Shown piece after piece: positions 1 to 35,697 of a stretch of 35,697 nt of DNA. Source of the DNA: Balneolales bacterium (GTDB lineage: Bacteria > Bacteroidota > Rhodothermia > Balneolales > HLUCCA01); NCBI GenBank assembly GCA_022565415.1, contig JAIUMT010000001.1, positions 1 through 35,697 on the forward strand. The letters run 5' to 3'. How positions within the stretch are numbered: the stretch's first letter is position 1; every line of letters begins with the position of its first letter. A program made the position numbers and the translations under genes. The notes beneath the pieces are model-generated. The model ran no database searches. It was not told the origin of the DNA and saw only the letters and a list, made by a program, of their open reading frames with translations.

Positions 1-127
1 TGAAATATCCATGAGGATATTTTCATTATTCGATTATCTAAGAGAGCATAAGTCCATGAATTACAGCTCTATACTCAAGGGCGCAGGTATCAATCACTCA
101 TTTATGAGTAATATTAAAGCTAGGAAA
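1..127. repeat. Terminal overlap, copy 1 (identical to 35571-35697); signature of a circularly assembled replicon with unique length 35570 bp
   Basis: Read directly. tgaaatatccatgaggatat...attaaagctaggaaa occurs at both ends with no mismatch. The ORF starting at 11 restarts at 35581. Confidence 0.95.
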
Positions 128-421
128 ATAATTAACCCAAACTCAGAGATGATTCGGAGAATTGTGATATCTACTGGATGCAATGGCCACTGGCTACTCA
201 CTGGAGAGGGGGAAATGTTTATAGAGGAAGAAGACCGGCAGAACCCCATGTATGACTCTGCCGTATCGCATTTAATCAATGCTCATCAATTGATGGACGG
301 TCTAGTATCGAAAAAAGGCGGTTCAAAAGAACCTCAGCTGCCAGTCGATCTTGAACTCGAACTAGCTCGATTACTCGTAAGACTTCTCGAAGATCGTCAA
401 AAAAGCCGGGATCCGGACTAA
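11..421 (+). CDS. CI-type phage repressor-like HTH protein (136 aa)
   Basis: The N-terminal domain ends in the ...GHWLLTGEGEMF motif typical of the phage CI repressor HTH family. It is divergent from a Cro-like gene across the junction. No S24 peptidase domain is visible. Confidence 0.65.
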   Translation: MRIFSLFDYLREHKSMNYSSILKGAGINHSFMSNIKARKIINPNSEMIRRIVISTGCNGHWLLTGEGEMFIEEEDRQNPMYDSAVSHLINAHQLMDGLVSKKGGSKEPQLPVDLELELARLLVRLLEDRQKSRDPD

Positions 422-695
422 TAGGGTTTTCTTGATTACACATTATTCTATGACTAAGGTTAATAGTTAATACCCCAGCAAAACGCTGGCAATAACCATA
501 CACATAACCATCGAAATATGAGTTACATCCTTAAAAAAAACCCCTGAATTATCAAATCGAACAACATGATTTCACCCAAAAACAGCCAATACAACTCAGA
601 ACAAGCGATTATTTCAAAAGTGGGGGTAAGCAGGTTACACAAAAATTTTGTATGGCCAGAAAAGCTAGCGTAAATCGATCAAACTCCATGATATC

Positions 696-2165
696 ATGAC
701 ACAAGTTGAATCAATTATTGAAAATCAACGGCTTAAAATAGGTCGGGCTACAGATAAGTCAATAAAATCAAGTGAAGGCCAGTACTTCACTCCGGTTTCG
801 ATTGCACGATACATGGCTAGTCTTTTTACATGTAATGGTAACATTAAGCTGCTCGATCCGGGTGCTGGAATAGGGGTTTTATCTGGGATATTTACCGATA
901 AGCTATCTGGAAATACTGAATACGACCTTCACATAACGGCATTCGAAAAAGATTCCAATCTAATTGATGAATTACAAAGAACACTTACGCTCGGCAACGC
1001 ACAAAATGTATCAACGCAGATAATTAATGCTGATTTCATAGACAGTGTTTATCTGGATGTAGTCATGGGGATCGAGAAGTACACCCATGTAATTATGAAT
1101 CCACCCTATAAAAAAATTAATAAGAGCAGCCAAGAAAGGAAGCAACTATCAAGCGCCGGCCTGGAAACAGTGAACCTATATACGGGTTTTGTTGCATTAG
1201 CTTTGTCCCTTTTAAAGCCAGGTGGTGAGTTAGTGGCGATAATACCGAGAAGCTTTTCTAATGGACCGTATTACAAGCCTTTTCGAGAGTACATTCTTGC
1301 CCGATCTGCAATAAATCATCTCCATATTTTCAAGTTCCGGAATAAAGCATTTGCTGGTGACGATGTACTTCAGGAGAACTTGATAATCAAGTTAACTAAA
1401 GGGCAAAAGCAGGGTAGTGTTACCGTATCAACGTCCTCAGATGGTACATTTAGTGATTACATCGAGAATCAGCATGTACCAAGTGAAATTATAGGATCTA
1501 GAATAAAGGGGCAGTTCATTACTATTCCTGATTTGAATATTGACACAACCGATAAATACCCTCAGATCAAGTATTCGTTGACGGATCTAGGCGTTAAGGT
1601 ATCTACCGGACCAGTAGTTGATTTTCGAATAAAAGAGGATTTGTGTAAAGGTGTAGAGGATAACTCGGTTCCATTGTTATACCCGGCTCACATGGCCACC
1701 GGTGAGCTGCGCTGGCCATTGCACCCAATTAAGAAATACAACGCAATAAGGCTAAGTGATTCATCTAGAAAACTGCTGTATAATGCCGGAAATTACTGTC
1801 TGGTTAAACGGTTTTCGGCTAAAGAAGAAAAACGCAGAGTAGTCGCAACCGTTCTGAACAAAGATCAAATTGATAAGTATGAATTTGTTGGCTTTGAGAA
1901 TCACTTCAATGTATTTCATCAGAACAAGAAGGGGCTACCCATTGAGCTGGCCACCGGCCTGGCTGCATACCTAAATACAAAGCTAGTTGATGATACATTC
2001 CGACAGTTTAACGGGCACACGCAAGTAAACGCGACTGATCTACGGATGCTCCAATATCCATCTGCAGATGTATTAAATCAAATAGGTCGTTCTATACTAC
2101 AGAGTGATCGGACACCTGAAAACATTGAAACTCTTGTAATCGAGAAACTGACATATGCACCATAA
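696..2165 (+). CDS. N6-adenine DNA methyltransferase (gamma class), PstI/BsuBI/Eco57I-like, modification subunit of a type II R-M pair
   Basis: SAM motif I is LLDPGAGIGVLSG and catalytic motif IV is VIMNPPYKK. The 489-aa length fits M.PstI/M.BsuBI-type enzymes. It overlaps the downstream endonuclease-like ORF by 11 nt. Confidence 0.8.
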   Translation: MTQVESIIENQRLKIGRATDKSIKSSEGQYFTPVSIARYMASLFTCNGNIKLLDPGAGIGVLSGIFTDKLSGNTEYDLHITAFEKDSNLIDELQRTLTLGNAQNVSTQIINADFIDSVYLDVVMGIEKYTHVIMNPPYKKINKSSQERKQLSSAGLETVNLYTGFVALALSLLKPGGELVAIIPRSFSNGPYYKPFREYILARSAINHLHIFKFRNKAFAGDDVLQENLIIKLTKGQKQGSVTVSTSSDGTFSDYIENQHVPSEIIGSRIKGQFITIPDLNIDTTDKYPQIKYSLTDLGVKVSTGPVVDFRIKEDLCKGVEDNSVPLLYPAHMATGELRWPLHPIKKYNAIRLSDSSRKLLYNAGNYCLVKRFSAKEEKRRVVATVLNKDQIDKYEFVGFENHFNVFHQNKKGLPIELATGLAAYLNTKLVDDTFRQFNGHTQVNATDLRMLQYPSADVLNQIGRSILQSDRTPENIETLVIEKLTYAP

Positions 2166-3093
2166 TGTAGATGAAGCCAAAGAAATACTACGACAATTTG
2201 GGATGCCTCGTGGCCAATTAAACGACAGAACGGCATACTGTTTACTGGCACTATTGAACATGCGCCCAGGGATGAAATGGAGTGAGTGCGAAAGCCCATT
2301 AATCGGTGTTACTCCAATTATGTTTTTTACAAATGAATATTATGATTATAAATATGCTCCAAACAGTAGAGAGTCAGTACGAAAAGGCTCTCTGCATCAG
2401 ATGATTGCAGCAGGAATAGTATTATATAACCCAGATGAGCCTGATAGACCAGTAAATAGTCCGAAAAACGTGTATCAGATTGAATCTAACGCTTTAGCAT
2501 TAATTCGAACGTACGGCTCAAAAGAATGGGAACCTGGTGTTAAATCATACATGAAAAAGCGACCAGGTTTAGCTGCGAAATATGCAATGCATAGAGATTT
2601 ACAAAAGCTGCCGGTTAGAGTTAGAGATGGTTTGGAAATTAATTTGAGCCCAGGATCTCATAGTGTTCTTATAAAAGCCATAATTGAAGAATTTGCCCCG
2701 AGGTACGCTCCGGGAAGTGAACTCGTATATGCAGGAGATACAAAAAGCAAGTGGGATGCATATTTCGACAAGGAGATATTAGAGAAACTAGGTGTTAAAG
2801 TTGGCTCTCATGGGAAAATGCCGGACGTGGTTCTCTACTATACCGAACGAAAATGGTTGCTACTATGCGAGTCTGTAACGAGCCATGGTCCAGTAGATAG
2901 CAAGCGACACTCTGAACTTGCTGAACTATTTAAGGACTGCAAAGCGGGCTTAGTTTATGTAACCGCATTCCCGGACATGAAAACCATGCGTAAATACCTG
3001 GCAGAAATCGCCTGGGAAACAGAAGTATGGGTAGCAGATCATCCAACGCACCTAATTCATTTCAATGGCGAAAGATTTTTAGGACCATATTAA
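2155..3093 (+). CDS. Type II restriction endonuclease candidate, BsuBI/PstI-like (312 aa)
   Basis: Translationally coupled to the MTase. The C-terminal segment MPDVVLYYTERKWLLLCESVTSHGPVDSKRHSEL resembles the PD...E-x-V-T-S-x-G-P core I recall for the BsuBI/PstI family. Size matches (about 310-330 aa). Specificity cannot be read from the sequence. Confidence 0.5.
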   Translation: MHHNVDEAKEILRQFGMPRGQLNDRTAYCLLALLNMRPGMKWSECESPLIGVTPIMFFTNEYYDYKYAPNSRESVRKGSLHQMIAAGIVLYNPDEPDRPVNSPKNVYQIESNALALIRTYGSKEWEPGVKSYMKKRPGLAAKYAMHRDLQKLPVRVRDGLEINLSPGSHSVLIKAIIEEFAPRYAPGSELVYAGDTKSKWDAYFDKEILEKLGVKVGSHGKMPDVVLYYTERKWLLLCESVTSHGPVDSKRHSELAELFKDCKAGLVYVTAFPDMKTMRKYLAEIAWETEVWVADHPTHLIHFNGERFLGPY

Positions 3094-3116
3094 ACACCAC
3101 TGCAAAAAAATACAGG

Positions 3117-3590
3117 CTAATCCGTTTCGGAGGTATTATTCTCAATTCCATCTTTAGGAATATTTTTAACCAAATCCTTCGGATTAACAACTGGTAGTAT
3201 GAAAGTAGAGTTATATCTACTATATGCTAATCTCTCTTTAAGTATTCCTCTTGTAGATGAGTAACCTAAGCTAGCAAACAGCGATAGCATTCCATCATCA
3301 ATCTGCACTTTATTCTGATCATTACACAATCTACTCAAATTGTTTATTTCGAAAGTGTACCTAATATGGATAGAAAAGCACTCTTTTTCATCTTCAATAT
3401 TAGTTGTAGCTGTTATACCTAAGTCGAAATTTATCAAATTCATATCGACTATAGAGAAGAATGCCGTTGTGTATTTTAATTCAAGATTGTCAAAAATATC
3501 ATCAACAGTATATGGATGCTCTTGTATATTGAATTTTATAACAATAATATCTTTGATTCTATACTCAATGATCACATCGTCATCATTCAT
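3117..3590 (-). CDS. SecB-like chaperone candidate (third gene of a toxin-antitoxin-chaperone operon)
   Basis: 157 aa. The pattern IEYRIKDIIVIKFNIQ ... CFSIHIRYTFEI ... LFASLGYSSTRGILKERLAYSRYNSTFILPVVNPKDL parallels SecB (FQIQRIYTKDISFE ... [31 protein letters not shown]). It has a 4-nt overlap with the upstream antitoxin gene. Confidence 0.45.
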   Translation of the reverse strand: MNDDDVIIEYRIKDIIVIKFNIQEHPYTVDDIFDNLELKYTTAFFSIVDMNLINFDLGITATTNIEDEKECFSIHIRYTFEINNLSRLCNDQNKVQIDDGMLSLFASLGYSSTRGILKERLAYSRYNSTFILPVVNPKDLVKNIPKDGIENNTSETD

Positions 3591-4072
3591 GATGCTTTCC
3601 TGTCTGATGAGTCCGCATTAACAATTTTAAGACCAGAATTATTAGGTTTAAACTCTGGGCTTGCAGTCGTTTCATTCTTACCCTTAACCCAGCTACTGCT
3701 GTTAAATTTAATGATGGTACATTCACTGTCATTAAACTGATTGTAGGTATTCTGAATAGTTTCTAGGTCAAACTTTATAACTCTTGGAGTTTGCAATGTT
3801 AGACCTAATGCATCTGTATATTTAAACAGCGTTTTTACTTTGATGCTTGAGTCTGCACCAAAGAATTGAGAAACGGCAGATTTTTTGACCTTAGTTAATT
3901 CTGCAAATTCTACATTCGAAATATTCTCGTTCTTTAAATGCCTAGAGATTTGTGCTAGGACTTCTTCAACGTAAGCATCGGCACGATAATCAGGTGATTT
4001 GAACCACTCAATTATTGCAGAATGATACTTACTGTTAGTGCGTCGAAGCCTATCAAGGATTAGGGAAACCAT
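3587..4072 (-). CDS. XRE-family HTH antitoxin (HigA-like) with a long C-terminal extension
   Basis: The HTH segment is ISNVEFAELTKVKKSAVSQFFGADSSIKVKTLFKYTDALGL. About 65 extra C-terminal residues follow. It overlaps the upstream toxin-like gene by 20 nt. Confidence 0.6.
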   Translation of the reverse strand: MVSLILDRLRRTNSKYHSAIIEWFKSPDYRADAYVEEVLAQISRHLKNENISNVEFAELTKVKKSAVSQFFGADSSIKVKTLFKYTDALGLTLQTPRVIKFDLETIQNTYNQFNDSECTIIKFNSSSWVKGKNETTASPEFKPNNSGLKIVNADSSDRKAS

Positions 4073-4466
4073 GTTTATCTATCCAGTTATTTATACTTAC
4101 TTGTAGGTGTTCAGAGTCTTTAAAGAATTGAGACTCTTCTAACTTGCTTTTCTTTCTGAAGCAAAATGATATTATGATTGAGTTTTTATCATAGTAGTAA
4201 AGCAGGACTCGAATGTTGTCTTGTCCAACTTTTTTGATGTAGTAGAGAGGCTGTAAATTGTTGCTTTGCCCTTTAACCTCACAAAATGCTTTAGTTTTTC
4301 TGAGTGTTGACCATTCATGATTAAGTAATTTGCGAATACTGCTATCTATAGCACCTGAGCCCGCCCACCTCTCGTTAACCATTTCAGAGTAGGGTGACGT
4401 TCCTTTGATTGTATCTATGCAGATGTAAATAGATTTGTTGTTATCGTAAGTGTATAATTCGAGCAA
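4053..4466 (-). CDS. Gp49/HigB-like (RelE/ParE superfamily) toxin candidate
   Basis: ...NIRVLLYYYDKNSIIISFCFRKKSKLEESQ... matches the ...FRVLFF....V.L.AFYKNQQKTPK... core of Gp49-like HigB toxins. The ORF as listed starts with TTG; the first in-frame ATG is 28 codons in, so the start is uncertain. Confidence 0.55.
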   Translation of the reverse strand: MLELYTYDNNKSIYICIDTIKGTSPYSEMVNERWAGSGAIDSSIRKLLNHEWSTLRKTKAFCEVKGQSNNLQPLYYIKKVGQDNIRVLLYYYDKNSIIISFCFRKKSKLEESQFFKDSEHLQVSINNWIDKHGFPNP

Positions 4467-4613
4467 TTGTTTAGCTATAGCTTTACTGACAGAATGTAAG
4501 TTGAATCATTGAAGAAAGCAAATTATCACCACAGTCGCCAATTAATTATTCAACCAAATTATTGATACCTAAGTACTTTCGTTATTGGTTGTTGGTTACT
4601 TGCTCTGAATTCT

Positions 4614-4639
4614 ACTGGGGTAACTATTGGGGTAACTCA
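4614..4639 (+). repeat. Arm-type repeat copy 1: ACTGGGGTAACTATTGGGGTAACTCA (two GGGGTAAC units)
   Basis: Near-identical to 4902-4927 and 4934-4959. All three copies share orientation and flank the tRNA-like core. Confidence 0.85.
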
Positions 4640-4656
4640 GATGGGAAAAACGTTCG

Positions 4657-4671
4657 CTAACACTTTGTAAG
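4657..4671. promoter_or_regulatory. Operator-like imperfect palindrome CTAACA-CTT-TGTAAG
   Basis: The 14-mer TAACACTTTGTAAG recurs in inverse orientation at 35496-35509 in the switch region. It is related to the perfect palindrome CTTACA-TTT-TGTAAG at 4828-4842 and 6156-6170. Confidence 0.5.
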
Positions 4672-4717
4672 TTTGCGTTTAAATGCAAAATAGACGGATT
4701 ATTGATAGTGGATGACA

Positions 4718-4773
4718 AAGATTCAGGGACGTGTGAGGGTAACCTTGTGTGGGTTCGAATCCCACCTTCGGTA
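4718..4773 (+). other. 3' fragment of a tRNA gene (variable-arm-like hairpin, T-arm, 3' acceptor strand); probable attP core
   Basis: T-arm is GTGGG-TTCGAAT-CCCAC (4749-4765), followed by CTTCGGT-A (4766-4773). Upstream, TGAGG-GTAA-CCTTG could be a long variable arm. No complementary 5' acceptor strand (ACCGAAG or a G-U variant) lies within 100 nt upstream, so the gene is not complete. The left boundary is approximate. Confidence 0.6.
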
Positions 4774-4827
4774 CTTTGTGGGAAAAGCTATTTCGGGAAA
4801 CCGAAGTGGCTTTTTTTATGCCGTTTA

Positions 4828-4842
4828 CTTACATTTTGTAAG
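4828..4842. promoter_or_regulatory. Perfect palindrome CTTACA-TTT-TGTAAG (copy 1)
   Basis: Read directly. An identical 15-mer lies at 6156-6170. The two copies bracket the integrase gene. Confidence 0.55.
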
Positions 4843-4901
4843 CGAAAGTGTTTCCCTAACCCTCCCTGGATGCTTCTATTCAATAGCTCAACTTCCCATC
4901 T

Positions 4902-4959
4902 TCTGGGGTAACTATTGGGGTAACTCAAATTTTACTGGGGTAACTATTGGGGTAATCCA
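4902..4959 (+). repeat. Arm-type repeat copies 2 and 3 (TCTGGGGTAACTATTGGGGTAACTCA / ACTGGGGTAACTATTGGGGTAATCCA)
   Basis: Read directly. The tandem pair is separated by 6 nt and ends 10 nt before the integrase ATG. Confidence 0.85.
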
Positions 4960-4969
4960 AAATCACATT

Positions 4970-6142
4970 ATGGCATATATCAAGAAGGTTAAAAATACTT
5001 ATTATCTCCGCTGGCGATCCTATCACGACGGTGTAGAGAAAATAAATCTGAAAAGTCTAGGTACTCGATATAAAGATGTCGCACAAAGAAAGCTTGTACA
5101 GCTGCAAAAGTTGCATGATCTCGGGGAGATAGATTTTGATCACCCAGATTTCAATCCTGCCGAAGCACTTCGGGAAGACAAGCCAATCACGCAGGTCCTT
5201 ACGGTCAGAAATGCTGTTGATTCATTCTACAATGCCAAAAAGAGTTTCTGGTCAGCCCAGACGCTAAAGACCAATCAGAATGTGTTAGAATATTGGATAC
5301 GCTCTCAAAACCTTGAATCTATATCCATTCGTAAAGTGAATGAAGGGTATTTTCGCCACGTATTACAACGCCTTGATATTAAAGCTACAACCAAACATTA
5401 CTACTATCGGCACTTTAAGTCATTCTGGACATACCTGGTCGAATCAAAAATTGTACTAAAGGATATCGTAACTCCGCTACGAAAAGAGCTGCCAAACAAG
5501 CGTGACAACACACGTCCTAAAATGTTAACGATTGAAGAGTTTGACCTACTCGTAAAAACTTTTGAGCTCGATCAGGCACAAAAACGAGCCAAGTATAAAT
5601 ACAATGACGACCTGGTCCAGGATTGGTTTTTGCCAATAGTGGCAATACTCTTTTATGCGGGTTTGCGACGTAGTGAAGTCGCTTACCAGATACGCATTGA
5701 ATATTCTGGTCTGAAAGGTAAAAATCTAATCTACGAAAAGGGCAAGCTGGAATTTATAGCACTGCCTCCAACAAAGGGTAAAACGGAGAGGATAATTCCA
5801 ATATCTGCTACACTAAAGAAATATCTCGATCCCTACCTAAAGAAAAGAGGAGTCATTAATCCTGATGATTATGTATTTGTGTACAGCGGTGGTGCTTATG
5901 CAGGTATGGCCGTAAGGGCTAGAAAAGTCTATGAGGTATTTAAGAAAATACTCAATATAGCTGGCATCCCGCATACCAGGACATTGCACGGAATGAGGCA
6001 TCGAGCTGTAACAAACTGGATTGAACAAGGTTTTCACACGGCTGAAGCTAAGATAATGGCTGGCCATAGCTCAGTAACCGTAACGGAGGGTTACACGCAT
6101 TTAACGGCTAAACGCCTGAAAGAGAAGATGGATTCGCTATAA
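4970..6142 (+). CDS. int: Tyrosine recombinase / phage integrase (390 aa)
   Basis: N-terminus is MAYIKKVKNTYYLRWRSY. The catalytic region has AGLRRSE (Arg), HGMRHRAVTNW (H-x-x-R) and GHSSVTVTEGYTH (His and Tyr nucleophile). The start is placed at the ATG at 4970 because the longer ORF from 4712 runs through the tRNA fragment and arm repeats. Confidence 0.9.
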   Translation: MAYIKKVKNTYYLRWRSYHDGVEKINLKSLGTRYKDVAQRKLVQLQKLHDLGEIDFDHPDFNPAEALREDKPITQVLTVRNAVDSFYNAKKSFWSAQTLKTNQNVLEYWIRSQNLESISIRKVNEGYFRHVLQRLDIKATTKHYYYRHFKSFWTYLVESKIVLKDIVTPLRKELPNKRDNTRPKMLTIEEFDLLVKTFELDQAQKRAKYKYNDDLVQDWFLPIVAILFYAGLRRSEVAYQIRIEYSGLKGKNLIYEKGKLEFIALPPTKGKTERIIPISATLKKYLDPYLKKRGVINPDDYVFVYSGGAYAGMAVRARKVYEVFKKILNIAGIPHTRTLHGMRHRAVTNWIEQGFHTAEAKIMAGHSSVTVTEGYTHLTAKRLKEKMDSL

Positions 6143-6155
6143 ATATGAATGAACG

Positions 6156-6170
6156 CTTACATTTTGTAAG
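6156..6170. promoter_or_regulatory. Perfect palindrome CTTACA-TTT-TGTAAG (copy 2); can extend to a GCTTACA/TGTAAGC 7-bp stem
   Basis: Read directly, 14 nt after the integrase stop codon. It may double as a hairpin terminator. Confidence 0.55.
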
Positions 6171-6266
6171 CTGTTTACTAATTTGTATTATATATACAAC
6201 ACACGATTTAACTTTGCTCATTAGTCATTTACATTGCACTTTGACGGTGCACAAGGGACTTTTTAC

Positions 6267-6749
6267 ATGATTGCCACCACCACGGACCAATATACTCCTA
6301 GTGAGGATTACAAGGATCAGTCCACATATTCATCGGATGATATGATTGACGCATACTTACAGGGGATGGATTATGCTCAAAAAAATTATAAAGAGCTAGT
6401 TACTGAGGTGATAAAGCTACGGGTGGATTTAGTGTTTGCTATCAAAGACACTATAATTTCAGCTGTTTTGAACAAGCTAGACACCCCTATTCAAGCTATG
6501 TTTCTCAAGATCGGGAATGGAACTCACTTCGAATTGTTAATATGTATTGAGAATGAAGTGTTTTGGTCTGAGAAGTATAATACCATCGTTGATATTGCTG
6601 ATGAATTAACTAACGAGTTTTGCGGTGACGAGAAAACACTGAGCTATAACTTTCTTACAGATTACACGACTCTTGAGTTAGAAAGAATATACAGTGAAAA
6701 ATTCCATAGAATCTTTATCAATGAATCACTTAAAAAAAGCTCAGCATAA
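6267..6749 (+). CDS. Hypothetical protein, upstream partner of the HEPN-like gene
   Basis: The ORF from 6234 starts with TTG. The ATG at 6267 has an AAGGGA Shine-Dalgarno about 8 nt upstream. Contains IGNG-x9-ENE, a weak resemblance to the hG[GS]-x9-13-[DE]x[DE] signature of minimal nucleotidyltransferases. It overlaps the downstream gene. Confidence 0.5.
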   Translation: MIATTTDQYTPSEDYKDQSTYSSDDMIDAYLQGMDYAQKNYKELVTEVIKLRVDLVFAIKDTIISAVLNKLDTPIQAMFLKIGNGTHFELLICIENEVFWSEKYNTIVDIADELTNEFCGDEKTLSYNFLTDYTTLELERIYSEKFHRIFINESLKKSSA

Positions 6750-7137
6750 TGAAAAGGTATGTCGTCATTTAGACATTGATGGGGACGAATTTGTGGATTG
6801 GATTGCTATAACGGCCTATTATGCTGCATATCACTATTTACTAAGTGTATTATTCCCAGGAACATTTAAGCTATCCAACAGAGATATTGATTTTAAATCT
6901 TTTGAAGATTTCAAAGGATCCTCCATCGTTAGAACTAATGTTAAAGGTTCTCATCAAGTACTTCTTTATGCGGTTAAGAGTAACTTAAATAAAGCTTACT
7001 ACTCTCATAAACGATTATTAGATAAGTGTAATGAATATAGATACAAAACTTTTTATCCAAATGACCCTAAAGTTGAAAAAGAAAGAATAATGGTCGAACT
7101 TATGTCAGTCAAGGGTAATTGTGGAATATCTATATAA
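6721..7137 (+). CDS. HEPN-like protein candidate
   Basis: The N-terminal helix pattern HLKKAQHNEKVCRHL...FVDWIAITAYYAAYHYLL is typical of HEPN-type helical bundles. VRTNVKGSH fits R-x4-6-H. The start is ambiguous (GTG at 6694 or ATG at 6721). Confidence 0.4.
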   Translation: MNHLKKAQHNEKVCRHLDIDGDEFVDWIAITAYYAAYHYLLSVLFPGTFKLSNRDIDFKSFEDFKGSSIVRTNVKGSHQVLLYAVKSNLNKAYYSHKRLLDKCNEYRYKTFYPNDPKVEKERIMVELMSVKGNCGISI

Positions 7138-7151
7138 TTCATTTTTTTGAG

Positions 7152-7188
7152 AAAAAAAAGGCCATTAAGCATTGCTCAACGGCCTTTG
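7152..7188. terminator. Hairpin terminator between convergent operons (A-run, GGCC stem, T-rich tail)
   Basis: aaaaaaaaGGCCattaagcattgctcaacGGCCtttgac. On the minus strand the stem is followed by TTTTTTTT, fitting termination of the late/lysis operon that ends at 7304. On the plus strand a weaker TTT follows. Confidence 0.6.
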
Positions 7189-7213
7189 ACCTATAATTAC
7201 GTATTAGGCAGGT

Positions 7214-7239
7214 ATGATCAGTTAATTCAAACTGATCAT
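7214..7239. repeat. Perfect 10-bp inverted repeat ATGATCAGTT-(6 nt)-AACTGATCAT
   Basis: Read directly in the intergenic region downstream of the lysis genes. Confidence 0.7.
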
Positions 7240-7303
7240 CAGAAGAATAATTAAATCCTTCGAGGCAAATATAATATAATTGTACTGTTAGGGTCAAGTC
7301 CAA

Positions 7304-7606
7304 TTATTCACTTGCTTGAACTTTGGCTGCAATCTTGAGGTATGTAGCCACTACGTACGGGGCTTGCATCACAGCCAGGACAATGGAAAAGAACACTTTG
7401 TCCTTTTCCCACCAGCTGTACAGCAGCTCGAAATCACTCAATGTGATAGCTCCTATAACGGTGGCTGCAACTCCATTGAGGGTATGACCAATTTTCTTGA
7501 GCTCGTTCGCGCCCTGGTCAATTATTGTTCCTCTCTCCGGAGTGGGTTTTCCGATTAAATCGGTCACGGTATTAATTGCTCGTCTGATTAGTGCTAATTT
7601 TGGCAT
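7304..7606 (-). CDS. Holin-like small membrane protein (100 aa)
   Basis: Two hydrophobic segments (VAATVIGAITLSDF, VFFSIVLAVMQAPYVVATYLKIAA). It is the last gene of the lysis cassette. Confidence 0.45.
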   Translation of the reverse strand: MPKLALIRRAINTVTDLIGKPTPERGTIIDQGANELKKIGHTLNGVAATVIGAITLSDFELLYSWWEKDKVFFSIVLAVMQAPYVVATYLKIAAKVQASE

Positions 7607-7608
7607 AA

Positions 7609-7857
7609 CTATCTGCTCCTGTATTCCATGTCTGAGATTCGTTTGTCCAGCTCGTGTAGTTGCCGGATGGTGTTTATTTCAGCAGAAAGCGTTGATTGCG
7701 ACTGCCGAAGTAGTGCAATCTCTGTATTGAGAGAGTGCATAAGCTCGTTCGTTTTGAGCTGCGCGTTGAGTAACCAGCTGAAAAGGCCAATGAATACCAA
7801 TGGGAAAATGTATTCCTTGAATTTGCTAAAACTGTCTGTTGGAATCGGAAGAGTCAT
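7609..7857 (-). CDS. Membrane-anchored coiled-coil protein (spanin- or holin-accessory-like)
   Basis: Start placed at the ATG at 7857, 4 nt after the endolysin stop. It has an N-terminal TM segment (YIFPLVFIGLFSWLL) followed by a helical region. The longer ORF to 7935 would overlap the endolysin gene. Confidence 0.4.
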   Translation of the reverse strand: MTLPIPTDSFSKFKEYIFPLVFIGLFSWLLNAQLKTNELMHSLNTEIALLRQSQSTLSAEINTIRQLHELDKRISDMEYRSR

Positions 7858-7861
7858 TGCG

Positions 7862-8365
7862 TTAAGAATTGAAGAATGATATGGCTTGGTCGAGAGTGTA
7901 TTTGACTCCGCTTTTTGCGTAGAAGTAGCCATCAATTACATTTTGGTAGTAGTAGGAACGATCAGCGCGGAACCAGCGTAACGGCCTTCTGTGGGGATCT
8001 GGCGACATGTCAACATGCACTCCCACGGCCTTAGCTGTTTGCCCATTGCGGTACTGCAGGTTCCAATCGAAGTAGATCCCGGCACCGCGCCATCCCCAGA
8101 GCTCGGTAATTCTCCAAAGGCGTTCTGCGCTTAGTGTCTCCACCCGATACTTGCCAGGCATAAACAAAATGCAATCTATGGCCAGTCCTTTGCCATGTGC
8201 GCTTGTAGGACTATTTCGGAATGCGGATGTTACCATCGTTGGCATTCCATGCCATTCACGCCATTGCACAAAACGTTTAATAAATTCCGGATCCATCTTT
8301 TCCAGTCCTGGTATTTCACCGGGTGAAAAGTGCGGTGATGCTTCAATGATTTCTACAGCTGTCAT
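7862..8365 (-). CDS. Peptidase M15-family (zinc D-Ala-D-Ala carboxypeptidase-like) endolysin
   Basis: Zinc ligand motifs are SAHGKGLAIDC (H-x6-D) and GVHVDM (H-x-D). Confidence 0.75.
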   Translation of the reverse strand: MTAVEIIEASPHFSPGEIPGLEKMDPEFIKRFVQWREWHGMPTMVTSAFRNSPTSAHGKGLAIDCILFMPGKYRVETLSAERLWRITELWGWRGAGIYFDWNLQYRNGQTAKAVGVHVDMSPDPHRRPLRWFRADRSYYYQNVIDGYFYAKSGVKYTLDQAISFFNS

Positions 8366-8369
8366 GGTC

Positions 8370-8573
8370 TTACTTTAGAATCAAATACCCAACACCAGCA
8401 GCGAGTAATACGCCACCGGCAACCAGGTAGGAGTTTGCAGTTTCATTCGGAGCTTTGGGAACCTCAACAGTATCTTCACCTTGAGATTTAAGCGTTTTGT
8501 TCACGTTCTGGATGAAGGCACGAATGTCATCGATGATCTGTTGCTGTTCTTCTTGTGATGGAATCTGCGCCAT
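8370..8573 (-). CDS. Small C-terminally anchored membrane protein (67 aa)
   Basis: Acidic N-terminus. The C-terminal anchor is YLVAGGVLLAAGVGYLILK followed by the stop. Confidence 0.55.
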   Translation of the reverse strand: MAQIPSQEEQQQIIDDIRAFIQNVNKTLKSQGEDTVEVPKAPNETANSYLVAGGVLLAAGVGYLILK

Positions 8574-8965
8574 TATAGGTACCTATCGACTTGAGTGATC
8601 AGGTTACGTGCAGCAGTTACTATTTCCGGATAGTACTGTTTGAGCAGCGTTGAGTTGGTTATTTGAACCAATGCTGGCCGTGATGTTGTCAAAAATGCAA
8701 TGAAATCATCGTAGGACTTGCGAAGTGCTGCCTGTTCTTGCAGATACAGTTCATGTTGCTCCCTGGCTTGCCCTTCGGCCTCGTTTGCCACACTAATAAG
8801 CTGGGCAATTTGGGTTTGAAGTTGGTTGTTCGGCTGGTTGATCAGCGTACCGGATGATGAGCCACCGGTGGGGTAGCCTGGATAACCCGGATAGCCTGGG
8901 TAACCTAGAAAATTGAGATTGGATACATCGCTAAGATATCCGCTTTTACCTGACGTTCTGTTCAT
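8573..8965 (-). CDS. GKSGYLSD-motif protein with (GYP)4 repeat and helical C-terminus (130 aa)
   Basis: MNRTSGKSGYLSDVSNLNFLGYPGYPGYPGYP... The N-terminus is paralogous to the ORF at 25248-25520. Confidence 0.6.
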   Translation of the reverse strand: MNRTSGKSGYLSDVSNLNFLGYPGYPGYPGYPTGGSSSGTLINQPNNQLQTQIAQLISVANEAEGQAREQHELYLQEQAALRKSYDDFIAFLTTSRPALVQITNSTLLKQYYPEIVTAARNLITQVDRYL

Positions 8966-10037
8966 GGTTCTGGGTGGTTAAGTAGTTATAGATATTATTG
9001 ATTCGATTTACCGCATTCTCCCATGTGAAGTGGGGTAAAATAGACTGAGCACGCACTTTCATCGCATTTAGCTGCTGCTGGCTCATGGTCGCGAACTGGT
9101 TTAAAGCTTTCTGAATTGTTCCAGGCTCTTTTCCGCAGTAGAGTGCATAATCTTGTCGCAGGAAGTCTTGCATACCGTCTGCATAACTGGAGATCAGCAG
9201 ACAGTTAGATGCAAGAGCTTCCAGAGCGACAATTCCAAAAGGTTCATGGATAGAGGGTACTATCATGCCGTCACATTGTTGTAGTACGGATAACTTATCC
9301 TCACCCCACATTTGACCCATGTAGAAAGCGTTAGATTCCCGTTTCAAGTAGTTATTCAGAGCGCGTGAGATGGTAGGATCAGTGCCCAAACCACCGCCAA
9401 TGAAGTACATGTTTACATTGCTGGGTAACCGGGTTTCAAGTAGGTTGTGAAGTCCTTTCTGTGCCGTAAATCGACCGATAAATAGTAGCTTTCTATTGGT
9501 TGGGTTACCAGGTAGCTGAACATGTCGGCTTAATGTTCGCTGAAACTGATTTCGATCAATTCCATTATGCACGATTGAAACATTCGGCTTTTTATTGAAT
9601 CTATTCGCATAAGCAGCGCTCACGTGAATAATATGATCGGCGTGTCGTAAGCCAAATAGTTCAAGGCCGGCATGAGGTGTCACCGGAGACATAAACATGT
9701 CCGCTGCCGAAGCCAAATCTTCACAGAGTTTCGCCTCAGAGAGATGAATATGGCAGATTAATGGAATGCCAAGTACTGTTTTGAGCTGAACGCCAGTTTT
9801 AAACGTGTTTGCATCCATGGCGTGAATTACCTTACAGCTCTGCAGAAAACTCATGTTTATTGTACGAATGTCGTTGACATACGTGTAATTTGAGCCTCGA
9901 TGCGGTGCGTCTGTGGCCGGACCCTCAACAATGAAATGATATTCAGCCGGAAACCGCTTTAACGTTTCTTGCAAATACACGCCTAAGCCACCGAACGGTT
10001 TGCGTATGGAGTCCGGAGAAAGGATAATTACATTCAT
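8946..10037 (-). CDS. GT-B fold glycosyltransferase, family 4-like
   Basis: C-terminal EPFGIVALEALA (E-x7-E) motif, and LLFIGRFTAQKG typical of the Glycos_transf_1 domain. ATGA overlap with the upstream gene. Confidence 0.75.
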   Translation of the reverse strand: MNVIILSPDSIRKPFGGLGVYLQETLKRFPAEYHFIVEGPATDAPHRGSNYTYVNDIRTINMSFLQSCKVIHAMDANTFKTGVQLKTVLGIPLICHIHLSEAKLCEDLASAADMFMSPVTPHAGLELFGLRHADHIIHVSAAYANRFNKKPNVSIVHNGIDRNQFQRTLSRHVQLPGNPTNRKLLFIGRFTAQKGLHNLLETRLPSNVNMYFIGGGLGTDPTISRALNNYLKRESNAFYMGQMWGEDKLSVLQQCDGMIVPSIHEPFGIVALEALASNCLLISSYADGMQDFLRQDYALYCGKEPGTIQKALNQFATMSQQQLNAMKVRAQSILPHFTWENAVNRINNIYNYLTTQNHEQNVR

Positions 10038-10630
10038 CTGATTCGATTTAAAGTGAAAAACAGTAAACCGATTCCCACTAATGCAGCAGCACTGGTCATT
10101 GCCTGAAATCGTTCTGGATTTGTGATTGCCGTGAATCCACCGGCACCGGGTGAATGTACCTGGTCTGGCCAGAGAATCTCAGCGATGATTTGTGCTCTGG
10201 CCATAACATCCTTCCCGTAGTTGCCACCGGTTGTTATTTCGTCCGGATCTCGTCGAGCTGCTACTGCATTGGCCACGCGTCCTGGTCCGGCATTGTACGC
10301 TGCTGCTGCATGTTGCCAATTCTTTAATCGTTTGTAATCCGCGGACAAAAGCGAAGCACCATAATCGATAATGGCTGCGTGATCGTTTGGCCGTACTCGC
10401 TCGGTGAACTCGGAATGCCACCGACGATCTATTTGCATGAGGCCGACACCGTTTGTGAAGTCGCCCTGGTACATAACAAACAGCCTACTCGTTCCAATAT
10501 CGGTTTCCCGACTGGCCACGGCTAACAGTACGTCAATCGGCACGTTATGACGCGATGCAGCTTGCTCAAAAAAGGGAATCCATCCTTGAGCTGTGGCGTG
10601 TTGAAGTTGACTGTTTAATTGGGCAAGCAT
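10034..10630 (-). CDS. Lytic transglycosylase (SLT domain) with C-terminal membrane anchor
   Basis: SLT motifs are AVASRETD (catalytic Glu), GLMQID and AAAYNAGPG. The C-terminal hydrophobic tail is AAALVGIGLLFFTLNRIR. Confidence 0.85.
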   Translation of the reverse strand: MLAQLNSQLQHATAQGWIPFFEQAASRHNVPIDVLLAVASRETDIGTSRLFVMYQGDFTNGVGLMQIDRRWHSEFTERVRPNDHAAIIDYGASLLSADYKRLKNWQHAAAAYNAGPGRVANAVAARRDPDEITTGGNYGKDVMARAQIIAEILWPDQVHSPGAGGFTAITNPERFQAMTSAAALVGIGLLFFTLNRIR

Positions 10631-10926
10631 TAGATGAATTGCAATAGAATGATGAGTATAATCACGTTTGTAATCGTCGGAATGATTTTATCTTCCCACT
10701 CATACCTAGAGTCCCTCATTTCCCACTGGGCTTTTTCTCTACCCCAATAGAATCCGGCACCAAATGCACATCCAAAGAAGAGTGCATTCTCGATGGATGC
10801 AAAGATCAATGCCACGAGCGTTCCGGCAATCATTAGTGCGAAAGCCACAAAGGAGTGCAGAAACAAGTAGCCTACACCTAAGTGGTTTCTCATCCACCAC
10901 CCAATTTTTTTATCTAGGTTTTTCAT
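10630..10926 (-). CDS. Polytopic small membrane protein (98 aa)
   Basis: Three hydrophobic segments. Start and stop are coupled to the neighbouring genes. Confidence 0.55.
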   Translation of the reverse strand: MKNLDKKIGWWMRNHLGVGYLFLHSFVAFALMIAGTLVALIFASIENALFFGCAFGAGFYWGREKAQWEMRDSRYEWEDKIIPTITNVIILIILLQFI

Positions 10927-12203
10927 GAGGCAAATGATCCCTTTGATACATAACTACCACTCTCACGTCGCTCGAAGACTAAATCTGTACCAGATATCGT
11001 AATTCGCCATGAGCCGTCTGTGTTCTTGTCACCAATGAAAAATGATTCATTCTCACCTATACCCAGACCAGGGTTTGTTAAACTTCTGTCACTGAAGCTA
11101 TAGCCATCGAGAACTATAATATTTTCATTACCGACTCCAGCTGTAGTTAATGGTGTGCCCGTTCTGAATACATTTCCGATAGCTGAAATATTAGAACTGT
11201 TCTCGCCGACTTCGATGTTGACGGGGAAACCCGCGAATGAATTTCCTGATATGGCTGCATTTCTAAGAGTAGATGATGCTCTGTCAATAAACTGAATGGG
11301 TGCCGGATGGCTTGCGCTACCAGAGAAGTAATTTGCTGCTATAACGGTATTTATAACATTGCCATCAATCACTATTCCACCAATCCTGAAGTCATTTTGT
11401 GTGATAGAAATACCGTGTTGGCCAATGGTACCATTTCCTGATAAGAGTATCGCAGGTACGCCAGAAGCTATGTCAAACTCACATCCATGTACATTGATTT
11501 TTTGGACGTTTCCACCAGTTGTAAATGACAACCCGGCAATATCACATCCCTGAAACATGCTTTTTCTAACAAACGTCCAGCTTTGCGAGAATCCCGACTC
11601 TTGCTCAATCGATACACCATGGCCTGAGAAACCTCCAAATCTACAATCTTCTACATATATATCGGTTGCTCGTTGAGTTACTCTAATGCCAGCGGTACCT
11701 ACTGATTGGTTTGATTTATTGCCAAAGAACCAAATGTTACTAAACTTTACACCGTAAAGTTGAAGTGTTCCAAAGTCTTGCTCTGATTTTGCGCCATCAA
11801 CATGAATTATATCACAGTTTGCGTCATCTTTTAGTCTTAAGAGCACTGTTCTTCTAAAATCTGAATGAGCACAAAAAAGCAATCGTTTGGATACTACTAT
11901 TGTTTTGTCCACCTCGTAAAATATCGAAGCATTTTCACCATCAATGGTATTTGAAACTGATGAGAATGCTATAACACCAGCACTTCCAGCCCAATCGTTA
12001 CCTGCTCCAAGTGGCTCGTATGGTATGTTATCATGTGCATACTGGACGGTATCTGAGAAGCTTTCACTTATAAATACGATTTCACCGTTATTGTTCTGTG
12101 CGGTATATGTGTTACCTTCTCTTGATATCAGGTAGCTATATCCCTGATAGTTGTGGCCAGCTATGGTACCGAAGATGTTTTGAAGTTGATTAATTCCACT
12201 CAT
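10923..12203 (-). CDS. Right-handed parallel beta-helix protein (spike / receptor-binding or depolymerase candidate)
   Basis: Repeated turns of the type ISITQNDFRIGGIVIDGNVINTVIAANYF and ISGNSFAGFPVNIEVGENSSNISAIGNVF, typical of pectate-lyase-fold repeats. Confidence 0.55.
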   Translation of the reverse strand: MSGINQLQNIFGTIAGHNYQGYSYLISREGNTYTAQNNNGEIVFISESFSDTVQYAHDNIPYEPLGAGNDWAGSAGVIAFSSVSNTIDGENASIFYEVDKTIVVSKRLLFCAHSDFRRTVLLRLKDDANCDIIHVDGAKSEQDFGTLQLYGVKFSNIWFFGNKSNQSVGTAGIRVTQRATDIYVEDCRFGGFSGHGVSIEQESGFSQSWTFVRKSMFQGCDIAGLSFTTGGNVQKINVHGCEFDIASGVPAILLSGNGTIGQHGISITQNDFRIGGIVIDGNVINTVIAANYFSGSASHPAPIQFIDRASSTLRNAAISGNSFAGFPVNIEVGENSSNISAIGNVFRTGTPLTTAGVGNENIIVLDGYSFSDRSLTNPGLGIGENESFFIGDKNTDGSWRITISGTDLVFERRESGSYVSKGSFAS

Positions 12204-12216
12204 AAAGAGACCTCGT

Positions 12217-12723
12217 TTAAGTCGTTAAATAATTGCCCTCAGAATCAATCAAATAATTGCCCTGAGAGTCGGTTAAAAAGGATTGTCCTTCCGGTAGTTC
12301 CGGCAAGGAGAAATCATAACGTATATCCACAAAAATGGAACTGGTTGGCTCAGCCGATCCCGTTGGTTGAAATGAGCTGGTGGCCATAATTACCAGGTTA
12401 TCGTGCATTGCAAATCGCACCAAACCGCGTACTTCCAGGGTAATCCCTGATTTGCCTGGTAACTCAATGATGTATTCAGGTTTGTCGGTAGCGTAATCCG
12501 GGTTAAACTCATTGTATAACCGCAGATATACGACTTCATCATTAGGGTTGAACGCCTTTAGGCCATAAACATCAGTTCGCCCTATGCTTACGGGTAATTT
12601 GGTATTGTTCACATCCCACGACCGATACCTTGAAAGTCCGTCAGCATTCGCTTTCCGATACGCTGCCTCGATGTTTACCAGGGAAGCGCGAATATGTGAA
12701 AGGGGCTTAATTATTGATTCCAT
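12217..12723 (-). CDS. Hypothetical structural protein (168 aa), beta-rich, C-terminal tandem DS(Q/E)GNYL(I/T) repeat
   Basis: Sits in the late operon. The C-terminus is LTDSQGNYLIDSEGNYLTT. Confidence 0.5.
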   Translation of the reverse strand: MESIIKPLSHIRASLVNIEAAYRKANADGLSRYRSWDVNNTKLPVSIGRTDVYGLKAFNPNDEVVYLRLYNEFNPDYATDKPEYIIELPGKSGITLEVRGLVRFAMHDNLVIMATSSFQPTGSAEPTSSIFVDIRYDFSLPELPEGQSFLTDSQGNYLIDSEGNYLTT

Positions 12724-12731
12724 ACTTCTCC

Positions 12732-13805
12732 TTAAAATGTGGTTCCATCAACCCAGATTGTCGTACTGTCCACACGGGTACCTAGCATTTGGCGAAACTC
12801 CTCTTTCGACCAGTATTTTGAGATATCACTGTTCGTAAAGTCACAGCCTTGTAGGTTGCAGAACTCTTCGAAAATGGGCTGCTGCATGAAAAATGTGTTC
12901 CGGAAGTCGTTATACTGGCAGAAGTAGTTAAAGCGCGTTTCGCCCTGAAACTGGCAGTAGCTGAAATTATTGGCAATGATGTAGCCACTGATCTGATTTC
13001 TGTCGTAGAAAATCGAGTTCTGGAAATCGCACTCAACAATTTTACCGATCAATCCGGTGCGTATTTGCCACGATGAGGAGTCAAATCTGGACTTGCGTAA
13101 AATCGGAGTTACCGCATCTTCTCCCTGGTCATAATGCCGGAAGTTCCCTCCGGATAAATCACTTTCAATGATGGTGCTAGAGACAAACTTAATTTTCGTC
13201 ATCACTGGTGATTGAAACTTGCATTTACGGATCACCACGTTTCGCCATTCCACCACCGCGCCATTACTGCCATTGTCATTCCAGTAACTCTGATCAAAGA
13301 TGCAGCTCTCAAGCGTACATGCGGTTAACTTCGCCTGGTACATGTGCGGAAACTTGAAATGAGAATCCTCAAACAAGCATCCAAGAAAGTTCACATACGG
13401 TGCAAATAGATACAGGCTAGTGATCTTGTAGAATGAACTCCCACGACACGTAGAAATGTCGAATCGATCAGGGTTGTTAGCCTGAAACGACGATCCGTTC
13501 TTGAGCAGCGATAAAGGGAAGTAGTTCAGCGGTGTATCGCCAATGATCGCGCGTAGATCAATATCATCGAAGATCATTCCTCGATAGGCTTCAATGCTGG
13601 TGGCCGGTTTACGACCGGGTTCCAGCACAGTCTCCCATCTTCCGGGATAGCCAACTATTCCGTTAAAGAACTCTGCAAAGGATGTTTCTTCCCGGCCAAG
13701 TTGAGCTTGCAGGTAAATACGCTGATTAAATCGGTTCCACTGTGCGATCAGCTGACGAACTTTGTCGGGTGCTATTCGGAGGGTATCGTTTACTATGGCA
13801 CTCAT
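12732..13805 (-). CDS. Pentapeptide-repeat-like protein (357 aa)
   Basis: The C-terminal two-thirds has a 5-residue periodicity with central F/L/I, e.g. CDFQN SIFYD ... NNFSY CQFQG ETRFN YFCQY NDFRN TFFMQ ... CDFTN SDISK. Confidence 0.5.
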   Translation of the reverse strand: MSAIVNDTLRIAPDKVRQLIAQWNRFNQRIYLQAQLGREETSFAEFFNGIVGYPGRWETVLEPGRKPATSIEAYRGMIFDDIDLRAIIGDTPLNYFPLSLLKNGSSFQANNPDRFDISTCRGSSFYKITSLYLFAPYVNFLGCLFEDSHFKFPHMYQAKLTACTLESCIFDQSYWNDNGSNGAVVEWRNVVIRKCKFQSPVMTKIKFVSSTIIESDLSGGNFRHYDQGEDAVTPILRKSRFDSSSWQIRTGLIGKIVECDFQNSIFYDRNQISGYIIANNFSYCQFQGETRFNYFCQYNDFRNTFFMQQPIFEEFCNLQGCDFTNSDISKYWSKEEFRQMLGTRVDSTTIWVDGTTF

Positions 13806-14140
13806 GCGCTTCGGTGCTCCCTGGTTAATTCGGTGACAAATACACGACCAGAAGACGGGTTCGCCAAACTATAGGTTAACGGACCTTTAAACAGCTGATC
13901 TGCTGGCACGTCGAGTAGATTAACCACTGTTCGCGCTGGTAGCGAGAAATTGCGGTAATCTGGTGATGGCGTGCGAGTTCCGAAAGCAACAAACATGGCC
14001 GTATCGGTATCATTTTCGATGATTAAACCTACACGGTTGCCGTTTGGCTCTAACAGGCGTCCGGAATTTTCTTTGTAATCAATACGCCTTAACGCTGTCC
14101 GGATTTCGCGCGAAGGTGTATTTGCTACTGGATGGTTCAT
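13802..14140 (-). CDS. Small beta-rich structural protein (112 aa); penton-size jelly-roll candidate
   Basis: ATGA-coupled to both neighbours. Alternating hydrophobic beta-strand pattern (RVGLIIENDTDTAMFVAFG ... RVFVTEL). The fold assignment is inference only. Confidence 0.4.
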   Translation of the reverse strand: MNHPVANTPSREIRTALRRIDYKENSGRLLEPNGNRVGLIIENDTDTAMFVAFGTRTPSPDYRNFSLPARTVVNLLDVPADQLFKGPLTYSLANPSSGRVFVTELTREHRSA

Positions 14141-14892
14141 TCGTAGTACCCTTCTCCAATTACAGAAACTTGATGTGTGGTTACATTGCTGTTATTGGTC
14201 ACATACATGCTAATCGGGATGTTTCCGCCTATGTAGAATGGAATAAGCGCTGGCATGGCCATAAACTCATCGTTGAGCTGTTTCACGAACAGATCGCGCT
14301 TGATTTCATCGTTGTACACCTCAAGACTCACTTGCAGGTCATCATCACCAGTGGATCCAACGAAAAAGCGGTGAACGAGTATCGGTCGTGCCCGTGAAGT
14401 GAGGTTTACTAGCTTGAGTTGCTGCTGCGCTGGCACGTCTGCAAAACCATAGACGAATACCGGTTCGAGTATTTTGCGACCTACCTTTTGATTGAACTCA
14501 CGCCATTCCTCGAGTGTGACATGGTCATATCCGAGCAGTTGCACGTTTGCTTTCGCGGGATTGCTCCCGTCCAGATTGGTAAGCGTGATGGTTAGGAAAT
14601 TTCCACGTGCAATGATGAATGGGGCTAGCAACGATCTGAACCGGAATAGATCTTGCAAGGCAGAGATTTGTACGTTCGTAAAAATGTCACGCTCATTATT
14701 GAGCTTTGCACTGGCGAGAATGGTACCAGGGGTGTTCGTCCCAAAGGAAAGCCGGTTAAAGGCAAAATCCTGGCCATCATAGCCACGGAAATCACGGGAT
14801 ACGCTTTCTCCGGGTGGTATATCAAAAATCAGTGAAGGGGAGAATGGTGAGATTCGTTTGGAAGGACGGAATCGTTTAATCGCATTTGACAT
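14137..14892 (-). CDS. Beta-rich structural protein (251 aa); capsid-protein candidate
   Basis: Strand-like segments throughout (FLTITLTNLDG, NVQLLGYDHV, LQVSLEVYN, ISMYVTNNSNVTTHQVSVIGEGYYE). Adjacent to the 197-aa candidate. Confidence 0.4.
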   Translation of the reverse strand: MSNAIKRFRPSKRISPFSPSLIFDIPPGESVSRDFRGYDGQDFAFNRLSFGTNTPGTILASAKLNNERDIFTNVQISALQDLFRFRSLLAPFIIARGNFLTITLTNLDGSNPAKANVQLLGYDHVTLEEWREFNQKVGRKILEPVFVYGFADVPAQQQLKLVNLTSRARPILVHRFFVGSTGDDDLQVSLEVYNDEIKRDLFVKQLNDEFMAMPALIPFYIGGNIPISMYVTNNSNVTTHQVSVIGEGYYE

Positions 14893-14921
14893 GGTATTTT
14901 CGTCGATTGGTTAGTATGAAA

Positions 14922-14951
14922 CCCGGCACACAGATTGTGCTGTGTGCCGGG
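14922..14951 (-). terminator. 12-bp perfect stem-loop CCCGGCACACAG-(6 nt)-CTGTGTGCCGGG immediately after the 197-aa gene
   Basis: Read directly. On the minus strand it is followed by TTTCAT. It is likely a partial terminator or mRNA-stabilising hairpin within the operon. Confidence 0.5.
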
Positions 14952-14979
14952 ATTTGTGCGATTGCTTCGCTGGTCGGGC

Positions 14980-15573
14980 TTACTCGGCTATGAAAAGCTG
15001 TGTAACCAAGTTGAGGCGACCATAACCGGCAGTATCCCAATGGGCTGCTGTCGGGAATACCGATGCATCAGCGAACTGGATAGTGACGTTAAACACCTGT
15101 CCGGCACCTACCTGAAATGGATCAGCAAAACGGATTACACCGTTGCTTCGCATCTCAATGGCTTCGTGCAGAACCTGTGCGTTCGATGCGCCTTCCGATG
15201 CAGTTGCATGGTAGGAAGTCGTCTTGAAGTTGAAGAAATCTCCCAGACGGCCCAGCAACATCTGCTTGTTGTCTTGATCCAGCTGGATTTTGACAGAAGC
15301 GTGCTTCAAGGCATTAATGATCTTCACCGGATCAATGTTGTCCGCGGTGCGGATAACCTGAAGAGTGGTGTCGATCGACATTCCCAAAATCGCAACATCC
15401 TTGTTACCAGGAAGCGGGTTGGTAACGTAGTTGTTGTCGGTGTCAACGCGGGATGCGTTGGCCGGGAAGAAATTTGGCCGTGAGTCATTCTGAACAACAG
15501 GTTTAGTGTCGTAAATGATGCGTAAGCGTTTGTCACGCGGCACGTTGAGTTTTTTGACTATTGGAGCGTTCAT
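14980..15573 (-). CDS. Beta-rich structural protein (197 aa); major-capsid-protein candidate
   Basis: AAGGAA Shine-Dalgarno. A strong downstream hairpin is a common mark of the most highly expressed late gene. Strand-rich sequence (FNVTIQFADASVF, RLNLVTQLFIAE). Confidence 0.4.
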   Translation of the reverse strand: MNAPIVKKLNVPRDKRLRIIYDTKPVVQNDSRPNFFPANASRVDTDNNYVTNPLPGNKDVAILGMSIDTTLQVIRTADNIDPVKIINALKHASVKIQLDQDNKQMLLGRLGDFFNFKTTSYHATASEGASNAQVLHEAIEMRSNGVIRFADPFQVGAGQVFNVTIQFADASVFPTAAHWDTAGYGRLNLVTQLFIAE

Positions 15574-15650
15574 TTTGCATTCCTTATAAATCGTGATTGG
15601 TTAACTCTCCCAAGCCACCTCACGAGGAATGCATCTTTACGCGGTGATTA

Positions 15651-16238
15651 TCAGTAGATAAATCCGTCGTCAGAATGTTCGTTTTCGTCCAGATACCCAC
15701 TGTCATCAATAAACTGTGAGTCGGCCAGCGGTTCTGGCGTCCAGTTATTGGCGGGGTTTAACGTTTCTGCCGGTGCAAGCCGAACTGTATTTGCAGTAGG
15801 CAAGTACCCAGCCGGTGAATTCATGGCGTCAGCAAGCTGGCCACTCATGGGTAAGAATGACAGGTTTGGCATTACTGTGCGTACACCAGCGCTCACGCCA
15901 GCTGCACCCGCGCCAATACCGATATACTTCACCAGGTTGGATTTGCCCATGCCGGTGAGTGCTACACCCGCTGCCAGGGGAATACCCACAGCTGCAATTT
16001 TTTGAATGCTAGATGGAATAAATCCACTTGCAAGTCGGGTGATTTGTGTTGCTGCTACCATCCCGCCTAGGATTCCGGCTGCTGGTATAAGAAGGTCTTT
16101 CGTACGCTTCGTGACAGACGGATTACGGCGGGTGGTTCGACGTTTCGTTGTTCGTTTCATTGTTTTTTTCTGTTTTGGTTCGTGCGGATTGGTAAGAATG
16201 GCCAATTCCGCAACCGGATTTTTTGCGTAAGCGATCAT
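15651..16238 (-). CDS. Membrane protein with Arg/Lys-rich N-terminus, glycine-zipper TM region and acidic C-terminus (195 aa)
   Basis: KKTMKRTTKRRTTRRNPSVTKRTKD, then AAGILGGMVAA / GIGAGAAGVSAG, then ...DDSGYLDENEHSDDGFIY. AGGTGA Shine-Dalgarno. Confidence 0.6.
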   Translation of the reverse strand: MIAYAKNPVAELAILTNPHEPKQKKTMKRTTKRRTTRRNPSVTKRTKDLLIPAAGILGGMVAATQITRLASGFIPSSIQKIAAVGIPLAAGVALTGMGKSNLVKYIGIGAGAAGVSAGVRTVMPNLSFLPMSGQLADAMNSPAGYLPTANTVRLAPAETLNPANNWTPEPLADSQFIDDSGYLDENEHSDDGFIY

Positions 16239-16264
16239 TGTGAATCACCTGTTATTGTGTGTGG

Positions 16265-16281
16265 TACGCGGTAACCGCGTA
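16265..16281. repeat. Palindrome TACGCGGT-A-ACCGCGTA between the 2056-aa gene and the next gene
   Basis: Read directly (8-bp arms around one central base). Confidence 0.6.
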
Positions 16282-16301
16282 ACCCATCGTCGTACGTTCT
16301 G

Positions 16302-19300
16302 TTAGTTGAGTATGCCACGGCCATCTATCATTAGGTTGTCGATTACCAGGACATCATCGAGTTGATAGACTGGTCGTTTGTGTGCGTCGAAATCGTGCAC
16401 GTAGTAATTCACTTTGTTTTTCTGGTCTCCGGGTTGCATGATTTTATCTGAGGAGTACCAAATTTTGTGCGCATACCCGATGTTTTTCATCTGCGTGTCG
16501 GGTAGATCAACCTGATAATCATTCCCGTCGGCAGGGTAGTGCTTGAATTCTTCGTGCATTCGTTGTGCAGCAGGAGCGTGTACTGTTTTTTGTGCAGGAC
16601 GCACGCGGTTAGCTGGAACAATAAAGAGTTTGGATCCTTTTGCGTCGCTGAACATGTAATCACGGCCACTAAAGGCAGCGTTATCCGTGTGGAATTTGAC
16701 TGCTCTGCCCAGGTATGCCAGTTGCAGATTACCACCGGGATTTTTGCGAACACCCGATTTAAGCATTCCGGAAGAAACCCCCAGTTTGAAAGTTTGCTCT
16801 GCCCAACTCTTGCGGGACATGAATACAGAGCGGGTTTCAGCCATGAACCGATCGTCAAAGTACTGGCCAATTGCCGGGTCTGTAGCGGTTACTCGATCAG
16901 CTTTATCCAGTAAGGCTAAAACGGCCATAGCTGCCTCCGCTACTTCAAACTTTGTCTGCTCTTCGCGGGATTCAAAAGTTTTTACGCGCTGGCCATACAT
17001 TTCATATTTGTCAATGCGCGTTTTCCGGTTGACCGGATAGCTATTGAAGAAGCGTTCGACGAAATCAAAGAGTTTCTTTTCCAAAGCTTTGTAGTCGGTA
17101 TCGCTGCCATAATAAACCCGATCAAACAGGCGTCCAACGGCATACATCATCTGGCCGTCGCGTTGGTGGGAAATCGCAAGATTCCCCAGGGAAATACCGC
17201 TGTACCTGTAATCAAGATTAATCCCGCTTTCGTAGCCACCATCTTTCTTAGTAACATAGCCACTAGTCCACCCTCTAGGCGACAGATCATTCACCAGGCT
17301 TTTGAGCGTGCGTTGTCCATCGGCAGATACCGGTGGAAGCGACTCAATATTAGCGTATGCGTAGGTTGCTTGGCCACGGCTGTACTCGTCACGTTCTTGT
17401 TTTAATGCGACGATATTGGCCTTAAACGATTGATAATCGTCCGATAAATTGTTGTACATGGATACCGCGCGTTTAAGATCCCGCGATATCTCCAGGGCTT
17501 TTTGCTTCTCAGCATCATCAAGCAGCGCCATCATAATAGTCTCGTAATCCCATCCGCCACTTTCGGTGTCCTCAGACTCCATTTCAGTATCTTTGCCATA
17601 CCACAGCTCACGGATCCAGTTGGATTTTTTGTTGAGCAATGTGTAACGGTAGGCATCCAGTGACTTGCGAAGCAGATAGTAATGAATACGAACTTCTGCG
17701 TTTACGTTGCCTTGACGAACTCCACGGCCATTGCGCTGTGTGAGTTCGCTTGGTTTCCACGGCACGTCTAAGTGATGGATGTCGGTGCAGAACTTGTTTA
17801 GATCCATACCTTCACCCATAGAGGAAGTGTTCCCAATAATGACGCGAATTTCTCCGGCATTGAAGCGCTGCTGAATCTTGATCTTTTGCTCTGGTTTGGA
17901 GTTTTCTCCACCATTAATAATTGCTATCTCGTTTTTGGGAATACCCATTTCCACAAGAGTGTCACGAAGCAACCGGTGGTAGTTACGTCCTTTGGTGGTC
18001 GTAATAGGGTCGCAGAATATGAGCTGGCCATTTTTTGCGCCATCGGTAATACTACCGTCCTTGCCCTCAACATCGCGGGATTTCTTCCAGTAGTTGTCAA
18101 CCAGCGTTTTACACATCACACCGGCCTTGCTGTCCGGCTCGATTTTTCCCGTGTCCAGCACGATATCAGCGCTATCCCCCGGAGTGGGAATGTTTTCAAG
18201 TACATAAAATGCCGGGTCCACAGCAGCGCGTGATCCGGATCCAGCAACAAACAGATAGTTGTCTCGTGAATCTTCGCCCGTTCGCTTGTTTGGGATCATT
18301 AACGGCTTATCCGACTTAATCGCATCGACACGATCATTCAGATTCGTGATAATAGCCTGGTCACGTAATCCGGGTTCTAAATACTCCGGATTGTACTTCG
18401 CTACCGGGAGAATCCGGCGCACTTCCGGGAAATCAGAAGTATCAATAAACTCAACGTAACGGTTGAAAATACCGCGTAGAGTGTCCAGATTCTTATATCC
18501 GGTTACGACTAGTTTATCCTTGAAGTTCCCCAGCATATCGGCAGTTTGAACGCTTTCCACACGTGCATACTGATTGATAAAGCTATCCACATCATCAAGT
18601 TTGAGTTGCTCGATGTAATGCGGTGCAATCGCGGAAAGAAGAATGTAAGCCTCAAGTGGCGTGTTATTCGTTGGTGTAGCGGTAAGCAAAAACACATTAC
18701 GATTGCCCATTGCCTGATTGATGTAGTGGAATTTGGCAAAGGCTTCTTCAGCTCTATCTGAGCTCGTACCAACACCAATACCTAACTCCACGGCCATACC
18801 GGACAGGAACAGATTCTTGAAATTATGAGCTTCATCAACGATTAGTGCATCGACGCCTAGTTCATCAAAGTAGATAGAGTTCAACTTTGTAGATTCGAGA
18901 GCAACAGATACTTTCTGCTCCATGTTCATCAGTGAGACGAACATTTTTTTGAGAATCTTTTGTAATGGGTTTTTGAGCGTTACTTTCTTTCCGGATGCGG
19001 ATGCTTGCACTGCTGCTAACTCGGAATCGGTAATCTGAGCGCTAATCTTGTCTATTTCTGAGCGTATCTTCTGCAGGCGTAGGTTTTGATATTCTTCAAC
19101 CAACTCAGGTGAATTCGGGATAGCCTTAAAGCCTTCATGCGTTACGAAAATGGCGTCATAGTCATTTTGCTGAGCCATCGACAACATGAGTTCTTTGTTC
19201 TTCCTGTCGGTTTTCAGGTTCAGAACGTTCGCACCAGGGAAAGCATGTTGATATTCGTCAATCCATTTCTCGACTACCTTGCTGGGCACAACAAACATGG

Positions 19301-22300
19301 GCTTATTGGCCATACCACGTTCTTTCATCAGGCCAGCCAGCAGAATAGCGGACAATGTTTTTCCGGCACCAACACCATGCGCATTGACAGCAGCGCCAAC
19401 AAGTAGCGCCTTTTCAATCCACTTCTTTTGATGATCGCGCGGTGCGAATGGCTGACCATTTGTCCATACACTTCCCATATTTGCACACGAGAACGTCTCA
19501 CCAGTATAATTCGGCTCAATGGTCACGTTGTACGTATCGTTCCAGGCGTCAACAGCTTGCTGTCGAATTTCATCATCGGCTATTTCAACAATCCACTCGG
19601 TGAACCGCTTTGGAATAAGCCGTCTCATTTTGTTGTTGTTGAGAACCTGGTCTTCCTGTGCTTTCTGCTTTAACTGGTCGTCTGCTTCGGCTGGAACACG
19701 TTGTTTTGGGTAATCGGTGCCATTTAGGTAATATTCGATAATGGATGCATAATCACCTTTCCAACCCCATCCAGACATTTGTGCCAGACTCGTATTGTAC
19801 CGCGGGATTGCCCAGGCGCGACGTGTACCTCCCAACTCACCACCGGTGGCATACTTCACGTACGCTTTGGCCACTTCAACAGGCATATACGTATTCACAT
19901 CAGCTAAATCGAAGTTGATTTGCGAGGCGGTTTTGCGTGTCGGCATCATTTCGGTAATGGCCGTGATGTTTTTAGCAATCCCTGCTTGTTTGGCTAGATC
20001 CAGTTTCTCTTTGAGATTTCCAGAAATGTATTCCGGACGAATCAGGTAGGTGCCTGAAGACGGGTCAAGGAATGCCGACGGGTCACGCTCGGCCATTTCC
20101 TTGATTTTACCCGCGGAGAAGCCCGTAATTTTGGTAAGCACGTCAATGTCGCTACGCAGTCCGGTTTGACGGCAATACAGAATGATTTCAGAAAGTTTGT
20201 CTGTGCGTAGTTTTGGCGCAAATTCTGCGTTAAAAATGGTGTCACGCTCGACGATATCGCTGAATGTTATGGATCCTTTGCCACCAGGTCGTGCGACCGT
20301 ACGAAGCTGATTATAGTCCGGAGATTGGCCGAAATACTGTTCAATGATCTTAGATTTGTCAAACCACCCGTATTGCTTTATATGCTCGTTAATCGCCTTT
20401 TTCAGATCAGTACGGATCTCTGCTTTTTGTGATGTGCTGGCCAACTCTTTTTGCGCGGATATGAGCTGTTTTAGAATAAATAGGATAGCATTGGCGGAGG
20501 CAGCTTCGTCTGGGAGTTGTACTTTGTCTGAACTTTTGAGCTGGTCGGGCTGTGGGACTGCTGCCGGAACGCGTTCAAGCGCTTTAAACGGGAAGGTGTT
20601 GAGCACCGATTCGAGTTTATCTTCATCCATTGCACCACGAACAGCGATTTGGCTACCAAACTGACCAGCGCCAATTTCGAGTGTTCCCAGAATGCAGTCC
20701 GGGTTCTTTTTGTACCATGCATTCATGTACACACCAGAGCTTTCTACCTGCTCAGATGTGATGAATATGCGATCTTGATCGGATAGATCACGCTGGGTAT
20801 CGCGCTTTTGGAAAAACATGACATCGGTAGTAACCGTTGTGCTTGCATTGGCTTCAAAAGTCGAAGACGGCAACCGGTAGGCACCTAAGAAATGAGCCAT
20901 TCTGGCCATTGCTTCCCGCGCGGACGCATTTTTTTTATCCATGGTGCCGGTCGAAGAAATCACGGCAATCAATCCACCAGGACGCACCGTTTCCAGCATC
21001 TTCAATATGAAATGATCGTGAATCTTTGGCTTTAAATCGGCAAAGGTATCGTTACGGGAATAGCGGGAGTAATTGCCGAAAGGAGGGTTTCCGATAGCTG
21101 CATTGATGTACTGCTGATGTGCAGCGAAGTCGAAGCTCTTAATGTCAGCCTGTCGGACGTCGTCAGAAGGGTAGAGTGAGCTGGCTATTTGAACGGCTAA
21201 TGTATCGTAATCAAAAGCAAGAATATTCGTGTTATCGGGCTTGGTGCCGATAAAACTACCAACTCCGCATCCGGGTTCCAGTACCCATCCACCGTCAAAG
21301 CCTAAACGTATAAGCGCTGCCCACATGAATCGGGCAAGAGAATACCGGGTGTAATGTTGGTTTAAAACACCAACATCGACGGAAAGGAGTCCGCCTTGAC
21401 CGGTGTATAGCGACAGCGTTTTTAGCTCGTCTTTGGTGTAGGAACTATGTTTTTCTTTGAGAAGTGCAGCAGCTGCACGGTTCAACTCGATACGCTCTTT
21501 TCGAGAGAGCTGAATATCTGGAGTTGTCCTTAGCGAGTAGTTTTCTTTTTGGACGGCTGGCGTAGCAAATGATCGTGCATCATGTCGCTGGCCAGATCCG
21601 CTGGGTCGATCTCGAAGCGGGGCATGTTCGGATACGGATTTTCCTCCGGATTTTGGCGCGGTTCTTTTTTGGCTGCTTCCACTGCCTTGTTCGCGGTCTT
21701 GTGAAACTGATCGTAAAGTGGTTTGAGGTCTTCTTTTGCCATATATCTCCTGAAAATTGAGGTTGATTTCTTGACCTAAGTTAGAAAATTCTAGCTCAAT
21801 CGCATCTTTAAATTCATCTTTGATTTTTCCCGCTGCTATTGCTTTTGCATAGAGCGCTACCAGCGCGTCAAAACGTTGTTCACGTTGAGCTTGAAGGGAA
21901 GGGGCTGCTGCCTGGTTGTTACGATAGCTAGACTGTTCAACTTCACGATCGATCATAACTTGTTCGGAATAAAATGCGATAATTTCACTTCCTTCGATAT
22001 TGTTAGAATCCTGGGCAATTATGCCATCATAGCCTAGCTCTCGAAGTGCTGCGTTTATCACCTGAAAATCATTTTGTAAGACTTCGTTATAATCAAGGTC
22101 AATTTGACTTTCATCATCGTTTAGATATCCCTGACGTCGAAGTTGTCTGTCGATTTCCTTCTTAATTGCTATACGCCACGCTTTTGTGGCCCGAATTTTA
22201 CCTTCAATATTATGCAAGTCTTTCTCATAGACAGGCTTCTTAATTGAGGCATATACTTGTAGTACCTTATCCCCAAATTCTGAGGCATTTTCAGGGTTAT

Positions 22301-22472
22301 CGGTCAAATATATACCAGTACCCCAACCTGGTGCATCACCAACTACGAATTTGTCGAATCTTCTGTTTGTACCGTGATATAGCTTCAGCGGGTTGCCGTT
22401 TTTATCGACTACCTTGCTGCCCTTAAACCACTGTGAAAAGCGGGTTGCACTATGTGTTTTTACTCCAGTCAT
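16302..22472 (-). CDS. Polyvalent giant protein (2056 aa): N-terminal ART-like domain + N6-adenine DNA methyltransferase + SNF2/DEAD-like helicase + about 430-aa unknown C-terminal region
   Basis: N-terminus is FSQWFKGSKVVDKNGNPLKLYHGT...GIYLT...ASEFG. MTase motif I is EPGCGVGSFIG and motif IV is GNPPFGN. Helicase Walker A is GVGAGKT, DEAH box is IVDEAHNFKN, motif III is LLTATP and motif VI is QRNGRGVRQGN. Confidence 0.9.
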   Translation of the reverse strand: MTGVKTHSATRFSQWFKGSKVVDKNGNPLKLYHGTNRRFDKFVVGDAPGWGTGIYLTDNPENASEFGDKVLQVYASIKKPVYEKDLHNIEGKIRATKAWRIAIKKEIDRQLRRQGYLNDDESQIDLDYNEVLQNDFQVINAALRELGYDGIIAQDSNNIEGSEIIAFYSEQVMIDREVEQSSYRNNQAAAPSLQAQREQRFDALVALYAKAIAAGKIKDEFKDAIELEFSNLGQEINLNFQEIYGKRRPQTTLRSVSQDREQGSGSSQKRTAPKSGGKSVSEHAPLRDRPSGSGQRHDARSFATPAVQKENYSLRTTPDIQLSRKERIELNRAAAALLKEKHSSYTKDELKTLSLYTGQGGLLSVDVGVLNQHYTRYSLARFMWAALIRLGFDGGWVLEPGCGVGSFIGTKPDNTNILAFDYDTLAVQIASSLYPSDDVRQADIKSFDFAAHQQYINAAIGNPPFGNYSRYSRNDTFADLKPKIHDHFILKMLETVRPGGLIAVISSTGTMDKKNASAREAMARMAHFLGAYRLPSSTFEANASTTVTTDVMFFQKRDTQRDLSDQDRIFITSEQVESSGVYMNAWYKKNPDCILGTLEIGAGQFGSQIAVRGAMDEDKLESVLNTFPFKALERVPAAVPQPDQLKSSDKVQLPDEAASANAILFILKQLISAQKELASTSQKAEIRTDLKKAINEHIKQYGWFDKSKIIEQYFGQSPDYNQLRTVARPGGKGSITFSDIVERDTIFNAEFAPKLRTDKLSEIILYCRQTGLRSDIDVLTKITGFSAGKIKEMAERDPSAFLDPSSGTYLIRPEYISGNLKEKLDLAKQAGIAKNITAITEMMPTRKTASQINFDLADVNTYMPVEVAKAYVKYATGGELGGTRRAWAIPRYNTSLAQMSGWGWKGDYASIIEYYLNGTDYPKQRVPAEADDQLKQKAQEDQVLNNNKMRRLIPKRFTEWIVEIADDEIRQQAVDAWNDTYNVTIEPNYTGETFSCANMGSVWTNGQPFAPRDHQKKWIEKALLVGAAVNAHGVGAGKTLSAILLAGLMKERGMANKPMFVVPSKVVEKWIDEYQHAFPGANVLNLKTDRKNKELMLSMAQQNDYDAIFVTHEGFKAIPNSPELVEEYQNLRLQKIRSEIDKISAQITDSELAAVQASASGKKVTLKNPLQKILKKMFVSLMNMEQKVSVALESTKLNSIYFDELGVDALIVDEAHNFKNLFLSGMAVELGIGVGTSSDRAEEAFAKFHYINQAMGNRNVFLLTATPTNNTPLEAYILLSAIAPHYIEQLKLDDVDSFINQYARVESVQTADMLGNFKDKLVVTGYKNLDTLRGIFNRYVEFIDTSDFPEVRRILPVAKYNPEYLEPGLRDQAIITNLNDRVDAIKSDKPLMIPNKRTGEDSRDNYLFVAGSGSRAAVDPAFYVLENIPTPGDSADIVLDTGKIEPDSKAGVMCKTLVDNYWKKSRDVEGKDGSITDGAKNGQLIFCDPITTTKGRNYHRLLRDTLVEMGIPKNEIAIINGGENSKPEQKIKIQQRFNAGEIRVIIGNTSSMGEGMDLNKFCTDIHHLDVPWKPSELTQRNGRGVRQGNVNAEVRIHYYLLRKSLDAYRYTLLNKKSNWIRELWYGKDTEMESEDTESGGWDYETIMMALLDDAEKQKALEISRDLKRAVSMYNNLSDDYQSFKANIVALKQERDEYSRGQATYAYANIESLPPVSADGQRTLKSLVNDLSPRGWTSGYVTKKDGGYESGINLDYRYSGISLGNLAISHQRDGQMMYAVGRLFDRVYYGSDTDYKALEKKLFDFVERFFNSYPVNRKTRIDKYEMYGQRVKTFESREEQTKFEVAEAAMAVLALLDKADRVTATDPAIGQYFDDRFMAETRSVFMSRKSWAEQTFKLGVSSGMLKSGVRKNPGGNLQLAYLGRAVKFHTDNAAFSGRDYMFSDAKGSKLFIVPANRVRPAQKTVHAPAAQRMHEEFKHYPADGNDYQVDLPDTQMKNIGYAHKIWYSSDKIMQPGDQKNKVNYYVHDFDAHKRPVYQLDDVLVIDNLMIDGRGILN

Positions 22473-22473
22473 G

Positions 22474-23850
22474 TTAAGCGATTGCTTGAGATAAAAGGGT
22501 TTCCAACCTGTCCATGCGGGAATCGAATGTTTCTTTTTGCTTCGATTTTGGGCGTATTTTGCGCGGTTTTACGGTTCGCTTTGGTGCAGCATCTTTTAGC
22601 GTGTTGAACCGATCGTTGGCTTTGTCGCCATTGATATGCTCAAAGATAGGTTTGCCGTCCTGTCTGATTTGGTAGTTTCCACCGGTGTAAATAAGGTCGA
22701 TTTCACTTCCGGATTTCGTTTTGCTCGATCGCAACACGCTGCCATCTTTAATCTCTGCTTTTCGTGCATCTTCGACTTTAACAGTTGGTCTTGACTGTGT
22801 AGCTGGTTTGGTTTTCGTCGCTGGGGTGCTGGCCTTAACCGTTTTAGGTTTAGATACAGTCTTATCCCCTTTTTTGGCGTATTCCTTTTCTTGGCGACGA
22901 TATTCTTGAGCACCCAACACTTTGCGTGCATGTGCTTGATTTATGATTTCAATAACGGTAGAACCTGTTTCGGTGGACATCTTTTTCCAGGCCGACACAA
23001 AGGTGTCCGCGCAATGGGTATGAATTACCTTACCAGATTGAAGCATTTCCAAATACGATTTCTTGTTTTGACGCTTGTATCGGAAGGAAACCGGATTGCG
23101 ATCGACCGTACAGCTGTGCGCAAAGTCCACCATGTCGTTGAGGCGTTTAATCCCGCGGATTTTATGTCGCTTGGCTATGTCTGATAGTGGGATTTTGAAC
23201 GGTACGGGTACCGGGTTTTGGCGGGGTGATGCTTGTTTCTTTCGATCGCTGGTCTTGGATTTGCGTTGATCGAAATTTATTGGCATCTCCTGAGCATCGT
23301 GTGGTAGTCGATTTTTCTCTACATAGACAACACCATCGGCAACGCGTAACTCCACATCAACCATGTGTGCCAGCATGGATGAACCTTTAAACTTCCCGTC
23401 TTTGGTGGCATGGTTAACGACAATGAAGAAAATATCCTCTTGCTTACACCACTCATACAAATCAATTTGTTCTTTTTCGCGCAGATGCGCCATGTGCGCA
23501 GAATCTAACACCAGCACTTTAGCCTTGTGTTTAATCACGTCCTGCTTGAGGTGGTGTAATCCCAGATAGTCGCCAACAAGAAGATCTTTCACCCCGGCAC
23601 GCATCCGTTCGATTTTATCTTTCATGGTAGCGCCAGCACCTTCTTCACTCGAGCAGTACAGCACGGTTCCACGACGCTCCGATAGTCCTTTGGCCAACAT
23701 GATTGAAACCGTCGATTTTCCAGAGAATTTTACACCCCATATAAATACAGACGTATTGCTTTGGGCACGACCAATAATCTTCTCGAAGCCTGGAATATAG
23801 AATCCCGGGAAGTTTGTTTTTACCAGATCGGATGCGCGAACGACACTCAT
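22474..23850 (-). CDS. RecA/RadA(Sms)-like P-loop ATPase with long lysine-rich C-terminal region (458 aa)
   Basis: Walker A is WGVKFSGKST and Walker B is KVLVLDS. NHATKDGKFKGSSMLAHMVDVEL...EKNR parallels RadA (HVTKEG.IAGP..LEHMVD...KNRFG). The C-terminal half is rich in K/P/T (KPKTVKASTPATKTKPATQ, KRTVKPRKIRPKSKQKE). Confidence 0.6.
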   Translation of the reverse strand: MSVVRASDLVKTNFPGFYIPGFEKIIGRAQSNTSVFIWGVKFSGKSTVSIMLAKGLSERRGTVLYCSSEEGAGATMKDKIERMRAGVKDLLVGDYLGLHHLKQDVIKHKAKVLVLDSAHMAHLREKEQIDLYEWCKQEDIFFIVVNHATKDGKFKGSSMLAHMVDVELRVADGVVYVEKNRLPHDAQEMPINFDQRKSKTSDRKKQASPRQNPVPVPFKIPLSDIAKRHKIRGIKRLNDMVDFAHSCTVDRNPVSFRYKRQNKKSYLEMLQSGKVIHTHCADTFVSAWKKMSTETGSTVIEIINQAHARKVLGAQEYRRQEKEYAKKGDKTVSKPKTVKASTPATKTKPATQSRPTVKVEDARKAEIKDGSVLRSSKTKSGSEIDLIYTGGNYQIRQDGKPIFEHINGDKANDRFNTLKDAAPKRTVKPRKIRPKSKQKETFDSRMDRLETLLSQAIA

Positions 23851-24203
23851 TAGAATCTCCTCAGAATGATACCCGATACTAGGCCGCCAATAGCAATACC
23901 TAACGCAACGGGTGCGACTTGTTTTAATAATGATTTCGGCCCACTTTCACCGTCCCCCGATATCAAATCCACTACTTTCTGCGCATCAATGTGTTTGAAG
24001 TACTCATCAACCACACGTGCATTAGCTTGGTAGCTGTTTCGAAGCACTTGCGGATTTGGCGACAGGTCTTTGGCGATTATTGCCTCCGTAACAAAAAAAC
24101 CTCTGCGATCTCTGGTAAGCGAGTCTACACCACGCACAACCGTATCACGCCAATCGTTGATTTCTTCGAATTCAGCTTCTTGTATGTGAGAAAATTGGCT
24201 CAT
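23850..24203 (-). CDS. C-terminally anchored membrane protein (117 aa)
   Basis: Soluble acidic N-terminal domain. The C-terminal anchor is VAPVALGIAIGGLVSGIILRRF followed by the stop. Confidence 0.55.
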   Translation of the reverse strand: MSQFSHIQEAEFEEINDWRDTVVRGVDSLTRDRRGFFVTEAIIAKDLSPNPQVLRNSYQANARVVDEYFKHIDAQKVVDLISGDGESGPKSLLKQVAPVALGIAIGGLVSGIILRRF

Positions 24204-24862
24204 TTAGACAGGGCTTTTTTTAGGTCACGTTGAATTTGTGGCCACAATGGATAGGTGAAATAGATTCCAGCGCCAACTAGCGCCAGAATGGTGATATTTC
24301 GCGTTGTTTTGGCGACGCGTTCCATGGTTCCAGCCGGACCCACAACAGCGTTCGTAAGACGCTCTGATAGAGGTAATGTTGGTAATGTGATAACACCCGC
24401 GTTTACCAGTGCATTTTGACTGGTATCAAAAAGGAAGTCGGATGTTGCTGCAATTGGCTCTGCTTTGCCAGATTCAATGTCTTCTCTGGATGTGCGTTCT
24501 TTGAACACTTCCAGTCGAATCCAGTGATTTTTGTCTGGCCGGAAGGTTGAATCGAAAATGAGTCTAGCAATCCCAGAACAATTGGATAACTGTGAGGTCA
24601 CCACATTAGTAAATGCCCATATTTTGCCAGCATGATCATATCGGCCACGGGCTACCACTACTGCGTCCACGCATCGAACCGGACCACCAATAGCGAACCA
24701 ATTCTCGGGACGAAGCACAGCGAATCCAGCGCGTTCGGTCTGCACCTCAACATCGAGTGCGAACGGTGTTCCCGCGGGTGGAAGACCCGAATCCGGGTAT
24801 CGCTTCGTAATGCGAAGCTGCAAGCCCGTTTGATTAATGACGTCGCTTAAATAGTGGTTCAT
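24200..24862 (-). CDS. C-terminally anchored protein (220 aa) with N-terminal HYLSDV motif
   Basis: MNHYLSDVINQ... The anchor near the C-terminus is NITILALVGAGIYFTYPLW. ATGA overlaps on both sides. Confidence 0.6.
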   Translation of the reverse strand: MNHYLSDVINQTGLQLRITKRYPDSGLPPAGTPFALDVEVQTERAGFAVLRPENWFAIGGPVRCVDAVVVARGRYDHAGKIWAFTNVVTSQLSNCSGIARLIFDSTFRPDKNHWIRLEVFKERTSREDIESGKAEPIAATSDFLFDTSQNALVNAGVITLPTLPLSERLTNAVVGPAGTMERVAKTTRNITILALVGAGIYFTYPLWPQIQRDLKKALSK

Positions 24863-25245
24863 CGTCGTTTCCGTTTGCGTGAGATTAAAGCTACTGCTGC
24901 GCCAACCACCACCGCTCCCCCTACAAAGAGCCAGGTTTTATTGTGTGTGTGCCCTGTGGTGGCAGTGGTGGTTGTGGTCGTAACAGCTACATCGTTGTTT
25001 GTACCGGAATCTACTCGTGTTGGTGGTAGTGGGTTTACCGGAGTCAACACGTTGTCTCTGATACTATCTATGATGGTGCCAATTCGAGAGCTGTGCCCGG
25101 TATTAGAACCAGTATCAGTACCTTGATCTGGTATCAACCCATCATTTCTAGAACCGTTATCTGGTTGAAATGGATCTATGTAGTAGTCTAGTTCGCGCTG
25201 GTGACGAGATTGGCCTACATCGTTTAAATATCCTGATCCACGCAT
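24859..25245 (-). CDS. C-terminally anchored protein (128 aa) with N-terminal GSGYLND motif
   Basis: MRGSGYLNDVGQ..., a T-rich linker (VAVTTTTTTATTG), then the anchor WLFVGGAVVVGAAVALISRKRKRR followed by the stop. Confidence 0.6.
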   Translation of the reverse strand: MRGSGYLNDVGQSRHQRELDYYIDPFQPDNGSRNDGLIPDQGTDTGSNTGHSSRIGTIIDSIRDNVLTPVNPLPPTRVDSGTNNDVAVTTTTTTATTGHTHNKTWLFVGGAVVVGAAVALISRKRKRR

Positions 25246-25247
25246 GA

Positions 25248-25520
25248 TTACTTCTTGTTGTAGAGTTTATATGCGCCATAACCCAAAGCTACCAGTGCTA
25301 AAATGGTTAGGAGTCTGGGACTTACAACCGTTGCTGTAACCGGAGTCACAGGCACAAATCGTCCGTCAACGAGATTTTCATTACCCGTTAGCGTGTTCGG
25401 TGGGTAGGATACAGGTGGGTTTACGTGAACCGGATAGCCTGGTCCTGGTACGGGATAGCCTAGATCACCCAAAAACCCAATGTCTGATATATATCCGCTT
25501 TTTCCTGTTGTTCTCGTCAT
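25248..25520 (-). CDS. C-terminally anchored protein (90 aa) with N-terminal GKSGYISD motif and GYP-rich segment
   Basis: Start moved to the ATG at 25520 (AAGAGG Shine-Dalgarno 6-7 nt upstream). This removes the overlap with the upstream gene and aligns MTRTTGKSGYISDIGFLGDLGYP with MNRTSGKSGYLSDVSNLNFLGYP of 8573-8965. The anchor is LTILALVALGYGAYKLYNKK. Confidence 0.6.
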   Translation of the reverse strand: MTRTTGKSGYISDIGFLGDLGYPVPGPGYPVHVNPPVSYPPNTLTGNENLVDGRFVPVTPVTATVVSPRLLTILALVALGYGAYKLYNKK

Positions 25521-25524
25521 GGCA

Positions 25525-25851
25525 TTACCTCTTTTTCGTTTTAGCAAATTTGTACACACCGTAACCGGCTGCTGCAATCACGACGCCAGTCAGTGCAATC
25601 GTTGCAAATGATCGAGCTGGACGCGCTGTAACTTGGACTTCCGGCAATGTTCGTTGAACAGGCGTGTTTGGGTTAAAACTGATAGGCATTATGCCTGCGT
25701 TTGTAAATGGTGGTGTCCATGTCTGGTTACCACCTTGATTTACCGGCATGGTTGATACCAGGTTATCGATCACTGGATTTACGATGAGGTCACGCCACCA
25801 TTTGCTGTCATCAAGAAAACCGGATTGGCACGAATTACACTGCGTATTCAT
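25525..25851 (-). CDS. C-terminally anchored protein (108 aa) with N-terminal SGFLDD motif
   Basis: The ATG at 25851 is preferred over the GTG at 25884, which would overlap the upstream gene by 26 nt. MNTQCNSCQSGFLDDSKWW... The anchor is IALTGVVIAAAGYGVYKFAKTKKR. Confidence 0.55.
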   Translation of the reverse strand: MNTQCNSCQSGFLDDSKWWRDLIVNPVIDNLVSTMPVNQGGNQTWTPPFTNAGIMPISFNPNTPVQRTLPEVQVTARPARSFATIALTGVVIAAAGYGVYKFAKTKKR

Positions 25852-25858
25852 TGTTTGA

Positions 25859-27037
25859 TTATTTAAGTAAGAGGTAGGTTCCACCGGCAGCAGCTATTAC
25901 ACCGATACCGACGAGAAGTGGATTGATGCCAGCTCCAGTACTTAACATCGTCGACATATTTTCCGGTATTATTGCTGCTGCTGTGCTTTGTGGCTTATTT
26001 AGCTCCTCAGCGCGAGCAAATACCGCTTGCATGATTTCGGGCTTCGATTTTACATGAATTTCCCAATCGCCATTCCAGGGTAATTTCTCATTGAGTGCCT
26101 GAATGAGATAGGGATTAGCTTGTGCATACTGCAACATGGCATGTGCAGCTTCATGATTGTTGTAGTGAATGTAAACTTGTGGGCTCATTCCCATTTGTCG
26201 CAATCCACTTACAGCTGCATCGCGACTTGCGCGACGTTCTGCACGTCCTGCTGCACGGTTGGTGAAGATGCCGGTGAATCCACCAATTACAGCGCCAACC
26301 GCTGTACCTACACCCGGGAATAGTGCTGTGCCAATCGCAGCTCCCGTTGCTGATCCTGCTGCTACGTGATTCGTAGCATCATCTAAATAACCGGATTTAC
26401 CGGTCGGTGTTTGAGTTTCGTAATGATCTGACATGGTTTCTGCGTTACTGTGCACATCGGAAAGCATAACTTCCCAACGTTTGGTTATCTGTTCTGCAGG
26501 AATGCCAACTCCTGCTGATTTTGCTAGCGTAACGTCGAATGGGTACCAGCGGCCATTATGTTCAAATTCAAGATATATGTGTGAAAACTGTGTGGGATTG
26601 TTGTTTTTTTGACCAATCACCACCACACGAGAGGGAATACCCAGGCTCATCAACAATGATCCGGCCAGTATGGTCATATCATCGCAATCACCTGATTTCA
26701 GTTTAAGCGTTACTTCTGCGCCTTGCAGCCATTCGATATGATGTGGATCTCGAACGTATGCAATGGTGTGTTTCATCCAGTTATACACCGCGCTGGCCAC
26801 GTGGCCAAAATTTCGTCGATCAGGATGTCCGGTTCGCTTATCAACCGGAATCCCTTGTGTTATTTCCAGTGCTTTTTGTCGCACCTGAAAATTGCCTCTA
26901 CCATCGAGAATTAATTCGCGAATTTTATCAACTACACCAGCGAGTCCGGGGTAGCTTCCGCGAGATTTACGAACTTCTGAGGCCGTACGCTCCTCGTCTG
27001 TTCGGTTCCTCGTAAGTGTGAGGCTTGGGAGAGTCAT
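25859..27037 (-). CDS. Transglutaminase-like (papain-fold) cysteine protease-domain protein with glycine-zipper region and C-terminal anchor (392 aa)
   Basis: SGDCDDMTILAGSLLMSLGIPSRVVVIG...FSHIYLEFEHNGRWYPFDVT matches the Cys/His/Asp core G.C..fa....l.r.lGIP.R.v.G...H.w.e......W...D.t. An internal GKSGYLDD motif is followed by GSATGAAIGTALFPGVGTAVGAVIGGFTG and the terminal LLVGIGVIAAAGGTYLLLK. Confidence 0.75.
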   Translation of the reverse strand: MTLPSLTLTRNRTDEERTASEVRKSRGSYPGLAGVVDKIRELILDGRGNFQVRQKALEITQGIPVDKRTGHPDRRNFGHVASAVYNWMKHTIAYVRDPHHIEWLQGAEVTLKLKSGDCDDMTILAGSLLMSLGIPSRVVVIGQKNNNPTQFSHIYLEFEHNGRWYPFDVTLAKSAGVGIPAEQITKRWEVMLSDVHSNAETMSDHYETQTPTGKSGYLDDATNHVAAGSATGAAIGTALFPGVGTAVGAVIGGFTGIFTNRAAGRAERRASRDAAVSGLRQMGMSPQVYIHYNNHEAAHAMLQYAQANPYLIQALNEKLPWNGDWEIHVKSKPEIMQAVFARAEELNKPQSTAAAIIPENMSTMLSTGAGINPLLVGIGVIAAAGGTYLLLK

Positions 27038-27258
27038 GGTTTAGTAATTACATCAACTACTCTGCCAGTGGTGGCAACCGGGTTAAATCCAAATTCTTTG
27101 CCGATCATGGCCACTTGTTCTTTGGTCATGTCGCCAAAGGTGATCAGAATCGCGCATGGCTTATCACGCTGGGTTACCAGGCGAACAGCCGATTCTTGCA
27201 CAAGCTTTGCCGTTTGCTCATGCAGCTGGGTTATGCCGATAGTTTCAATTTTGCTCAT
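27034..27258 (-). CDS. Small hypothetical protein (74 aa), weak Phd/YefM-like N-terminal pattern
   Basis: IGITQLHEQTAKLVQESAVRLVTQRDKPCAILITF resembles the antitoxin N-terminal fold. It is ATGA-coupled to both neighbours and no toxin-like partner is present. Confidence 0.35.
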   Translation of the reverse strand: MSKIETIGITQLHEQTAKLVQESAVRLVTQRDKPCAILITFGDMTKEQVAMIGKEFGFNPVATTGRVVDVITKP

Positions 27259-28649
27259 ATCTTTTGCTTAAAGACTTCCAATACATTCACGATAAGTGCG
27301 CGTACTGGATCGGGTGGGTTGATTTGAAATGTGGAGAAAAGCATGTTGGTTGCTTCTTTTGCCGGCATGTACTTGAGCACGGTTTTAGCCTGGTTCAAAT
27401 TGGCTATGAGTGGCTCAATAACAAGGGCTACACGCTGCGGTGTTACCTTGCGTTCGATCGCTTGAGTAGCAACTTGTTCAGCGATCATCATCCATTCGCG
27501 GGCACCTGGTTGTACACCTTGCTGCGCTAAAATCGTCAACTGTTTGCCGACCATTTCAGCAATAGCGGAACTGTCCGGAGATGCTTTAGCTACCATTGCT
27601 GAAACAGCATTCTCAATGATGGTATTGGCAAAATTCTGAAATGCTTGTTGCATAATTTGATCAGGGGAGGGCTTTTGTTGTTGGTTTGTGCGCACTTCCA
27701 CGGCATCGCTCACATGAGCATCTGAAACAGGTTGAGGTGCATTGGCGTTGGCCATTACTTTTTCGATGAGAGGCATGAACTTATTTAATGAGTTCATCCA
27801 GGCGGGTGTTTCGTCGTCGGCATCCTCATCGTCATTAATGCCGTTTAGCTCATTTTTGAGCTGGGCTATCGCAAGTTCTTGCTTAACTGCAGAGAGCTCT
27901 GATCGTAAATTTGATATTTCGTTTGAATGCTGCTGGATAAGTGTCACCTTTTCATCGGCCAGGCGTTGGGTTAGATCAGCATTTCGTTGCGCAAGCTCAT
28001 TGTTTCGCTGCATGTGTGACTGTACATCAGCTTGAAGTAATTGCAAACGGTGATCGTAGTCACCGCGAATTTCTTCTTTAATTCTGGTCCGCAAGGTTTC
28101 AGCATCTAAAGCGGATAGAGAAGGAGAGGCATCTTTACTTTTTTTGCCATTTTCAGGCGAATCGATCGTAAAGCAAATTTCGATTTCAGCACCTTCTTCG
28201 TCCGTTGTACGAAGTAGGTATTCACCACCTTGACGCAGATCAGTTTTGGCAATTTTACTAAGCTGAGCTGGATTGTAACGCGGGATGGCCTTCATGTAGA
28301 TCGGTCGATCATCACTCAGACGCATTAGAATGCCATGAAATGGAAAATCGGATAGAATCTCCATTTCCGTTTTAGCAAACGTACTGTCAATTTTGGGGTT
28401 AGCTGGCCTACCTACCGGGTTGCGATATAATGGTTGATCCGCAGTAGCAACAGTTTGTTTTTGCCGTTCCATTTCTTCAAGAGCATCCTGACGACCTCGG
28501 TGATAATCACCGTTAGTTACGCTATCGTTTAGATAATTGACATCACGTCTATATTCCGCATCGGCTAAAATATCACTGTGATGTCCATTTAGATGGGTAT
28601 TGGGATCCATTGCGGTTGTTTGGTGATCAGGTGAGTAGGTGAGTATCAT
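27255..28649 (-). CDS. Coiled-coil protein (464 aa); scaffold/assembly-factor candidate, first gene of the late operon
   Basis: Central heptad-like region LQLLQADVQSHMQRNNELAQRNADLTQRLADEKVTLIQQHSNEISNLRSELSAVKQELAIAQLKNEL, an acidic linker DDEDADDE, and a helical C-terminal third. The start is uncertain (weak RBS). Confidence 0.45.
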   Translation of the reverse strand: MILTYSPDHQTTAMDPNTHLNGHHSDILADAEYRRDVNYLNDSVTNGDYHRGRQDALEEMERQKQTVATADQPLYRNPVGRPANPKIDSTFAKTEMEILSDFPFHGILMRLSDDRPIYMKAIPRYNPAQLSKIAKTDLRQGGEYLLRTTDEEGAEIEICFTIDSPENGKKSKDASPSLSALDAETLRTRIKEEIRGDYDHRLQLLQADVQSHMQRNNELAQRNADLTQRLADEKVTLIQQHSNEISNLRSELSAVKQELAIAQLKNELNGINDDEDADDETPAWMNSLNKFMPLIEKVMANANAPQPVSDAHVSDAVEVRTNQQQKPSPDQIMQQAFQNFANTIIENAVSAMVAKASPDSSAIAEMVGKQLTILAQQGVQPGAREWMMIAEQVATQAIERKVTPQRVALVIEPLIANLNQAKTVLKYMPAKEATNMLFSTFQINPPDPVRALIVNVLEVFKQKI

Positions 28650-28739
28650 ACGGGGATCGCTATCACCTCTAGAAAATGAAATGGCAACTGTGCACGTTTG
28701 CCACGTTCACGATCCCCTTCTTTCGGGTGGTTTTAATAG

Positions 28740-28811
28740 TGGCGACAGGTGGATTCGAACCACCGACCTCCTGGGTATGAGCCAGGCGAGCTACCACTGC
28801 TCCATGTCGCA
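28740..28811 (-). tRNA. tRNA with CAU anticodon, initiator-like (tRNA-Met/fMet type)
   Basis: The reverse complement folds as a 72-nt cloverleaf: TGCGACA TG GAGC AGTGGTA GCTC G CCTGG CTCATAC CCAGG AGGTC GGTGG TTCGAAT CCACC TGTCGCC A. The D-arm GGAGCAG..GGTAGCTC closely resembles E. coli tRNA-fMet. It has an A11:U24 pair and positions 1:72 are unpaired (U/C). No CCA is encoded. Confidence 0.85.
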
Positions 28812-28844
28812 ACAAATGATTACAAACTAAATGTCGTTAGTTAA

Positions 28845-29222
28845 TCAACTATGCGAAAAACTGTACCTATACCTGGTAAATAGTGAAGGCGGCATGAGGT
28901 GATCTTGTTTTAGCGCTTGTAAATTCTGATATATGGATTCGTTGTAACCGTGCTGATAAGCTTCTGATAAACGTAAATCAGTTTTTTCAGAAATAATTGC
29001 ATCACTTACCATAATGGCAATGGTAATGTCATCATCAGTACACAGCGAATAATCATAGATGATTGAATTGGCACTGGTGATATCAGTGTTGATGATATCC
29101 ACGTAGCTGGTGGAAGTGATTTCAGAAGGGGTTTCTAGACTTGAGACCGGATTGGTGACGGGCATCATGATGAACAAAATGGCTGTCAGCATCAATGTGA
29201 GTACATGGGCAATGCTTTTCAT
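28845..29222 (-). CDS. Small exported or membrane-anchored protein (125 aa); moron-like gene
   Basis: The ATG at 29222 has a GAGGA Shine-Dalgarno. The N-terminal signal/anchor is MKSIAHVLTLMLTAILFIMMPV. It sits alone between a terminator and the tRNA. Confidence 0.5.
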   Translation of the reverse strand: MKSIAHVLTLMLTAILFIMMPVTNPVSSLETPSEITSTSYVDIINTDITSANSIIYDYSLCTDDDITIAIMVSDAIISEKTDLRLSEAYQHGYNESIYQNLQALKQDHLMPPSLFTRYRYSFSHS

Positions 29223-29300
29223 GTGTATTCCTCGGTGGTTAATGTTGGTGTGCATGGACAAGTATAGCACTAGTAAGTGCTTGAAAAAACGCAAGATAGT

Positions 29301-29405
29301 TTATGCCACTTTATGCCATTTTATTCTACTTATTTACACTTTAATCCACTTATTGATACTTAAATCTACTTATTGGTATTTATTGACATGGATTTACATG
29401 GAATG
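29301..29405. repeat. Helically phased repeat array: TTATGCCA(C/T)T x2, 20-bp unit TC(T/C)ACTTATT... x3, ACATGGA x2 at 10-bp spacing
   Basis: Read directly. 29301-29320 is ttatgccact/ttatgccatt. The 20-bp units are 29325-29344 tctacttatttacactttaa, 29345-29364 tccacttattgatacttaaa and 29365-29384 tctacttattggtatttatt. These are followed by gACATGGAtttACATGGAatg. Confidence 0.8.
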
Positions 29406-29462
29406 AAATCCCGAGACATCTAAAACCGCTTATATACGCTTTAAACGCAGTATTGTAGGCAT

Positions 29463-29495
29463 CAAAAAAAAGCCCTGAGAAATGCTCCAGGGCTT
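29463..29495 (-). terminator. Rho-independent terminator ending the early minus-strand operon
   Basis: The minus strand reads AGCCCTG-gagcatttct-CAGGGCT followed by TTTTTTTT, about 45 nt after the stop at 29539. Confidence 0.75.
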
Positions 29496-29538
29496 TGAAA
29501 TTGAACGAATAGCGTGCAGCTATGACCTATATATATGA

Positions 29539-29745
29539 TTACTTTAGCTCTTCGATCGGTCTAATGATGTATTCAACGCCACTACCACCATAGCTACCCG
29601 TATTTTTGTCGTCAATGTATCGGTTTACACTACTGGACCAATAGAAACCTTTTTCCCTGATGTAATCCGCCAGTTTTTCTCTATTCCGGCAAACCATCTC
29701 ATTGTATCTGCAATCATTGGTTTCTATTTTTATTAGAATATACAT
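29539..29745 (-). CDS. Hypothetical protein (68 aa)
   Basis: The ATG at 29745 is chosen to avoid a 32-nt overlap with the upstream gene. It is the last gene before the terminator. Confidence 0.45.
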   Translation of the reverse strand: MYILIKIETNDCRYNEMVCRNREKLADYIREKGFYWSSSVNRYIDDKNTGSYGGSGVEYIIRPIEELK

Positions 29746-29752
29746 TTGCGTA

Positions 29753-29977
29753 TCAGTTGTTAGCGTTTTTGCTCTTTTCAACAAATCGTTTCATCATGTC
29801 ATTCCAGTCATCCATGCTGGTGCGACCGGTTCGCCTCTTGTCTTTTCCAAATTCATATAACTTTTCTTCAAGATCGGTTAACTGGTCATAGATACTATAT
29901 GAAAGTGTTAGCATTTCATACTTGGCGATTTTCATGGCTTCTGCCAGTATCCTGGCCTCATCTTTTGTTAGTCTCAT
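29753..29977 (-). CDS. Hypothetical helical protein (74 aa)
   Basis: AGGAAA Shine-Dalgarno. Same operon orientation. Confidence 0.5.
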   Translation of the reverse strand: MRLTKDEARILAEAMKIAKYEMLTLSYSIYDQLTDLEEKLYEFGKDKRRTGRTSMDDWNDMMKRFVEKSKNANN

Positions 29978-30087
29978 TGGCGTGTTTCCTGGTCTTGTAT
30001 GGTGTAAATTGGTTTTGCTGACTGCTTTGGCATCATTGATGTAATAACGGCAAAAACTCCAGCAAGGATGATCAATATTGCAATCAC
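29974..30087 (-). CDS. Possible 37-aa hydrophobic peptide (below the ORF-track cutoff)
   Basis: GTG start with AAAGGA about 8 nt upstream. Translation is (M)IAILIILAGVFAVITSMMPKQSAKPIYTIQDQETRQ. Its TGA overlaps the next gene's ATG as ATGA. It fills an otherwise empty 131-nt gap. Confidence 0.35.
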   Translation of the reverse strand: MIAILIILAGVFAVITSMMPKQSAKPIYTIQDQETRQ

Positions 30088-30108
30088 TGGTTTATCCTTT
30101 TCTATTGG

Positions 30109-30429
30109 TTATCGTGTCATTCCACAATGTTCACACTCGAATCTACCGTCCGTCCTTTCACCGCGGTACTTCCAATTGTGGCCAATTTTATCGCAAGTTT
30201 CGGTACTTGCAGTTTTGGCCAACTTTATCGCATTTATTGTTGTTTTGGAATCTAGATTTATAGCCGTTTCATGTTGCACCGTTTCTTGCAGTGCTTTGAC
30301 CAGGCACTGCGCTTTTATGAGAGCAGCTTGGTAATCCTTCACACTCATCAATCCTTCAACATTGCTCAACTGGAAGTGTGCATTGTCTACAAAATCAATC
30401 ATTCGTATAGGGTTAGGTATATAATTCAT
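30109..30429 (-). CDS. Hypothetical protein with C-terminal zinc-ribbon-like motif (106 aa)
   Basis: CDKIGHNWKYRGERTDGRFECEHCG. ATGA overlap with the upstream gene. Confidence 0.5.
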   Translation of the reverse strand: MNYIPNPIRMIDFVDNAHFQLSNVEGLMSVKDYQAALIKAQCLVKALQETVQHETAINLDSKTTINAIKLAKTASTETCDKIGHNWKYRGERTDGRFECEHCGMTR

Positions 30430-30752
30430 ATCTGGATCCTCGGTGTAACGATCAGCTTGGGATTCTTAATGATCTGATCGATAATGGTGTTCGCTTCAGT
30501 GAATGTGATCCCGTGCTGGGTGTATGCGTTCTCTTTGGTATTGATTGCAAACGAATAGACGGGGAAGTATTGCCGGTAATGGCGAATCACGGTGCTCCTG
30601 GAACAACCCAATCGCTTTGATATAAGCTCATAGAGGAGTTCCTTCGAAAGTATCTCCGGATAATCGCTGGAGTATTTCATCCAGTCCGGATCACGCGGTG
30701 TATCAGGGCTTTTGTGCATGGCGGTATAAGTATTTTTGCGGTTGTAATTCAT
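30426..30752 (-). CDS. Small HTH DNA-binding protein (108 aa)
   Basis: The HTH-like segment is LISKRLGCSRSTVIRHYRQY. The ATG at 30752 is chosen because the longer ORF would run into the iteron array. Confidence 0.5.
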   Translation of the reverse strand: MNYNRKNTYTAMHKSPDTPRDPDWMKYSSDYPEILSKELLYELISKRLGCSRSTVIRHYRQYFPVYSFAINTKENAYTQHGITFTEANTIIDQIIKNPKLIVTPRIQI

Positions 30753-30804
30753 TGCTGAAAACGCGTTAGGGTGGAGGTGGGAAGGTAGTGGGCGAAAAGG
30801 CTGT

Positions 30805-30964
30805 TTTGGCAACAGTGTTTGTTGTGTTGCATTGTTGCAACGGTATTTAAGCACTTGATTTTTAATAGGTTTAGCTTGCAACAAAACGGCAACAACCCCT
30901 GTTGCATCTGTTGCCGTTTTGCAACAGGCCTGTTGCCGAAATGTTGCCAAATTGTTGCAGATTT
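30805..30964. repeat. Iteron array of TGTTGC / GCAACA hexamers (candidate replication origin or regulator-binding array)
   Basis: TGTTGC starts at 30825, 30833, 30900, 30909, 30931, 30942 and 30953; the last four are spaced 22, 11 and 11 nt. The inverse GCAACA starts at 30809, 30878, 30889 and 30921. Two more GCAACA lie in cttGCAACAatGCAACAag at 31056-31074. AT-rich tracts lie at 30975-31010 and 31080-31125. Confidence 0.8.
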
Positions 30965-31127
30965 TTGGGCTCTTACTCTATATATGTAATGTTTTCTTAA
31001 AAAAAAATGTATGTAAGTAAGGGGCTTTGTGCTTTTTTGCCTAAAAACCTTAGTTCTTGCAACAATGCAACAAGTTTTACCTGTTTTTTTTGAAAAGTGG
31101 TATTTCATGGGCAAAAAAAGTTTTTTT

Positions 31128-33425
31128 CTAGAATGCTGGGGTAAATTCATCATTTTGGCCACTTTCCGATTTAGTATAGTTTGGTGCTTTGAATGCGTAG
31201 GAAAAACGCTGATCAATATTCTTGCTACTGATCTTATATCCACGTTGCTTCTGCTGGCTTTCAATGCCGTCCGCTCGCCAACTATACACCGGTCCCTCTG
31301 GGTTTTCTGATAGCTTAGCAATCACTTTTCGTACCTCGTGTTTTGGTACTGTTTTGATGTTCTTGAAGCTCTCGTAGATTTCCCATATTCCACTCCAGTA
31401 AAGAATTAGATCACCGTCTTTAGTCCAGTGGTAGTGTTTGCCGTAAATCTTACCAGAATCAACCAGGTAACCCACAGTGGATAGGAAAGAAGCAAGGTGA
31501 TCATCCTGTTGGCTTTCAGCTGCATTATCGACCAGGAACTGTACACCGGATTTCATGGCCAGGCTATTTTTAGATAATGTTTCGTACTGGTGCTCGTAAA
31601 ACTCCTGCATCTCCTTTGAGTTGTCCTTGTCGAGTGCACGTTCTTGGTTATCCTTTAGCTCTTTTGTCAATCCAGTCAGGTAGTTGTAGACAACGGTCAT
31701 GGCTGCCAACTGCTCACTCTGCCTGTCGTAAATCTGATATTTCACTCCGGTTTCGTTCGATTTACGTGCTACAATCTCGGTTGCCTCCATATGCAGCATC
31801 CCTTTGTAGCGTGCCAGTTCACCATGTAGCTCGTCTCGATCGACGTTATTCATGCGAACCATTGCAGCAATAAACAAGTGCTGCAGTAGTTTGCGTCGTT
31901 CAGCCAGCCAAAAGTAGTTCGATTCGGCGCCACGCTTGTCCTGAGCGTACTCAATCTTGATAGCACGTGAGTTTAGGTGGTCTTCGATCGGCAGGTAGTT
32001 TGAGGTAAACAGAACCATCGATCGCACAACCTTCTTCTCGTTGCGTTTTCGATTAGCAGCGCTCGATGTATTCCGGGGAATCAAATGAAACCAGGTATTG
32101 AATACCTGGTCGGTTACTTTCACCTTTTTACCCATGCCGTCCGGGTAGAATTCATCCAACCAGGTAGGAATTTTACTGTTCGAACTCAACACGTTCTCCA
32201 GGGCTCGCACAGTCGGCTCAGACATCGAAGCAATGGTATTAATACCAAAGAAACTGAGTATGATTTCAGCAATCTTACCTTTCCCGGAGTTGGCCGGACC
32301 ATAGATATACATGTAGATGATGTGATTGTACGCTTTCATCATATCATCGAAGAGCAAATACGAAAACACGTAGTTAAAGATGATGTTTCCCTCATACATC
32401 TTCGTTTTCGCCGTACCAGAAACCATTTCACAGATGTGATCATGAACCTTTCGAAGTTGGTAGAGAAACTCTTTATCGTCTTCGATCAGTGCTTTAATCA
32501 GCTCCATGTCCTTAGTGTACAAACCGGTCTGCGAATCTACCAGATCAAGATCAAGCTTGGGTGCATTGAGTAAATTCTCATCAAGGGCTATGTACTCATC
32601 GTTCTCAATAAAAAAAGCTCCCTGCTCATTGGGTGCAATCATCGTAAACGGCTTCATTTGATCTTTACGATAATTCGGGATTCGTATCAGGCAATCTTGG
32701 GTAATGTAGTAATCCACACCTTTGTGCTTAATCCGTCCGCAATAGTCATACTGTGTGATCACACTCGGCTTATAGTGCTGCGCCAGATGCCGGAAGAATG
32801 CCTGTGTTTGCTTATCGGTTTGCAAAAACACCTGAAGCATTTCCAGTTCCCATATTCGCTTTGCAAAGTTCTTCTCATTAAGGGTATCCTCCGGGGTTAG
32901 TCTAACGATTTCGGTGAGGTACCTTCGGCCATTCTTCATGTACTCGACCTGAACCTCATACATGCGTTCCCACCGGTTGATGTCATCGTTGTAGATCTTA
33001 ATTACAGATAAGAAGATCAGGTTGAAATTCGTCACCATTTTTGAGTCGGTGGAATCCTTTCGCTCTCTGCGGTACCAGTGCAAATTCTTGGAATCAAACC
33101 AGAACATAGCATTGGTTTTATCCGATTCGACTTTGCCCTGGTACTTACCAACAAGCACGGCCAGGTGTGAGCTTGCGTCGTCCAGATCAATATCATCACA
33201 CATGGCAACATAGTCGCCTAGTGTATAAACATTGTCTGCTGAGTCTTTACAGGTGCGTTCCTCGATGTCTAATGTCAACAATTCACCTTCGTCATCGAAT
33301 ACATTCGTGCATCCTTCAATAACGGTTGCATCTGCGGTAAAATCGGGTACTTCCGGATACTCTTTTAACACCCATCGCCAGAACTCCGCCGTTTGTACAG
33401 TCTCTAAAAAATTATCGTTACTCAT
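31128..33425 (-). CDS. Replication protein with superfamily-3 helicase domain (P4-alpha/D5-like NTPase), 765 aa
   Basis: Walker A is YIYGPANSGKGK, Walker B is IPTWLDEF and motif C is VLFTSNY. The large N-terminal region has unassigned function (a possible primase/origin-binding part). Confidence 0.8.
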   Translation of the reverse strand: MSNDNFLETVQTAEFWRWVLKEYPEVPDFTADATVIEGCTNVFDDEGELLTLDIEERTCKDSADNVYTLGDYVAMCDDIDLDDASSHLAVLVGKYQGKVESDKTNAMFWFDSKNLHWYRRERKDSTDSKMVTNFNLIFLSVIKIYNDDINRWERMYEVQVEYMKNGRRYLTEIVRLTPEDTLNEKNFAKRIWELEMLQVFLQTDKQTQAFFRHLAQHYKPSVITQYDYCGRIKHKGVDYYITQDCLIRIPNYRKDQMKPFTMIAPNEQGAFFIENDEYIALDENLLNAPKLDLDLVDSQTGLYTKDMELIKALIEDDKEFLYQLRKVHDHICEMVSGTAKTKMYEGNIIFNYVFSYLLFDDMMKAYNHIIYMYIYGPANSGKGKIAEIILSFFGINTIASMSEPTVRALENVLSSNSKIPTWLDEFYPDGMGKKVKVTDQVFNTWFHLIPRNTSSAANRKRNEKKVVRSMVLFTSNYLPIEDHLNSRAIKIEYAQDKRGAESNYFWLAERRKLLQHLFIAAMVRMNNVDRDELHGELARYKGMLHMEATEIVARKSNETGVKYQIYDRQSEQLAAMTVVYNYLTGLTKELKDNQERALDKDNSKEMQEFYEHQYETLSKNSLAMKSGVQFLVDNAAESQQDDHLASFLSTVGYLVDSGKIYGKHYHWTKDGDLILYWSGIWEIYESFKNIKTVPKHEVRKVIAKLSENPEGPVYSWRADGIESQQKQRGYKISSKNIDQRFSYAFKAPNYTKSESGQNDEFTPAF

Positions 33426-33694
33426 ATTGTAGCCTTCTTAAATAAGCGACAGTGAGCATAAAGACGGATATCAGATGCAGAGCTGTTTGTTATGCCAATA
33501 GCCTGGCATTTATAATAGGTGCGTGATTTTTTCCGTAATCGCACGCAAAACTCACAGTGCCGGCACTGGCGTTTGGAATCCCATTGTAGCACGTATCCAA
33601 TTTCCTTTTTGCGTTTATTAATCGGACCACGTACATCCTTTGCGACAATCCGGGTAGGATTCGGATCAAATAGGTCTGGGTGCAAATTGCTCAT
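33422..33694 (-). CDS. Cys-rich zinc-ribbon-like protein (90 aa)
   Basis: CRHCEFC ... YYKCQ ... HC. 4-nt overlap with the helicase gene start. Confidence 0.5.
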   Translation of the reverse strand: MSNLHPDLFDPNPTRIVAKDVRGPINKRKKEIGYVLQWDSKRQCRHCEFCVRLRKKSRTYYKCQAIGITNSSASDIRLYAHCRLFKKATI

Positions 33695-33782
33695 ACCAAT
33701 TCAGTTAAAATGTTAAATACGTCAGTTAAGATGAGGCATACCCGTGTCAGCAGATATACCAATGAGAGAGCGCTTAGGGTAT

Positions 33783-34070
33783 TCAATAGCAGATATCTCG
33801 ATATCGTACCTGCTTGGGGATCCTTTTGAAATTCTTCCGGAACTCGGCTCCCGGATTGCAGTAGCCGGTCACGTGCTTACTAGAAAAGTCAATAACCAGC
33901 TTCTTCAATAAGTCGTCTATGTGATCGATAGTTAAATCTCGTTTCACACGCACACCAATACCGTTCTTACCATTGAATGTCTCGATTAGTATGTAGGTTC
34001 GGGTCTCCCACATATCGTAGCTTACAATAGCTTGTGAGTCCTTGATGGAGGTTAGTTTCTGTTTGCTCAT
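33783..34070 (-). CDS. Hypothetical protein (95 aa)
   Basis: In-operon ORF with a 4-nt overlap with the upstream gene. Confidence 0.5.
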   Translation of the reverse strand: MSKQKLTSIKDSQAIVSYDMWETRTYILIETFNGKNGIGVRVKRDLTIDHIDDLLKKLVIDFSSKHVTGYCNPGAEFRKNFKRIPKQVRYRDICY

Positions 34071-34309
34071 AAAATTCCTTGATTTAGTTTTTCGATCGAT
34101 TCAACCCGATCTTCTGATTGCCGAAGCACTTCCTCGGCTGTTCTGATGCACTTGAGTGATTCCGCAGCCTTGCGAACATCTTGCTCTTTACCGGCAATGG
34201 TGATTTTCTCAGATTCGATTACAACTATCTGCTTTAGCTGCATTGCCCTAGTCAATTCGTTAATACCACTCGATATAATCGGCCGATTTTTTTGTGATGT
34301 TGAATTCAT
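34067..34309 (-). CDS. Hypothetical helical protein (80 aa)
   Basis: In-operon ORF. Confidence 0.5.
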   Translation of the reverse strand: MNSTSQKNRPIISSGINELTRAMQLKQIVVIESEKITIAGKEQDVRKAAESLKCIRTAEEVLRQSEDRVESIEKLNQGIL

Positions 34310-34311
34310 GG

Positions 34312-34695
34312 TCAGTTAATGATCTTAATGAGTATGAATAAAATGATTGCGGATGCCGCGAATATGCTTGCACAAAAGGCAATGTATCGCTGGTCTTGCT
34401 TGATGTACCCGCCATCGTCGATCATGCCTCTGGTGGCTAGCTCATGAATTAGTTGATTGATGAAATCATGGTCTCGCTGATAAAGCGATTCTACACCATG
34501 ATAACTTTGCAGATATGCGAATAAGTAGTTGCGTAGTTCTATTGCGGTGCTACTCATACCGTGCTGGTACACGAAATCGGTCACTTCGTATATGATGTCC
34601 ATGTCCCTGGCATAAAGTGGGAGGGATGAATCGGCAGCGTTCTTACGATAGACTTCCTGAACAGTCGTGCAAATGAGTTCATGCATTGATTTCAT
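34312..34695 (-). CDS. Hypothetical protein with C-terminal TM anchor (127 aa)
   Basis: The ATG at 34695 forms an ATGA overlap with the upstream stop. The C-terminus is YIAFCASIFAASAIILFILIKIIN. Confidence 0.5.
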   Translation of the reverse strand: MKSMHELICTTVQEVYRKNAADSSLPLYARDMDIIYEVTDFVYQHGMSSTAIELRNYLFAYLQSYHGVESLYQRDHDFINQLIHELATRGMIDDGGYIKQDQRYIAFCASIFAASAIILFILIKIIN

Positions 34696-34940
34696 GCTGT
34701 TGGTACCCCGTATTTTTTGATGTGATCTATCCAGTTGCGGAACATCCTGGTAACCGTGTTGTAGTCGGCACATGTGGTGATGAATGTGGCTGTTTTTGCA
34801 GCAAACAAATCCTGTGGCGAGACGATATTAACCTGGATAACGGTCCCGGTATCTTGCTTTGATTTTACTTGAACAGTGGATTCGAATCCGCACTGTGAGG
34901 CTATTTCCTTGATCGTATTGGTGAAGTCTAAAACCAGCAT
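34692..34940 (-). CDS. Hypothetical protein (82 aa)
   Basis: The ATG at 34940 is preceded by a GGAGA Shine-Dalgarno. The longer ORF would overlap the upstream gene. Confidence 0.5.
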   Translation of the reverse strand: MLVLDFTNTIKEIASQCGFESTVQVKSKQDTGTVIQVNIVSPQDLFAAKTATFITTCADYNTVTRMFRNWIDHIKKYGVPTA

Positions 34941-34959
34941 GGTTGTCTCCGTTTGTGTT

Positions 34960-35202
34960 TTATGGTAACTCACTGACGTGAATGAGGTACCTACCATCAA
35001 TCTTTTTCTTTTTTTCAATTATGCCCTTAGAGCAGTAATTGCTGACGGTTTTTGACCGTAACCCCGTCCGGAGTGAGTACTCCTTGACGGTAAGCCATTC
35101 TTTGGGCTTCCGGGAAGCTTGTATCCAGGCTTTGATCGCGTGAATCTGCCTTTCCATGCTCTCTAAGGTCTTGAGCACTTCGTATGTATCTGAATCGTTC
35201 AC
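34960..35202 (-). CDS. Excisionase/AlpA-type HTH DNA-binding protein candidate (80 aa)
   Basis: EWLTVKEYSLRTGLRSKTVSNYCSKGIIEKKKKIDGRYLIHVSEL fits the w-l-t-.-.-E-.-a-...-s-..-T-v-..-w-...-g-.-i-...-k-.-g-.-r-.-l-i pattern of excisionase-family HTH domains. Confidence 0.5.
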   Translation of the reverse strand: MNDSDTYEVLKTLESMERQIHAIKAWIQASRKPKEWLTVKEYSLRTGLRSKTVSNYCSKGIIEKKKKIDGRYLIHVSELP

Positions 35203-35483
35203 GCATTTATTTGATCTTCACGGCCTAGTTGTGCTTCACGCTCTATTTGTTCCTTAATGCGGTAGTACTCATGGTACTTTCGACGTGAATCTTCTATCGT
35301 CTTTTGGATAGAATCGCGTAGCCAGGGCGTCATAGACGACTTTCCTTTGGCCACGGCAATCACAAAGCTGTGACTGACACCTACGCTACCATCGGGTTTC
35401 ACAAGGTTATTCGCGTAGTCGGTAATACTGGTGTTTTCCAGTTTGAGCGCAGTTTTGAGCTGGTTATGTATATTTGATGCCAT
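35199..35483 (-). CDS. Cro-like / early regulator candidate (94 aa)
   Basis: It is the first gene downstream of the TTGACA-17-TATACT promoter and divergent from the CI-like gene. The ATG at 35483 is chosen because the longer ORF would read through the operator/promoter repeats. Confidence 0.45.
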   Translation of the reverse strand: MASNIHNQLKTALKLENTSITDYANNLVKPDGSVGVSHSFVIAVAKGKSSMTPWLRDSIQKTIEDSRRKYHEYYRIKEQIEREAQLGREDQINA

Positions 35484-35495
35484 TTTTTGATTATA

Positions 35496-35510
35496 CTTAC
35501 AAAGTGTTAC
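35496..35510. promoter_or_regulatory. Operator-like site CTTACA-AAG-TGTTAC (inverse copy of 4657-4671); also part of the larger inverted repeat TACTTACA-(17 nt)-TGTAAGTA (35494-35526)
   Basis: Read directly. The outer half-site TGTAAGTA overlaps the -10 hexamer of the minus-strand promoter. Confidence 0.55.
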
Positions 35511-35522
35511 TAACAATATGTA

Positions 35523-35551
35523 AGTATAGTTGGAGTATTCTGAAATGTCAA
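35523..35551 (-). promoter_or_regulatory. Sigma-70-type early promoter: TTGACA (35551-35546), 17-nt spacer, TATACT (35528-35523)
   Basis: The minus strand reads TTGACAtttcagaatactccaacTATACT, about 40 nt upstream of the Cro-like ATG. Confidence 0.7.
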
Positions 35552-35576
35552 CAAAAAAGTATGAGTATTCTGAAAT
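35533..35576 (+). repeat. Direct repeat GAGTATTCTGAAAT x2 (35533-35546 and 35563-35576), 30-bp spacing, in the switch region
   Basis: Read directly. The second copy ends 4 nt before the CI-like ATG (35581, equal to 11) and contains a possible -10 TATTCT. Confidence 0.8.
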
Positions 35577-35697
35577 ATCCATGAGGATATTTTCATTATT
35601 CGATTATCTAAGAGAGCATAAGTCCATGAATTACAGCTCTATACTCAAGGGCGCAGGTATCAATCACTCATTTATGAGTAATATTAAAGCTAGGAAA
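35571..35697. repeat. Terminal overlap, copy 2 (identical to 1-127)
   Basis: Read directly. Confidence 0.95.

Follow-up and report, generated by a model that had tools for sequence, protein, structure and literature searches.

A circular 35.6-kb element related to Salisaeta phage SSIP-1 is predicted to encode a tailless internal-membrane virion

Results

The window analysed here is the whole stretch of 35,697 nucleotides from a Balneolales bacterium, and an exact 127-nt overlap joins its two ends into a circular unit. Between 28649 and 7304, 25 open reading frames (ORFs) of at least 50 aa lie on the minus strand and are mostly coupled. Most junctions are overlaps of 1–4 nt or gaps of at most 13 nt, and larger gaps (63–87 nt) occur only around the 195-, 197- and 251-aa genes. 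The co-orientation and coupling given in the original prediction were thus recovered; its count of 26 genes becomes 25 at this cutoff, a difference that one smaller ORF may explain. The operon, on whose strand all features described below lie unless stated otherwise, ends at a strong intrinsic terminator (7157–7187), in which a T-run lies downstream of a 14-bp stem.

On the plus strand, repeats, sequence and Pfam matches delimit a lysogeny module (4611–6142). It comprises an attP-like region, in which a tRNA 3' fragment (~4745–4775) is flanked by three copies of the arm repeat CTGGGGTAACTATTGGGGTAAC, and a tyrosine integrase ORF (4712–6142, plus strand; Pfam Phage_integrase, E 9e-17). The integrase of the related 40-kb contig L001 aligns only from residue 130 of the window integrase on, and the true start is probably the ATG at 4970. 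CI- and HTH_3-type regulators (repressor-like genes) are also encoded. The gene block recurs in L001, L002, L009 and L012, and one Rhodothermales metagenome-assembled genome (MAG) holds three prophage copies of it. Taken together, the integrase, the attP-like site with its tRNA fragment, the repressor-like genes and the Rhodothermales prophages indicate that the element is temperate.

Ten operon genes are collinear with those of Salisaeta phage SSIP-1 (ORF33, gp34, ORF36, gp40, gp43, gp44, gp45/46, gp47, gp48 and ORF54), with E values from 1e-4 down to 1e-34 in blastp and profile searches. The SSIP-1 GenBank record JN880423 labels eight products, gp34, gp40 and gp43–gp48, as structural proteins.

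The 251-aa gp47 homologue (14137–14892), a candidate capsomer protein, gave an AF2 model (pLDDT 95.1, pTM 0.90) with two eight-strand units, each bearing a helix between its fifth and sixth strands. From this model we are confident that the fold belongs to the double-jelly-roll class, with its two jelly-rolls in tandem. Alignment of the N-terminal with the C-terminal half by hhalign reached a probability of 98.7% (E 3.5e-16); judged from sequence, both halves are homologous. Foldseek matches in the PDB were the GH172/DUF2961-type enzyme 8ic8 (E 3.6e-6), PHM, PM2 P2 (E 5.8e-5), phiCjT23, PR772, STIV and PBCV-1, which correspond to the canonical double-jelly-roll set as defined in PMC8812541. 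Global TM-scores against PM2 P2, STIV and PR772 are only 0.4–0.5 (rmsd 7–10 Å), and a side-by-side arrangement of both barrels, as in capsid proteins, is putative. The top BFVD match is I1ZBI0 (256 aa; TM 0.87, E 2.6e-20), presumably SSIP-1 gp47, and gp47 was the sole tblastn match among 50,697 phage records (26% identity, 90% coverage, E 5e-7). We also observed that cellular double jelly-roll enzymes are among the best structural matches of this protein.

The 197-aa protein (14980–15573) is homologous to the SSIP-1 paralogues gp45 (blastp E 2e-20) and gp46 (E 1e-10). Its AF2 model is moderate (pLDDT 72.9, pTM 0.71), and Foldseek ranks the SPV1 capsid protein first, weakly (E 5.7e-3), followed by nanovirus, STMV and luteovirus coat proteins, PHM and TNF. 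This protein, which had been flagged as a jelly-roll candidate, is accordingly modelled as single-jelly-roll-like, with less certainty than the 251-aa protein. Translation of the 112-aa gp48 homologue (13802–14140; blastp E 1.7e-4, profile E 1e-7, with alignment) is coupled to that of the double jelly-roll protein, and the smaller protein may be a minor component of the capsid or sit at its vertices. The 12-bp hairpin noted earlier, which separates the 197-aa and 251-aa genes, proved real on folding (14922–14951; -28.6 kcal/mol for the 71-nt segment bearing it, z -6.9). Stem-loops occupy the equivalent site in L001, L002, L009 and SSIP-1, with U6–U9 tracts in L002 and L009, and this one is probably an attenuator or an mRNA-stabilising hairpin.

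The 458-aa gp40 orthologue (22474–23850; blastp E 1e-22, profile E 5e-32) has an N-terminal RadA/RecA-like domain (approximately residues 20–170) with the Walker A motif GVKFSGKS and a basic, Lys-rich tail. The expected RadA likeness was borne out by PDB RadA (E 3.7e-6) and TIGR00416 (E 2.3e-10), and PHROG 6891 also matched (E 2e-20). Next to it lies a 2056-aa DarB-like polyvalent protein (16302–22472; PHROG DarB-like, E 2.6e-168) with ART-PolyVal, N6-adenine methyltransferase and SNF2 helicase domains in Pfam; its blastp counterpart in SSIP-1 is gp43 (2319 aa, E 1e-10), a structural protein. Comparison with relatives delimits a conserved C-terminal domain of ~150 aa (16305–16754) ending in ...ID.RGILN, for which no PDB, Pfam or PHROG relative was found outside SSIP-1. 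In the relatives it either caps whichever protein is encoded after the ATPase or forms a direct fusion with the ATPase, and we propose that it may be a virion-incorporation or vertex-docking module. Strict Walker A motifs occur in the 458-aa and 2056-aa proteins, with a third match, probably spurious, within a Gly-rich membrane stretch of the 195-aa protein. Three P-loop proteins had been predicted; the third (765 aa), encoded outside the operon, carries only the variant GPANSGKGK, together with WLDEF and LFTSN. By eye these motifs would fit an SF3 helicase, an identity that no library confirmed.

The first operon gene encodes a 464-aa ORF33 homologue (27255–28649; blastp E 3e-7, profile E 2.4e-12) with a central coiled coil and no family match in Pfam, PHROG or NCBIfam; our guess is a scaffold or assembly factor. 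The 392-aa homologue of structural gp34 (25859–27037; blastp E 4.5e-18, profile E 8.6e-28) combines a transglutaminase-like (papain-fold) core (Transglut_core, E 2.1e-12) with a Gly-zipper and transmembrane (TM) segments. Five small proteins (119, 109, 128, 220 and 117 aa; 23850–25884) are candidate virion-membrane proteins: four have a C-terminal TM segment, three share the motif SG[YF]L[SDN][DE], and SSIP-1 ORF36 is a homologue of the 117-aa member (profile E 4e-6). The 195-aa homologue of structural gp44 (15651–16238; profile E 1.3e-10) starts with a basic N-terminal region and contains membrane segments rich in Gly. A 98-aa protein with two TM segments precedes a 198-aa SLT lytic transglycosylase (both within 10034–10926), which is the ORF54 orthologue (blastp E 1e-21, profile E 1.7e-34). 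Its predicted membrane anchoring agrees with a C-terminal TM segment beside the SLT domain (Pfam, E 3.3e-10). At least ten small membrane proteins had been expected, and a crude hydropathy scan indeed places TM segments in ten late proteins (392, 119, 109, 128, 117, 195, 98, 198, 67 and 100 aa).

Pentapeptide repeats are present, as predicted, in a 357-aa protein (12732–13805; Pfam Pentapeptide, E 1.3e-5) whose gene keeps its position in L001, L002 and L009; that it forms a vertex or spike is a guess. Neither the 168-aa protein, a hypothetical penton candidate, nor the 426-aa protein (both within 10923–12723) has a family or PDB match. Among the relatives compared, the former has a homologue in L001 only and the latter has none. 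The repeat pattern of the 426-aa protein makes it a beta-helix-like candidate, and possibly a receptor-binding spike. The segment 8370–10037 encodes a 363-aa GT4 glycosyltransferase (Glycos_transf_1, E 3e-17, above the Pfam cutoff) that was missing from the earlier list, a 130-aa protein with the motif GKSGYLSD, and a TM protein of 67 aa. A probable lysis cassette (7304–8365) follows. It comprises a 167-aa LAS/M15-like peptidase (motif SAHGKGLAID; PHROG endolysin, E 0.0025; Peptidase_M15_3, E 0.027, below the Pfam cutoff) and small 108-aa and 100-aa proteins with hydrophobic segments.

The operon had been predicted to lack terminase, portal and HK97 capsid genes, and searches of Pfam, PHROGs and NCBIfam with all late ORFs of at least 67 aa, and with the larger and some smaller ORFs outside the operon, found no match to these or to true tail genes. 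Tail-labelled matches are limited to weak ones: 'tape measure' where the 392-aa protein has its Gly-zipper/TM sequence, and 'lytic tail fibre' and 'internal virion protein' on the SLT domain.

Discussion

SSIP-1 is described as a rare, tailless, icosahedral, membrane-containing phage (PMC6356626, PMC6260650), with T=49, an internal membrane and a circular dsDNA genome of ~44 kb (PMC6356626, PMC6260650, PMC4958249). Two independent lines, the ten-gene collinearity and the jelly-roll models of two flagged proteins, support the earlier prediction of a tailless virus that is temperate, has an internal membrane and builds its capsid from jelly-roll proteins. We consider it very likely that the circular element of 35.6 kb is an SSIP-1 relative with a temperate lifestyle, whose operon (28649–7157, minus strand) encodes a tailless icosahedral internal-membrane particle, the morphology being carried over from SSIP-1 at 23–37% protein identity. 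Its size, originally called unusually large, is ordinary for the lineage (43.8 kb in SSIP-1, 34–40 kb in related contigs).

How the lattice is built can be read in two ways. The jelly-roll fold proposed for the 251-aa protein holds in AF2 and Foldseek; it is a tandem double barrel with PM2/PRD1-type matches and does not match a P23-77 VP17-like large single-barrel protein. The bulk of the lattice could be double-jelly-roll trimers, or it could be hexamers of the single-jelly-roll protein. SSIP-1 is reported, at second hand, to have two MCP types.

To our knowledge, all characterised membrane-containing dsDNA phages have an ATPase of the FtsK/HerA type, as in PRD1, PM2 and P23-77, whereas the packaging candidate here is RadA/RecA-like. 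Because it is not of the FtsK/HerA type, DNA packaging by the 458-aa ATPase is an assumption. Its SSIP-1 orthologue, the virion-associated gp40, is predicted to be a packaging ATPase (PMC4124505).

We propose that the operon serves as a virion-assembly, packaging, entry and lysis module. Capsomers and vertices would be built from the 197-aa, 251-aa and probably 112-aa jelly-roll proteins around a lipid vesicle studded with about ten small transmembrane proteins, and the virion-associated gp40-like ATPase would pump circular dsDNA into the preformed particle. The DarB-like ART-methyltransferase-helicase protein may be incorporated into the particle by way of the conserved domain at its C-terminus, enter the cell with the DNA and counter restriction. 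The cell wall would be breached at entry by the SLT transglycosylase, which is anchored in the membrane, and by the transglutaminase-fold protein; the M15-like peptidase and small membrane proteins would later lyse the cell. Lysogeny would depend on the integrase, the attP-like site with its tRNA fragment and CI-like repressors. The SSIP-1 lineage is already known and almost unsampled, and this element very likely adds a new member to it.

The late operon is collinear with the virion genes of SSIP-1

The two ends of the window carry an exact 127-nt direct repeat (1-127 and 35571-35697), and this terminal overlap indicates that the window is a circular assembly of 35,570 bp; its G+C content is ~44%. 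The late operon runs on the minus strand from 28649 to 7304 and comprises 25 ORFs of at least 50 aa. Their junctions are mostly overlaps of 1-4 nt or very short gaps, and sizeable gaps (63-87 nt) are found only around the genes of the 195-, 197- and 251-aa proteins. A tRNA-Met gene (CAT; 28739-28811, minus strand) lies directly upstream of the first structural-operon gene on the same strand, and an Rfam search of the window returned nothing beyond tRNA. At the other end, the operon is closed by a strong intrinsic terminator (7187-7157, minus strand).

[quoted passage not shown] Ten homologues were recovered in the same order in both genomes, with E-values of 1e-4 to 1e-22 in blastp and of 1e-6 to 1e-34 in the profile searches. 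These are the 464-aa protein (ORF33), the 392-aa protein (gp34), the 117-aa protein (ORF36), the 458-aa ATPase (gp40), the 2056-aa polyvalent protein (gp43, 2319 aa), the 195-aa protein (gp44), the 197-aa protein (the paralogues gp45 and gp46), the 251-aa protein (gp47), the 112-aa protein (gp48) and the 198-aa SLT protein (ORF54). The GenBank record labels gp34, gp40 and gp43-gp48 as structural proteins, and gp40 is the predicted packaging ATPase (PMC4124505). SSIP-1 is icosahedral and has no tail; its T=49 capsid measures ~100 nm, a membrane lies inside it, and its dsDNA genome is a 44-kb circle (PMC6356626, PMC6260650). It is listed in the NCBI taxonomy as an unclassified dsDNA phage. The operon-wide collinear homology, at a protein identity of only 23-37%, thus makes the window a distant member of this lineage. 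We conclude that the window element is of the SSIP-1 type, combining the collinear virion module with a gp47-type tandem jelly-roll protein (predicted) and a circular dsDNA genome of tens of kb. It further shares with SSIP-1 a giant methyltransferase-containing protein between the ATPase and capsid genes, and a hairpin that separates the single from the double jelly-roll gene.

The two genomes also differ in several respects. SSIP-1 is larger (43.8 kb vs 35.6 kb) and has two single jelly-roll genes where the window has one, whereas an integrase, an attP-like site and repressor-like genes are present in the window and no integrase is annotated in the SSIP-1 record, a comparison that concerns the annotation only. 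SSIP-1 also has no detectable homologue of the PstI-type restriction-modification (R-M) system, the GT4 glycosyltransferase, the pentapeptide protein or the SGYL motif of the window.

The same module was found in a 40-kb JGI contig (L001), in two Logan contigs without the polyvalent protein (L002 and L009), in a 34-kb contig (L012) whose gp47-like protein is highly divergent and whose ATPase is of the AAA_25 type (a weak match in this distant relative), and in three integrated copies (L006-L008) in one Rhodothermales MAG (CBDFGO01). The Rhodothermales host is of note because Salisaeta belongs to the same order. Two of these copies, L007 and L008, gave identical blast statistics for every shared module protein, and one of them lies at a contig end; they may have been duplicated by the assembly or reflect a prophage truly present in several copies. 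When the operon was searched by megablast against 50,697 phage records, nothing matched. Pattern-based IMG/VR scans with the 197- and 251-aa families yielded no confirmed relative, which, given the short peptide patterns used, is weak evidence of absence.

Membrane proteins, enzymes and a recurrent motif in the operon

A simple hydropathy scan placed TM segments in ten late proteins, bearing out the small membrane proteins that the original prediction had seen in the operon. This is consistent with an SSIP-1-type tailless internal-membrane virion. Among the remaining products, the 392-aa protein carries a transglutaminase core and a Gly-zipper, the 357-aa protein has pentapeptide repeats, the 198-aa protein has an SLT domain with a C-terminal TM anchor, and the 363-aa protein is a GT4 glycosyltransferase. 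The 167-aa protein shows a weak M15-like peptidase match with the motif SAHGKGLAID, and the end of the operon is probably a lysis cassette. PDB sequence and profile searches with the 426-, 765- and 167-aa proteins returned nothing meaningful.

We also observed the motif SG[YFW][LIVM][SDNE][DE], typically as GKSGYLSD, in six late proteins (25859-27037, 25525-25884, 25248-25577, 24859-25245, 15651-16238 and 8573-8965, all minus strand); TM segments are predicted in five of them. By chance, 0.022 occurrences would be expected from residue shuffles, and none of 500 shuffles contained more than 1. Orthologues in L001 and L002 keep the motif, which is absent from SSIP-1 and the Rhodothermales prophages. 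The motif is also borne by the transglutaminase/papain-fold protein, which adjoins other motif carriers, and could serve as a sorting, binding or processing signal.

No hallmarks of tailed phages or conjugative elements

Scans against Pfam, PHROGs and NCBIfam covered all late ORFs from 67 aa upwards and most ORFs elsewhere in the window. The original prediction had held that the operon lacks recognisable terminase, portal, HK97 capsid and tail genes and had proposed profile searches for TerL, portal and HK97 folds; the scans upheld it, since none of the scanned ORFs matched a terminase, portal or HK97-fold capsid family or a genuine tail family. Several candidate matches were examined and rejected. 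The 'tape measure' PHROG matches of the 392-aa protein fall on its Gly-zipper/TM stretch (residues ~220-270), and those labelled 'lytic tail fibre' or 'internal virion protein' coincide with the SLT domain; we regard these tail-labelled matches as artefacts because the domains are shared. A Walker A match in the 195-aa protein is located in a Gly-rich membrane segment. No VirB4-type ATPase, coupling protein or relaxase was matched by Pfam or NCBIfam in any scanned ORF.

These results bear on two readings in which the element would not be a tailless phage. It might be a tailed phage, or a satellite of one, with terminase, portal and HK97 genes too divergent to recognise, and the 464-, 220-, 357- and 426-aa proteins, which have no assigned fold, leave some room for such genes. 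Three profile libraries nevertheless gave this reading no support, the operon's sole ATPase combines its RadA-like domain with no nuclease, and the closest characterised relative is tailless. The operon also encodes capsid-fold proteins of its own and therefore is not a capsid-borrowing satellite, so that the satellite variant was discarded and the reading as a whole is exceedingly improbable. Alternatively, the operon could encode a membrane-associated DNA-transfer or secretion apparatus of a plasmid or integrative element rather than a virus. Conjugative systems also contain SLT enzymes, small membrane proteins and polyvalent proteins, and the window combines an SLT enzyme, many small membrane proteins, an ATPase and a polyvalent protein with a circular contig bearing an integrase, an R-M system and an SF3-like replication protein; the lack of relatives in the IMG/VR scans points the same way. 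Eight of the SSIP-1 homologues carry a virion structural annotation, two window proteins have predicted capsid-type jelly-roll folds, and a probable lysis cassette ends the operon, all of which speaks against this reading, and the absence of VirB4, coupling-protein and relaxase matches led us to reject a conjugative element. We consider a non-viral origin of the operon very improbable.

The 251-aa protein is a predicted double jelly-roll with homologous halves

The 251-aa protein (14137-14892, minus strand) has few close homologues; an exhaustive profile search of public data brought its family to 56 representative clusters at 50% identity, all of ~250 aa. Its AlphaFold2 model, computed from a 48-sequence alignment, is of high confidence (pLDDT 95.1, pTM 0.90). 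It shows two eight-strand units in tandem with a helix linking them, and within each unit a further helix separates strand five from strand six. In the PDB, Foldseek matched the arabinofuranosidase 8ic8 (E 3.6e-6), which we take to be of the GH172/DUF2961 type, peptidylglycine hydroxylating monooxygenase, PM2 P2 (E 5.8e-5, probability 1.0) and the capsid proteins of phiCjT23, PR772 (P3), STIV and PBCV-1. These matches coincide exactly with the double jelly-roll set, viral and cellular, as defined previously (PMC8812541), and the predicted fold class is thus that of a double jelly-roll, although the TM-scores to canonical double-jelly-roll capsid proteins are only 0.4-0.5. The original prediction had proposed comparing this and the neighbouring proteins with PRD1-, PM2- and P23-77-type capsid proteins. 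The predicted fold class fits the first two types, with matches to PM2 P2, PR772 and STIV; no P23-77 VP17, HHIV-2 or SH1 capsid protein is among the top 50 PDB structural matches.

Among predicted viral structures (BFVD), one entry stood far above the rest (I1ZBI0, 256 aa; TM 0.87, rmsd 2.3 A, E 2.6e-20), and SSIP-1 gp47 (256 aa) was the sole match when all phage records were searched with the 251-aa protein by tblastn. The two halves of the family, residues 12-130 and 136-251, are homologous to each other (hhalign probability 98.7%, E 3.5e-16, 100 aligned columns); to our knowledge, the halves of classical double jelly-roll capsid proteins show no such homology at profile level. None of the 48 family members scanned had a Pfam match, and PDB sequence and profile searches with the 197- and 251-aa families returned nothing meaningful, so the jelly-roll assignment rests on predicted structure and on the homology to SSIP-1.

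A single jelly-roll-like protein followed by a conserved stem-loop

The neighbouring 197-aa protein (14980-15573, minus strand) gave a model of moderate confidence (pLDDT 72.9, pTM 0.71), in which the protein is single jelly-roll-like. Its top Foldseek match is the SPV1 capsid protein, at a weak E of 5.7e-3, followed by nanovirus, STMV and luteovirus coat proteins and by PHM and TNF-family sandwiches. The single jelly-roll capsid matches, with weak E-values and from a moderate model, lend support to the jelly-roll fold proposed for this protein. With hhalign, the 197-, 112- and 168-aa families showed no detectable link to either half of the double jelly-roll. The 197-aa protein is more conserved than the 251-aa protein (82% vs 73% identity in L001; 48% vs 38% in L002), and its gene is single in the clade of the window, with two paralogues in SSIP-1 and the Rhodothermales copies.

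The 12-bp hairpin that had been noted 3' of the 197-aa gene is real (14922-14951, minus strand; z -6.9). Relatives, too, have a stem-loop where the single jelly-roll gene gives way to the double one (L001 9899-9952, L002 6533-6558, L009 3445-3470, and 35984-36017 in SSIP-1), its position being kept across the lineage and its sequence not. A U6-U9 tract makes it a canonical terminator in L002 and L009. A stem-loop at this place, with a U-tract terminator in two relatives, suggests that the single jelly-roll protein is made in excess, and its conservation suggests a regulated stoichiometry of the two capsid-type proteins.

Two candidate architectures for the capsid lattice

The element can be compared with two groups of internal-membrane viruses. 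As in PM2 and PRD1, there are many small membrane proteins, and temperate relatives exist in both cases. The compact double jelly-roll has a counterpart of 269 aa in PM2 P2, the virion-type lytic transglycosylase is comparable to PRD1 P7, and the ATPase, whose SSIP-1 homologue gp40 is annotated as structural, is comparable to PRD1 P9. Yet there is no sequence similarity to PM2 or PRD1, the window genome is 2.4-3.5 times larger, and its ATPase is RadA/RecA-like rather than of the FtsK/HerA (A32-like) type. Unlike these phages, it also has an additional conserved single jelly-roll protein of ~200 aa (predicted), and the two barrels of its double jelly-roll are still similar in sequence. With P23-77, the window shares the gene order of ATPase, small and then larger jelly-roll, and the best structural match of its single jelly-roll-like 197-aa protein is the SPV1 capsid protein. 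The larger P23-77 protein, VP17, is a barrel with a tower, whereas that of the window would be a tandem duplicated jelly-roll matching double-jelly-roll proteins; the ATPase types of P23-77, the sphaerolipoviruses and SPV1 also differ from that of the window. This group also has genomes comparable in size to the window, such as that of SH1 (~31 kb). That of HHIV-2, which is linear, is 30 kb (PMC6260650). Reviews put SSIP-1 in this second group, ascribing to it 'two MCP types' of single barrels (PMC6356626, PMC4958249, PMC5332951), in one review with a question mark. Our models suggest a more complicated situation, in which the lineage has both a single and a double jelly-roll family.

Which of the two proteins builds the lattice can be argued either way. 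Close to an even chance, in our judgement, falls to a PM2/PRD1-like arrangement, in which trimers of the 251-aa protein would form pseudohexameric capsomers, the 197-aa protein would be a second abundant component (cementing, decorating or membrane-facing) and the 112-aa protein (13802-14140, minus strand) would be the penton. The fold class and structural matches of the 251-aa protein fit double-jelly-roll capsid proteins, its family is kept in all relatives, and the 2012 SSIP-1 paper is said to describe the capsomers as upright and pseudohexameric. Moreover, a double jelly-roll forms the major capsid protein in every characterised virus with that fold (PMC8812541), and there would be no precedent for a conserved double jelly-roll of full size that plays no part in the lattice. 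The low TM-scores, the stronger conservation of the 197-aa protein, the terminator-like hairpin that suggests an excess of the single jelly-roll, and the grouping of SSIP-1 with viruses of two single-barrel capsid proteins (PMC4958249, PMC5332951) weigh on the other side. Several of these points lead to an SPV1/P23-77-like arrangement, for which we see a substantial chance that falls somewhat short of even, with hexameric capsomers of the single jelly-roll (197-aa in the window, gp45/gp46 in SSIP-1) and the double jelly-roll as a vertex or minor component. The SPV1 capsid protein as top structural match, the conserved attenuator hairpin after the single jelly-roll gene, the P23-77-like gene order and the reviews' single barrels all favour it, as does the paralogous pair in SSIP-1 and the Rhodothermales prophages, which resembles the two helvetiavirus capsid proteins. 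The 197-aa model, however, is only moderate and its matches are weak, and neither sequence nor profile comparison relates the protein to the halves of the double jelly-roll.

A RadA-like ATPase and a candidate tethering domain

The operon's only ATPase (458 aa; 22474-23850, minus strand) is RadA/RecA-like, matching RadA in the PDB (E 3.7e-6) and TIGR00416 (E 2.3e-10). No FtsK, HerA or A32 family was matched at E 0.05 or better, and this RadA/Sms-matching protein is thus not a packaging ATPase of the FtsK/HerA superfamily (A32-like). The adjacent 2056-aa protein (16302-22472, minus strand) combines ART-PolyVal, N6-methyltransferase and SNF2 helicase domains (Pfam), resembling P1 DarB and the polyvalent proteins of phages and conjugative elements, and matches the PHROG 'DarB-like antirestriction' at E 2.6e-168. 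Unlike DarB, it sits in a tailless-phage structural operon and has a lineage-specific C-terminal domain. Its SSIP-1 homologue gp43 is a virion protein, which fits the delivery of polyvalent proteins with the DNA. In L001 (1572-8557), the polyvalent protein was called as two overlapping ORFs (1515 and 833 aa) vs the single ORF of the window, a difference that a frameshift, an error in sequencing or a real split could explain.

The last ~150 aa of the polyvalent protein (16305-16754, minus strand) form a conserved domain with an invariant ...RGILN end, which had no PDB or Pfam relative and whose sole PHROG match was the family holding SSIP-1 gp43. It was found in proteins of L002 (4114-5175), L009 (904-1965), L001 (5984-8557), L006 (5895-8465), L012 (6319-8307) and SSIP-1 (26863-33822), always at the C-terminus of the protein that adjoins the ATPase. 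In L002 and L009, which have no cargo, the domain is fused straight to the ATPase domain (353 aa), and in the other relatives it ends cargo proteins of 662 to 2319 aa. It looks as if variable cargo had been inserted between the ATPase and this domain, which appears to tether variable anti-defence 'cargo' proteins to the particle.

Lysogeny and accessory genes

An attP-like region (4611-4962, plus strand) contains a tRNA 3' fragment, GTGGGTTCGAATCCCACCTTCGGTA, comprising the T-arm and acceptor strand. A hairpin resembling a terminator, with a T-run, comes after the fragment, which is flanked by a 22-nt arm repeat, CTGGGGTAACTATTGGGGTAAC, in three copies. The window encodes a tyrosine integrase, whose ORF is listed from 4712 and which probably starts at the ATG at 4970, giving ~390 aa, like the 392-aa integrase of L001. 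Together with the CI- and HTH_3-type regulators of the window and the Rhodothermales prophages, the integrase and the attP-like region support lysogeny.

The window carries a complete PstI/BsuBI-type R-M pair (696-3093, plus strand), whose Eco57I/N6 methyltransferase has 489 aa and whose BsuBI_PstI endonuclease (E 2e-63) has 312 aa. The methyltransferase of this pair comes on top of the one that the polyvalent protein contains as a domain. For the putative replication protein of 765 aa (31128-33425, minus strand), no match was obtained in Pfam, PHROGs, NCBIfam or PDB sequences, and the motifs GPANSGKGK, WLDEF and LFTSN, read by eye, suggest an SF3 helicase.

Implications for a possibly overlooked phage lineage

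In the mechanism that we propose, a jelly-roll shell would surround a vesicle carrying the small TM proteins, and the gp40-like ATPase would package the DNA. The polyvalent protein would be carried in the virion and act against restriction, the SLT enzyme and the transglutaminase-fold protein would work at entry, and the M15-like peptidase with two small hydrophobic proteins would lyse the cell. The mechanistic leads are a RadA-like ATPase that may replace the canonical packaging motor and a C-terminal domain that may tether cargo. In the searchable literature, we found no report of the gp47-type double jelly-roll fold, its internal duplication, the RadA-like motor or the cargo-tethering C-terminal domain, as predicted here.

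The window turns SSIP-1, which has stood single in the searchable literature since 2012, into a lineage, which is widened further by the 56 gp47-like clusters, temperate members and the Rhodothermales prophages. SSIP-1 is missing from two surveys of double-jelly-roll viruses, and the empty IMG/VR pattern scans hint that standard virus-calling may miss the lineage. Viral single-barrel proteins and cellular enzymes are the debated sources of double-jelly-roll capsid proteins (PMC8812541), and this lineage would offer both single and double jelly-roll proteins (predicted), with the duplication visible in the double one. Going further, we put forward as speculative, and on present data rather doubtful, that SSIP-1-like elements are a broad, unclassified and overlooked lineage of 34-44 kb tailless phages, whose virion module joins an SPV1/helvetiavirus-like single jelly-roll, a duplicated double jelly-roll and a RadA/RecA-type motor, and which either invented the double jelly-roll capsomer independently or is a living intermediate between the single- and double-jelly-roll virus kingdoms. 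If this were true, the lineage would bear directly on the disputed origin of the Bamfordvirae.

Follow-up and report, generated by a model that had tools for sequence, protein, structure and literature searches.

Introduction

Polyvalent proteins, which join at least two unrelated domains of a shared repertoire in one polypeptide, are known from caudoviruses and conjugative elements, where these domains are shuffled (Iyer, Burroughs, Anand, de Souza and Aravind, 2017; PMC5512222). DarB of phage P1 is an MTase-helicase that is packaged in the capsid and shields incoming DNA in cis from type I restriction (PMC5512222). The same survey describes MuF-domain effector fusions and the encapsidation region of the N4 virion RNA polymerase, in which a constant virion-incorporation part is combined with variable effectors; it covers portal-terminase phages and T4SS elements, and its text makes no mention of Salisaeta or of tailless or membrane-containing viruses. 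In Salisaeta phage SSIP-1, gp40 is predicted to be the packaging ATPase (PMC4124505). The slot from gp40 to gp44-gp48 is taken in that phage by gp43, a 2319-aa protein named 'DNA methyltransferase' whose status as a structural protein comes from its GenBank annotation alone. Here we describe a giant polyvalent protein that occupies the same slot in a 35,697-nt stretch of DNA (the window, always taken at its full length), and we argue that it is probably carried in the virion.

Results

The giant gene lies among homologues of SSIP-1 structural genes

An exact 127-nt direct repeat stands at the two ends of the window, which is therefore a complete circular genome of 35,570 bp. Nine matches to SSIP-1 run collinearly through it, among them the structural gp34, gp40, gp44, gp45/46, gp47 and gp48, and on this sequence evidence the virus appears to be a tailless, internal-membrane phage related to SSIP-1, an identity overlooked in an earlier reading made from the letters and ORFs of the window (the sequence-only reading). 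That reading had placed a giant ORF of 2056 aa within a virion-structural operon, and both parts of the claim hold. The gene (16302..22472; minus strand, as are all features given below) starts with ATG and encodes, according to the ORF list and translation, a 231-kDa protein that has an identical NCBI entry from a Balneolales bacterium MAG and no TM segment predicted by hydropathy across its full 2056 aa. It takes up about 17 percent of the genome, as had been estimated (6171/35570 = 17.3%), its GC content is that of the structural module, and no terminator signal above background was found at the giant gene inside the structural operon.

Homologues of SSIP-1 gp34, gp36 and gp40 lie upstream of the giant gene and those of gp44, gp45/46, gp47, gp48 and gp54 downstream, the SSIP-1 counterparts being annotated as structural except for gp36 and gp54. 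Immediately upstream is a 458-aa RecA/RadA/KaiC-like ATPase homologous to gp40 (22474..23850; phmmer to gp40 2.5e-23, PDB RadA 3.7e-6), whose stop codon ends 1 nt before the ATG of the giant gene. Farther upstream, the gp34 homologue is a membrane protein that combines a transglutaminase-like domain with a Gly-zipper (25859..27037; Pfam Transglut_core 2.1e-12, phmmer 2.1e-17). On the other side follow a gp44-like membrane protein of 195 aa with a basic N-terminus and a Gly-zipper, recognised from its sequence and TM prediction (15651..16238; phmmer 2.4e-5), and a 197-aa capsid-associated protein homologous to structural gp45/gp46 (14980..15573; phmmer 5e-21 and 1.6e-10) that shares 82% identity with the corresponding protein of L001. 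The structural gp47 homologue beyond it, a 251-aa candidate major capsid protein (14137..14892; tblastn 5e-7, phmmer 1.6e-15), has a predicted fold like a double jelly roll (DJR), its AF2 model (pLDDT 71.5, pTM 0.73) matching the capsid proteins of STIV, PRD1, PM2 and PBCV-1 in Foldseek. A 112-aa gp48-like protein, structural in SSIP-1 (13802..14140; phmmer 2.6e-5), and a gp54-like SLT lytic transglycosylase with a C-terminal TM anchor (10034..10630; Pfam SLT 3.3e-10, phmmer 1.4e-21) complete the series. The phage also encodes a type II R-M system of its own, and the MTase logic could in part differ. DrmA/B/C or Brx/Pgl partners and a nuclease/PLD component are missing from the neighbourhood of the giant gene, which does not qualify as DISARM/BREX-type.

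An ADP-ribosyltransferase domain precedes a DarB-like dyad

The combination of ART, MTase and SNF2 domains that had been read from motifs is confirmed by Pfam and PHROGs. ART-PolyVal, N6_Mtase, SNF2-rel_dom/ResIII and Helicase_C all score beyond their Pfam gathering scores, and the protein matches the PHROGs 'DNA methyltransferase' (3e-183) and 'DarB-like antirestriction' (2.6e-168). Each motif quoted in the earlier reading occurs exactly once in the protein and within the range given there. The giant protein thus joins at least two unrelated members of the repertoire in one polypeptide, as a polyvalent protein does, and its gene lies in a circular viral genome, flanked by homologues of SSIP-1 structural genes.

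The proposed ART-like N-terminus is upheld by a match to Pfam PF18760 (Tox-ART-HYD2-like) over residues 23-172 (21957..22406; E 1.4e-18, 68.4 bits against a cut-off of 31.2). ART-PolyVal domains have an H-Y-D catalytic configuration (PMC5512222). H33, in the YHGT that closes the motif FSQWFKGS...YHGT (residues 12-35; 22368-22439), and Y55, in GIYLT (residues 53-57), are conserved in alignments with orthologues; SEFG follows at residues 64-67. E170, which is D in orthologue P0003, is a tentative candidate for the acidic residue, from alignment only. A helical insert of about 60 residues parts the two halves of the domain and contains QGYLNDD (residues 114-120; 22113..22133), at which processing of the protein had been suggested. 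This is one copy of a genome-wide (S)G[YF][LI][NSD][DE] motif with 7 matches in the genome, all inside genuine genes. Processing at this site is not supported, as the copy is not conserved in P0003, the closest orthologue with the same architecture, which reads WGVLKDD in its place, and a motif of this type was not found in SSIP-1 or in 7 other relatives.

After a helical segment and a basic S/R/P/Q/G-rich low-complexity linker, defined by sequence and composition (together residues 173-340, pI 9.9; 21453..21956), comes an N6-adenine DNA methyltransferase (residues 370-624; 20601..21365; Pfam N6_Mtase/Eco57I), in which the motifs stand in gamma-class order, with motif I (EPGCGVGSF) in EPGCGVGSFIG (residues 399-409; 21246-21278) and motif IV (NPPF) in GNPPFGN (residues 461-467; 21072-21092). 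The SNF2-type helicase N-lobe and its helical insert (residues 952-1351; 18420..19619; Pfam SNF2-rel_dom/ResIII) carry intact motifs, namely Walker A GVGAGKT (residues 1033-1039; 19356-19376), Walker B DEAH in DEAHNFKN (residues 1213-1220) and motif III TATP in LLTATP (residues 1262-1267). Motif VI, QRNGRGVRQGN (residues 1579-1589; 17706-17738), lies in the helicase C-lobe, which together with a conserved extension spans residues 1490-1675 (17448..18005; Pfam Helicase_C).

The suggested kinship with DarB is borne out by BLASTP, which aligns the MTase and the two helicase lobes collinearly with homologous parts of P1 DarB. Both proteins place an N6-adenine MTase before an SF2/SNF2-type helicase, and three blocks of the giant protein align with E values of 1e-24 to 1e-28: residues 370-624 with DarB residues 88-344 (29% identity), residues 952-1351 with 783-1199, and residues 1532-1669 with 1462-1595 (37% identity). 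DarB-like proteins of many tailed phages match as well, up to E 2e-115, and the two sequence features of the DarB-like dyad, an MTase with motif I and NPPF and an intact-motif helicase C-terminal to it, are present. Both proteins exceed 2000 aa, and both genes sit beside head and packaging genes. Unlike DarB, however, which belongs to a myovirus, the giant protein belongs to a tailless membrane phage, has an additional N-terminal ART-PolyVal domain and was found without Dar or Hdf packaging partners, and its last ~380 residues show no relationship to the final ~660 of DarB.

A C-terminal module is shared with SSIP-1 gp43

About 430 C-terminal residues had been called unassigned. No Pfam family matches the protein past residue ~1590, in keeping with that description, but the truly unassigned part is smaller, about 380 residues, because distant DarB-like homologues align to about residue 1675. 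This C-terminus holds the one part conserved across the SSIP-1-like lineage, which the sequence-only reading had overlooked. Its first portion, residues 1676-1911 (16740..17447), is specific to the subfamily, being mostly kept in closer relatives while only some further profile matches reach into it; an AF2 model (md20c70cdcb1f, mean pLDDT 80) predicts a small beta-sheet domain, a helix of about 70 residues and a helical bundle. The remainder, residues 1912-2056 (16305..16739), is a beta-rich portable module of about 145-155 aa that ends ...IDGRGILN-COOH. By BLASTP the module matches residues 2159-2319 of SSIP-1 gp43 (E 2e-11), and RGILN ends both proteins. It is the only part clearly common to the two, the MTase regions matching weakly (E 2e-4): gp43 has an adenine-MTase-like domain and occupies the same slot, but it contains ParB_N, lacks SNF2 and ART domains, and beyond the module is essentially unrelated.

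A profile of the C-terminal region retrieved 221 protein clusters among 1.84 billion representatives. The module ends no more than 5 aa from the C-terminus in 131 of 156; the others place it about 25 aa away, apart from two in which the HMM match is truncated. Searches of Pfam, PDB and BFVD gave no match to it and no recognisable fold relative. The domains that precede it elsewhere include ArdC-N, MPTase, ddrB-ParB, MTase, SNF2, Zeta-toxin and LPD, with ddrB-ParB in 10 of 29, MPTase-PolyVal and ArdC-N in 8 each and SNF2 in 7-9, and further partners are LPD1/3/29, Zeta toxin and RelA_SpoT; judged by these domain matches, its partners are those of the classical polyvalent repertoire. All seven genomic contexts sampled (7/7) are SSIP-1-like structural modules, and the module has been seen so far only in such contexts. 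Quite different polyvalent proteins fill the slot in relatives, with the same module at every end. In four of them (P0129, P0139, P0142 and P0145) the ATPase is fused N-terminally to cargo and module, and no separate ATPase gene was found in L088 and L090. With its C-terminal ~155-aa module ending in (E/G)RGILN and its flanks of gp40-type ATPase and gp44-gp48 homologues, the giant protein agrees in sequence and position with the gp43-like cargo proteins, a group defined here by the module.

The locus thus resembles the surveyed polyvalent systems (PMC5512222) in its several unrelated repertoire domains (ART-PolyVal and an MTase-SNF2 dyad), its late/packaging location and its rampant shuffling. 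It differs in its constant partner, which here is an unannotated C-terminal module, at times accompanied by an N-terminal RecA-like ATPase, rather than MuF, a portal domain or an N-terminal ArdC-N. The module shares the logic of the MuF and N4 parts, but it is C-terminal, about 155 aa long and without sequence or detectable fold relationship to either.

Discussion

We consider it probable that the giant protein is a DarB-like, virion-carried cargo with anti-restriction and host-modifying functions, which belongs to an SSIP-1-like temperate, tailless, internal-membrane phage and is attached through a new, lineage-specific C-terminal module. That the protein is packaged in particles we infer from sequence, with comparative support from gp43, which is annotated as structural and shares the module, and from the cargo-ATPase fusions of relatives. 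The protein is presumably also delivered and presumably acts against restriction. The module appears to be the tie between many anti-defence enzymes and the SSIP-1-like particle, and its genomic context suggests a docking role. According to this view, the giant protein would be made late, along with the structural proteins, and would be built into the particle because the module, with its invariant free ...RGILN end, docks it either at the ATPase/vertex or inside the membrane vesicle. It would then enter the cell with the genome at infection. There the SNF2 motor may move along the newly arrived dsDNA as the MTase methylates adenines or occludes sites in cis, and this DNA would escape type I/III-like restriction in the way suggested for P1 DarB. 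The ART domain may in turn ADP-ribosylate a host target and so favour establishment.

Late production might instead mean that the giant protein is a non-packaged intracellular enzyme, one that methylates or remodels progeny genomes ahead of their packaging, or modifies DNA and proteins of the infected host cell, and whose operon position reflects timing only. Many phages do encode orphan MTases without packaging them, and the giant gene is co-transcribed with late genes, the terminator signal inside being no higher than background. We nevertheless regard this explanation as unlikely, given that gp43, which holds the corresponding position in SSIP-1, carries the annotation of a virion structural protein and that the ArdC-N, MPTase-PolyVal, ddrB-ParB and LPD repertoire is linked to proteins co-delivered with DNA (PMC5512222). 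Fusion to a virion ATPase in relatives is also hard to square with free diffusion, and the recurrence of one constant C-terminal module on otherwise unrelated enzymes points to a common localisation function.

The proximity to the ATPase could also be taken to mean that the giant protein is mainly a mechanical component of the machine that packages or ejects the genome, with the module in a vertex complex with the ATPase, the SNF2 domain helping to move or condense the circular genome, and the MTase and ART domains as accessories. SNF2 proteins are dsDNA translocases, the gene always adjoins and is at times fused with the predicted packaging ATPase gene, and conservation of the module is strict throughout the lineage. 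The region between ATPase and module is fully interchangeable, however, with MTase and ParB in SSIP-1 and ArdC-N, MPTase and ParB, Zeta toxin and SNF2, or LPD domains only elsewhere; SNF2 is therefore not an essential motor of the lineage, and the module alone could be indispensable to such a machine, which makes this alternative rather improbable. We think it very improbable that the giant protein protects the lysogen as a defence or superinfection-exclusion enzyme, in the manner of a DISARM/BREX- or type ISP-like MTase and helicase pair directed against other invaders, since the PADLOC matches to the DrmD and BrxH helicases (best 1.2e-21) are limited to the generic helicase C-lobe (residues ~1490-1655), nuclease and PLD domains are lacking, as are Drm and Brx partner genes, the neighbours are all homologues of virion genes, and the families that match best over the full length are those of DarB-like antirestriction proteins.

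In the virion-carried reading that we prefer, the cargo domains would shuffle fast under arms-race selection while the module stays constant. A bolder proposal, which we put forward tentatively and which may well prove wrong, is that the module acts as a portable tag for virion incorporation and delivery that is specific to SSIP-1-like tailless, internal-membrane phages, working with the gp40-type RecA-like ATPase as a modular injector of interchangeable anti-defence cargo. If this is true, it would be the first modular protein-delivery system outside tailed phages and conjugative elements, and an independently arisen functional analogue of the MuF-effector fusions.

Domain content of the giant protein

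The open reading frame at 16302..22472 (-) runs for 2056 codons from an ATG start and encodes a 231-kDa protein without a predicted transmembrane segment, which is 100% identical to an NCBI protein of a 'Balneolales bacterium' MAG. The sequence-only reading of this stretch had described it as a polyvalent protein combining ART, N6-adenine MTase and SNF2 parts, and both Pfam and PHROGs agree with that make-up. Every motif quoted there is present once, within the range it gave, and the estimate that the gene takes 17 percent of the genome is borne out (17.3% of 35,570 bp). The ART-like N-terminus, which had been named as a point on which the proposal could fail, is upheld by a Pfam match to ART-PolyVal (PF18760) at residues 23-172, with an E-value of 1.4e-18 and 68.4 bits against a cut-off of 31.2 bits. 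The domain contains H33 in YHGT, Y55 in GIYLT and a helical insert of ~60 residues; judged by alignment, its acidic residue would be E170, which is D in the closest orthologue. A helical stretch and a basic S/R/P/Q/G-rich linker follow (residues 173-340), then a gamma-class adenine MTase (residues 370-624; motif I EPGCGVGSF, motif IV NPPF) and two SNF2 lobes (residues 952-1351 and 1490-1675) in which Walker A, DEAH, TATP and motif VI are intact. N6_Mtase, SNF2-rel_dom/ResIII and Helicase_C all score over their Pfam thresholds, and PHROGs matches include 'DNA methyltransferase' (3e-183) and 'DarB-like antirestriction' (2.6e-168). We regard these domain assignments, taken alone, as near certain.

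The previously suggested kinship to P1 DarB appears as three collinear BLASTP blocks covering the MTase (29% identity), the N-lobe (24%) and the C-lobe (37%), with E-values of 1e-24 to 1e-28. By tblastn, the core (residues ~300-1700) is matched in the DarB-like proteins of many tailed phages at 25-28% identity and E-values down to 2e-115. The gene itself had no Megablast match in collections of phage, plasmid and E. coli sequences, and IMG/VR, with the full-length alignment as query, gave relatives at 28-29% identity only. The enzyme content is of an already known kind, a DarB-like dyad together with ART-PolyVal, that is, a polyvalent protein sensu Iyer et al. 2017.

The ART domain differs in position among close relatives, and therefore moves within the family: it is N-terminal in the window and in the metagenomic contig L001, lies between the helicase lobes in four related proteins (P0002, P0004, P0005 and P0006), and is absent from P0007-P0009. 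In those four proteins, an insert of ~220 residues after the position of residue ~1436 of the giant protein bears the ART-PolyVal sequence, and a segment resembling the C-terminal strand precedes the YHGT/GWGLYFT segment, an arrangement which suggests that the inserted ART is permuted or duplicated. A single frameshift at ~14380-14420, near the position of residue ~1400 of the giant protein, breaks the closest orthologue of the same architecture (L001, JGI 3300075147, a 40-kb contig) into two ORFs (1515 aa and 833 aa), the second of which has an extra ART-like insert. Mis-assembly, decay or programmed frameshifting could account for this break.

A temperate relative of SSIP-1

Positions 1-127 of the contig are an exact direct repeat of 35571-35697, and we therefore take it to be a complete circular genome of 35,570 bp, assembled with k=127; this circular phage genome had been binned into a Balneolales MAG. 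Minus-strand genes form a run of ~21 kb, and the genome also encodes a tyrosine integrase, a type II R-M pair and a tRNA-Met. [quoted passage not shown] SSIP-1 is a tailless icosahedral phage of Salisaeta that combines a T=49 capsid with an internal membrane; its genome is circular, of 44 kb, and its sequence is said to resemble hardly anything in GenBank (PMC6260650, PMC6356626). The phage is handled as an orphan in the literature consulted. Using phmmer, we found nine collinear matches to its proteins: a 392-aa transglutaminase/Gly-zipper protein (gp34, E 2e-17), a 117-aa protein (gp36, E 3.3e-7), the ATPase (best match SSIP-1 gp40, E 2.5e-23), the giant protein (gp43, E 1e-10), and proteins of 195 aa (gp44, E 2.4e-5), 197 aa (gp45, E 5e-21; gp46, E 1.6e-10), 251 aa (gp47, E 1.6e-15) and 112 aa (gp48, E 2.6e-5), as well as the SLT (gp54, E 1.4e-21). 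The SSIP-1 GenBank record notes 'structural protein' for gp34, gp40, gp41 and gp43-gp48, among others. The giant gene is thus correctly described as embedded in a structural operon, and the collinear structural matches identify the window as a smaller, temperate relative of SSIP-1.

The gp47-like 251-aa protein (14137-14892, -), which is the small neighbour with the strongest conservation, was modeled by AlphaFold2 as two consecutive beta-barrels (pLDDT 71.5, pTM 0.73), from an alignment of five sequences and with one of the five models confident. Among its top matches in PDB are double-jelly-roll capsid proteins, those of STIV, PRD1, PM2 and PBCV-1, at E 3.6e-4 to 5e-3 and TM ~0.45. Reviews class SSIP-1 with phages that have two major capsid proteins of the vertical single beta-barrel type; this moderate-confidence model indicates that the capsid protein of the lineage, gp47 in SSIP-1 (36043-36813 of its genome), may instead be of the double-jelly-roll type.

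Outside the core structural genes, the R-M pair (489-aa MTase and 312-aa REase, 696-3093, +) is complete, so that an R-M system and a DarB-like antirestriction protein occur together in the phage. The segment holding this pair and the tyrosine integrase (4712-6142, +) is lower in GC (0.34-0.41) than the structural module (~0.46). A 32-nt repeat, TCTACTGGGGTAACTATTGGGGTAACTCAGAT, is present in three copies (4611-4642, 4899-4930 and 4931-4962) that flank or overlap the annotated integrase start. These may represent binding sites, either arm-type or attP-associated, and the actual start of the integrase may be downstream of the annotated one. The tRNA-Met (CAT; 28739-28811, -) lies just upstream of the structural operon, with a strong terminator-like hairpin on the same strand at 29496-29469; a promoter/terminator scan showed no enrichment relative to shuffles. 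The distal end of the structural operon (7862-13805, -) encodes a 357-aa pentapeptide-repeat beta-helix protein, a GT4 glycosyltransferase, an SLT with a transmembrane anchor and an M15-like peptidase, together with a 426-aa repeat-rich protein whose sequence, in our own reading, looks like a beta-helix spike. These genes probably serve host recognition and cell-wall entry or exit.

On translation in all six frames, a short motif, (S)G[YF][LI][NSD][DE], turns up seven times (8927-8941, 15684-15698, 22116-22130, 25219-25233, 25482-25496, 25807-25821 and 26378-26392, all -), always in genuine minus-strand genes: five encoding small or membrane proteins, the gp34-like gene and the giant gene. In most cases the motif is found close to the N-terminus of a small protein that has a transmembrane anchor at its C-terminus, or directly ahead of a Gly-zipper. 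Given the restriction to genuine genes, a chance expectation that we roughly estimate at ~0.2 per proteome, and the retention of four copies at orthologous positions in L001, the motif family is real, and it could serve as a docking peptide or as a site for a protease. QGYLNDD, its copy in the giant protein, had been proposed as a processing site. This is unsupported: that copy lies within the ART domain rather than after it and reads WGVLKDD in a 62%-identical orthologue with the same N-terminal ART, and the motif is absent from SSIP-1 and seven other relatives (L088-L094).

A portable C-terminal module

The giant gene starts 1 nt past the stop codon of the ATPase gene and ends 63 nt short of the gp44-like gene. 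The same slot in SSIP-1 holds gp43, a protein of 2319 aa annotated as 'DNA methyltransferase; structural protein', which combines an MTase with ParB_N and, unlike the giant protein, has neither SNF2 nor ART. The MTase regions match weakly (E 2e-4), and the only clear similarity is between residues 1912-2056 of the giant protein and 2159-2319 of gp43 (30% identity, E 2e-11), both proteins terminating in ID-x-RGILN.

The C-terminus, which had earlier been called unassigned, is the part that the lineage conserves. Distant DarB-like homologues align up to about residue 1675, and no further; the whole tail beyond is kept in close relatives from Balneolales and Rhodothermales MAGs and metagenomes (41-64% identity), and no Pfam family covers it (residues 1676-2056). 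AlphaFold2 (pLDDT 80) predicts for this tail, in order, a small sheet domain, a ~70-residue helix, a helical bundle and a beta-rich module. With the 381-residue model as query, Foldseek gave no PDB or BFVD match below E 0.02, although the multi-domain model's pTM of 0.49 may mask domain-level matches. A match of the module profile to a designed PQQ-like beta-propeller (Scone-E, 9e-7), made via three repeated blades, was judged to be hairpin/repeat similarity.

A profile of the tail, run against 1.84 billion cluster representatives, matched 221 clusters at E<=1e-3, of which 92 also pass E<=1e-10. Beyond close relatives, most matches cover the last ~155 positions only, in proteins of 45 to 4086 aa. 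In 131 of 156 proteins, no more than five residues follow the module; in all but two of the rest, the HMM match stops about 25 residues before the C-terminus. Pattern-limited scans of public collections added little: IMG/VR yielded nothing to module-derived patterns, or to the ATPase or the C-terminal region as single-protein queries; a metagenome scan gave at least one locus, and a word-indexed protein search with the module profile one fragment only.

What precedes the module is the canonical polyvalent repertoire. Among 29 large representatives we found ddrB-ParB (10/29), MPTase-PolyVal (8/29), ArdC-N (8/29) and SNF2/Helicase_C (7-9/29), along with various MTases, LPD1, LPD3, LPD29, Zeta toxin, RelA_SpoT, ExoX-like domains and LAGLIDADG inteins. 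Two such proteins, of 3952 aa (L089, 10001-21859) and 4086 aa (L091, 5631-17891), have LAGLIDADG (intein-like) domains in their SNF2 regions, and a separate upstream gene encodes ART-PolyVal (2140 aa) in the former locus and RelA_SpoT in the latter. SSIP-1-like structural modules surround the module-bearing gene in all seven contexts of our sample: gp33, gp34, gp36 and gp40 have their homologues on the upstream side, gp44-gp48 and gp54 on the downstream side.

The adjacent ATPase (22474-23850, -) is a predicted packaging ATPase of the RecA/RadA/KaiC-like type (AAA_25; best PDB match RadA), and Pfam gave no FtsK/HerA-type match to the ATPase of this lineage; gp40 has likewise been treated as the predicted packaging ATPase of SSIP-1 (PMC4124505). 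In at least four representatives (P0129, P0139, P0142 and P0145), the ~200 N-terminal residues of the polyvalent protein are themselves a gp40-type ATPase domain, for example in the order ATPase, ArdC-N, MPTase, (ddrB-ParB), module. L088 and L090 lack a separate ATPase gene.

Discussion

The reading that we consider reasonably probable is that the giant protein is packaged DarB-like/ART cargo, attached via the C-terminal module and delivered together with the DNA. According to this proposal, it would be made alongside the late proteins and enter particles through the module, which would dock in a partner, most likely the gp40-type ATPase or a vertex complex, or else in the membrane vesicle interior; docking is suggested by the invariant free end of the module. 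The protein would then come into the cell with the circular genome, where its SNF2 motor would travel on the incoming duplex and the MTase would meanwhile modify or shield, in cis, target sites that contain adenine, as in the model put forward for DarB (PMC5512222), and the ART domain would act on a host protein or nucleic acid. Packaging is favored because the positional homologue gp43 is annotated as structural and, as an independent second line, because of the Rosetta-stone fusion to an ATPase whose SSIP-1 counterpart, too, has a structural annotation.

Packaging is nevertheless something that we infer, and a late enzyme that stays out of the particle is compatible with this; we think it unlikely, since it leaves the constant module, the cargo repertoire and the ATPase fusions unexplained. 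Slightly less probable again is a mechanical part in the packaging or ejection machine, which agrees with the linkage to the ATPase but is contradicted, for the enzymatic part, by the fully interchangeable cargo; a mechanical role for the module alone could still be true. We reject a DISARM/BREX-like defense role as highly improbable, because the helicase C-lobe matches that are its sole basis are generic.

Polyvalent anti-defense proteins are on record from tailed phages and conjugative elements, in which their delivery, via portal and tail or via a T4SS, is understood. The 2017 survey of polyvalent proteins makes no mention of Salisaeta or of tailless or membrane-containing viruses (PMC5512222). 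What is new here is the occurrence of this repertoire in a tailless phage lineage with an internal membrane, the conserved and unannotated C-terminal module that takes the place of MuF, portal or ArdC-N as the constant partner, and the recurrent fusion of module-bearing cargo with a RecA/RadA-like virion ATPase.

The lineage is poorly known, SSIP-1 having been its single orphan isolate until now, and its known relatives are multiplied here by those from Balneolales and Rhodothermales MAGs and several metagenomes. If the module is a packaging tag, it would offer a means of identifying, in metagenomes, the effectors that this virus group delivers, and might be used to load such particles with foreign proteins. 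It would also pose, in testable form, the question of how a membrane-vesicle phage co-delivers a protein of >200 kDa with its circular genome.

Follow-up and report, generated by a model that had tools for sequence, protein, structure and literature searches.

C-terminally anchored proteins of a temperate Balneolales phage, most likely internal-membrane proteins of a tailless, lipid-containing virus related to Salisaeta phage SSIP-1

In HCIV-1 and HHIV-2, two related vertical single-β-barrel viruses, VP13 carries a C-terminal transmembrane (TM) segment and has been suggested to assemble into pentameric docking rafts beneath the pentons; VP10, with a likely C-terminal TM segment, is a candidate for the protein beneath the capsomers (PMC6414509). 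Tail-anchored proteins of E. coli with moderately hydrophobic helices are inserted without SecYEG or YidC, and also into bare liposomes (PMC6794478). In the internal-membrane phage SSIP-1, the C-terminal ends of gp34, 36, 39, 41, 42, 50, 52, 53 and 54 are tails of the same kind as those described here, and gp34, gp41 and gp53, which bear the same tails as the gene run studied here, are annotated as structural (NC_017983).

The DNA analyzed here, a stretch of 35,697 nucleotides hereafter called the window, corresponds to the complete circular genome (~35.6 kb) of a temperate phage of a Balneolales bacterium. Its structural module is homologous to and syntenic with that of SSIP-1: eight window proteins have SSIP-1 homologues in conserved order (gp33, gp34, gp40, gp43, gp45/46, gp47, gp48 and gp54). 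This fits the virus with membranes that an earlier note on this DNA had assumed. Within the module, a run of six genes (23850-27037) most likely encodes the proteins of the internal membrane in a lipid-containing phage that lacks a tail and is related to SSIP-1. For two of the tail-anchored proteins, the SSIP-1 homologue ends in a tail of the same kind; one of these homologues, gp34, is annotated as a virion structural protein. From the 23-37% identity to SSIP-1 and the GenBank annotation, we infer that the tail-anchored proteins are located in the virion.

Eight proteins were considered, six from the run and two encoded at 8370-8573 and 10034-10630. All open reading frames were confirmed at the coordinates given, on the minus strand; at 25520 and 25851 the plausible start is an ATG inside a somewhat longer ORF. 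In agreement with the earlier note, hydropathy scans revealed in each of the eight a single hydrophobic segment of about 20 residues at the extreme C-terminus, followed by K/R, and AlphaFold2 (AF2) predicted C-terminal helices in two of them. No hydrophobic or signal-like N-terminal segment was detected by hydropathy in any of the eight (best 15-residue value in the first 40 residues ≤1.09). Across the window, 11/48 proteins displayed a hydrophobic 15-mer in their last 40 residues, against 1/48 in the first 40; in 500 within-protein shuffles the C-terminal count averaged 2.7 and never exceeded 10. Single C-terminal anchors were more frequent in the structural module (8/25) than elsewhere (1/23; Fisher p = 0.024), and a further tail-anchored ORF lies in the early region (34312-34773). 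Small residues followed by G-Y, which the earlier note had reported for several tails, were found in five of the eight and not in 10034-10630, 23850-24203 or 24859-25245. G-Y is specific to the near clade and not universal as a signal.

The first gene of the run (25859-27037) encodes a transglutaminase-like Cys-His-Asp hydrolase of 392 residues (Pfam Transglut_core, 2e-12), 28% identical to the structural protein gp34, which has the same tail. The tail, GINPLLVGIGVIAAAGGTYLLL-K, covers residues 370-392 (nt 25862-25930), and a glycine-zipper region is present. C118, H153 and D168 are invariant across 13 homologues, and the homologues P0002-P0008, P0013, P0015, P0017 and P0020 all terminate in a TM segment and K/R. 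The AF2 model comprises a confident domain (30-195) and a helix (373-391); Foldseek matches were cysteine proteases, LapG and PeiW/PeiP. An internal motif, GKSGYLDD, occupies residues 213-220 (nt 26372-26401). In the 108-residue protein (25525-25851), a linker rich in Pro, Asn and Thr connects an N-terminal CQSGFLDD (nt 25801-25830) to the tail SFATIALTGVVIAAAGYGVY-KFAKTKKR (nt 25528-25611); profile searches found no Pfam, PHROG or NCBIfam family for it. The 90-residue protein (25248-25520) carries motifs in tandem at its N-terminus, GKSGYISD-IGFLGD-LGYP (nt 25476-25505), then a linker rich in Pro and a tail ending in LLTILALVALGYGAY-KLYNKK (nt 25251-25334). The 128-residue protein (24859-25245) carries MRGSGYLNDV (nt 25213-25242) at its N-terminus and the tail TWLFVGGAVVVGAAVALIS-RKRKRR (nt 24862-24936), with a disordered linker rich in Thr, Asn and Asp between them.

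The 220-residue protein (24200-24862) starts with MNHYLSDV (nt 24836-24862) and contains an Ig-like β-sandwich (residues 9-121) with an invariant Cys64/Cys95 pair; its best Foldseek matches are Ig-like domains. In its tail, ITILALVGAGIYFTYPLWP-QIQRDLKKALSK, the TM segment (residues 190-208) continues as a basic amphipathic helix, and the AF2 model (pLDDT 84.3) places a helix at 182-219. The family comprises 29 representative homologues; in an alignment of 28 members (A4), the Leu of the motif (L5) and the Tyr of the tail (Y201) are nearly invariant. The last protein of the run (23850-24203, 117 residues) ends in VAPVALGIAIGGLVSGIIL-RRF (nt 23853-23918) and has no clear N-terminal motif in this genome; its orthologue in locus L003 displays ...DDSNYLSD close to the N-terminus.

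Outside the run, 10034-10630 encodes a lytic transglycosylase of 198 residues (Pfam SLT, 3e-10; domain at residues 21-130) with the tail AMTSAAALVGIGLLFFTL-NRIR (nt 10037-10102) and the same layout as PRD1 P7. It shares 37% identity with gp54, whose C-terminus is also a TM segment. The gene of the 67-residue protein (8370-8573; tail SYLVAGGVLLAAGVGYLIL-K, nt 8373-8432) sits just upstream of an endolysin-like one (7862-8365; weak match to a PHROG endolysin family, E = 0.0025); given this adjoining lysis-type gene, the protein may instead have a holin-type role.

Six copies of the motif SG[YF][LI][SND][DE] are present in the window proteome, where 0.017 would be expected; none of 2000 shuffles produced more than one. 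Its codons differ between copies, indicating conservation at the protein level. The earlier note had placed SG[YF]L[SND]D opposite the tail in many of these proteins. The motif as defined here lies at the N-terminus of 24859-25245, 25248-25520 and 25525-25851, and with the variant HYLSD at that of 24200-24862; it is internal (residue 216) in 25859-27037 and absent from 23850-24203, 8370-8573 and the SLT protein. It is retained in orthologues, frequently appears in tandem and falls within regions predicted to be disordered, with low pLDDT in AF2 models; within the near clade of the transglutaminase, L218 and D220 do not vary. The N-termini of tail-anchored ORFs are enriched in the motif (27/224 vs 24/809, p = 5e-7), a result replicated on independent genome loci (33/100 vs 44/677, p = 2e-12). 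We read it as a putative docking peptide. A membrane anchor does not always accompany the motif, since the 130-residue product of 8573-8965 on the minus strand, in which no TM segment was found, is soluble and carries an N-terminal GKSGYLSDV (nt 8921-8950) followed by NFLGYPGYPGYPGYP and a coiled-coil region. This protein resembles the SSIP-1 structural protein gp37 (internal-Met N-terminus MGRFASDV). The 195-residue product of 15651-16238, also on the minus strand and at the position of the structural protein gp44, is basic at the N-terminus, hydrophobic and rich in Gly/Ala in the middle, and acidic at the C-terminus, which bears tandem copies (SQFIDD-SGYLDE-...DGFIY, nt 15678-15725); its orthologues in L002, L032, L033 and L038 start with M..YAKNPAELV.

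The surrounding genes, also on the minus strand, belong to the same module. At its head, 27255-28649 encodes a coiled-coil, Gln-rich gp33 homologue of 464 residues; gp33 is not annotated as structural, and the product is a candidate assembly or scaffold factor, its gene being the conserved first module gene in L002, L003 and L031-L034. Immediately downstream of the run lies a packaging-type ATPase gene (22474-23850; 31-32% identity to the SSIP-1 ATPase gp40; phrog_6891, 2e-20), then that of a 2056-residue polyvalent protein (16302-22472) with ART-PolyVal, N6 methylase and SNF2 helicase domains, whose C-terminal domain (ending ...GRGILN) is shared with the structural protein gp43. Three capsid-module genes (14980-15573, 14137-14892 and 13802-14140) encode homologues of structural gp45/46, gp47 and gp48 (blastp E = 4e-20, 3e-12 and 1e-3).

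Considerably more than a hundred related viral contigs and prophages share this architecture, with the gene order transglutaminase-like gene, three to seven tail-anchored genes, packaging ATPase and capsid genes; prophages of cultured Balneolales have the same tail-anchored run. At least three tail-anchored ORFs were present on the transglutaminase strand in 40/58 loci of at least 8 kb. This conserved, co-encoded run agrees with the dedicated membrane-protein set proposed earlier, and the tail pattern is retained when homologues are aligned: a helix rich in Gly/Ala, an aromatic residue at the fourth position before its end, then K/R. In a set of 226 unique tails drawn from 111 loci, the core measures about 20 residues (G 16%, A 16%) and K/R follows it in 211. 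The aromatic residue at position -4 is present in 44% of tails from the near clade and 34% from the far clade; for K/R at position 0 the figures are 68% and 72%. Sharing of the tail Tyr within genomes (p ~0.002) is confounded by genome base composition.

Each protein has a functional or disordered N-terminal part, lacking a signal peptide, and at its C-terminus one moderately hydrophobic helix rich in Gly/Ala, with an interfacial aromatic residue and a short stretch of K/R to close it. In the mechanism we propose, the proteins would be completed in the cytoplasm and inserted post-translationally through the tail, largely unassisted or with help from SRP/YidC, as has been demonstrated for tail-anchored proteins of bacteria. 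Small-residue, glycine-zipper-like faces would let viral helices pack together into a virus-specific membrane patch. The N-terminal parts would remain facing the capsid, and the K/R end would lie on the genome-facing side. Enzymes on the capsid side, namely SLT and the Cys-His-Asp hydrolase, together with a peptidoglycan (PG)-binding domain in relatives, would be poised to penetrate the cell wall during entry. Short N-terminal peptides of the form [S/G]-[FY]-[LIV]-x-[DE], which often stand in tandem and on disordered linkers, may dock onto a repeated partner, either the capsomer underside, a vertex protein or the gp33-like assembly protein, thereby tethering the membrane to the shell. Taken jointly, this mechanism and the assignment of the genes to the proteins of the internal membrane in a temperate, lipid-containing phage of the SSIP-1 type, tailless and icosahedral, with a Balneolales bacterium as host, are quite probable.

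Some features count against this explanation. The C-flank contains on average 2.4 K/R in 5.7 residues and the 12-residue N-flank is nearly neutral (1.4 K/R and 1.2 D/E), which conflicts with the classical positive-inside rule for an N-in tail anchor: either the basic ends cross the membrane or the topology is reversed. The invariant Cys pair of the Ig-like domain would suit an oxidizing compartment. Both would be accommodated if the same proteins sat in the same virion membrane in the reverse orientation, like the filamentous-phage coat proteins Pf3 and M13 g8p, with a cytoplasmic C-terminus and a translocated, periplasmic N-terminal part; in the particle, K/R would face the capsid and the N-terminal domains the lumen. 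Tails such as ...YKFAKTKKR also resemble the end of the M13 coat protein, ...KLFKKFTSKAS. However, N-terminal parts of 100-370 residues, folded enzymes included, would have to cross after synthesis with neither signal peptide nor N-terminal hydrophobic segment, and the cell-wall enzymes would be left in the vesicle interior together with the DNA. In HCIV-1 and HHIV-2, the proteins proposed to be anchored C-terminally have their soluble parts on the capsid side (PMC6414509). We consider reversal improbable. It is possible but unlikely that SG[YF]LxD is a maturation cleavage site of the co-anchored hydrolase, acting like the adenovirus protease, a reading compatible with a tail anchor. The enzyme would free itself at its own internal site, a motif copy about 45 residues past its catalytic domain, and trim N- or C-terminal peptides of other virion proteins. 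The invariant Cys118-His153-Asp168 triad, the nearest folds (cysteine proteases, LapG among them) and the N-terminal, internal and C-terminal motif positions in disordered segments of several virion-module proteins are consistent with this. But in many orthologues the motif begins at residue 3-5 (MKHSGFLSD, MKKSGFLHD, MNSGFVH), so that almost nothing would be removed, and copies are often in tandem with the most N-terminal one conserved, a better fit to multivalent docking than to a discarded propeptide. AF2 did not confidently dock the internal motif onto the domain (pLDDT 39-50), and the fold also includes the archaeal-virus cell-wall isopeptidases PeiW and PeiP, pointing to an entry-lysin role instead.

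The proteins could also act in the infected-cell membrane, as holins, lysis regulators or superinfection-exclusion factors, rather than in the virion. Lysis cassettes typically hold small single-pass proteins, 8370-8573 adjoins the endolysin-like gene and one tail-anchored ORF is in the early region. The run itself, however, lies inside the structural module, between the gp33-like and ATPase genes, at a position conserved across the lineage; its first gene is homologous to that of an annotated structural protein, and enzymatic, Ig-like and PG-binding N-terminal domains are not holin-like, making such a role very unlikely. The earlier note had suggested a common tail anchor or sorting signal, comparable to bacterial C-terminal sorting domains; the tail anchor stands. 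True sortase, exosortase or rhombosortase-type signals, cleaved by a dedicated enzyme that moves the protein to another anchor, share the hydrophobic helix and basic cluster. The tail of 24859-25245 scores 19.8 bits on TIGR01167 (cut-off 15.9), and weak sub-threshold matches were obtained to the LPxTATN, PID-CTERM and GG_III-CTERM models. The TIGR01167 match, the sole HMM match above cut-off, nevertheless covers profile positions 5-33, the TM and basic part only, without LPXTG. Neither the 41 near-clade tails nor the 176 far-clade tails show a conserved signature ahead of the helix, and no sortase, exosortase or rhomboid-type enzyme was found encoded in the window. The same tails in prophages of many unrelated phyla argue against reliance on one host sorting system. 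We consider a sorting signal extremely improbable.

Tail-anchored internal-membrane proteins are expected biology for a lipid-containing virus. Neither the common tail pattern nor the common N-terminal peptide motif seems to have a prior description.

The eight open reading frames singled out in the earlier note, six consecutive minus-strand genes at 23850-27037 plus those at 8370-8573 and 10034-10630, translated as described there. A Kyte-Doolittle scan confirmed that each product contains exactly one strong hydrophobic segment, located at the extreme C-terminus. The hydrophobic cores, 18-22 residues long, ended 1-8 residues before the stop in seven of the eight proteins and 12 residues before it in the Ig-like protein of 220 residues (24200-24862); the residues following the cores were K, NRIR, RRF, QIQRDLKKALSK, RKRKRR, KLYNKK, KFAKTKKR and K. 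An N-terminal signal sequence or anchor was absent from all eight (best 15-residue hydropathy in the first 40 residues, 1.09 or less). An extra, weakly hydrophobic glycine-zipper stretch (residues 233-251) was present only in the 392-residue transglutaminase-like hydrolase (25859-27037). In AlphaFold2 models of the two largest proteins, the tails formed helices at residues 373-391 of the hydrolase and 182-219 of the Ig-like protein. The SLT protein (10034-10630; Pfam SLT, 3e-10) had its transmembrane segment at residues 177-194 of 198. Over the window, a hydrophobic 15-mer was found in the last 40 residues of 11 of the 48 proteins and in the first 40 of a single one, with a mean of 2.7 in within-protein shuffles. 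Thus, the reading of these segments as tail anchors is supported, with a single predicted C-terminal helix in 8/8 proteins and an N-terminal anchor in 0/8. The common pattern of small residues followed by Gly-Tyr was recovered in five of the eight and is missing from the other three.

Beyond the structural module, the early/regulatory region contains a ninth tail-anchored ORF (34312-34773, 153 residues, transmembrane segment 130-149, ending in KIIN). The tail of its product is rich in Ile and Phe and not in Gly, and the protein may serve in superinfection exclusion or lysis control. The stretch at 7304-8573 resembles a lysis cassette, in which an endolysin-like protein of 167 residues (weak PHROG match) is flanked by small single-pass membrane proteins (7304-7606, 7609-7935 and 8370-8573). 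Given this setting, the 67-residue protein encoded at 8370-8573 may belong to lysis and not to the virion.

Salisaeta icosahedral phage 1 (NC_017983; SSIP-1) lacks a tail and has an icosahedral particle that contains an internal membrane and two types of capsid protein (PMC6356626; PMC4958249). The ATPase encoded downstream of the run (22474-23850) was 32% identical to SSIP-1 gp40, and blastp against all SSIP-1 proteins, together with tblastn, revealed homologues of eight window proteins in the same order. The 464-residue protein encoded at 27255-28649 matched gp33, the 392-residue hydrolase gp34, the ATPase gp40, the 2056-residue polyvalent protein (16302-22472) gp43, the product of 14980-15573 both gp45 and gp46, that of 14137-14892 gp47, that of 13802-14140 gp48 and the SLT protein gp54. 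According to the SSIP-1 record, gp34, 37, 40, 41, 43-48, 53 and 57 are structural proteins. The same type of tail ends gp34, 36, 39, 41, 42, 50, 52, 53 and 54 (for example ...LLGGGILLGGGYLIAQSSK and ...GIVTAAAGVGLAMYSKKGQ), with gp34, gp41 and gp53 combining this tail with a structural annotation. The module is homologous and syntenic in both phages, with a C-terminal Gly-rich helix, a Tyr and a K/Q/N end. However, identity is only 23-37%, the SSIP-1 genome measures 43.8 kb against about 35.6 kb here, and the N-terminal motif found in the window proteins is degenerate in SSIP-1 (MGGFSSDI, MGRFASDV, KAGFLDN). Sequence homologues of the small proteins were undetectable in SSIP-1. Since the homologues are ordered as in SSIP-1 and this type of tail recurs there, the run probably corresponds to the membrane-protein block of an SSIP-1-like structural module, and this clustering bears out the previous proposal of a dedicated membrane-protein set. 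On sequence grounds, the listed genes probably encode virion membrane proteins of an internal-membrane phage of the SSIP-1 type, and would be explained by known virus biology. A conjugative element with a T4SS was also considered; the homology of the capsid proteins and ATPase to SSIP-1 speaks against it.

The minus-strand gene array is long, running from about 28649 to 7304. Nucleotides 1-127 are identical to nucleotides 35571-35697, which indicates a complete genome closed into a circle of about 35.6 kb (approximately 35,570 bp). A CI-like repressor (11-421), a PstI/BsuBI-type restriction-modification pair (696-3093) and a tyrosine integrase (4712-6142) indicate a temperate phage with its own restriction-modification system. 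Megablast of 23.7 kb of the window against a phage collection returned zero matches. For the genes at 23850-27037 and 8370-10630, Shine-Dalgarno-like sequences were absent before the start codons, which fits a host of the Bacteroidota type. A GT4-family glycosyltransferase gene (8946-10037) lies within the membrane/structural module, between the genes for the SLT protein and a motif-bearing 130-residue protein; it could act on a lipid, a protein or the host surface. The polyvalent protein (ART-PolyVal ADP-ribosyltransferase, N6 DNA methylase and SNF2 helicase) is encoded between the packaging ATPase and the capsid genes; as its SSIP-1 counterpart is a virion protein, this suggests a co-injected anti-defence protein. 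Its C-terminal domain, ending in ...D[GE]RGILN (16302-16700), is shared with the structural protein gp43 of SSIP-1 and with ATPases or ATPase fusions of relatives. In some transglutaminase-like homologues a variant, ...GGSYRVT..GIEG, replaces the transmembrane tail. The domain or its variant was noted at L002 7288-10800, L032 4124-5809 and L033 5926-8703 and in proteins P0009-P0011. The ...D[GE]RGILN domain may be an alternative module for virion incorporation.

The related sequences retrieved for comparison comprised three contigs with homologues of the 392-residue protein (L002, L003 and L004), 26 contigs from IMG/VR (33-37 kb for the most part), 80 contigs from metagenomes and 80 GTDB genome loci. 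The IMG/VR relatives were retrieved with an alignment-based pattern; scans of IMG/VR for close relatives with the ATPase or the 392-residue protein as single query gave no match. Homologues of the latter end in a helix followed by K/R almost without exception. The recurring order was a gp33-like gene, the transglutaminase-like gene, 3-7 tail-anchored genes, the ATPase (in some cases as a fusion with the polyvalent protein, ending in ...GRGILN), a protein beginning with M..YAKNPAELV and the capsid genes. At least three tail-anchored ORFs were present on the transglutaminase strand in 40 of the 58 viral and metagenome loci of at least 8 kb. Among 226 unique tails, the core averaged 20 residues with 16% Gly and 16% Ala, K/R followed the core in 211, and the C-terminal flank averaged 5.7 residues, with 2.4 K/R and 0.3 D/E. 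Tails from the near (41) and far (176) clades were then aligned on the first polar residue past the core. In the near clade, Gly reached 29-41% at positions -15 to -13, 24% at -12 and 34-41% at -9, -7 and -5, position -4 was aromatic in 44% (Tyr in 34%) and position 0 was K/R in 68%. In the distant clades, position -4 was still aromatic (34%, mostly Phe) and position 0 still K/R (72%), but the Tyr was not retained. An exhaustive search of 1.84 billion sequences brought the 220-residue family to 29 representatives, in which the tail Tyr is nearly invariant, whereas a word-indexed protein search had returned only two close relatives. The tail, on whose persistence in homologues the earlier note had made its reading depend, was thus conserved both among the 226 tails and in the 220-residue family. 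A within-genome clustering test of tail features was confounded by base composition and is therefore not strong evidence.

Related prophages (L112-L132, L182) were found in the genomes of cultured Balneolales, among them Rhodohalobacter halophilus, Fodinibius sediminis DSM 21194, F. salsisoli, Gracilimonas tropica DSM 19535 and G. amylolytica, as well as in MAGs from Acidobacteriota, Nitrospirota, Proteobacteria and further groups. The prophage lineage is widespread and experimentally accessible.

A helix and a basic cluster at the extreme C-terminus are also features of the LPXTG, PEP-CTERM and GlyGly-CTERM sorting domains. NCBIfam models of C-terminal sorting domains gave only sub-threshold matches, with one exception: TIGR01167 matched the tail of the protein encoded at 24859-25245 with 19.8 bits (cut-off 15.9), the aligned profile positions 5-33 covering the helix and basic end without LPXTG. 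Position-specific counts on the 41 near-clade and 176 far-clade tails revealed no conserved signature before the helix. Pfam scans of the entire structural module and the larger genes, together 40 of the 48 curated window proteins, detected no sortase, exosortase, archaeosortase or rhomboid; the other eight ORFs are small (74-108 residues) and located in the early region. The hosts of the related prophages belong to many phyla. Unlike the LPXTG, PEP-CTERM and GlyGly-CTERM domains, the tails lack a signature motif, have no cognate enzyme among the 40 scanned window proteins and give no evidence of cleavage. The idea of a processed sorting signal of bacterial type is thus not supported, and the resemblance is one of layout only.

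At the other end of these proteins, the motif SG[YF][LI][SND][DE] occurred six times in the 11,502 residues of the window proteome, against 0.017 expected. In four of the run's proteins it lies at residues 3-15, and in the 392-residue hydrolase at residue 216, just past the catalytic domain. Two further proteins carry it, a soluble coiled-coil protein (8573-8965) at its N-terminus and a 195-residue protein (15651-16238) at its C-terminus, there in tandem. The latter, encoded at the position of the SSIP-1 structural protein gp44, has a strongly basic N-terminus (KKTMKRTTKRRTTRRNP), a hydrophobic Gly/Ala-rich middle part and an acidic C-terminus in which SQFIDD, SGYLDE and DGFIY form three motif-like copies in tandem. 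In eight transglutaminase-like proteins of 32-91% identity, L218 and D220 were invariant. Similarly, the motif Leu was nearly invariant in 28 members of the 220-residue family, many of which start with a second copy (M.SGF[VI]H or M.YLG). N-termini of relatives read MKHSGFLSD, MKKSGFLHD, MHASGFLND, MDTSGYISE, MSSSYLQP and similar. Enrichment was measured with a relaxed pattern within the first 12-15 residues, which was present in 27/224 tail-anchored ORFs versus 24/809 others (p = 5e-7) and, on independent genome-derived loci, in 33/100 versus 44/677 (p = 2e-12). Motif regions had low pLDDT, and the rest of the small proteins consisted of Pro/Thr/Asn-rich linkers.

It is possible that the motif is cleaved by the co-anchored hydrolase, which has an invariant Cys-His-Asp triad and whose fold comes closest to those of cysteine proteases, LapG and the viral pseudomurein isopeptidases PeiW/PeiP. 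The independence of position, the tandem copies and the conservation of the most N-terminal copy fit better with a multivalent docking peptide than with a discarded propeptide. Confident docking of the internal motif in cis was not seen in the AlphaFold2 model of the 392-residue hydrolase. Other explanations were rejected: a type IV prepilin-like leader (K-x-G|F...E), since no hydrophobic helix follows the motif and the acidic position is not consistent; cross-linking by a true transglutaminase on the motif Lys, as this Lys is unconserved; and a repeat at the DNA level, because codons vary among the motif copies. The last strand of a 251-residue protein of the capsid module follows the motif pattern (hydrophobic, aliphatic, small, acidic), with VSVIGEGYYE in the window (14137-14170), VSFLGETYRI in L033 (10217-10966) and VSFLAETYKV in L032 (7365-8123). 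This likeness may be a coincidence or strand mimicry.

The mechanism proposed here builds on what the comparisons demonstrated, namely the sequence architecture, its conservation across the lineage and the homology to a virus with an experimentally shown internal membrane. The proteins would insert post-translationally by means of their tails. In E. coli, tail anchors of moderate hydrophobicity depend on neither SecYEG nor YidC and can enter liposomes (PMC6794478); by analogy, post-translational insertion of the tail cores, whose mean GRAVY is 1.8, would be consistent with these data. The small-residue faces of the helices could favour packing among viral proteins. The N-terminal parts would face the capsid, by analogy with the archaeal viruses HCIV-1 and HHIV-2. 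In these viruses, cryo-EM and proteomics led to the proposal that VP13, which has a C-terminal transmembrane segment, forms a pentameric raft under the pentons and that VP10, likely anchored in the same way, lies under the capsomers, both positioning capsid proteins on the vesicle (PMC6414509). Capsid-facing N-termini would put the SLT domain, the hydrolase and the PG-binding domain present in relatives on the vesicle's outside, where they could act in cell-wall penetration, and would leave the K/R ends facing the genome. The charge bias of the tails is opposite to the positive-inside rule for such an N-in topology; a reversed, coat-protein-like topology is therefore retained as a rival, which we consider rather improbable. 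The predicted Ig-like beta-sandwich of the 220-residue protein (pLDDT 84; generic Ig-like matches only in Foldseek) contains two cysteines, Cys64 and Cys95, that are invariant across 28 diverse homologues. Such a disulfide-like pair is odd in a protein without a signal peptide and bears on topology.

VP13 and VP10 are, like the window proteins, small virion membrane proteins with a C-terminal helix, and their functional model may be applied here by analogy. HCIV-1 and HHIV-2 are vertical single-beta-barrel viruses, with which sequence similarity is not expected; the comparison is a functional analogy. Moreover, two C-terminally anchored proteins per virus are discussed for them, compared with at least eight here, and a shared tail consensus or N-terminal motif is unreported in that study (PMC6414509). 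The SLT protein has the layout of P7 from the PRD1 virion lytic transglycosylase P7/P14, an SLT-type domain with a transmembrane segment near the C-terminus (residues 222-238 of 265 in P7), and is encoded in a structural module of the membrane-containing-phage type. The PRD1 virion membrane, like the one proposed here, contains many small phage-encoded proteins. However, most of them (P11, P16, P18, P32, P34) have N-terminal helices, whereas anchoring in the window lineage is almost exclusively C-terminal (11 versus 1). Among cellular proteins, TssL/SciP, DjlC, Flk and the ElaB/YqjD type are marked by a single C-terminal helix, the lack of a signal peptide and post-translational insertion, the last being proposed for the window proteins too. 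In ElaB and YqjD, the C-terminal helix is Gly-rich and followed by RR; Pfam scans gave no DUF883 match. Moderately hydrophobic helices of this bacterial class can insert unassisted (PMC6794478; PMC3426401). The cellular proteins are single and rare, whereas here at least eight cluster in a single viral operon and have a tail consensus in common. Individual C-terminally anchored proteins are thus already described in related archaeal viruses and PRD1. Our literature search found no report of the near-exclusive C-terminal anchoring, the shared tail consensus or the N-terminal motif, and no paper linking tail-anchored proteins to membrane-containing phages; the tails were possibly described in the original SSIP-1 paper.

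Altogether, we tentatively propose that an internal-membrane phage lineage uses a two-part virion address, a Gly-zipper/aromatic/K-R tail and a short [S/G]-[FY]-[LIV]-x-[DE] peptide, which might jointly specify entry into the particle and coupling of membrane and shell. With the same reserve, the tail could drive unassisted insertion and self-sorting into a viral membrane patch. The peptide, often in tandem and also carried by soluble and polytopic virion proteins, might conceivably plug into a repeated capsid or scaffold site, or be the recognition site of the hydrolase. The lineage concerned would be large and almost unstudied, extending over Balneolales, Acidobacteriota, Nitrospirota, Proteobacteria and others.

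Internal-membrane viruses have to select phage proteins into a patch of host membrane and couple the vesicle to an icosahedral shell, and a common tail with a common short peptide would provide a simple repeated sequence logic for both steps. As relatives are integrated in the cultured strains Gracilimonas tropica DSM 19535 and Fodinibius sediminis DSM 21194 and in Rhodohalobacter halophilus, tail and peptide are directly testable. The lineage is also a natural source of bacterial tail-anchored proteins at unusual density, with basic C-termini that challenge the positive-inside rule. For annotation, many small "hypothetical" ORFs, and hence many unrecognised prophages, become assignable to membrane-containing phages. 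The tail-plus-motif architecture across this mostly unrecognised prophage lineage is thus a testable lead on how membrane proteins are sorted and how membrane and capsid are coupled.

Follow-up and report, generated by a model that had tools for sequence, protein, structure and literature searches.

Genome and gene content

The window, meaning the whole 35,697-nucleotide stretch of DNA that was analyzed, is a complete circular genome of ~35.6 kb from a relative of Salisaeta phage SSIP-1 of the tailless, internal-membrane type. Searches with tblastn recovered homologs of the SSIP-1 packaging ATPase gp40 (32% identity, E=1e-16) and of the capsid/structural protein gp47 (26% identity over 90% of its length, E=5e-7). 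The late gene order is syntenic with the SSIP-1 annotation, leading from coiled-coil, transglutaminase-like, and small membrane proteins to the ATPase, and continuing through a giant methylase/helicase protein, a basic membrane protein, and the capsid proteins. Family HMM markers co-occur in at least 10 loci. From this homology and the many tail-anchored proteins encoded, we infer a lipid membrane inside an icosahedral capsid. The genes relevant to this study are as follows.

8573-8965, minus strand: 130-aa protein without a membrane segment; GKSGYLSD at residues 6-13 (8927-8950)
12217-12723, minus strand: soluble protein of 168 aa, encoded in the vertex/spike gene block; three tandem motif copies
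14137-15573, minus strand: two capsid-protein genes, encoding a gp47-like protein of 251 aa (tblastn to gp47) and a gp45/46-like protein of 197 aa
15651-16238, minus strand: 195-aa basic membrane protein (gp44-like); acidic C-terminal tail QFIDD-SGYLDE (15684-15713)
16302-22472, minus strand: polyvalent virion protein of 2056 aa; Pfam domains ART, N6-methylase, and SNF2 helicase
22474-23850, minus strand: packaging-type ATPase, the gp40 homolog (PHROG ATPase, E=2e-20)
24200-24862, minus strand: 220-aa protein of the gp35-like family; HYLSDV at residues 3-8 (24839-24856)
24859-25245, minus strand: 128-aa tail-anchored protein; GSGYLND at residues 3-9 (25219-25239)
25248-25520, minus strand: 90-aa tail-anchored protein; GKSGYISD at residues 6-13 (25482-25505)
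25525-25851, minus strand: 108-aa tail-anchored protein (translation, predicted membrane helix); SGFLDD at residues 10-15 (25807-25824)
25859-27037, minus strand: 392-aa transglutaminase-like protein (Pfam Transglut_core, E=2e-12)
26378-26401, minus strand: motif copy GKSGYLDD, residues 213-220 of the transglutaminase-like protein, in the linker C-terminal to the catalytic core (translation)
27255-28649, minus strand: 464-aa coiled-coil protein; weak copy NYLNDSV (28518-28538)

The packaging ATPase gene closes the cluster of motif-bearing membrane-protein genes. At the other end, the scaffold-like coiled-coil protein is encoded upstream of the transglutaminase-like gene, as is SSIP-1 gp33, and the transglutaminase-like protein is itself the ortholog of SSIP-1 structural protein gp34. 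The 2056-aa protein corresponds to SSIP-1 gp43 by position alone, and the 197-aa protein is called gp45/46-like by position and size only; gp43 and gp45-gp48 are marked as structural proteins in the SSIP-1 GenBank record. Two major capsid protein types are encoded by SSIP-1 (PMC6356626).

Recurrence and conservation of the motif

The preliminary description listed nine related peptides, and all nine were found on the minus strand at the positions given there, save that QGYLNDD of the 2056-aa protein occupies residues 114-120 (22113-22133) rather than 113-119 (22116-22133). Its contention that such recurrence exceeds chance is borne out by per-protein shuffles of the 7,074 late-operon residues, where SG[YF][LI][SND]D was observed 5 times against 0.004 expected, G[YF][LI][SND]D 6 times against 0.06, [YF][LI][SND]D 9 times against 0.86, and GKSGY[LI].D 3 times against 0. 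Because these patterns were chosen post hoc, all reduced-alphabet 6-mers with one wildcard were also enumerated across the proteome. This unbiased search ranked [ST]G[FYW][LIVM].[DE] first (6 proteins versus 0.23 expected), with a -log10P of 6.8 compared with a best value of 5.9 among 40 shuffled proteomes. Every match lies in the frame of a real gene, and the alternative reading frames gave none. Nucleotide identity between copies ranges from 0.25 to 0.71, and synonymous third positions match only about half the time; the codons differ between copies, and the repeat is therefore one of protein and not of DNA, as originally proposed.

Further inspection reveals copies that had been overlooked. 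The 168-aa protein ends in SFLTDSQGNYLIDSEGNYLTT (12220-12282), which holds SFLTD.., NYLID.., and NYLTT in tandem; the 90-aa protein has a second copy, GFLGD, at residues 15-19 (25464-25478); and QFIDD adjoins SGYLDE in the 195-aa protein, which terminates in DGFIY. Conversely, two copies from the list of nine are open to doubt. QGYLNDD sits within the folded ART-PolyVal domain (residues 23-172) and may be coincidental, while NYLNDSV of the coiled-coil protein is replaced by DGSFGTHSK in L164, a relative at ~70% identity, and more distant relatives read YLEP in the corresponding region. The count of five N-terminal copies on membrane-anchored proteins comes down to four, given that no membrane segment is predicted for the 130-aa protein, which past its motif consists of GYP repeats followed by a helical C-terminal half. 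The SLT transglycosylase, likewise tail-anchored, does not have the motif in its sequence.

Examination of related genomes indicates that motif and position are kept while the flanks diverge. At ~70-90% identity the motif is retained, with diverged leaders and downstream linkers. Orthologs of the 108-aa protein read CQSGFLDD and CQSGFLED; those of the 90-aa protein read GKSGYISDMGFLGD and KQSGYLSDLALSD, again with diverged flanks; and those of the 128-aa protein read MRGSGYIND and, with two copies, MKSTGSRFLDDSGYLIN. P0054, a 71%-identical ortholog of the 130-aa protein, reads MKATSRSGFLSDIASLNFLGYPGYP. The linker of the transglutaminase-like protein carries GKSGFLDD, GRSGYLND, ASGFLAD, GSFLAD, or SGFVTE in its orthologs, amid varying flanks. 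The 220-aa protein is predicted to form an Ig-like beta-sandwich with a C-terminal membrane helix, and the Leu of its YLSD occupies one of just 9 columns that are invariant or nearly so among 28 members of the gp35-like family. This Leu stands just ahead of the strand that opens the folded domain and could have a partly structural role in that protein.

Placement was quantified for the small C-terminally anchored proteins encoded in the interval from the transglutaminase-like gene to the packaging ATPase gene (n=45 across loci). In comparisons where loci are not phylogenetically independent, [FY][LIVF] falls at residues 3-13 in 25 of these 45 proteins versus 27 of 144 other ORFs (p=4e-6), and [SGND][FY][LIVF] in 20 of 45 versus 9 of 144 (p=1.6e-8). 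The leaders ahead of N-terminal copies span only 2-9 residues.

The wording of the motif differs among lineages. It is SGFLxD in L002 and L003, YLGD/YLGE in L004, FLGD/FLGE in L076, and S-x-[FY]-[VI] in L078 (6 of 6 cluster proteins) and L082 (6 of 7); the flavors seen include S-x-[FY]-[VIL] followed by GLSD. The C-terminal tail of the gp44-like protein is included, reading SGLLED in L002, YLGE, YLGD, and YLGE in L004, and FLGD plus GLSD in L076. The flavor shifts lineage by lineage, with all copies of one genome moving together across unrelated proteins. In the lineage of the present phage the form is S-G-[YF]-[LI]-x-D, and the family-wide form is an N-terminal S-x-[FY]-[VIL] and/or x-L-[SGN]-D. 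A motif of the window's type is absent or unrecognizable in L068, L081, and SSIP-1, all of which have the transglutaminase-like enzyme, and it is therefore not universal in the family. The motif is non-random, conserved, and position-biased, and it evolves in concert across its copies. The original view of a selected, shared recognition element, as opposed to chance or a DNA repeat, holds: relatives keep both motif and position, and enrichment is far past chance.

Common descent could in principle account for this pattern, the small tail-anchored proteins being diverged paralogs that keep only their ends. The peptides of such an inherited module might pair mutually as hetero-oligomer strand zippers or dip into the membrane interface, with no external partner. 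The 130-aa and 90-aa proteins have similar N-termini (M[NT]RT[ST]GKSGY[LI]SD..[FL]LG..GYP), the C-terminal helices have a common G-x-Y ending, and L002 encodes two paralogs beginning METVHSGFLG and MQTVHSGFLG. We nevertheless regard this explanation as improbable, since unrelated proteins carry the motif at other positions (in the transglutaminase linker, the tail of the gp44-like protein, and the C-terminus of the 168-aa protein) and a concerted flavor change across unrelated proteins demands a shared constraint. An acidic residue beside the aromatic one is also a poor fit to an anionic bacterial membrane.

Processing, modification, or docking

The preliminary description favored proteolytic maturation of the virion, with the motif as the site cut by the transglutaminase-like protein. 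If this membrane-anchored enzyme cut there, N-terminal leaders would be trimmed, its own catalytic domain freed from the membrane, and C-terminal tails clipped. In the enzyme, the catalytic core (residues 80-168) is connected by a disordered linker to a glycine zipper, and a membrane helix forms the C-terminal end. Its Cys-His-Asp triad is conserved across homologs, with C118 and H153 invariant and D168 nearly so. According to AlphaFold2 (AF2) and Foldseek, the fold is protease-like, its nearest solved neighbors including the putative cysteine proteases 3isr and 3kd4 along with a TGase, LapG, and CPR-C4. Papain-type enzymes prefer a hydrophobic P2 residue, and the hydrophobic residue two before the variable one in the motif fits this preference. 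The enzyme bears a motif copy itself and would probably sit on the same membrane face as the motif tails. A precedent exists in vaccinia, whose I7 protease cuts A17 and core proteins at AG|X sites (PMC4213562).

Several observations make this role unlikely. The AF2 model leaves the enzyme's own motif disordered and outside the cleft (pLDDT ~26-31), although this is weak evidence on motif placement owing to the shallow alignment. Neither the removal of 5-12 N-terminal residues nor the trimming of leaders of 2-9 residues has an evident purpose, and strict N-terminal placement is unexpected for protease sites. The enzyme is also present in L068, L081, and SSIP-1, where no motif of the window's type is recognizable, though a diverged site is possible. 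The scan gave 207 transglutaminase-like relatives, of which the best 80 were retained, and few of the loci examined carry other family markers; the enzyme is thus not tied to this gene cluster. Its fold also covers transglutaminases, PNGase, and cell-wall isopeptidases, including the phage endoisopeptidase PeiW, and its tail-anchored layout is common to the virion SLT transglycosylase, which suggests a role in entry. Cleavage by this protein found no positive support, and the proposed analogy with adenain consensus sites extends to a resemblance but nothing beyond. Cleavage and docking could nonetheless operate together, by analogy with vaccinia A17/I7 or adenovirus pVI/adenain.

The motif might instead direct a covalent modification, either glycosylation by a GT4 enzyme or removal of a prepilin-like leader by a host peptidase. 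A GT4 glycosyltransferase gene (8946-10037) extends over the beginning of the 130-aa gene, and G-[FY]-L-x-[DE] behind a short leader of polar or basic residues is superficially prepilin-like. The prepilin signature is G|F-T-L-I-E, and class III leaders end in Gly, with Phe/Met next, Glu at +5, and then ~20 hydrophobic residues. We consider modification highly improbable. The Bacteroidetes O-glycosylation sequon D-[ST]-[AILVMT] is matched by one of the nine copies (NYLNDSV), and the conserved residues are the aromatic, Leu, and Asp, with no Ser/Thr acceptor among them. A type IV prepilin signal peptide was rejected as an identification, with an acid at +4 rather than +5, no hydrophobic helix after the motif, and several copies internal or C-terminal.

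The alternative that the preliminary description had named, a peptide that docks proteins or sorts them into the particle, fits the data better. The motif is common to several unrelated virion proteins, is conserved in their orthologs, and lies at a chain end or in a flexible segment with low pLDDT, at residues 3-13 in most carriers or in C-terminal tails. Docking is the better fit because the motif is found in flexible tails of otherwise unrelated proteins, at their ends, and in tandem; the repeated copies with which the gp44-like and 168-aa proteins end would suit avidity in binding. We therefore assign a probability of about 50% to the motif acting as a short linear docking or targeting peptide used in particle assembly.

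The bound partner, the membrane topology, and the assembly role are inferred. The tags sit at the free ends of flexible tails, most of them at the very N-terminus of small proteins predicted to be anchored in the internal membrane through one C-terminal helix, with further tags in the transglutaminase-like linker and in the C-terminal tails of the polytopic membrane protein and of two soluble virion proteins. The tail-anchored proteins would enter the host cytoplasmic membrane so that their N-terminal parts stay in the cytoplasm, where the exposed tags may bind one common partner by short strand addition. This partner would most plausibly be the underside of jelly-roll capsomers or pentons, or a scaffold. 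Tag binding would then mark a phage-specific membrane patch, tether the membrane to the capsid, and recruit non-membrane cargo. Basic residues follow the C-terminal helices, however, and the positive-inside rule argues against an N-terminus that faces the capsid.

A broader and more tentative version of docking treats the motif as a zip code, i.e. one peptide, read by a jelly-roll lattice or scaffold, that is both necessary and sufficient for virion sorting. This possibility, to which we give somewhat less than even odds, would span the gathering of tail-anchored proteins into a phage-specific patch, the loading of soluble cargo, and an optional later clipping by the transglutaminase-like enzyme that releases the tether.

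Comparison with known systems

In agreement with the earlier remark that no described phage system has this signature, a limited literature search found none. The motif thus appears to be undescribed, while virion targeting and tethering peptides as such are already known. In phage T4 and adenovirus, short terminal peptides on several virion proteins direct incorporation and are later removed by a maturation protease; the T4 capsid targeting sequence binds the scaffold core. In contrast to the present phage, those particles are membrane-less or otherwise built, processing is demonstrated there, and the cleavage motifs (L/I-x-E for T4; (M/L/I)xGG-x or (M/L/I)xGx-G for adenain) are unrelated.

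Assembly of PRD1 and PM2 involves phage membrane proteins that gather in a host-membrane patch and are enclosed by capsid proteins, with transmembrane proteins registering capsomers on the membrane and P3 and P6 serving as capsomer templates (PMC6356626). Their capsid proteins are double jelly-rolls, and their membrane proteins are unrelated to those considered here. The choice of membrane proteins and the register between vesicle and capsid are described in outline only, and no sorting or docking motif is described in that review (PMC6356626). A six-residue tag on about ten virion proteins is a direct experimental handle on the assembly of internal-membrane phages. It would also offer a practical route for loading foreign proteins into lipid-containing particles, and the motif is a sequence signature by which to find and annotate a barely sampled phage group in metagenomes.

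Further precedents for docking come from HCIV-1 and HHIV-2, vertical single beta-barrel viruses whose virion architecture class is common to SSIP-1. N-terminal residues 3-7 of VP7 bind beneath a neighboring jelly-roll VP4 through buried Ile and Leu, and the membrane-proximal GPS and VP13, with their C-terminal helices, sit below capsomers and vertices and set their positions (PMC6414509). In these viruses a capsid protein supplies the docking strand, whereas here membrane proteins carry the tag. No multi-protein motif is reported for these viruses of archaeal hosts, and a sequence relation to the present motif is undetectable.

The I7 protease of vaccinia has a fold different from that of the transglutaminase-like enzyme. 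Vaccinia resembles the proposed arrangement in that the short N-terminal tail of A17, a membrane protein, docks the scaffold D13 and so ties a jelly-roll lattice to a lipid membrane during assembly (PMC8971458). The tether is released by a virion cysteine protease that vaccinia also encodes, I7 (PMC4213562), where the present phage encodes a transglutaminase-like enzyme. A17 is a single membrane protein, while here the tag is found on about ten proteins and has no sequence homology to A17; I7 cuts at AG|X, while binding and cleavage are only proposed here. If the zip-code reading is true, the motif would be a prokaryotic-virus counterpart of the cargo-sorting signals that vesicle coats read.

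Genome organization and late gene order

Inspection of the window termini reveals that positions 1-127 are identical to positions 35571-35697 across the 127 nt compared, and the window is thus a complete circular genome of ~35.57 kb, neither a fragment nor a clearly integrated prophage. An integrase (4712-6142) is present despite the circular genome, as is a restriction-modification-like pair (696-3093), and a tRNA-Met gene (28739-28811, minus strand) separates the late structural module from the early/replication module. When compared with the annotation of SSIP-1, a tailless phage with an internal membrane and two major capsid protein types (PMC6356626), gene order parallels gp33-gp48 (SSIP-1 proteins), running from coiled-coil protein through transglutaminase-like protein, small membrane proteins, ATPase, giant methylase/helicase and basic membrane protein to capsid proteins. 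The ATPase shares 32% identity with gp40, and the protein at 14137-14892 shares 26% identity across 90% of gp47. The genes referred to below are:

8573-8965, minus strand, 130-aa protein
12217-12723, minus strand, 168-aa protein
15651-16238, minus strand, gp44-like protein, 195 aa
16302-22472, minus strand, 2056-aa polyvalent protein
22474-23850, minus strand, packaging ATPase
24200-24862, minus strand, gp35-like protein, 220 aa
25248-25520, minus strand, 90-aa protein
25525-25851, minus strand, 108-aa protein
25859-27037, minus strand, transglutaminase-like protein, 392 aa
27255-28649, minus strand, coiled-coil protein

The 2056-aa protein occupies the position of gp43, annotated as structural, and carries ART-PolyVal (23-172), N6 DNA methylase (447-571), SNF2/ResIII helicase (1010-1268) and Helicase_C (1515-1588) domains. 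Its last ~100 residues (16302-16600, ending VLVIDNLMIDGRGILN before the stop) instead extend the packaging-type ATPase at its C-terminal end in related loci L004, L069, L076, L081 and L002, an arrangement that appears to be the shuffling of one domain between two neighbouring virion genes.

Enrichment of a shared peptide tag

A preliminary description listed nine copies of an S-G-[YF]-[LI]-[SND]-D peptide (the tag) and held that they recur beyond chance. All nine peptides were found where placed apart from QGYLNDD, which is present but shifted by one residue, its correct position being residues 114-120 (22113-22133). Relative to per-protein shuffles, SG[YF][LI][SND]D is observed 5 times versus 0.004 expected, G[YF][LI][SND]D 6 times versus 0.06, and [YF][LI][SND]D 9 times versus 0.86 in late proteins. 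Since the pattern had been picked after looking, every reduced-alphabet 6-mer with one wildcard was enumerated and scored against 40 shuffled proteomes. The top-ranked 6-mer of this unbiased search was [ST]G[FYW][LIVM].[DE], found in 6 proteins versus 0.23 expected (-log10P 6.8), where the highest value among the shuffled proteomes was 5.9. Together, the shuffles and the enumeration rule out chance or composition as the source of the tag and bear out the initial claim. All matches in a six-frame search fall in real gene frames. Codon usage varies from one copy to another, so conservation acts at the protein level, as first proposed, and a DNA repeat or gene conversion is ruled out.

Additional copies comprise the C-terminal SFLTDSQGNYLIDSEGNYLTT of the 168-aa protein (12220-12282), GFLGD (25464-25478) directly after GKSGYISD, and QFIDD preceding SGYLDE. 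Two of the original nine are weak: that of the 2056-aa protein falls within the ART-PolyVal domain, and that of the coiled-coil protein is absent from a relative at ~70% identity.

Most carriers are small proteins in which low-complexity linkers connect an N-terminal tag to a single C-terminal hydrophobic helix with a G-x-Y end and a few basic residues. The 130-aa carrier, previously counted among the membrane-anchored proteins, has no predicted membrane segment. Helices of the proteins at 8370-8573, 25248-25520, 25525-25851 and 25859-27037 share the G-x-Y end followed by 2-6 basic residues, and in related loci those of tail-anchored proteins also share a pre-helix start, N-x-(M/W)-L-L-Y-G-G; such common ends suggest a second shared constraint on these proteins. 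The 130-aa and 90-aa proteins carry Gly-Tyr-Pro repeats after the tag (LGYPGYPGYPGYP; LGYPVPGPGYP), an unusual low-complexity element retained in a 71%-identical orthologue. A 117-aa tail-anchored family just upstream of the ATPase (23850-24203; L002, L003, L004, L068, L076) carries a distinct signature conserved near the N-terminus, I-E-[DE]-A-x-I-I (HIQEAEFEEI in the window), replacing or accompanying the tag.

A second peptide, [KRQ][KRQ]NP, recurs 5 times versus 0.64 expected, in forms TRRNPS, PRQNPV, KKNPD and VRKNPG at residue 37 of the gp44-like protein, residue 210 of the ATPase and residues 588 and 1909 of the 2056-aa protein. In related loci, RRNP/RKNP recurs in the gp44-like proteins and in the ATPase fusions, and conservation is strong at the gp44-like N-terminus, AKNP(A)ELV(I)LxNP.

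Conservation and lineage-specific flavours

Relatives were not found by a single-sequence capsid scan of IMG/VR, and an ATPase profile matched mostly unrelated phage ATPases. Word-indexed searches returned only 4 matches for the gp35-like protein and 1 for the 130-aa protein. An exhaustive profile search with the gp35-like protein was needed, which yielded 28 representatives. About a dozen family loci, a small sample related by descent, were drawn from contigs with transglutaminase-like homologues and from profile scans of public collections, each locus being defined by co-occurring HMM matches to transglutaminase-like, gp35-like, ATPase and capsid proteins, with predicted gene starts where the loci are metagenomic. 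For non-family contigs with transglutaminase-like genes, PHROG annotation gave nothing informative as to phage type.

In close relatives (~70-90% identity), every carrier retains the tag (CQSGFLED, KQSGYLSD, SRFLDDSGYLIN, SRSGFLSD) while leaders and downstream linkers have changed, so that the persistence in homologous genomes sought by the preliminary description is confirmed at this range. Transglutaminase-like homologues likewise hold it at a constant linker position amid variable surroundings (GKSGFLDD, GRSGYLND, ASGFLAD, GSFLAD, SGFVTE). In distant lineages, all copies of one lineage share their own flavour: M-x-x-SGFL-x-D in L002/L003; YLGD or FLG[DE] in L004/L076, including three copies in the gp44-like C-terminal tail; and M-x-S-x-[FY]-[VIL] in 6/6 and 6/7 consecutive cluster proteins of L078/L082, often with x-L-S-D 8-20 residues later. 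(Cluster proteins are the small C-terminally anchored proteins encoded between the transglutaminase-like and ATPase genes.) Across the 28 gp35-like representatives, an extreme N-terminal SG[FY][VI]H and a downstream GLSD are separate elements, fused in the window's lineage, and only nine columns, that of the tag Leu among them, are invariant or nearly so.

Across the family, with counts that are phylogenetically non-independent, [FY][LIVF] at residues 3-13 occurs in 25/45 cluster proteins versus 27/144 other ORFs (p=4e-6), and the stricter [SGND][FY][LIVF] in 20/45 versus 9/144 (p=1.6e-8). No recognisable window-type tag was found in L068, L081 or SSIP-1. A relaxed pattern, G.?F[LVAS][SGD]D, is weakly enriched in SSIP-1 gp36, gp37 and gp53 (4 versus 0.69, p about 0.01), but was defined post hoc and is not counted as tag presence.

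Candidate roles of the tag

We consider a docking or tethering peptide the most likely reading, at a probability of about 0.5, because of chain-end position, tandem copies, flexible segments, concerted flavour and structural precedents. The tag is associated with chain ends, behind 2-9-residue leaders or in C-terminal tails; copies also occur in tandem, and they sit within flexible segments of unrelated proteins. These properties, together with the concerted flavour, fit a peptide read by one common partner. A paralogous module working solely among the small proteins would leave the copies in unrelated proteins unexplained, and is improbable. It ranks below docking and cleavage, as do modification sequons and prepilin-type leaders; the defining features of an O-glycosylation sequon and of a prepilin-type leader are absent, and both were rejected.

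Structure predictions bear on the earlier proposal that the transglutaminase-like protein cleaves at the tag. AF2 models the catalytic core of this protein confidently; Cys118 and His153 are invariant there and Asp168 is nearly invariant. After the core come a disordered tag-bearing linker, a glycine zipper, helices and a C-terminal anchor. Among solved structures, the closest folds are those of putative bacterial cysteine proteases, a TGase, LapG and PNGase, with PeiW, a phage-derived cell-wall isopeptidase, lower in the same list. The protein's own tag lies in a disordered region (pLDDT about 26-31) and is not placed in the active site, and three lineages keep the enzyme without the tag. Cleavage by this putative enzyme thus lacks positive support and is unlikely, though it could coexist with docking. 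The enzyme is also tail-anchored in the manner of the virion SLT transglycosylase, which suggests that it may act in cell-wall entry. For the gp35-like protein, an Ig-like sandwich is predicted, preceded by a low-confidence N-terminal tail that bears the tag; the fold is generic, and AF2 and Foldseek gave no functional clue.

The gp47-like capsid protein ends in a strand, VS[FLV][LI][AG]E.Y (14137-14160, VSVIGEGYYE before the stop; VSFLAETYKV and VSFLGETYRI at the capsid-gene ends of L004 and L076), that resembles the tag (S-F-L-x-E). The likeness may be coincidental, or it may hint that the tag imitates a strand of the capsid protein.

With docking as the preferred reading, tail-anchored proteins inserted from the cytoplasm would expose N-terminal tags on the cytoplasmic face; it is from this side that a phage-specific membrane patch is enclosed by capsid proteins in the PRD1-type model (PMC6356626). 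In the same architectural class, the lattice is positioned by C-terminally anchored membrane proteins that lie beneath capsomers and vertices (PMC6414509). In vaccinia, the jelly-roll scaffold D13 is tethered by membrane protein A17 (PMC8971458), a tether released by cleavage that depends on the cysteine protease I7 (PMC8971458, PMC4213562). A limited literature search found no description of such a tag, in agreement with the initial impression, and the phage family is barely sampled. Targeting or tethering of virion components by short terminal peptides is a known principle; what appears new is one tag common to ~ten proteins of an internal-membrane phage, most of them tail-anchored membrane proteins.
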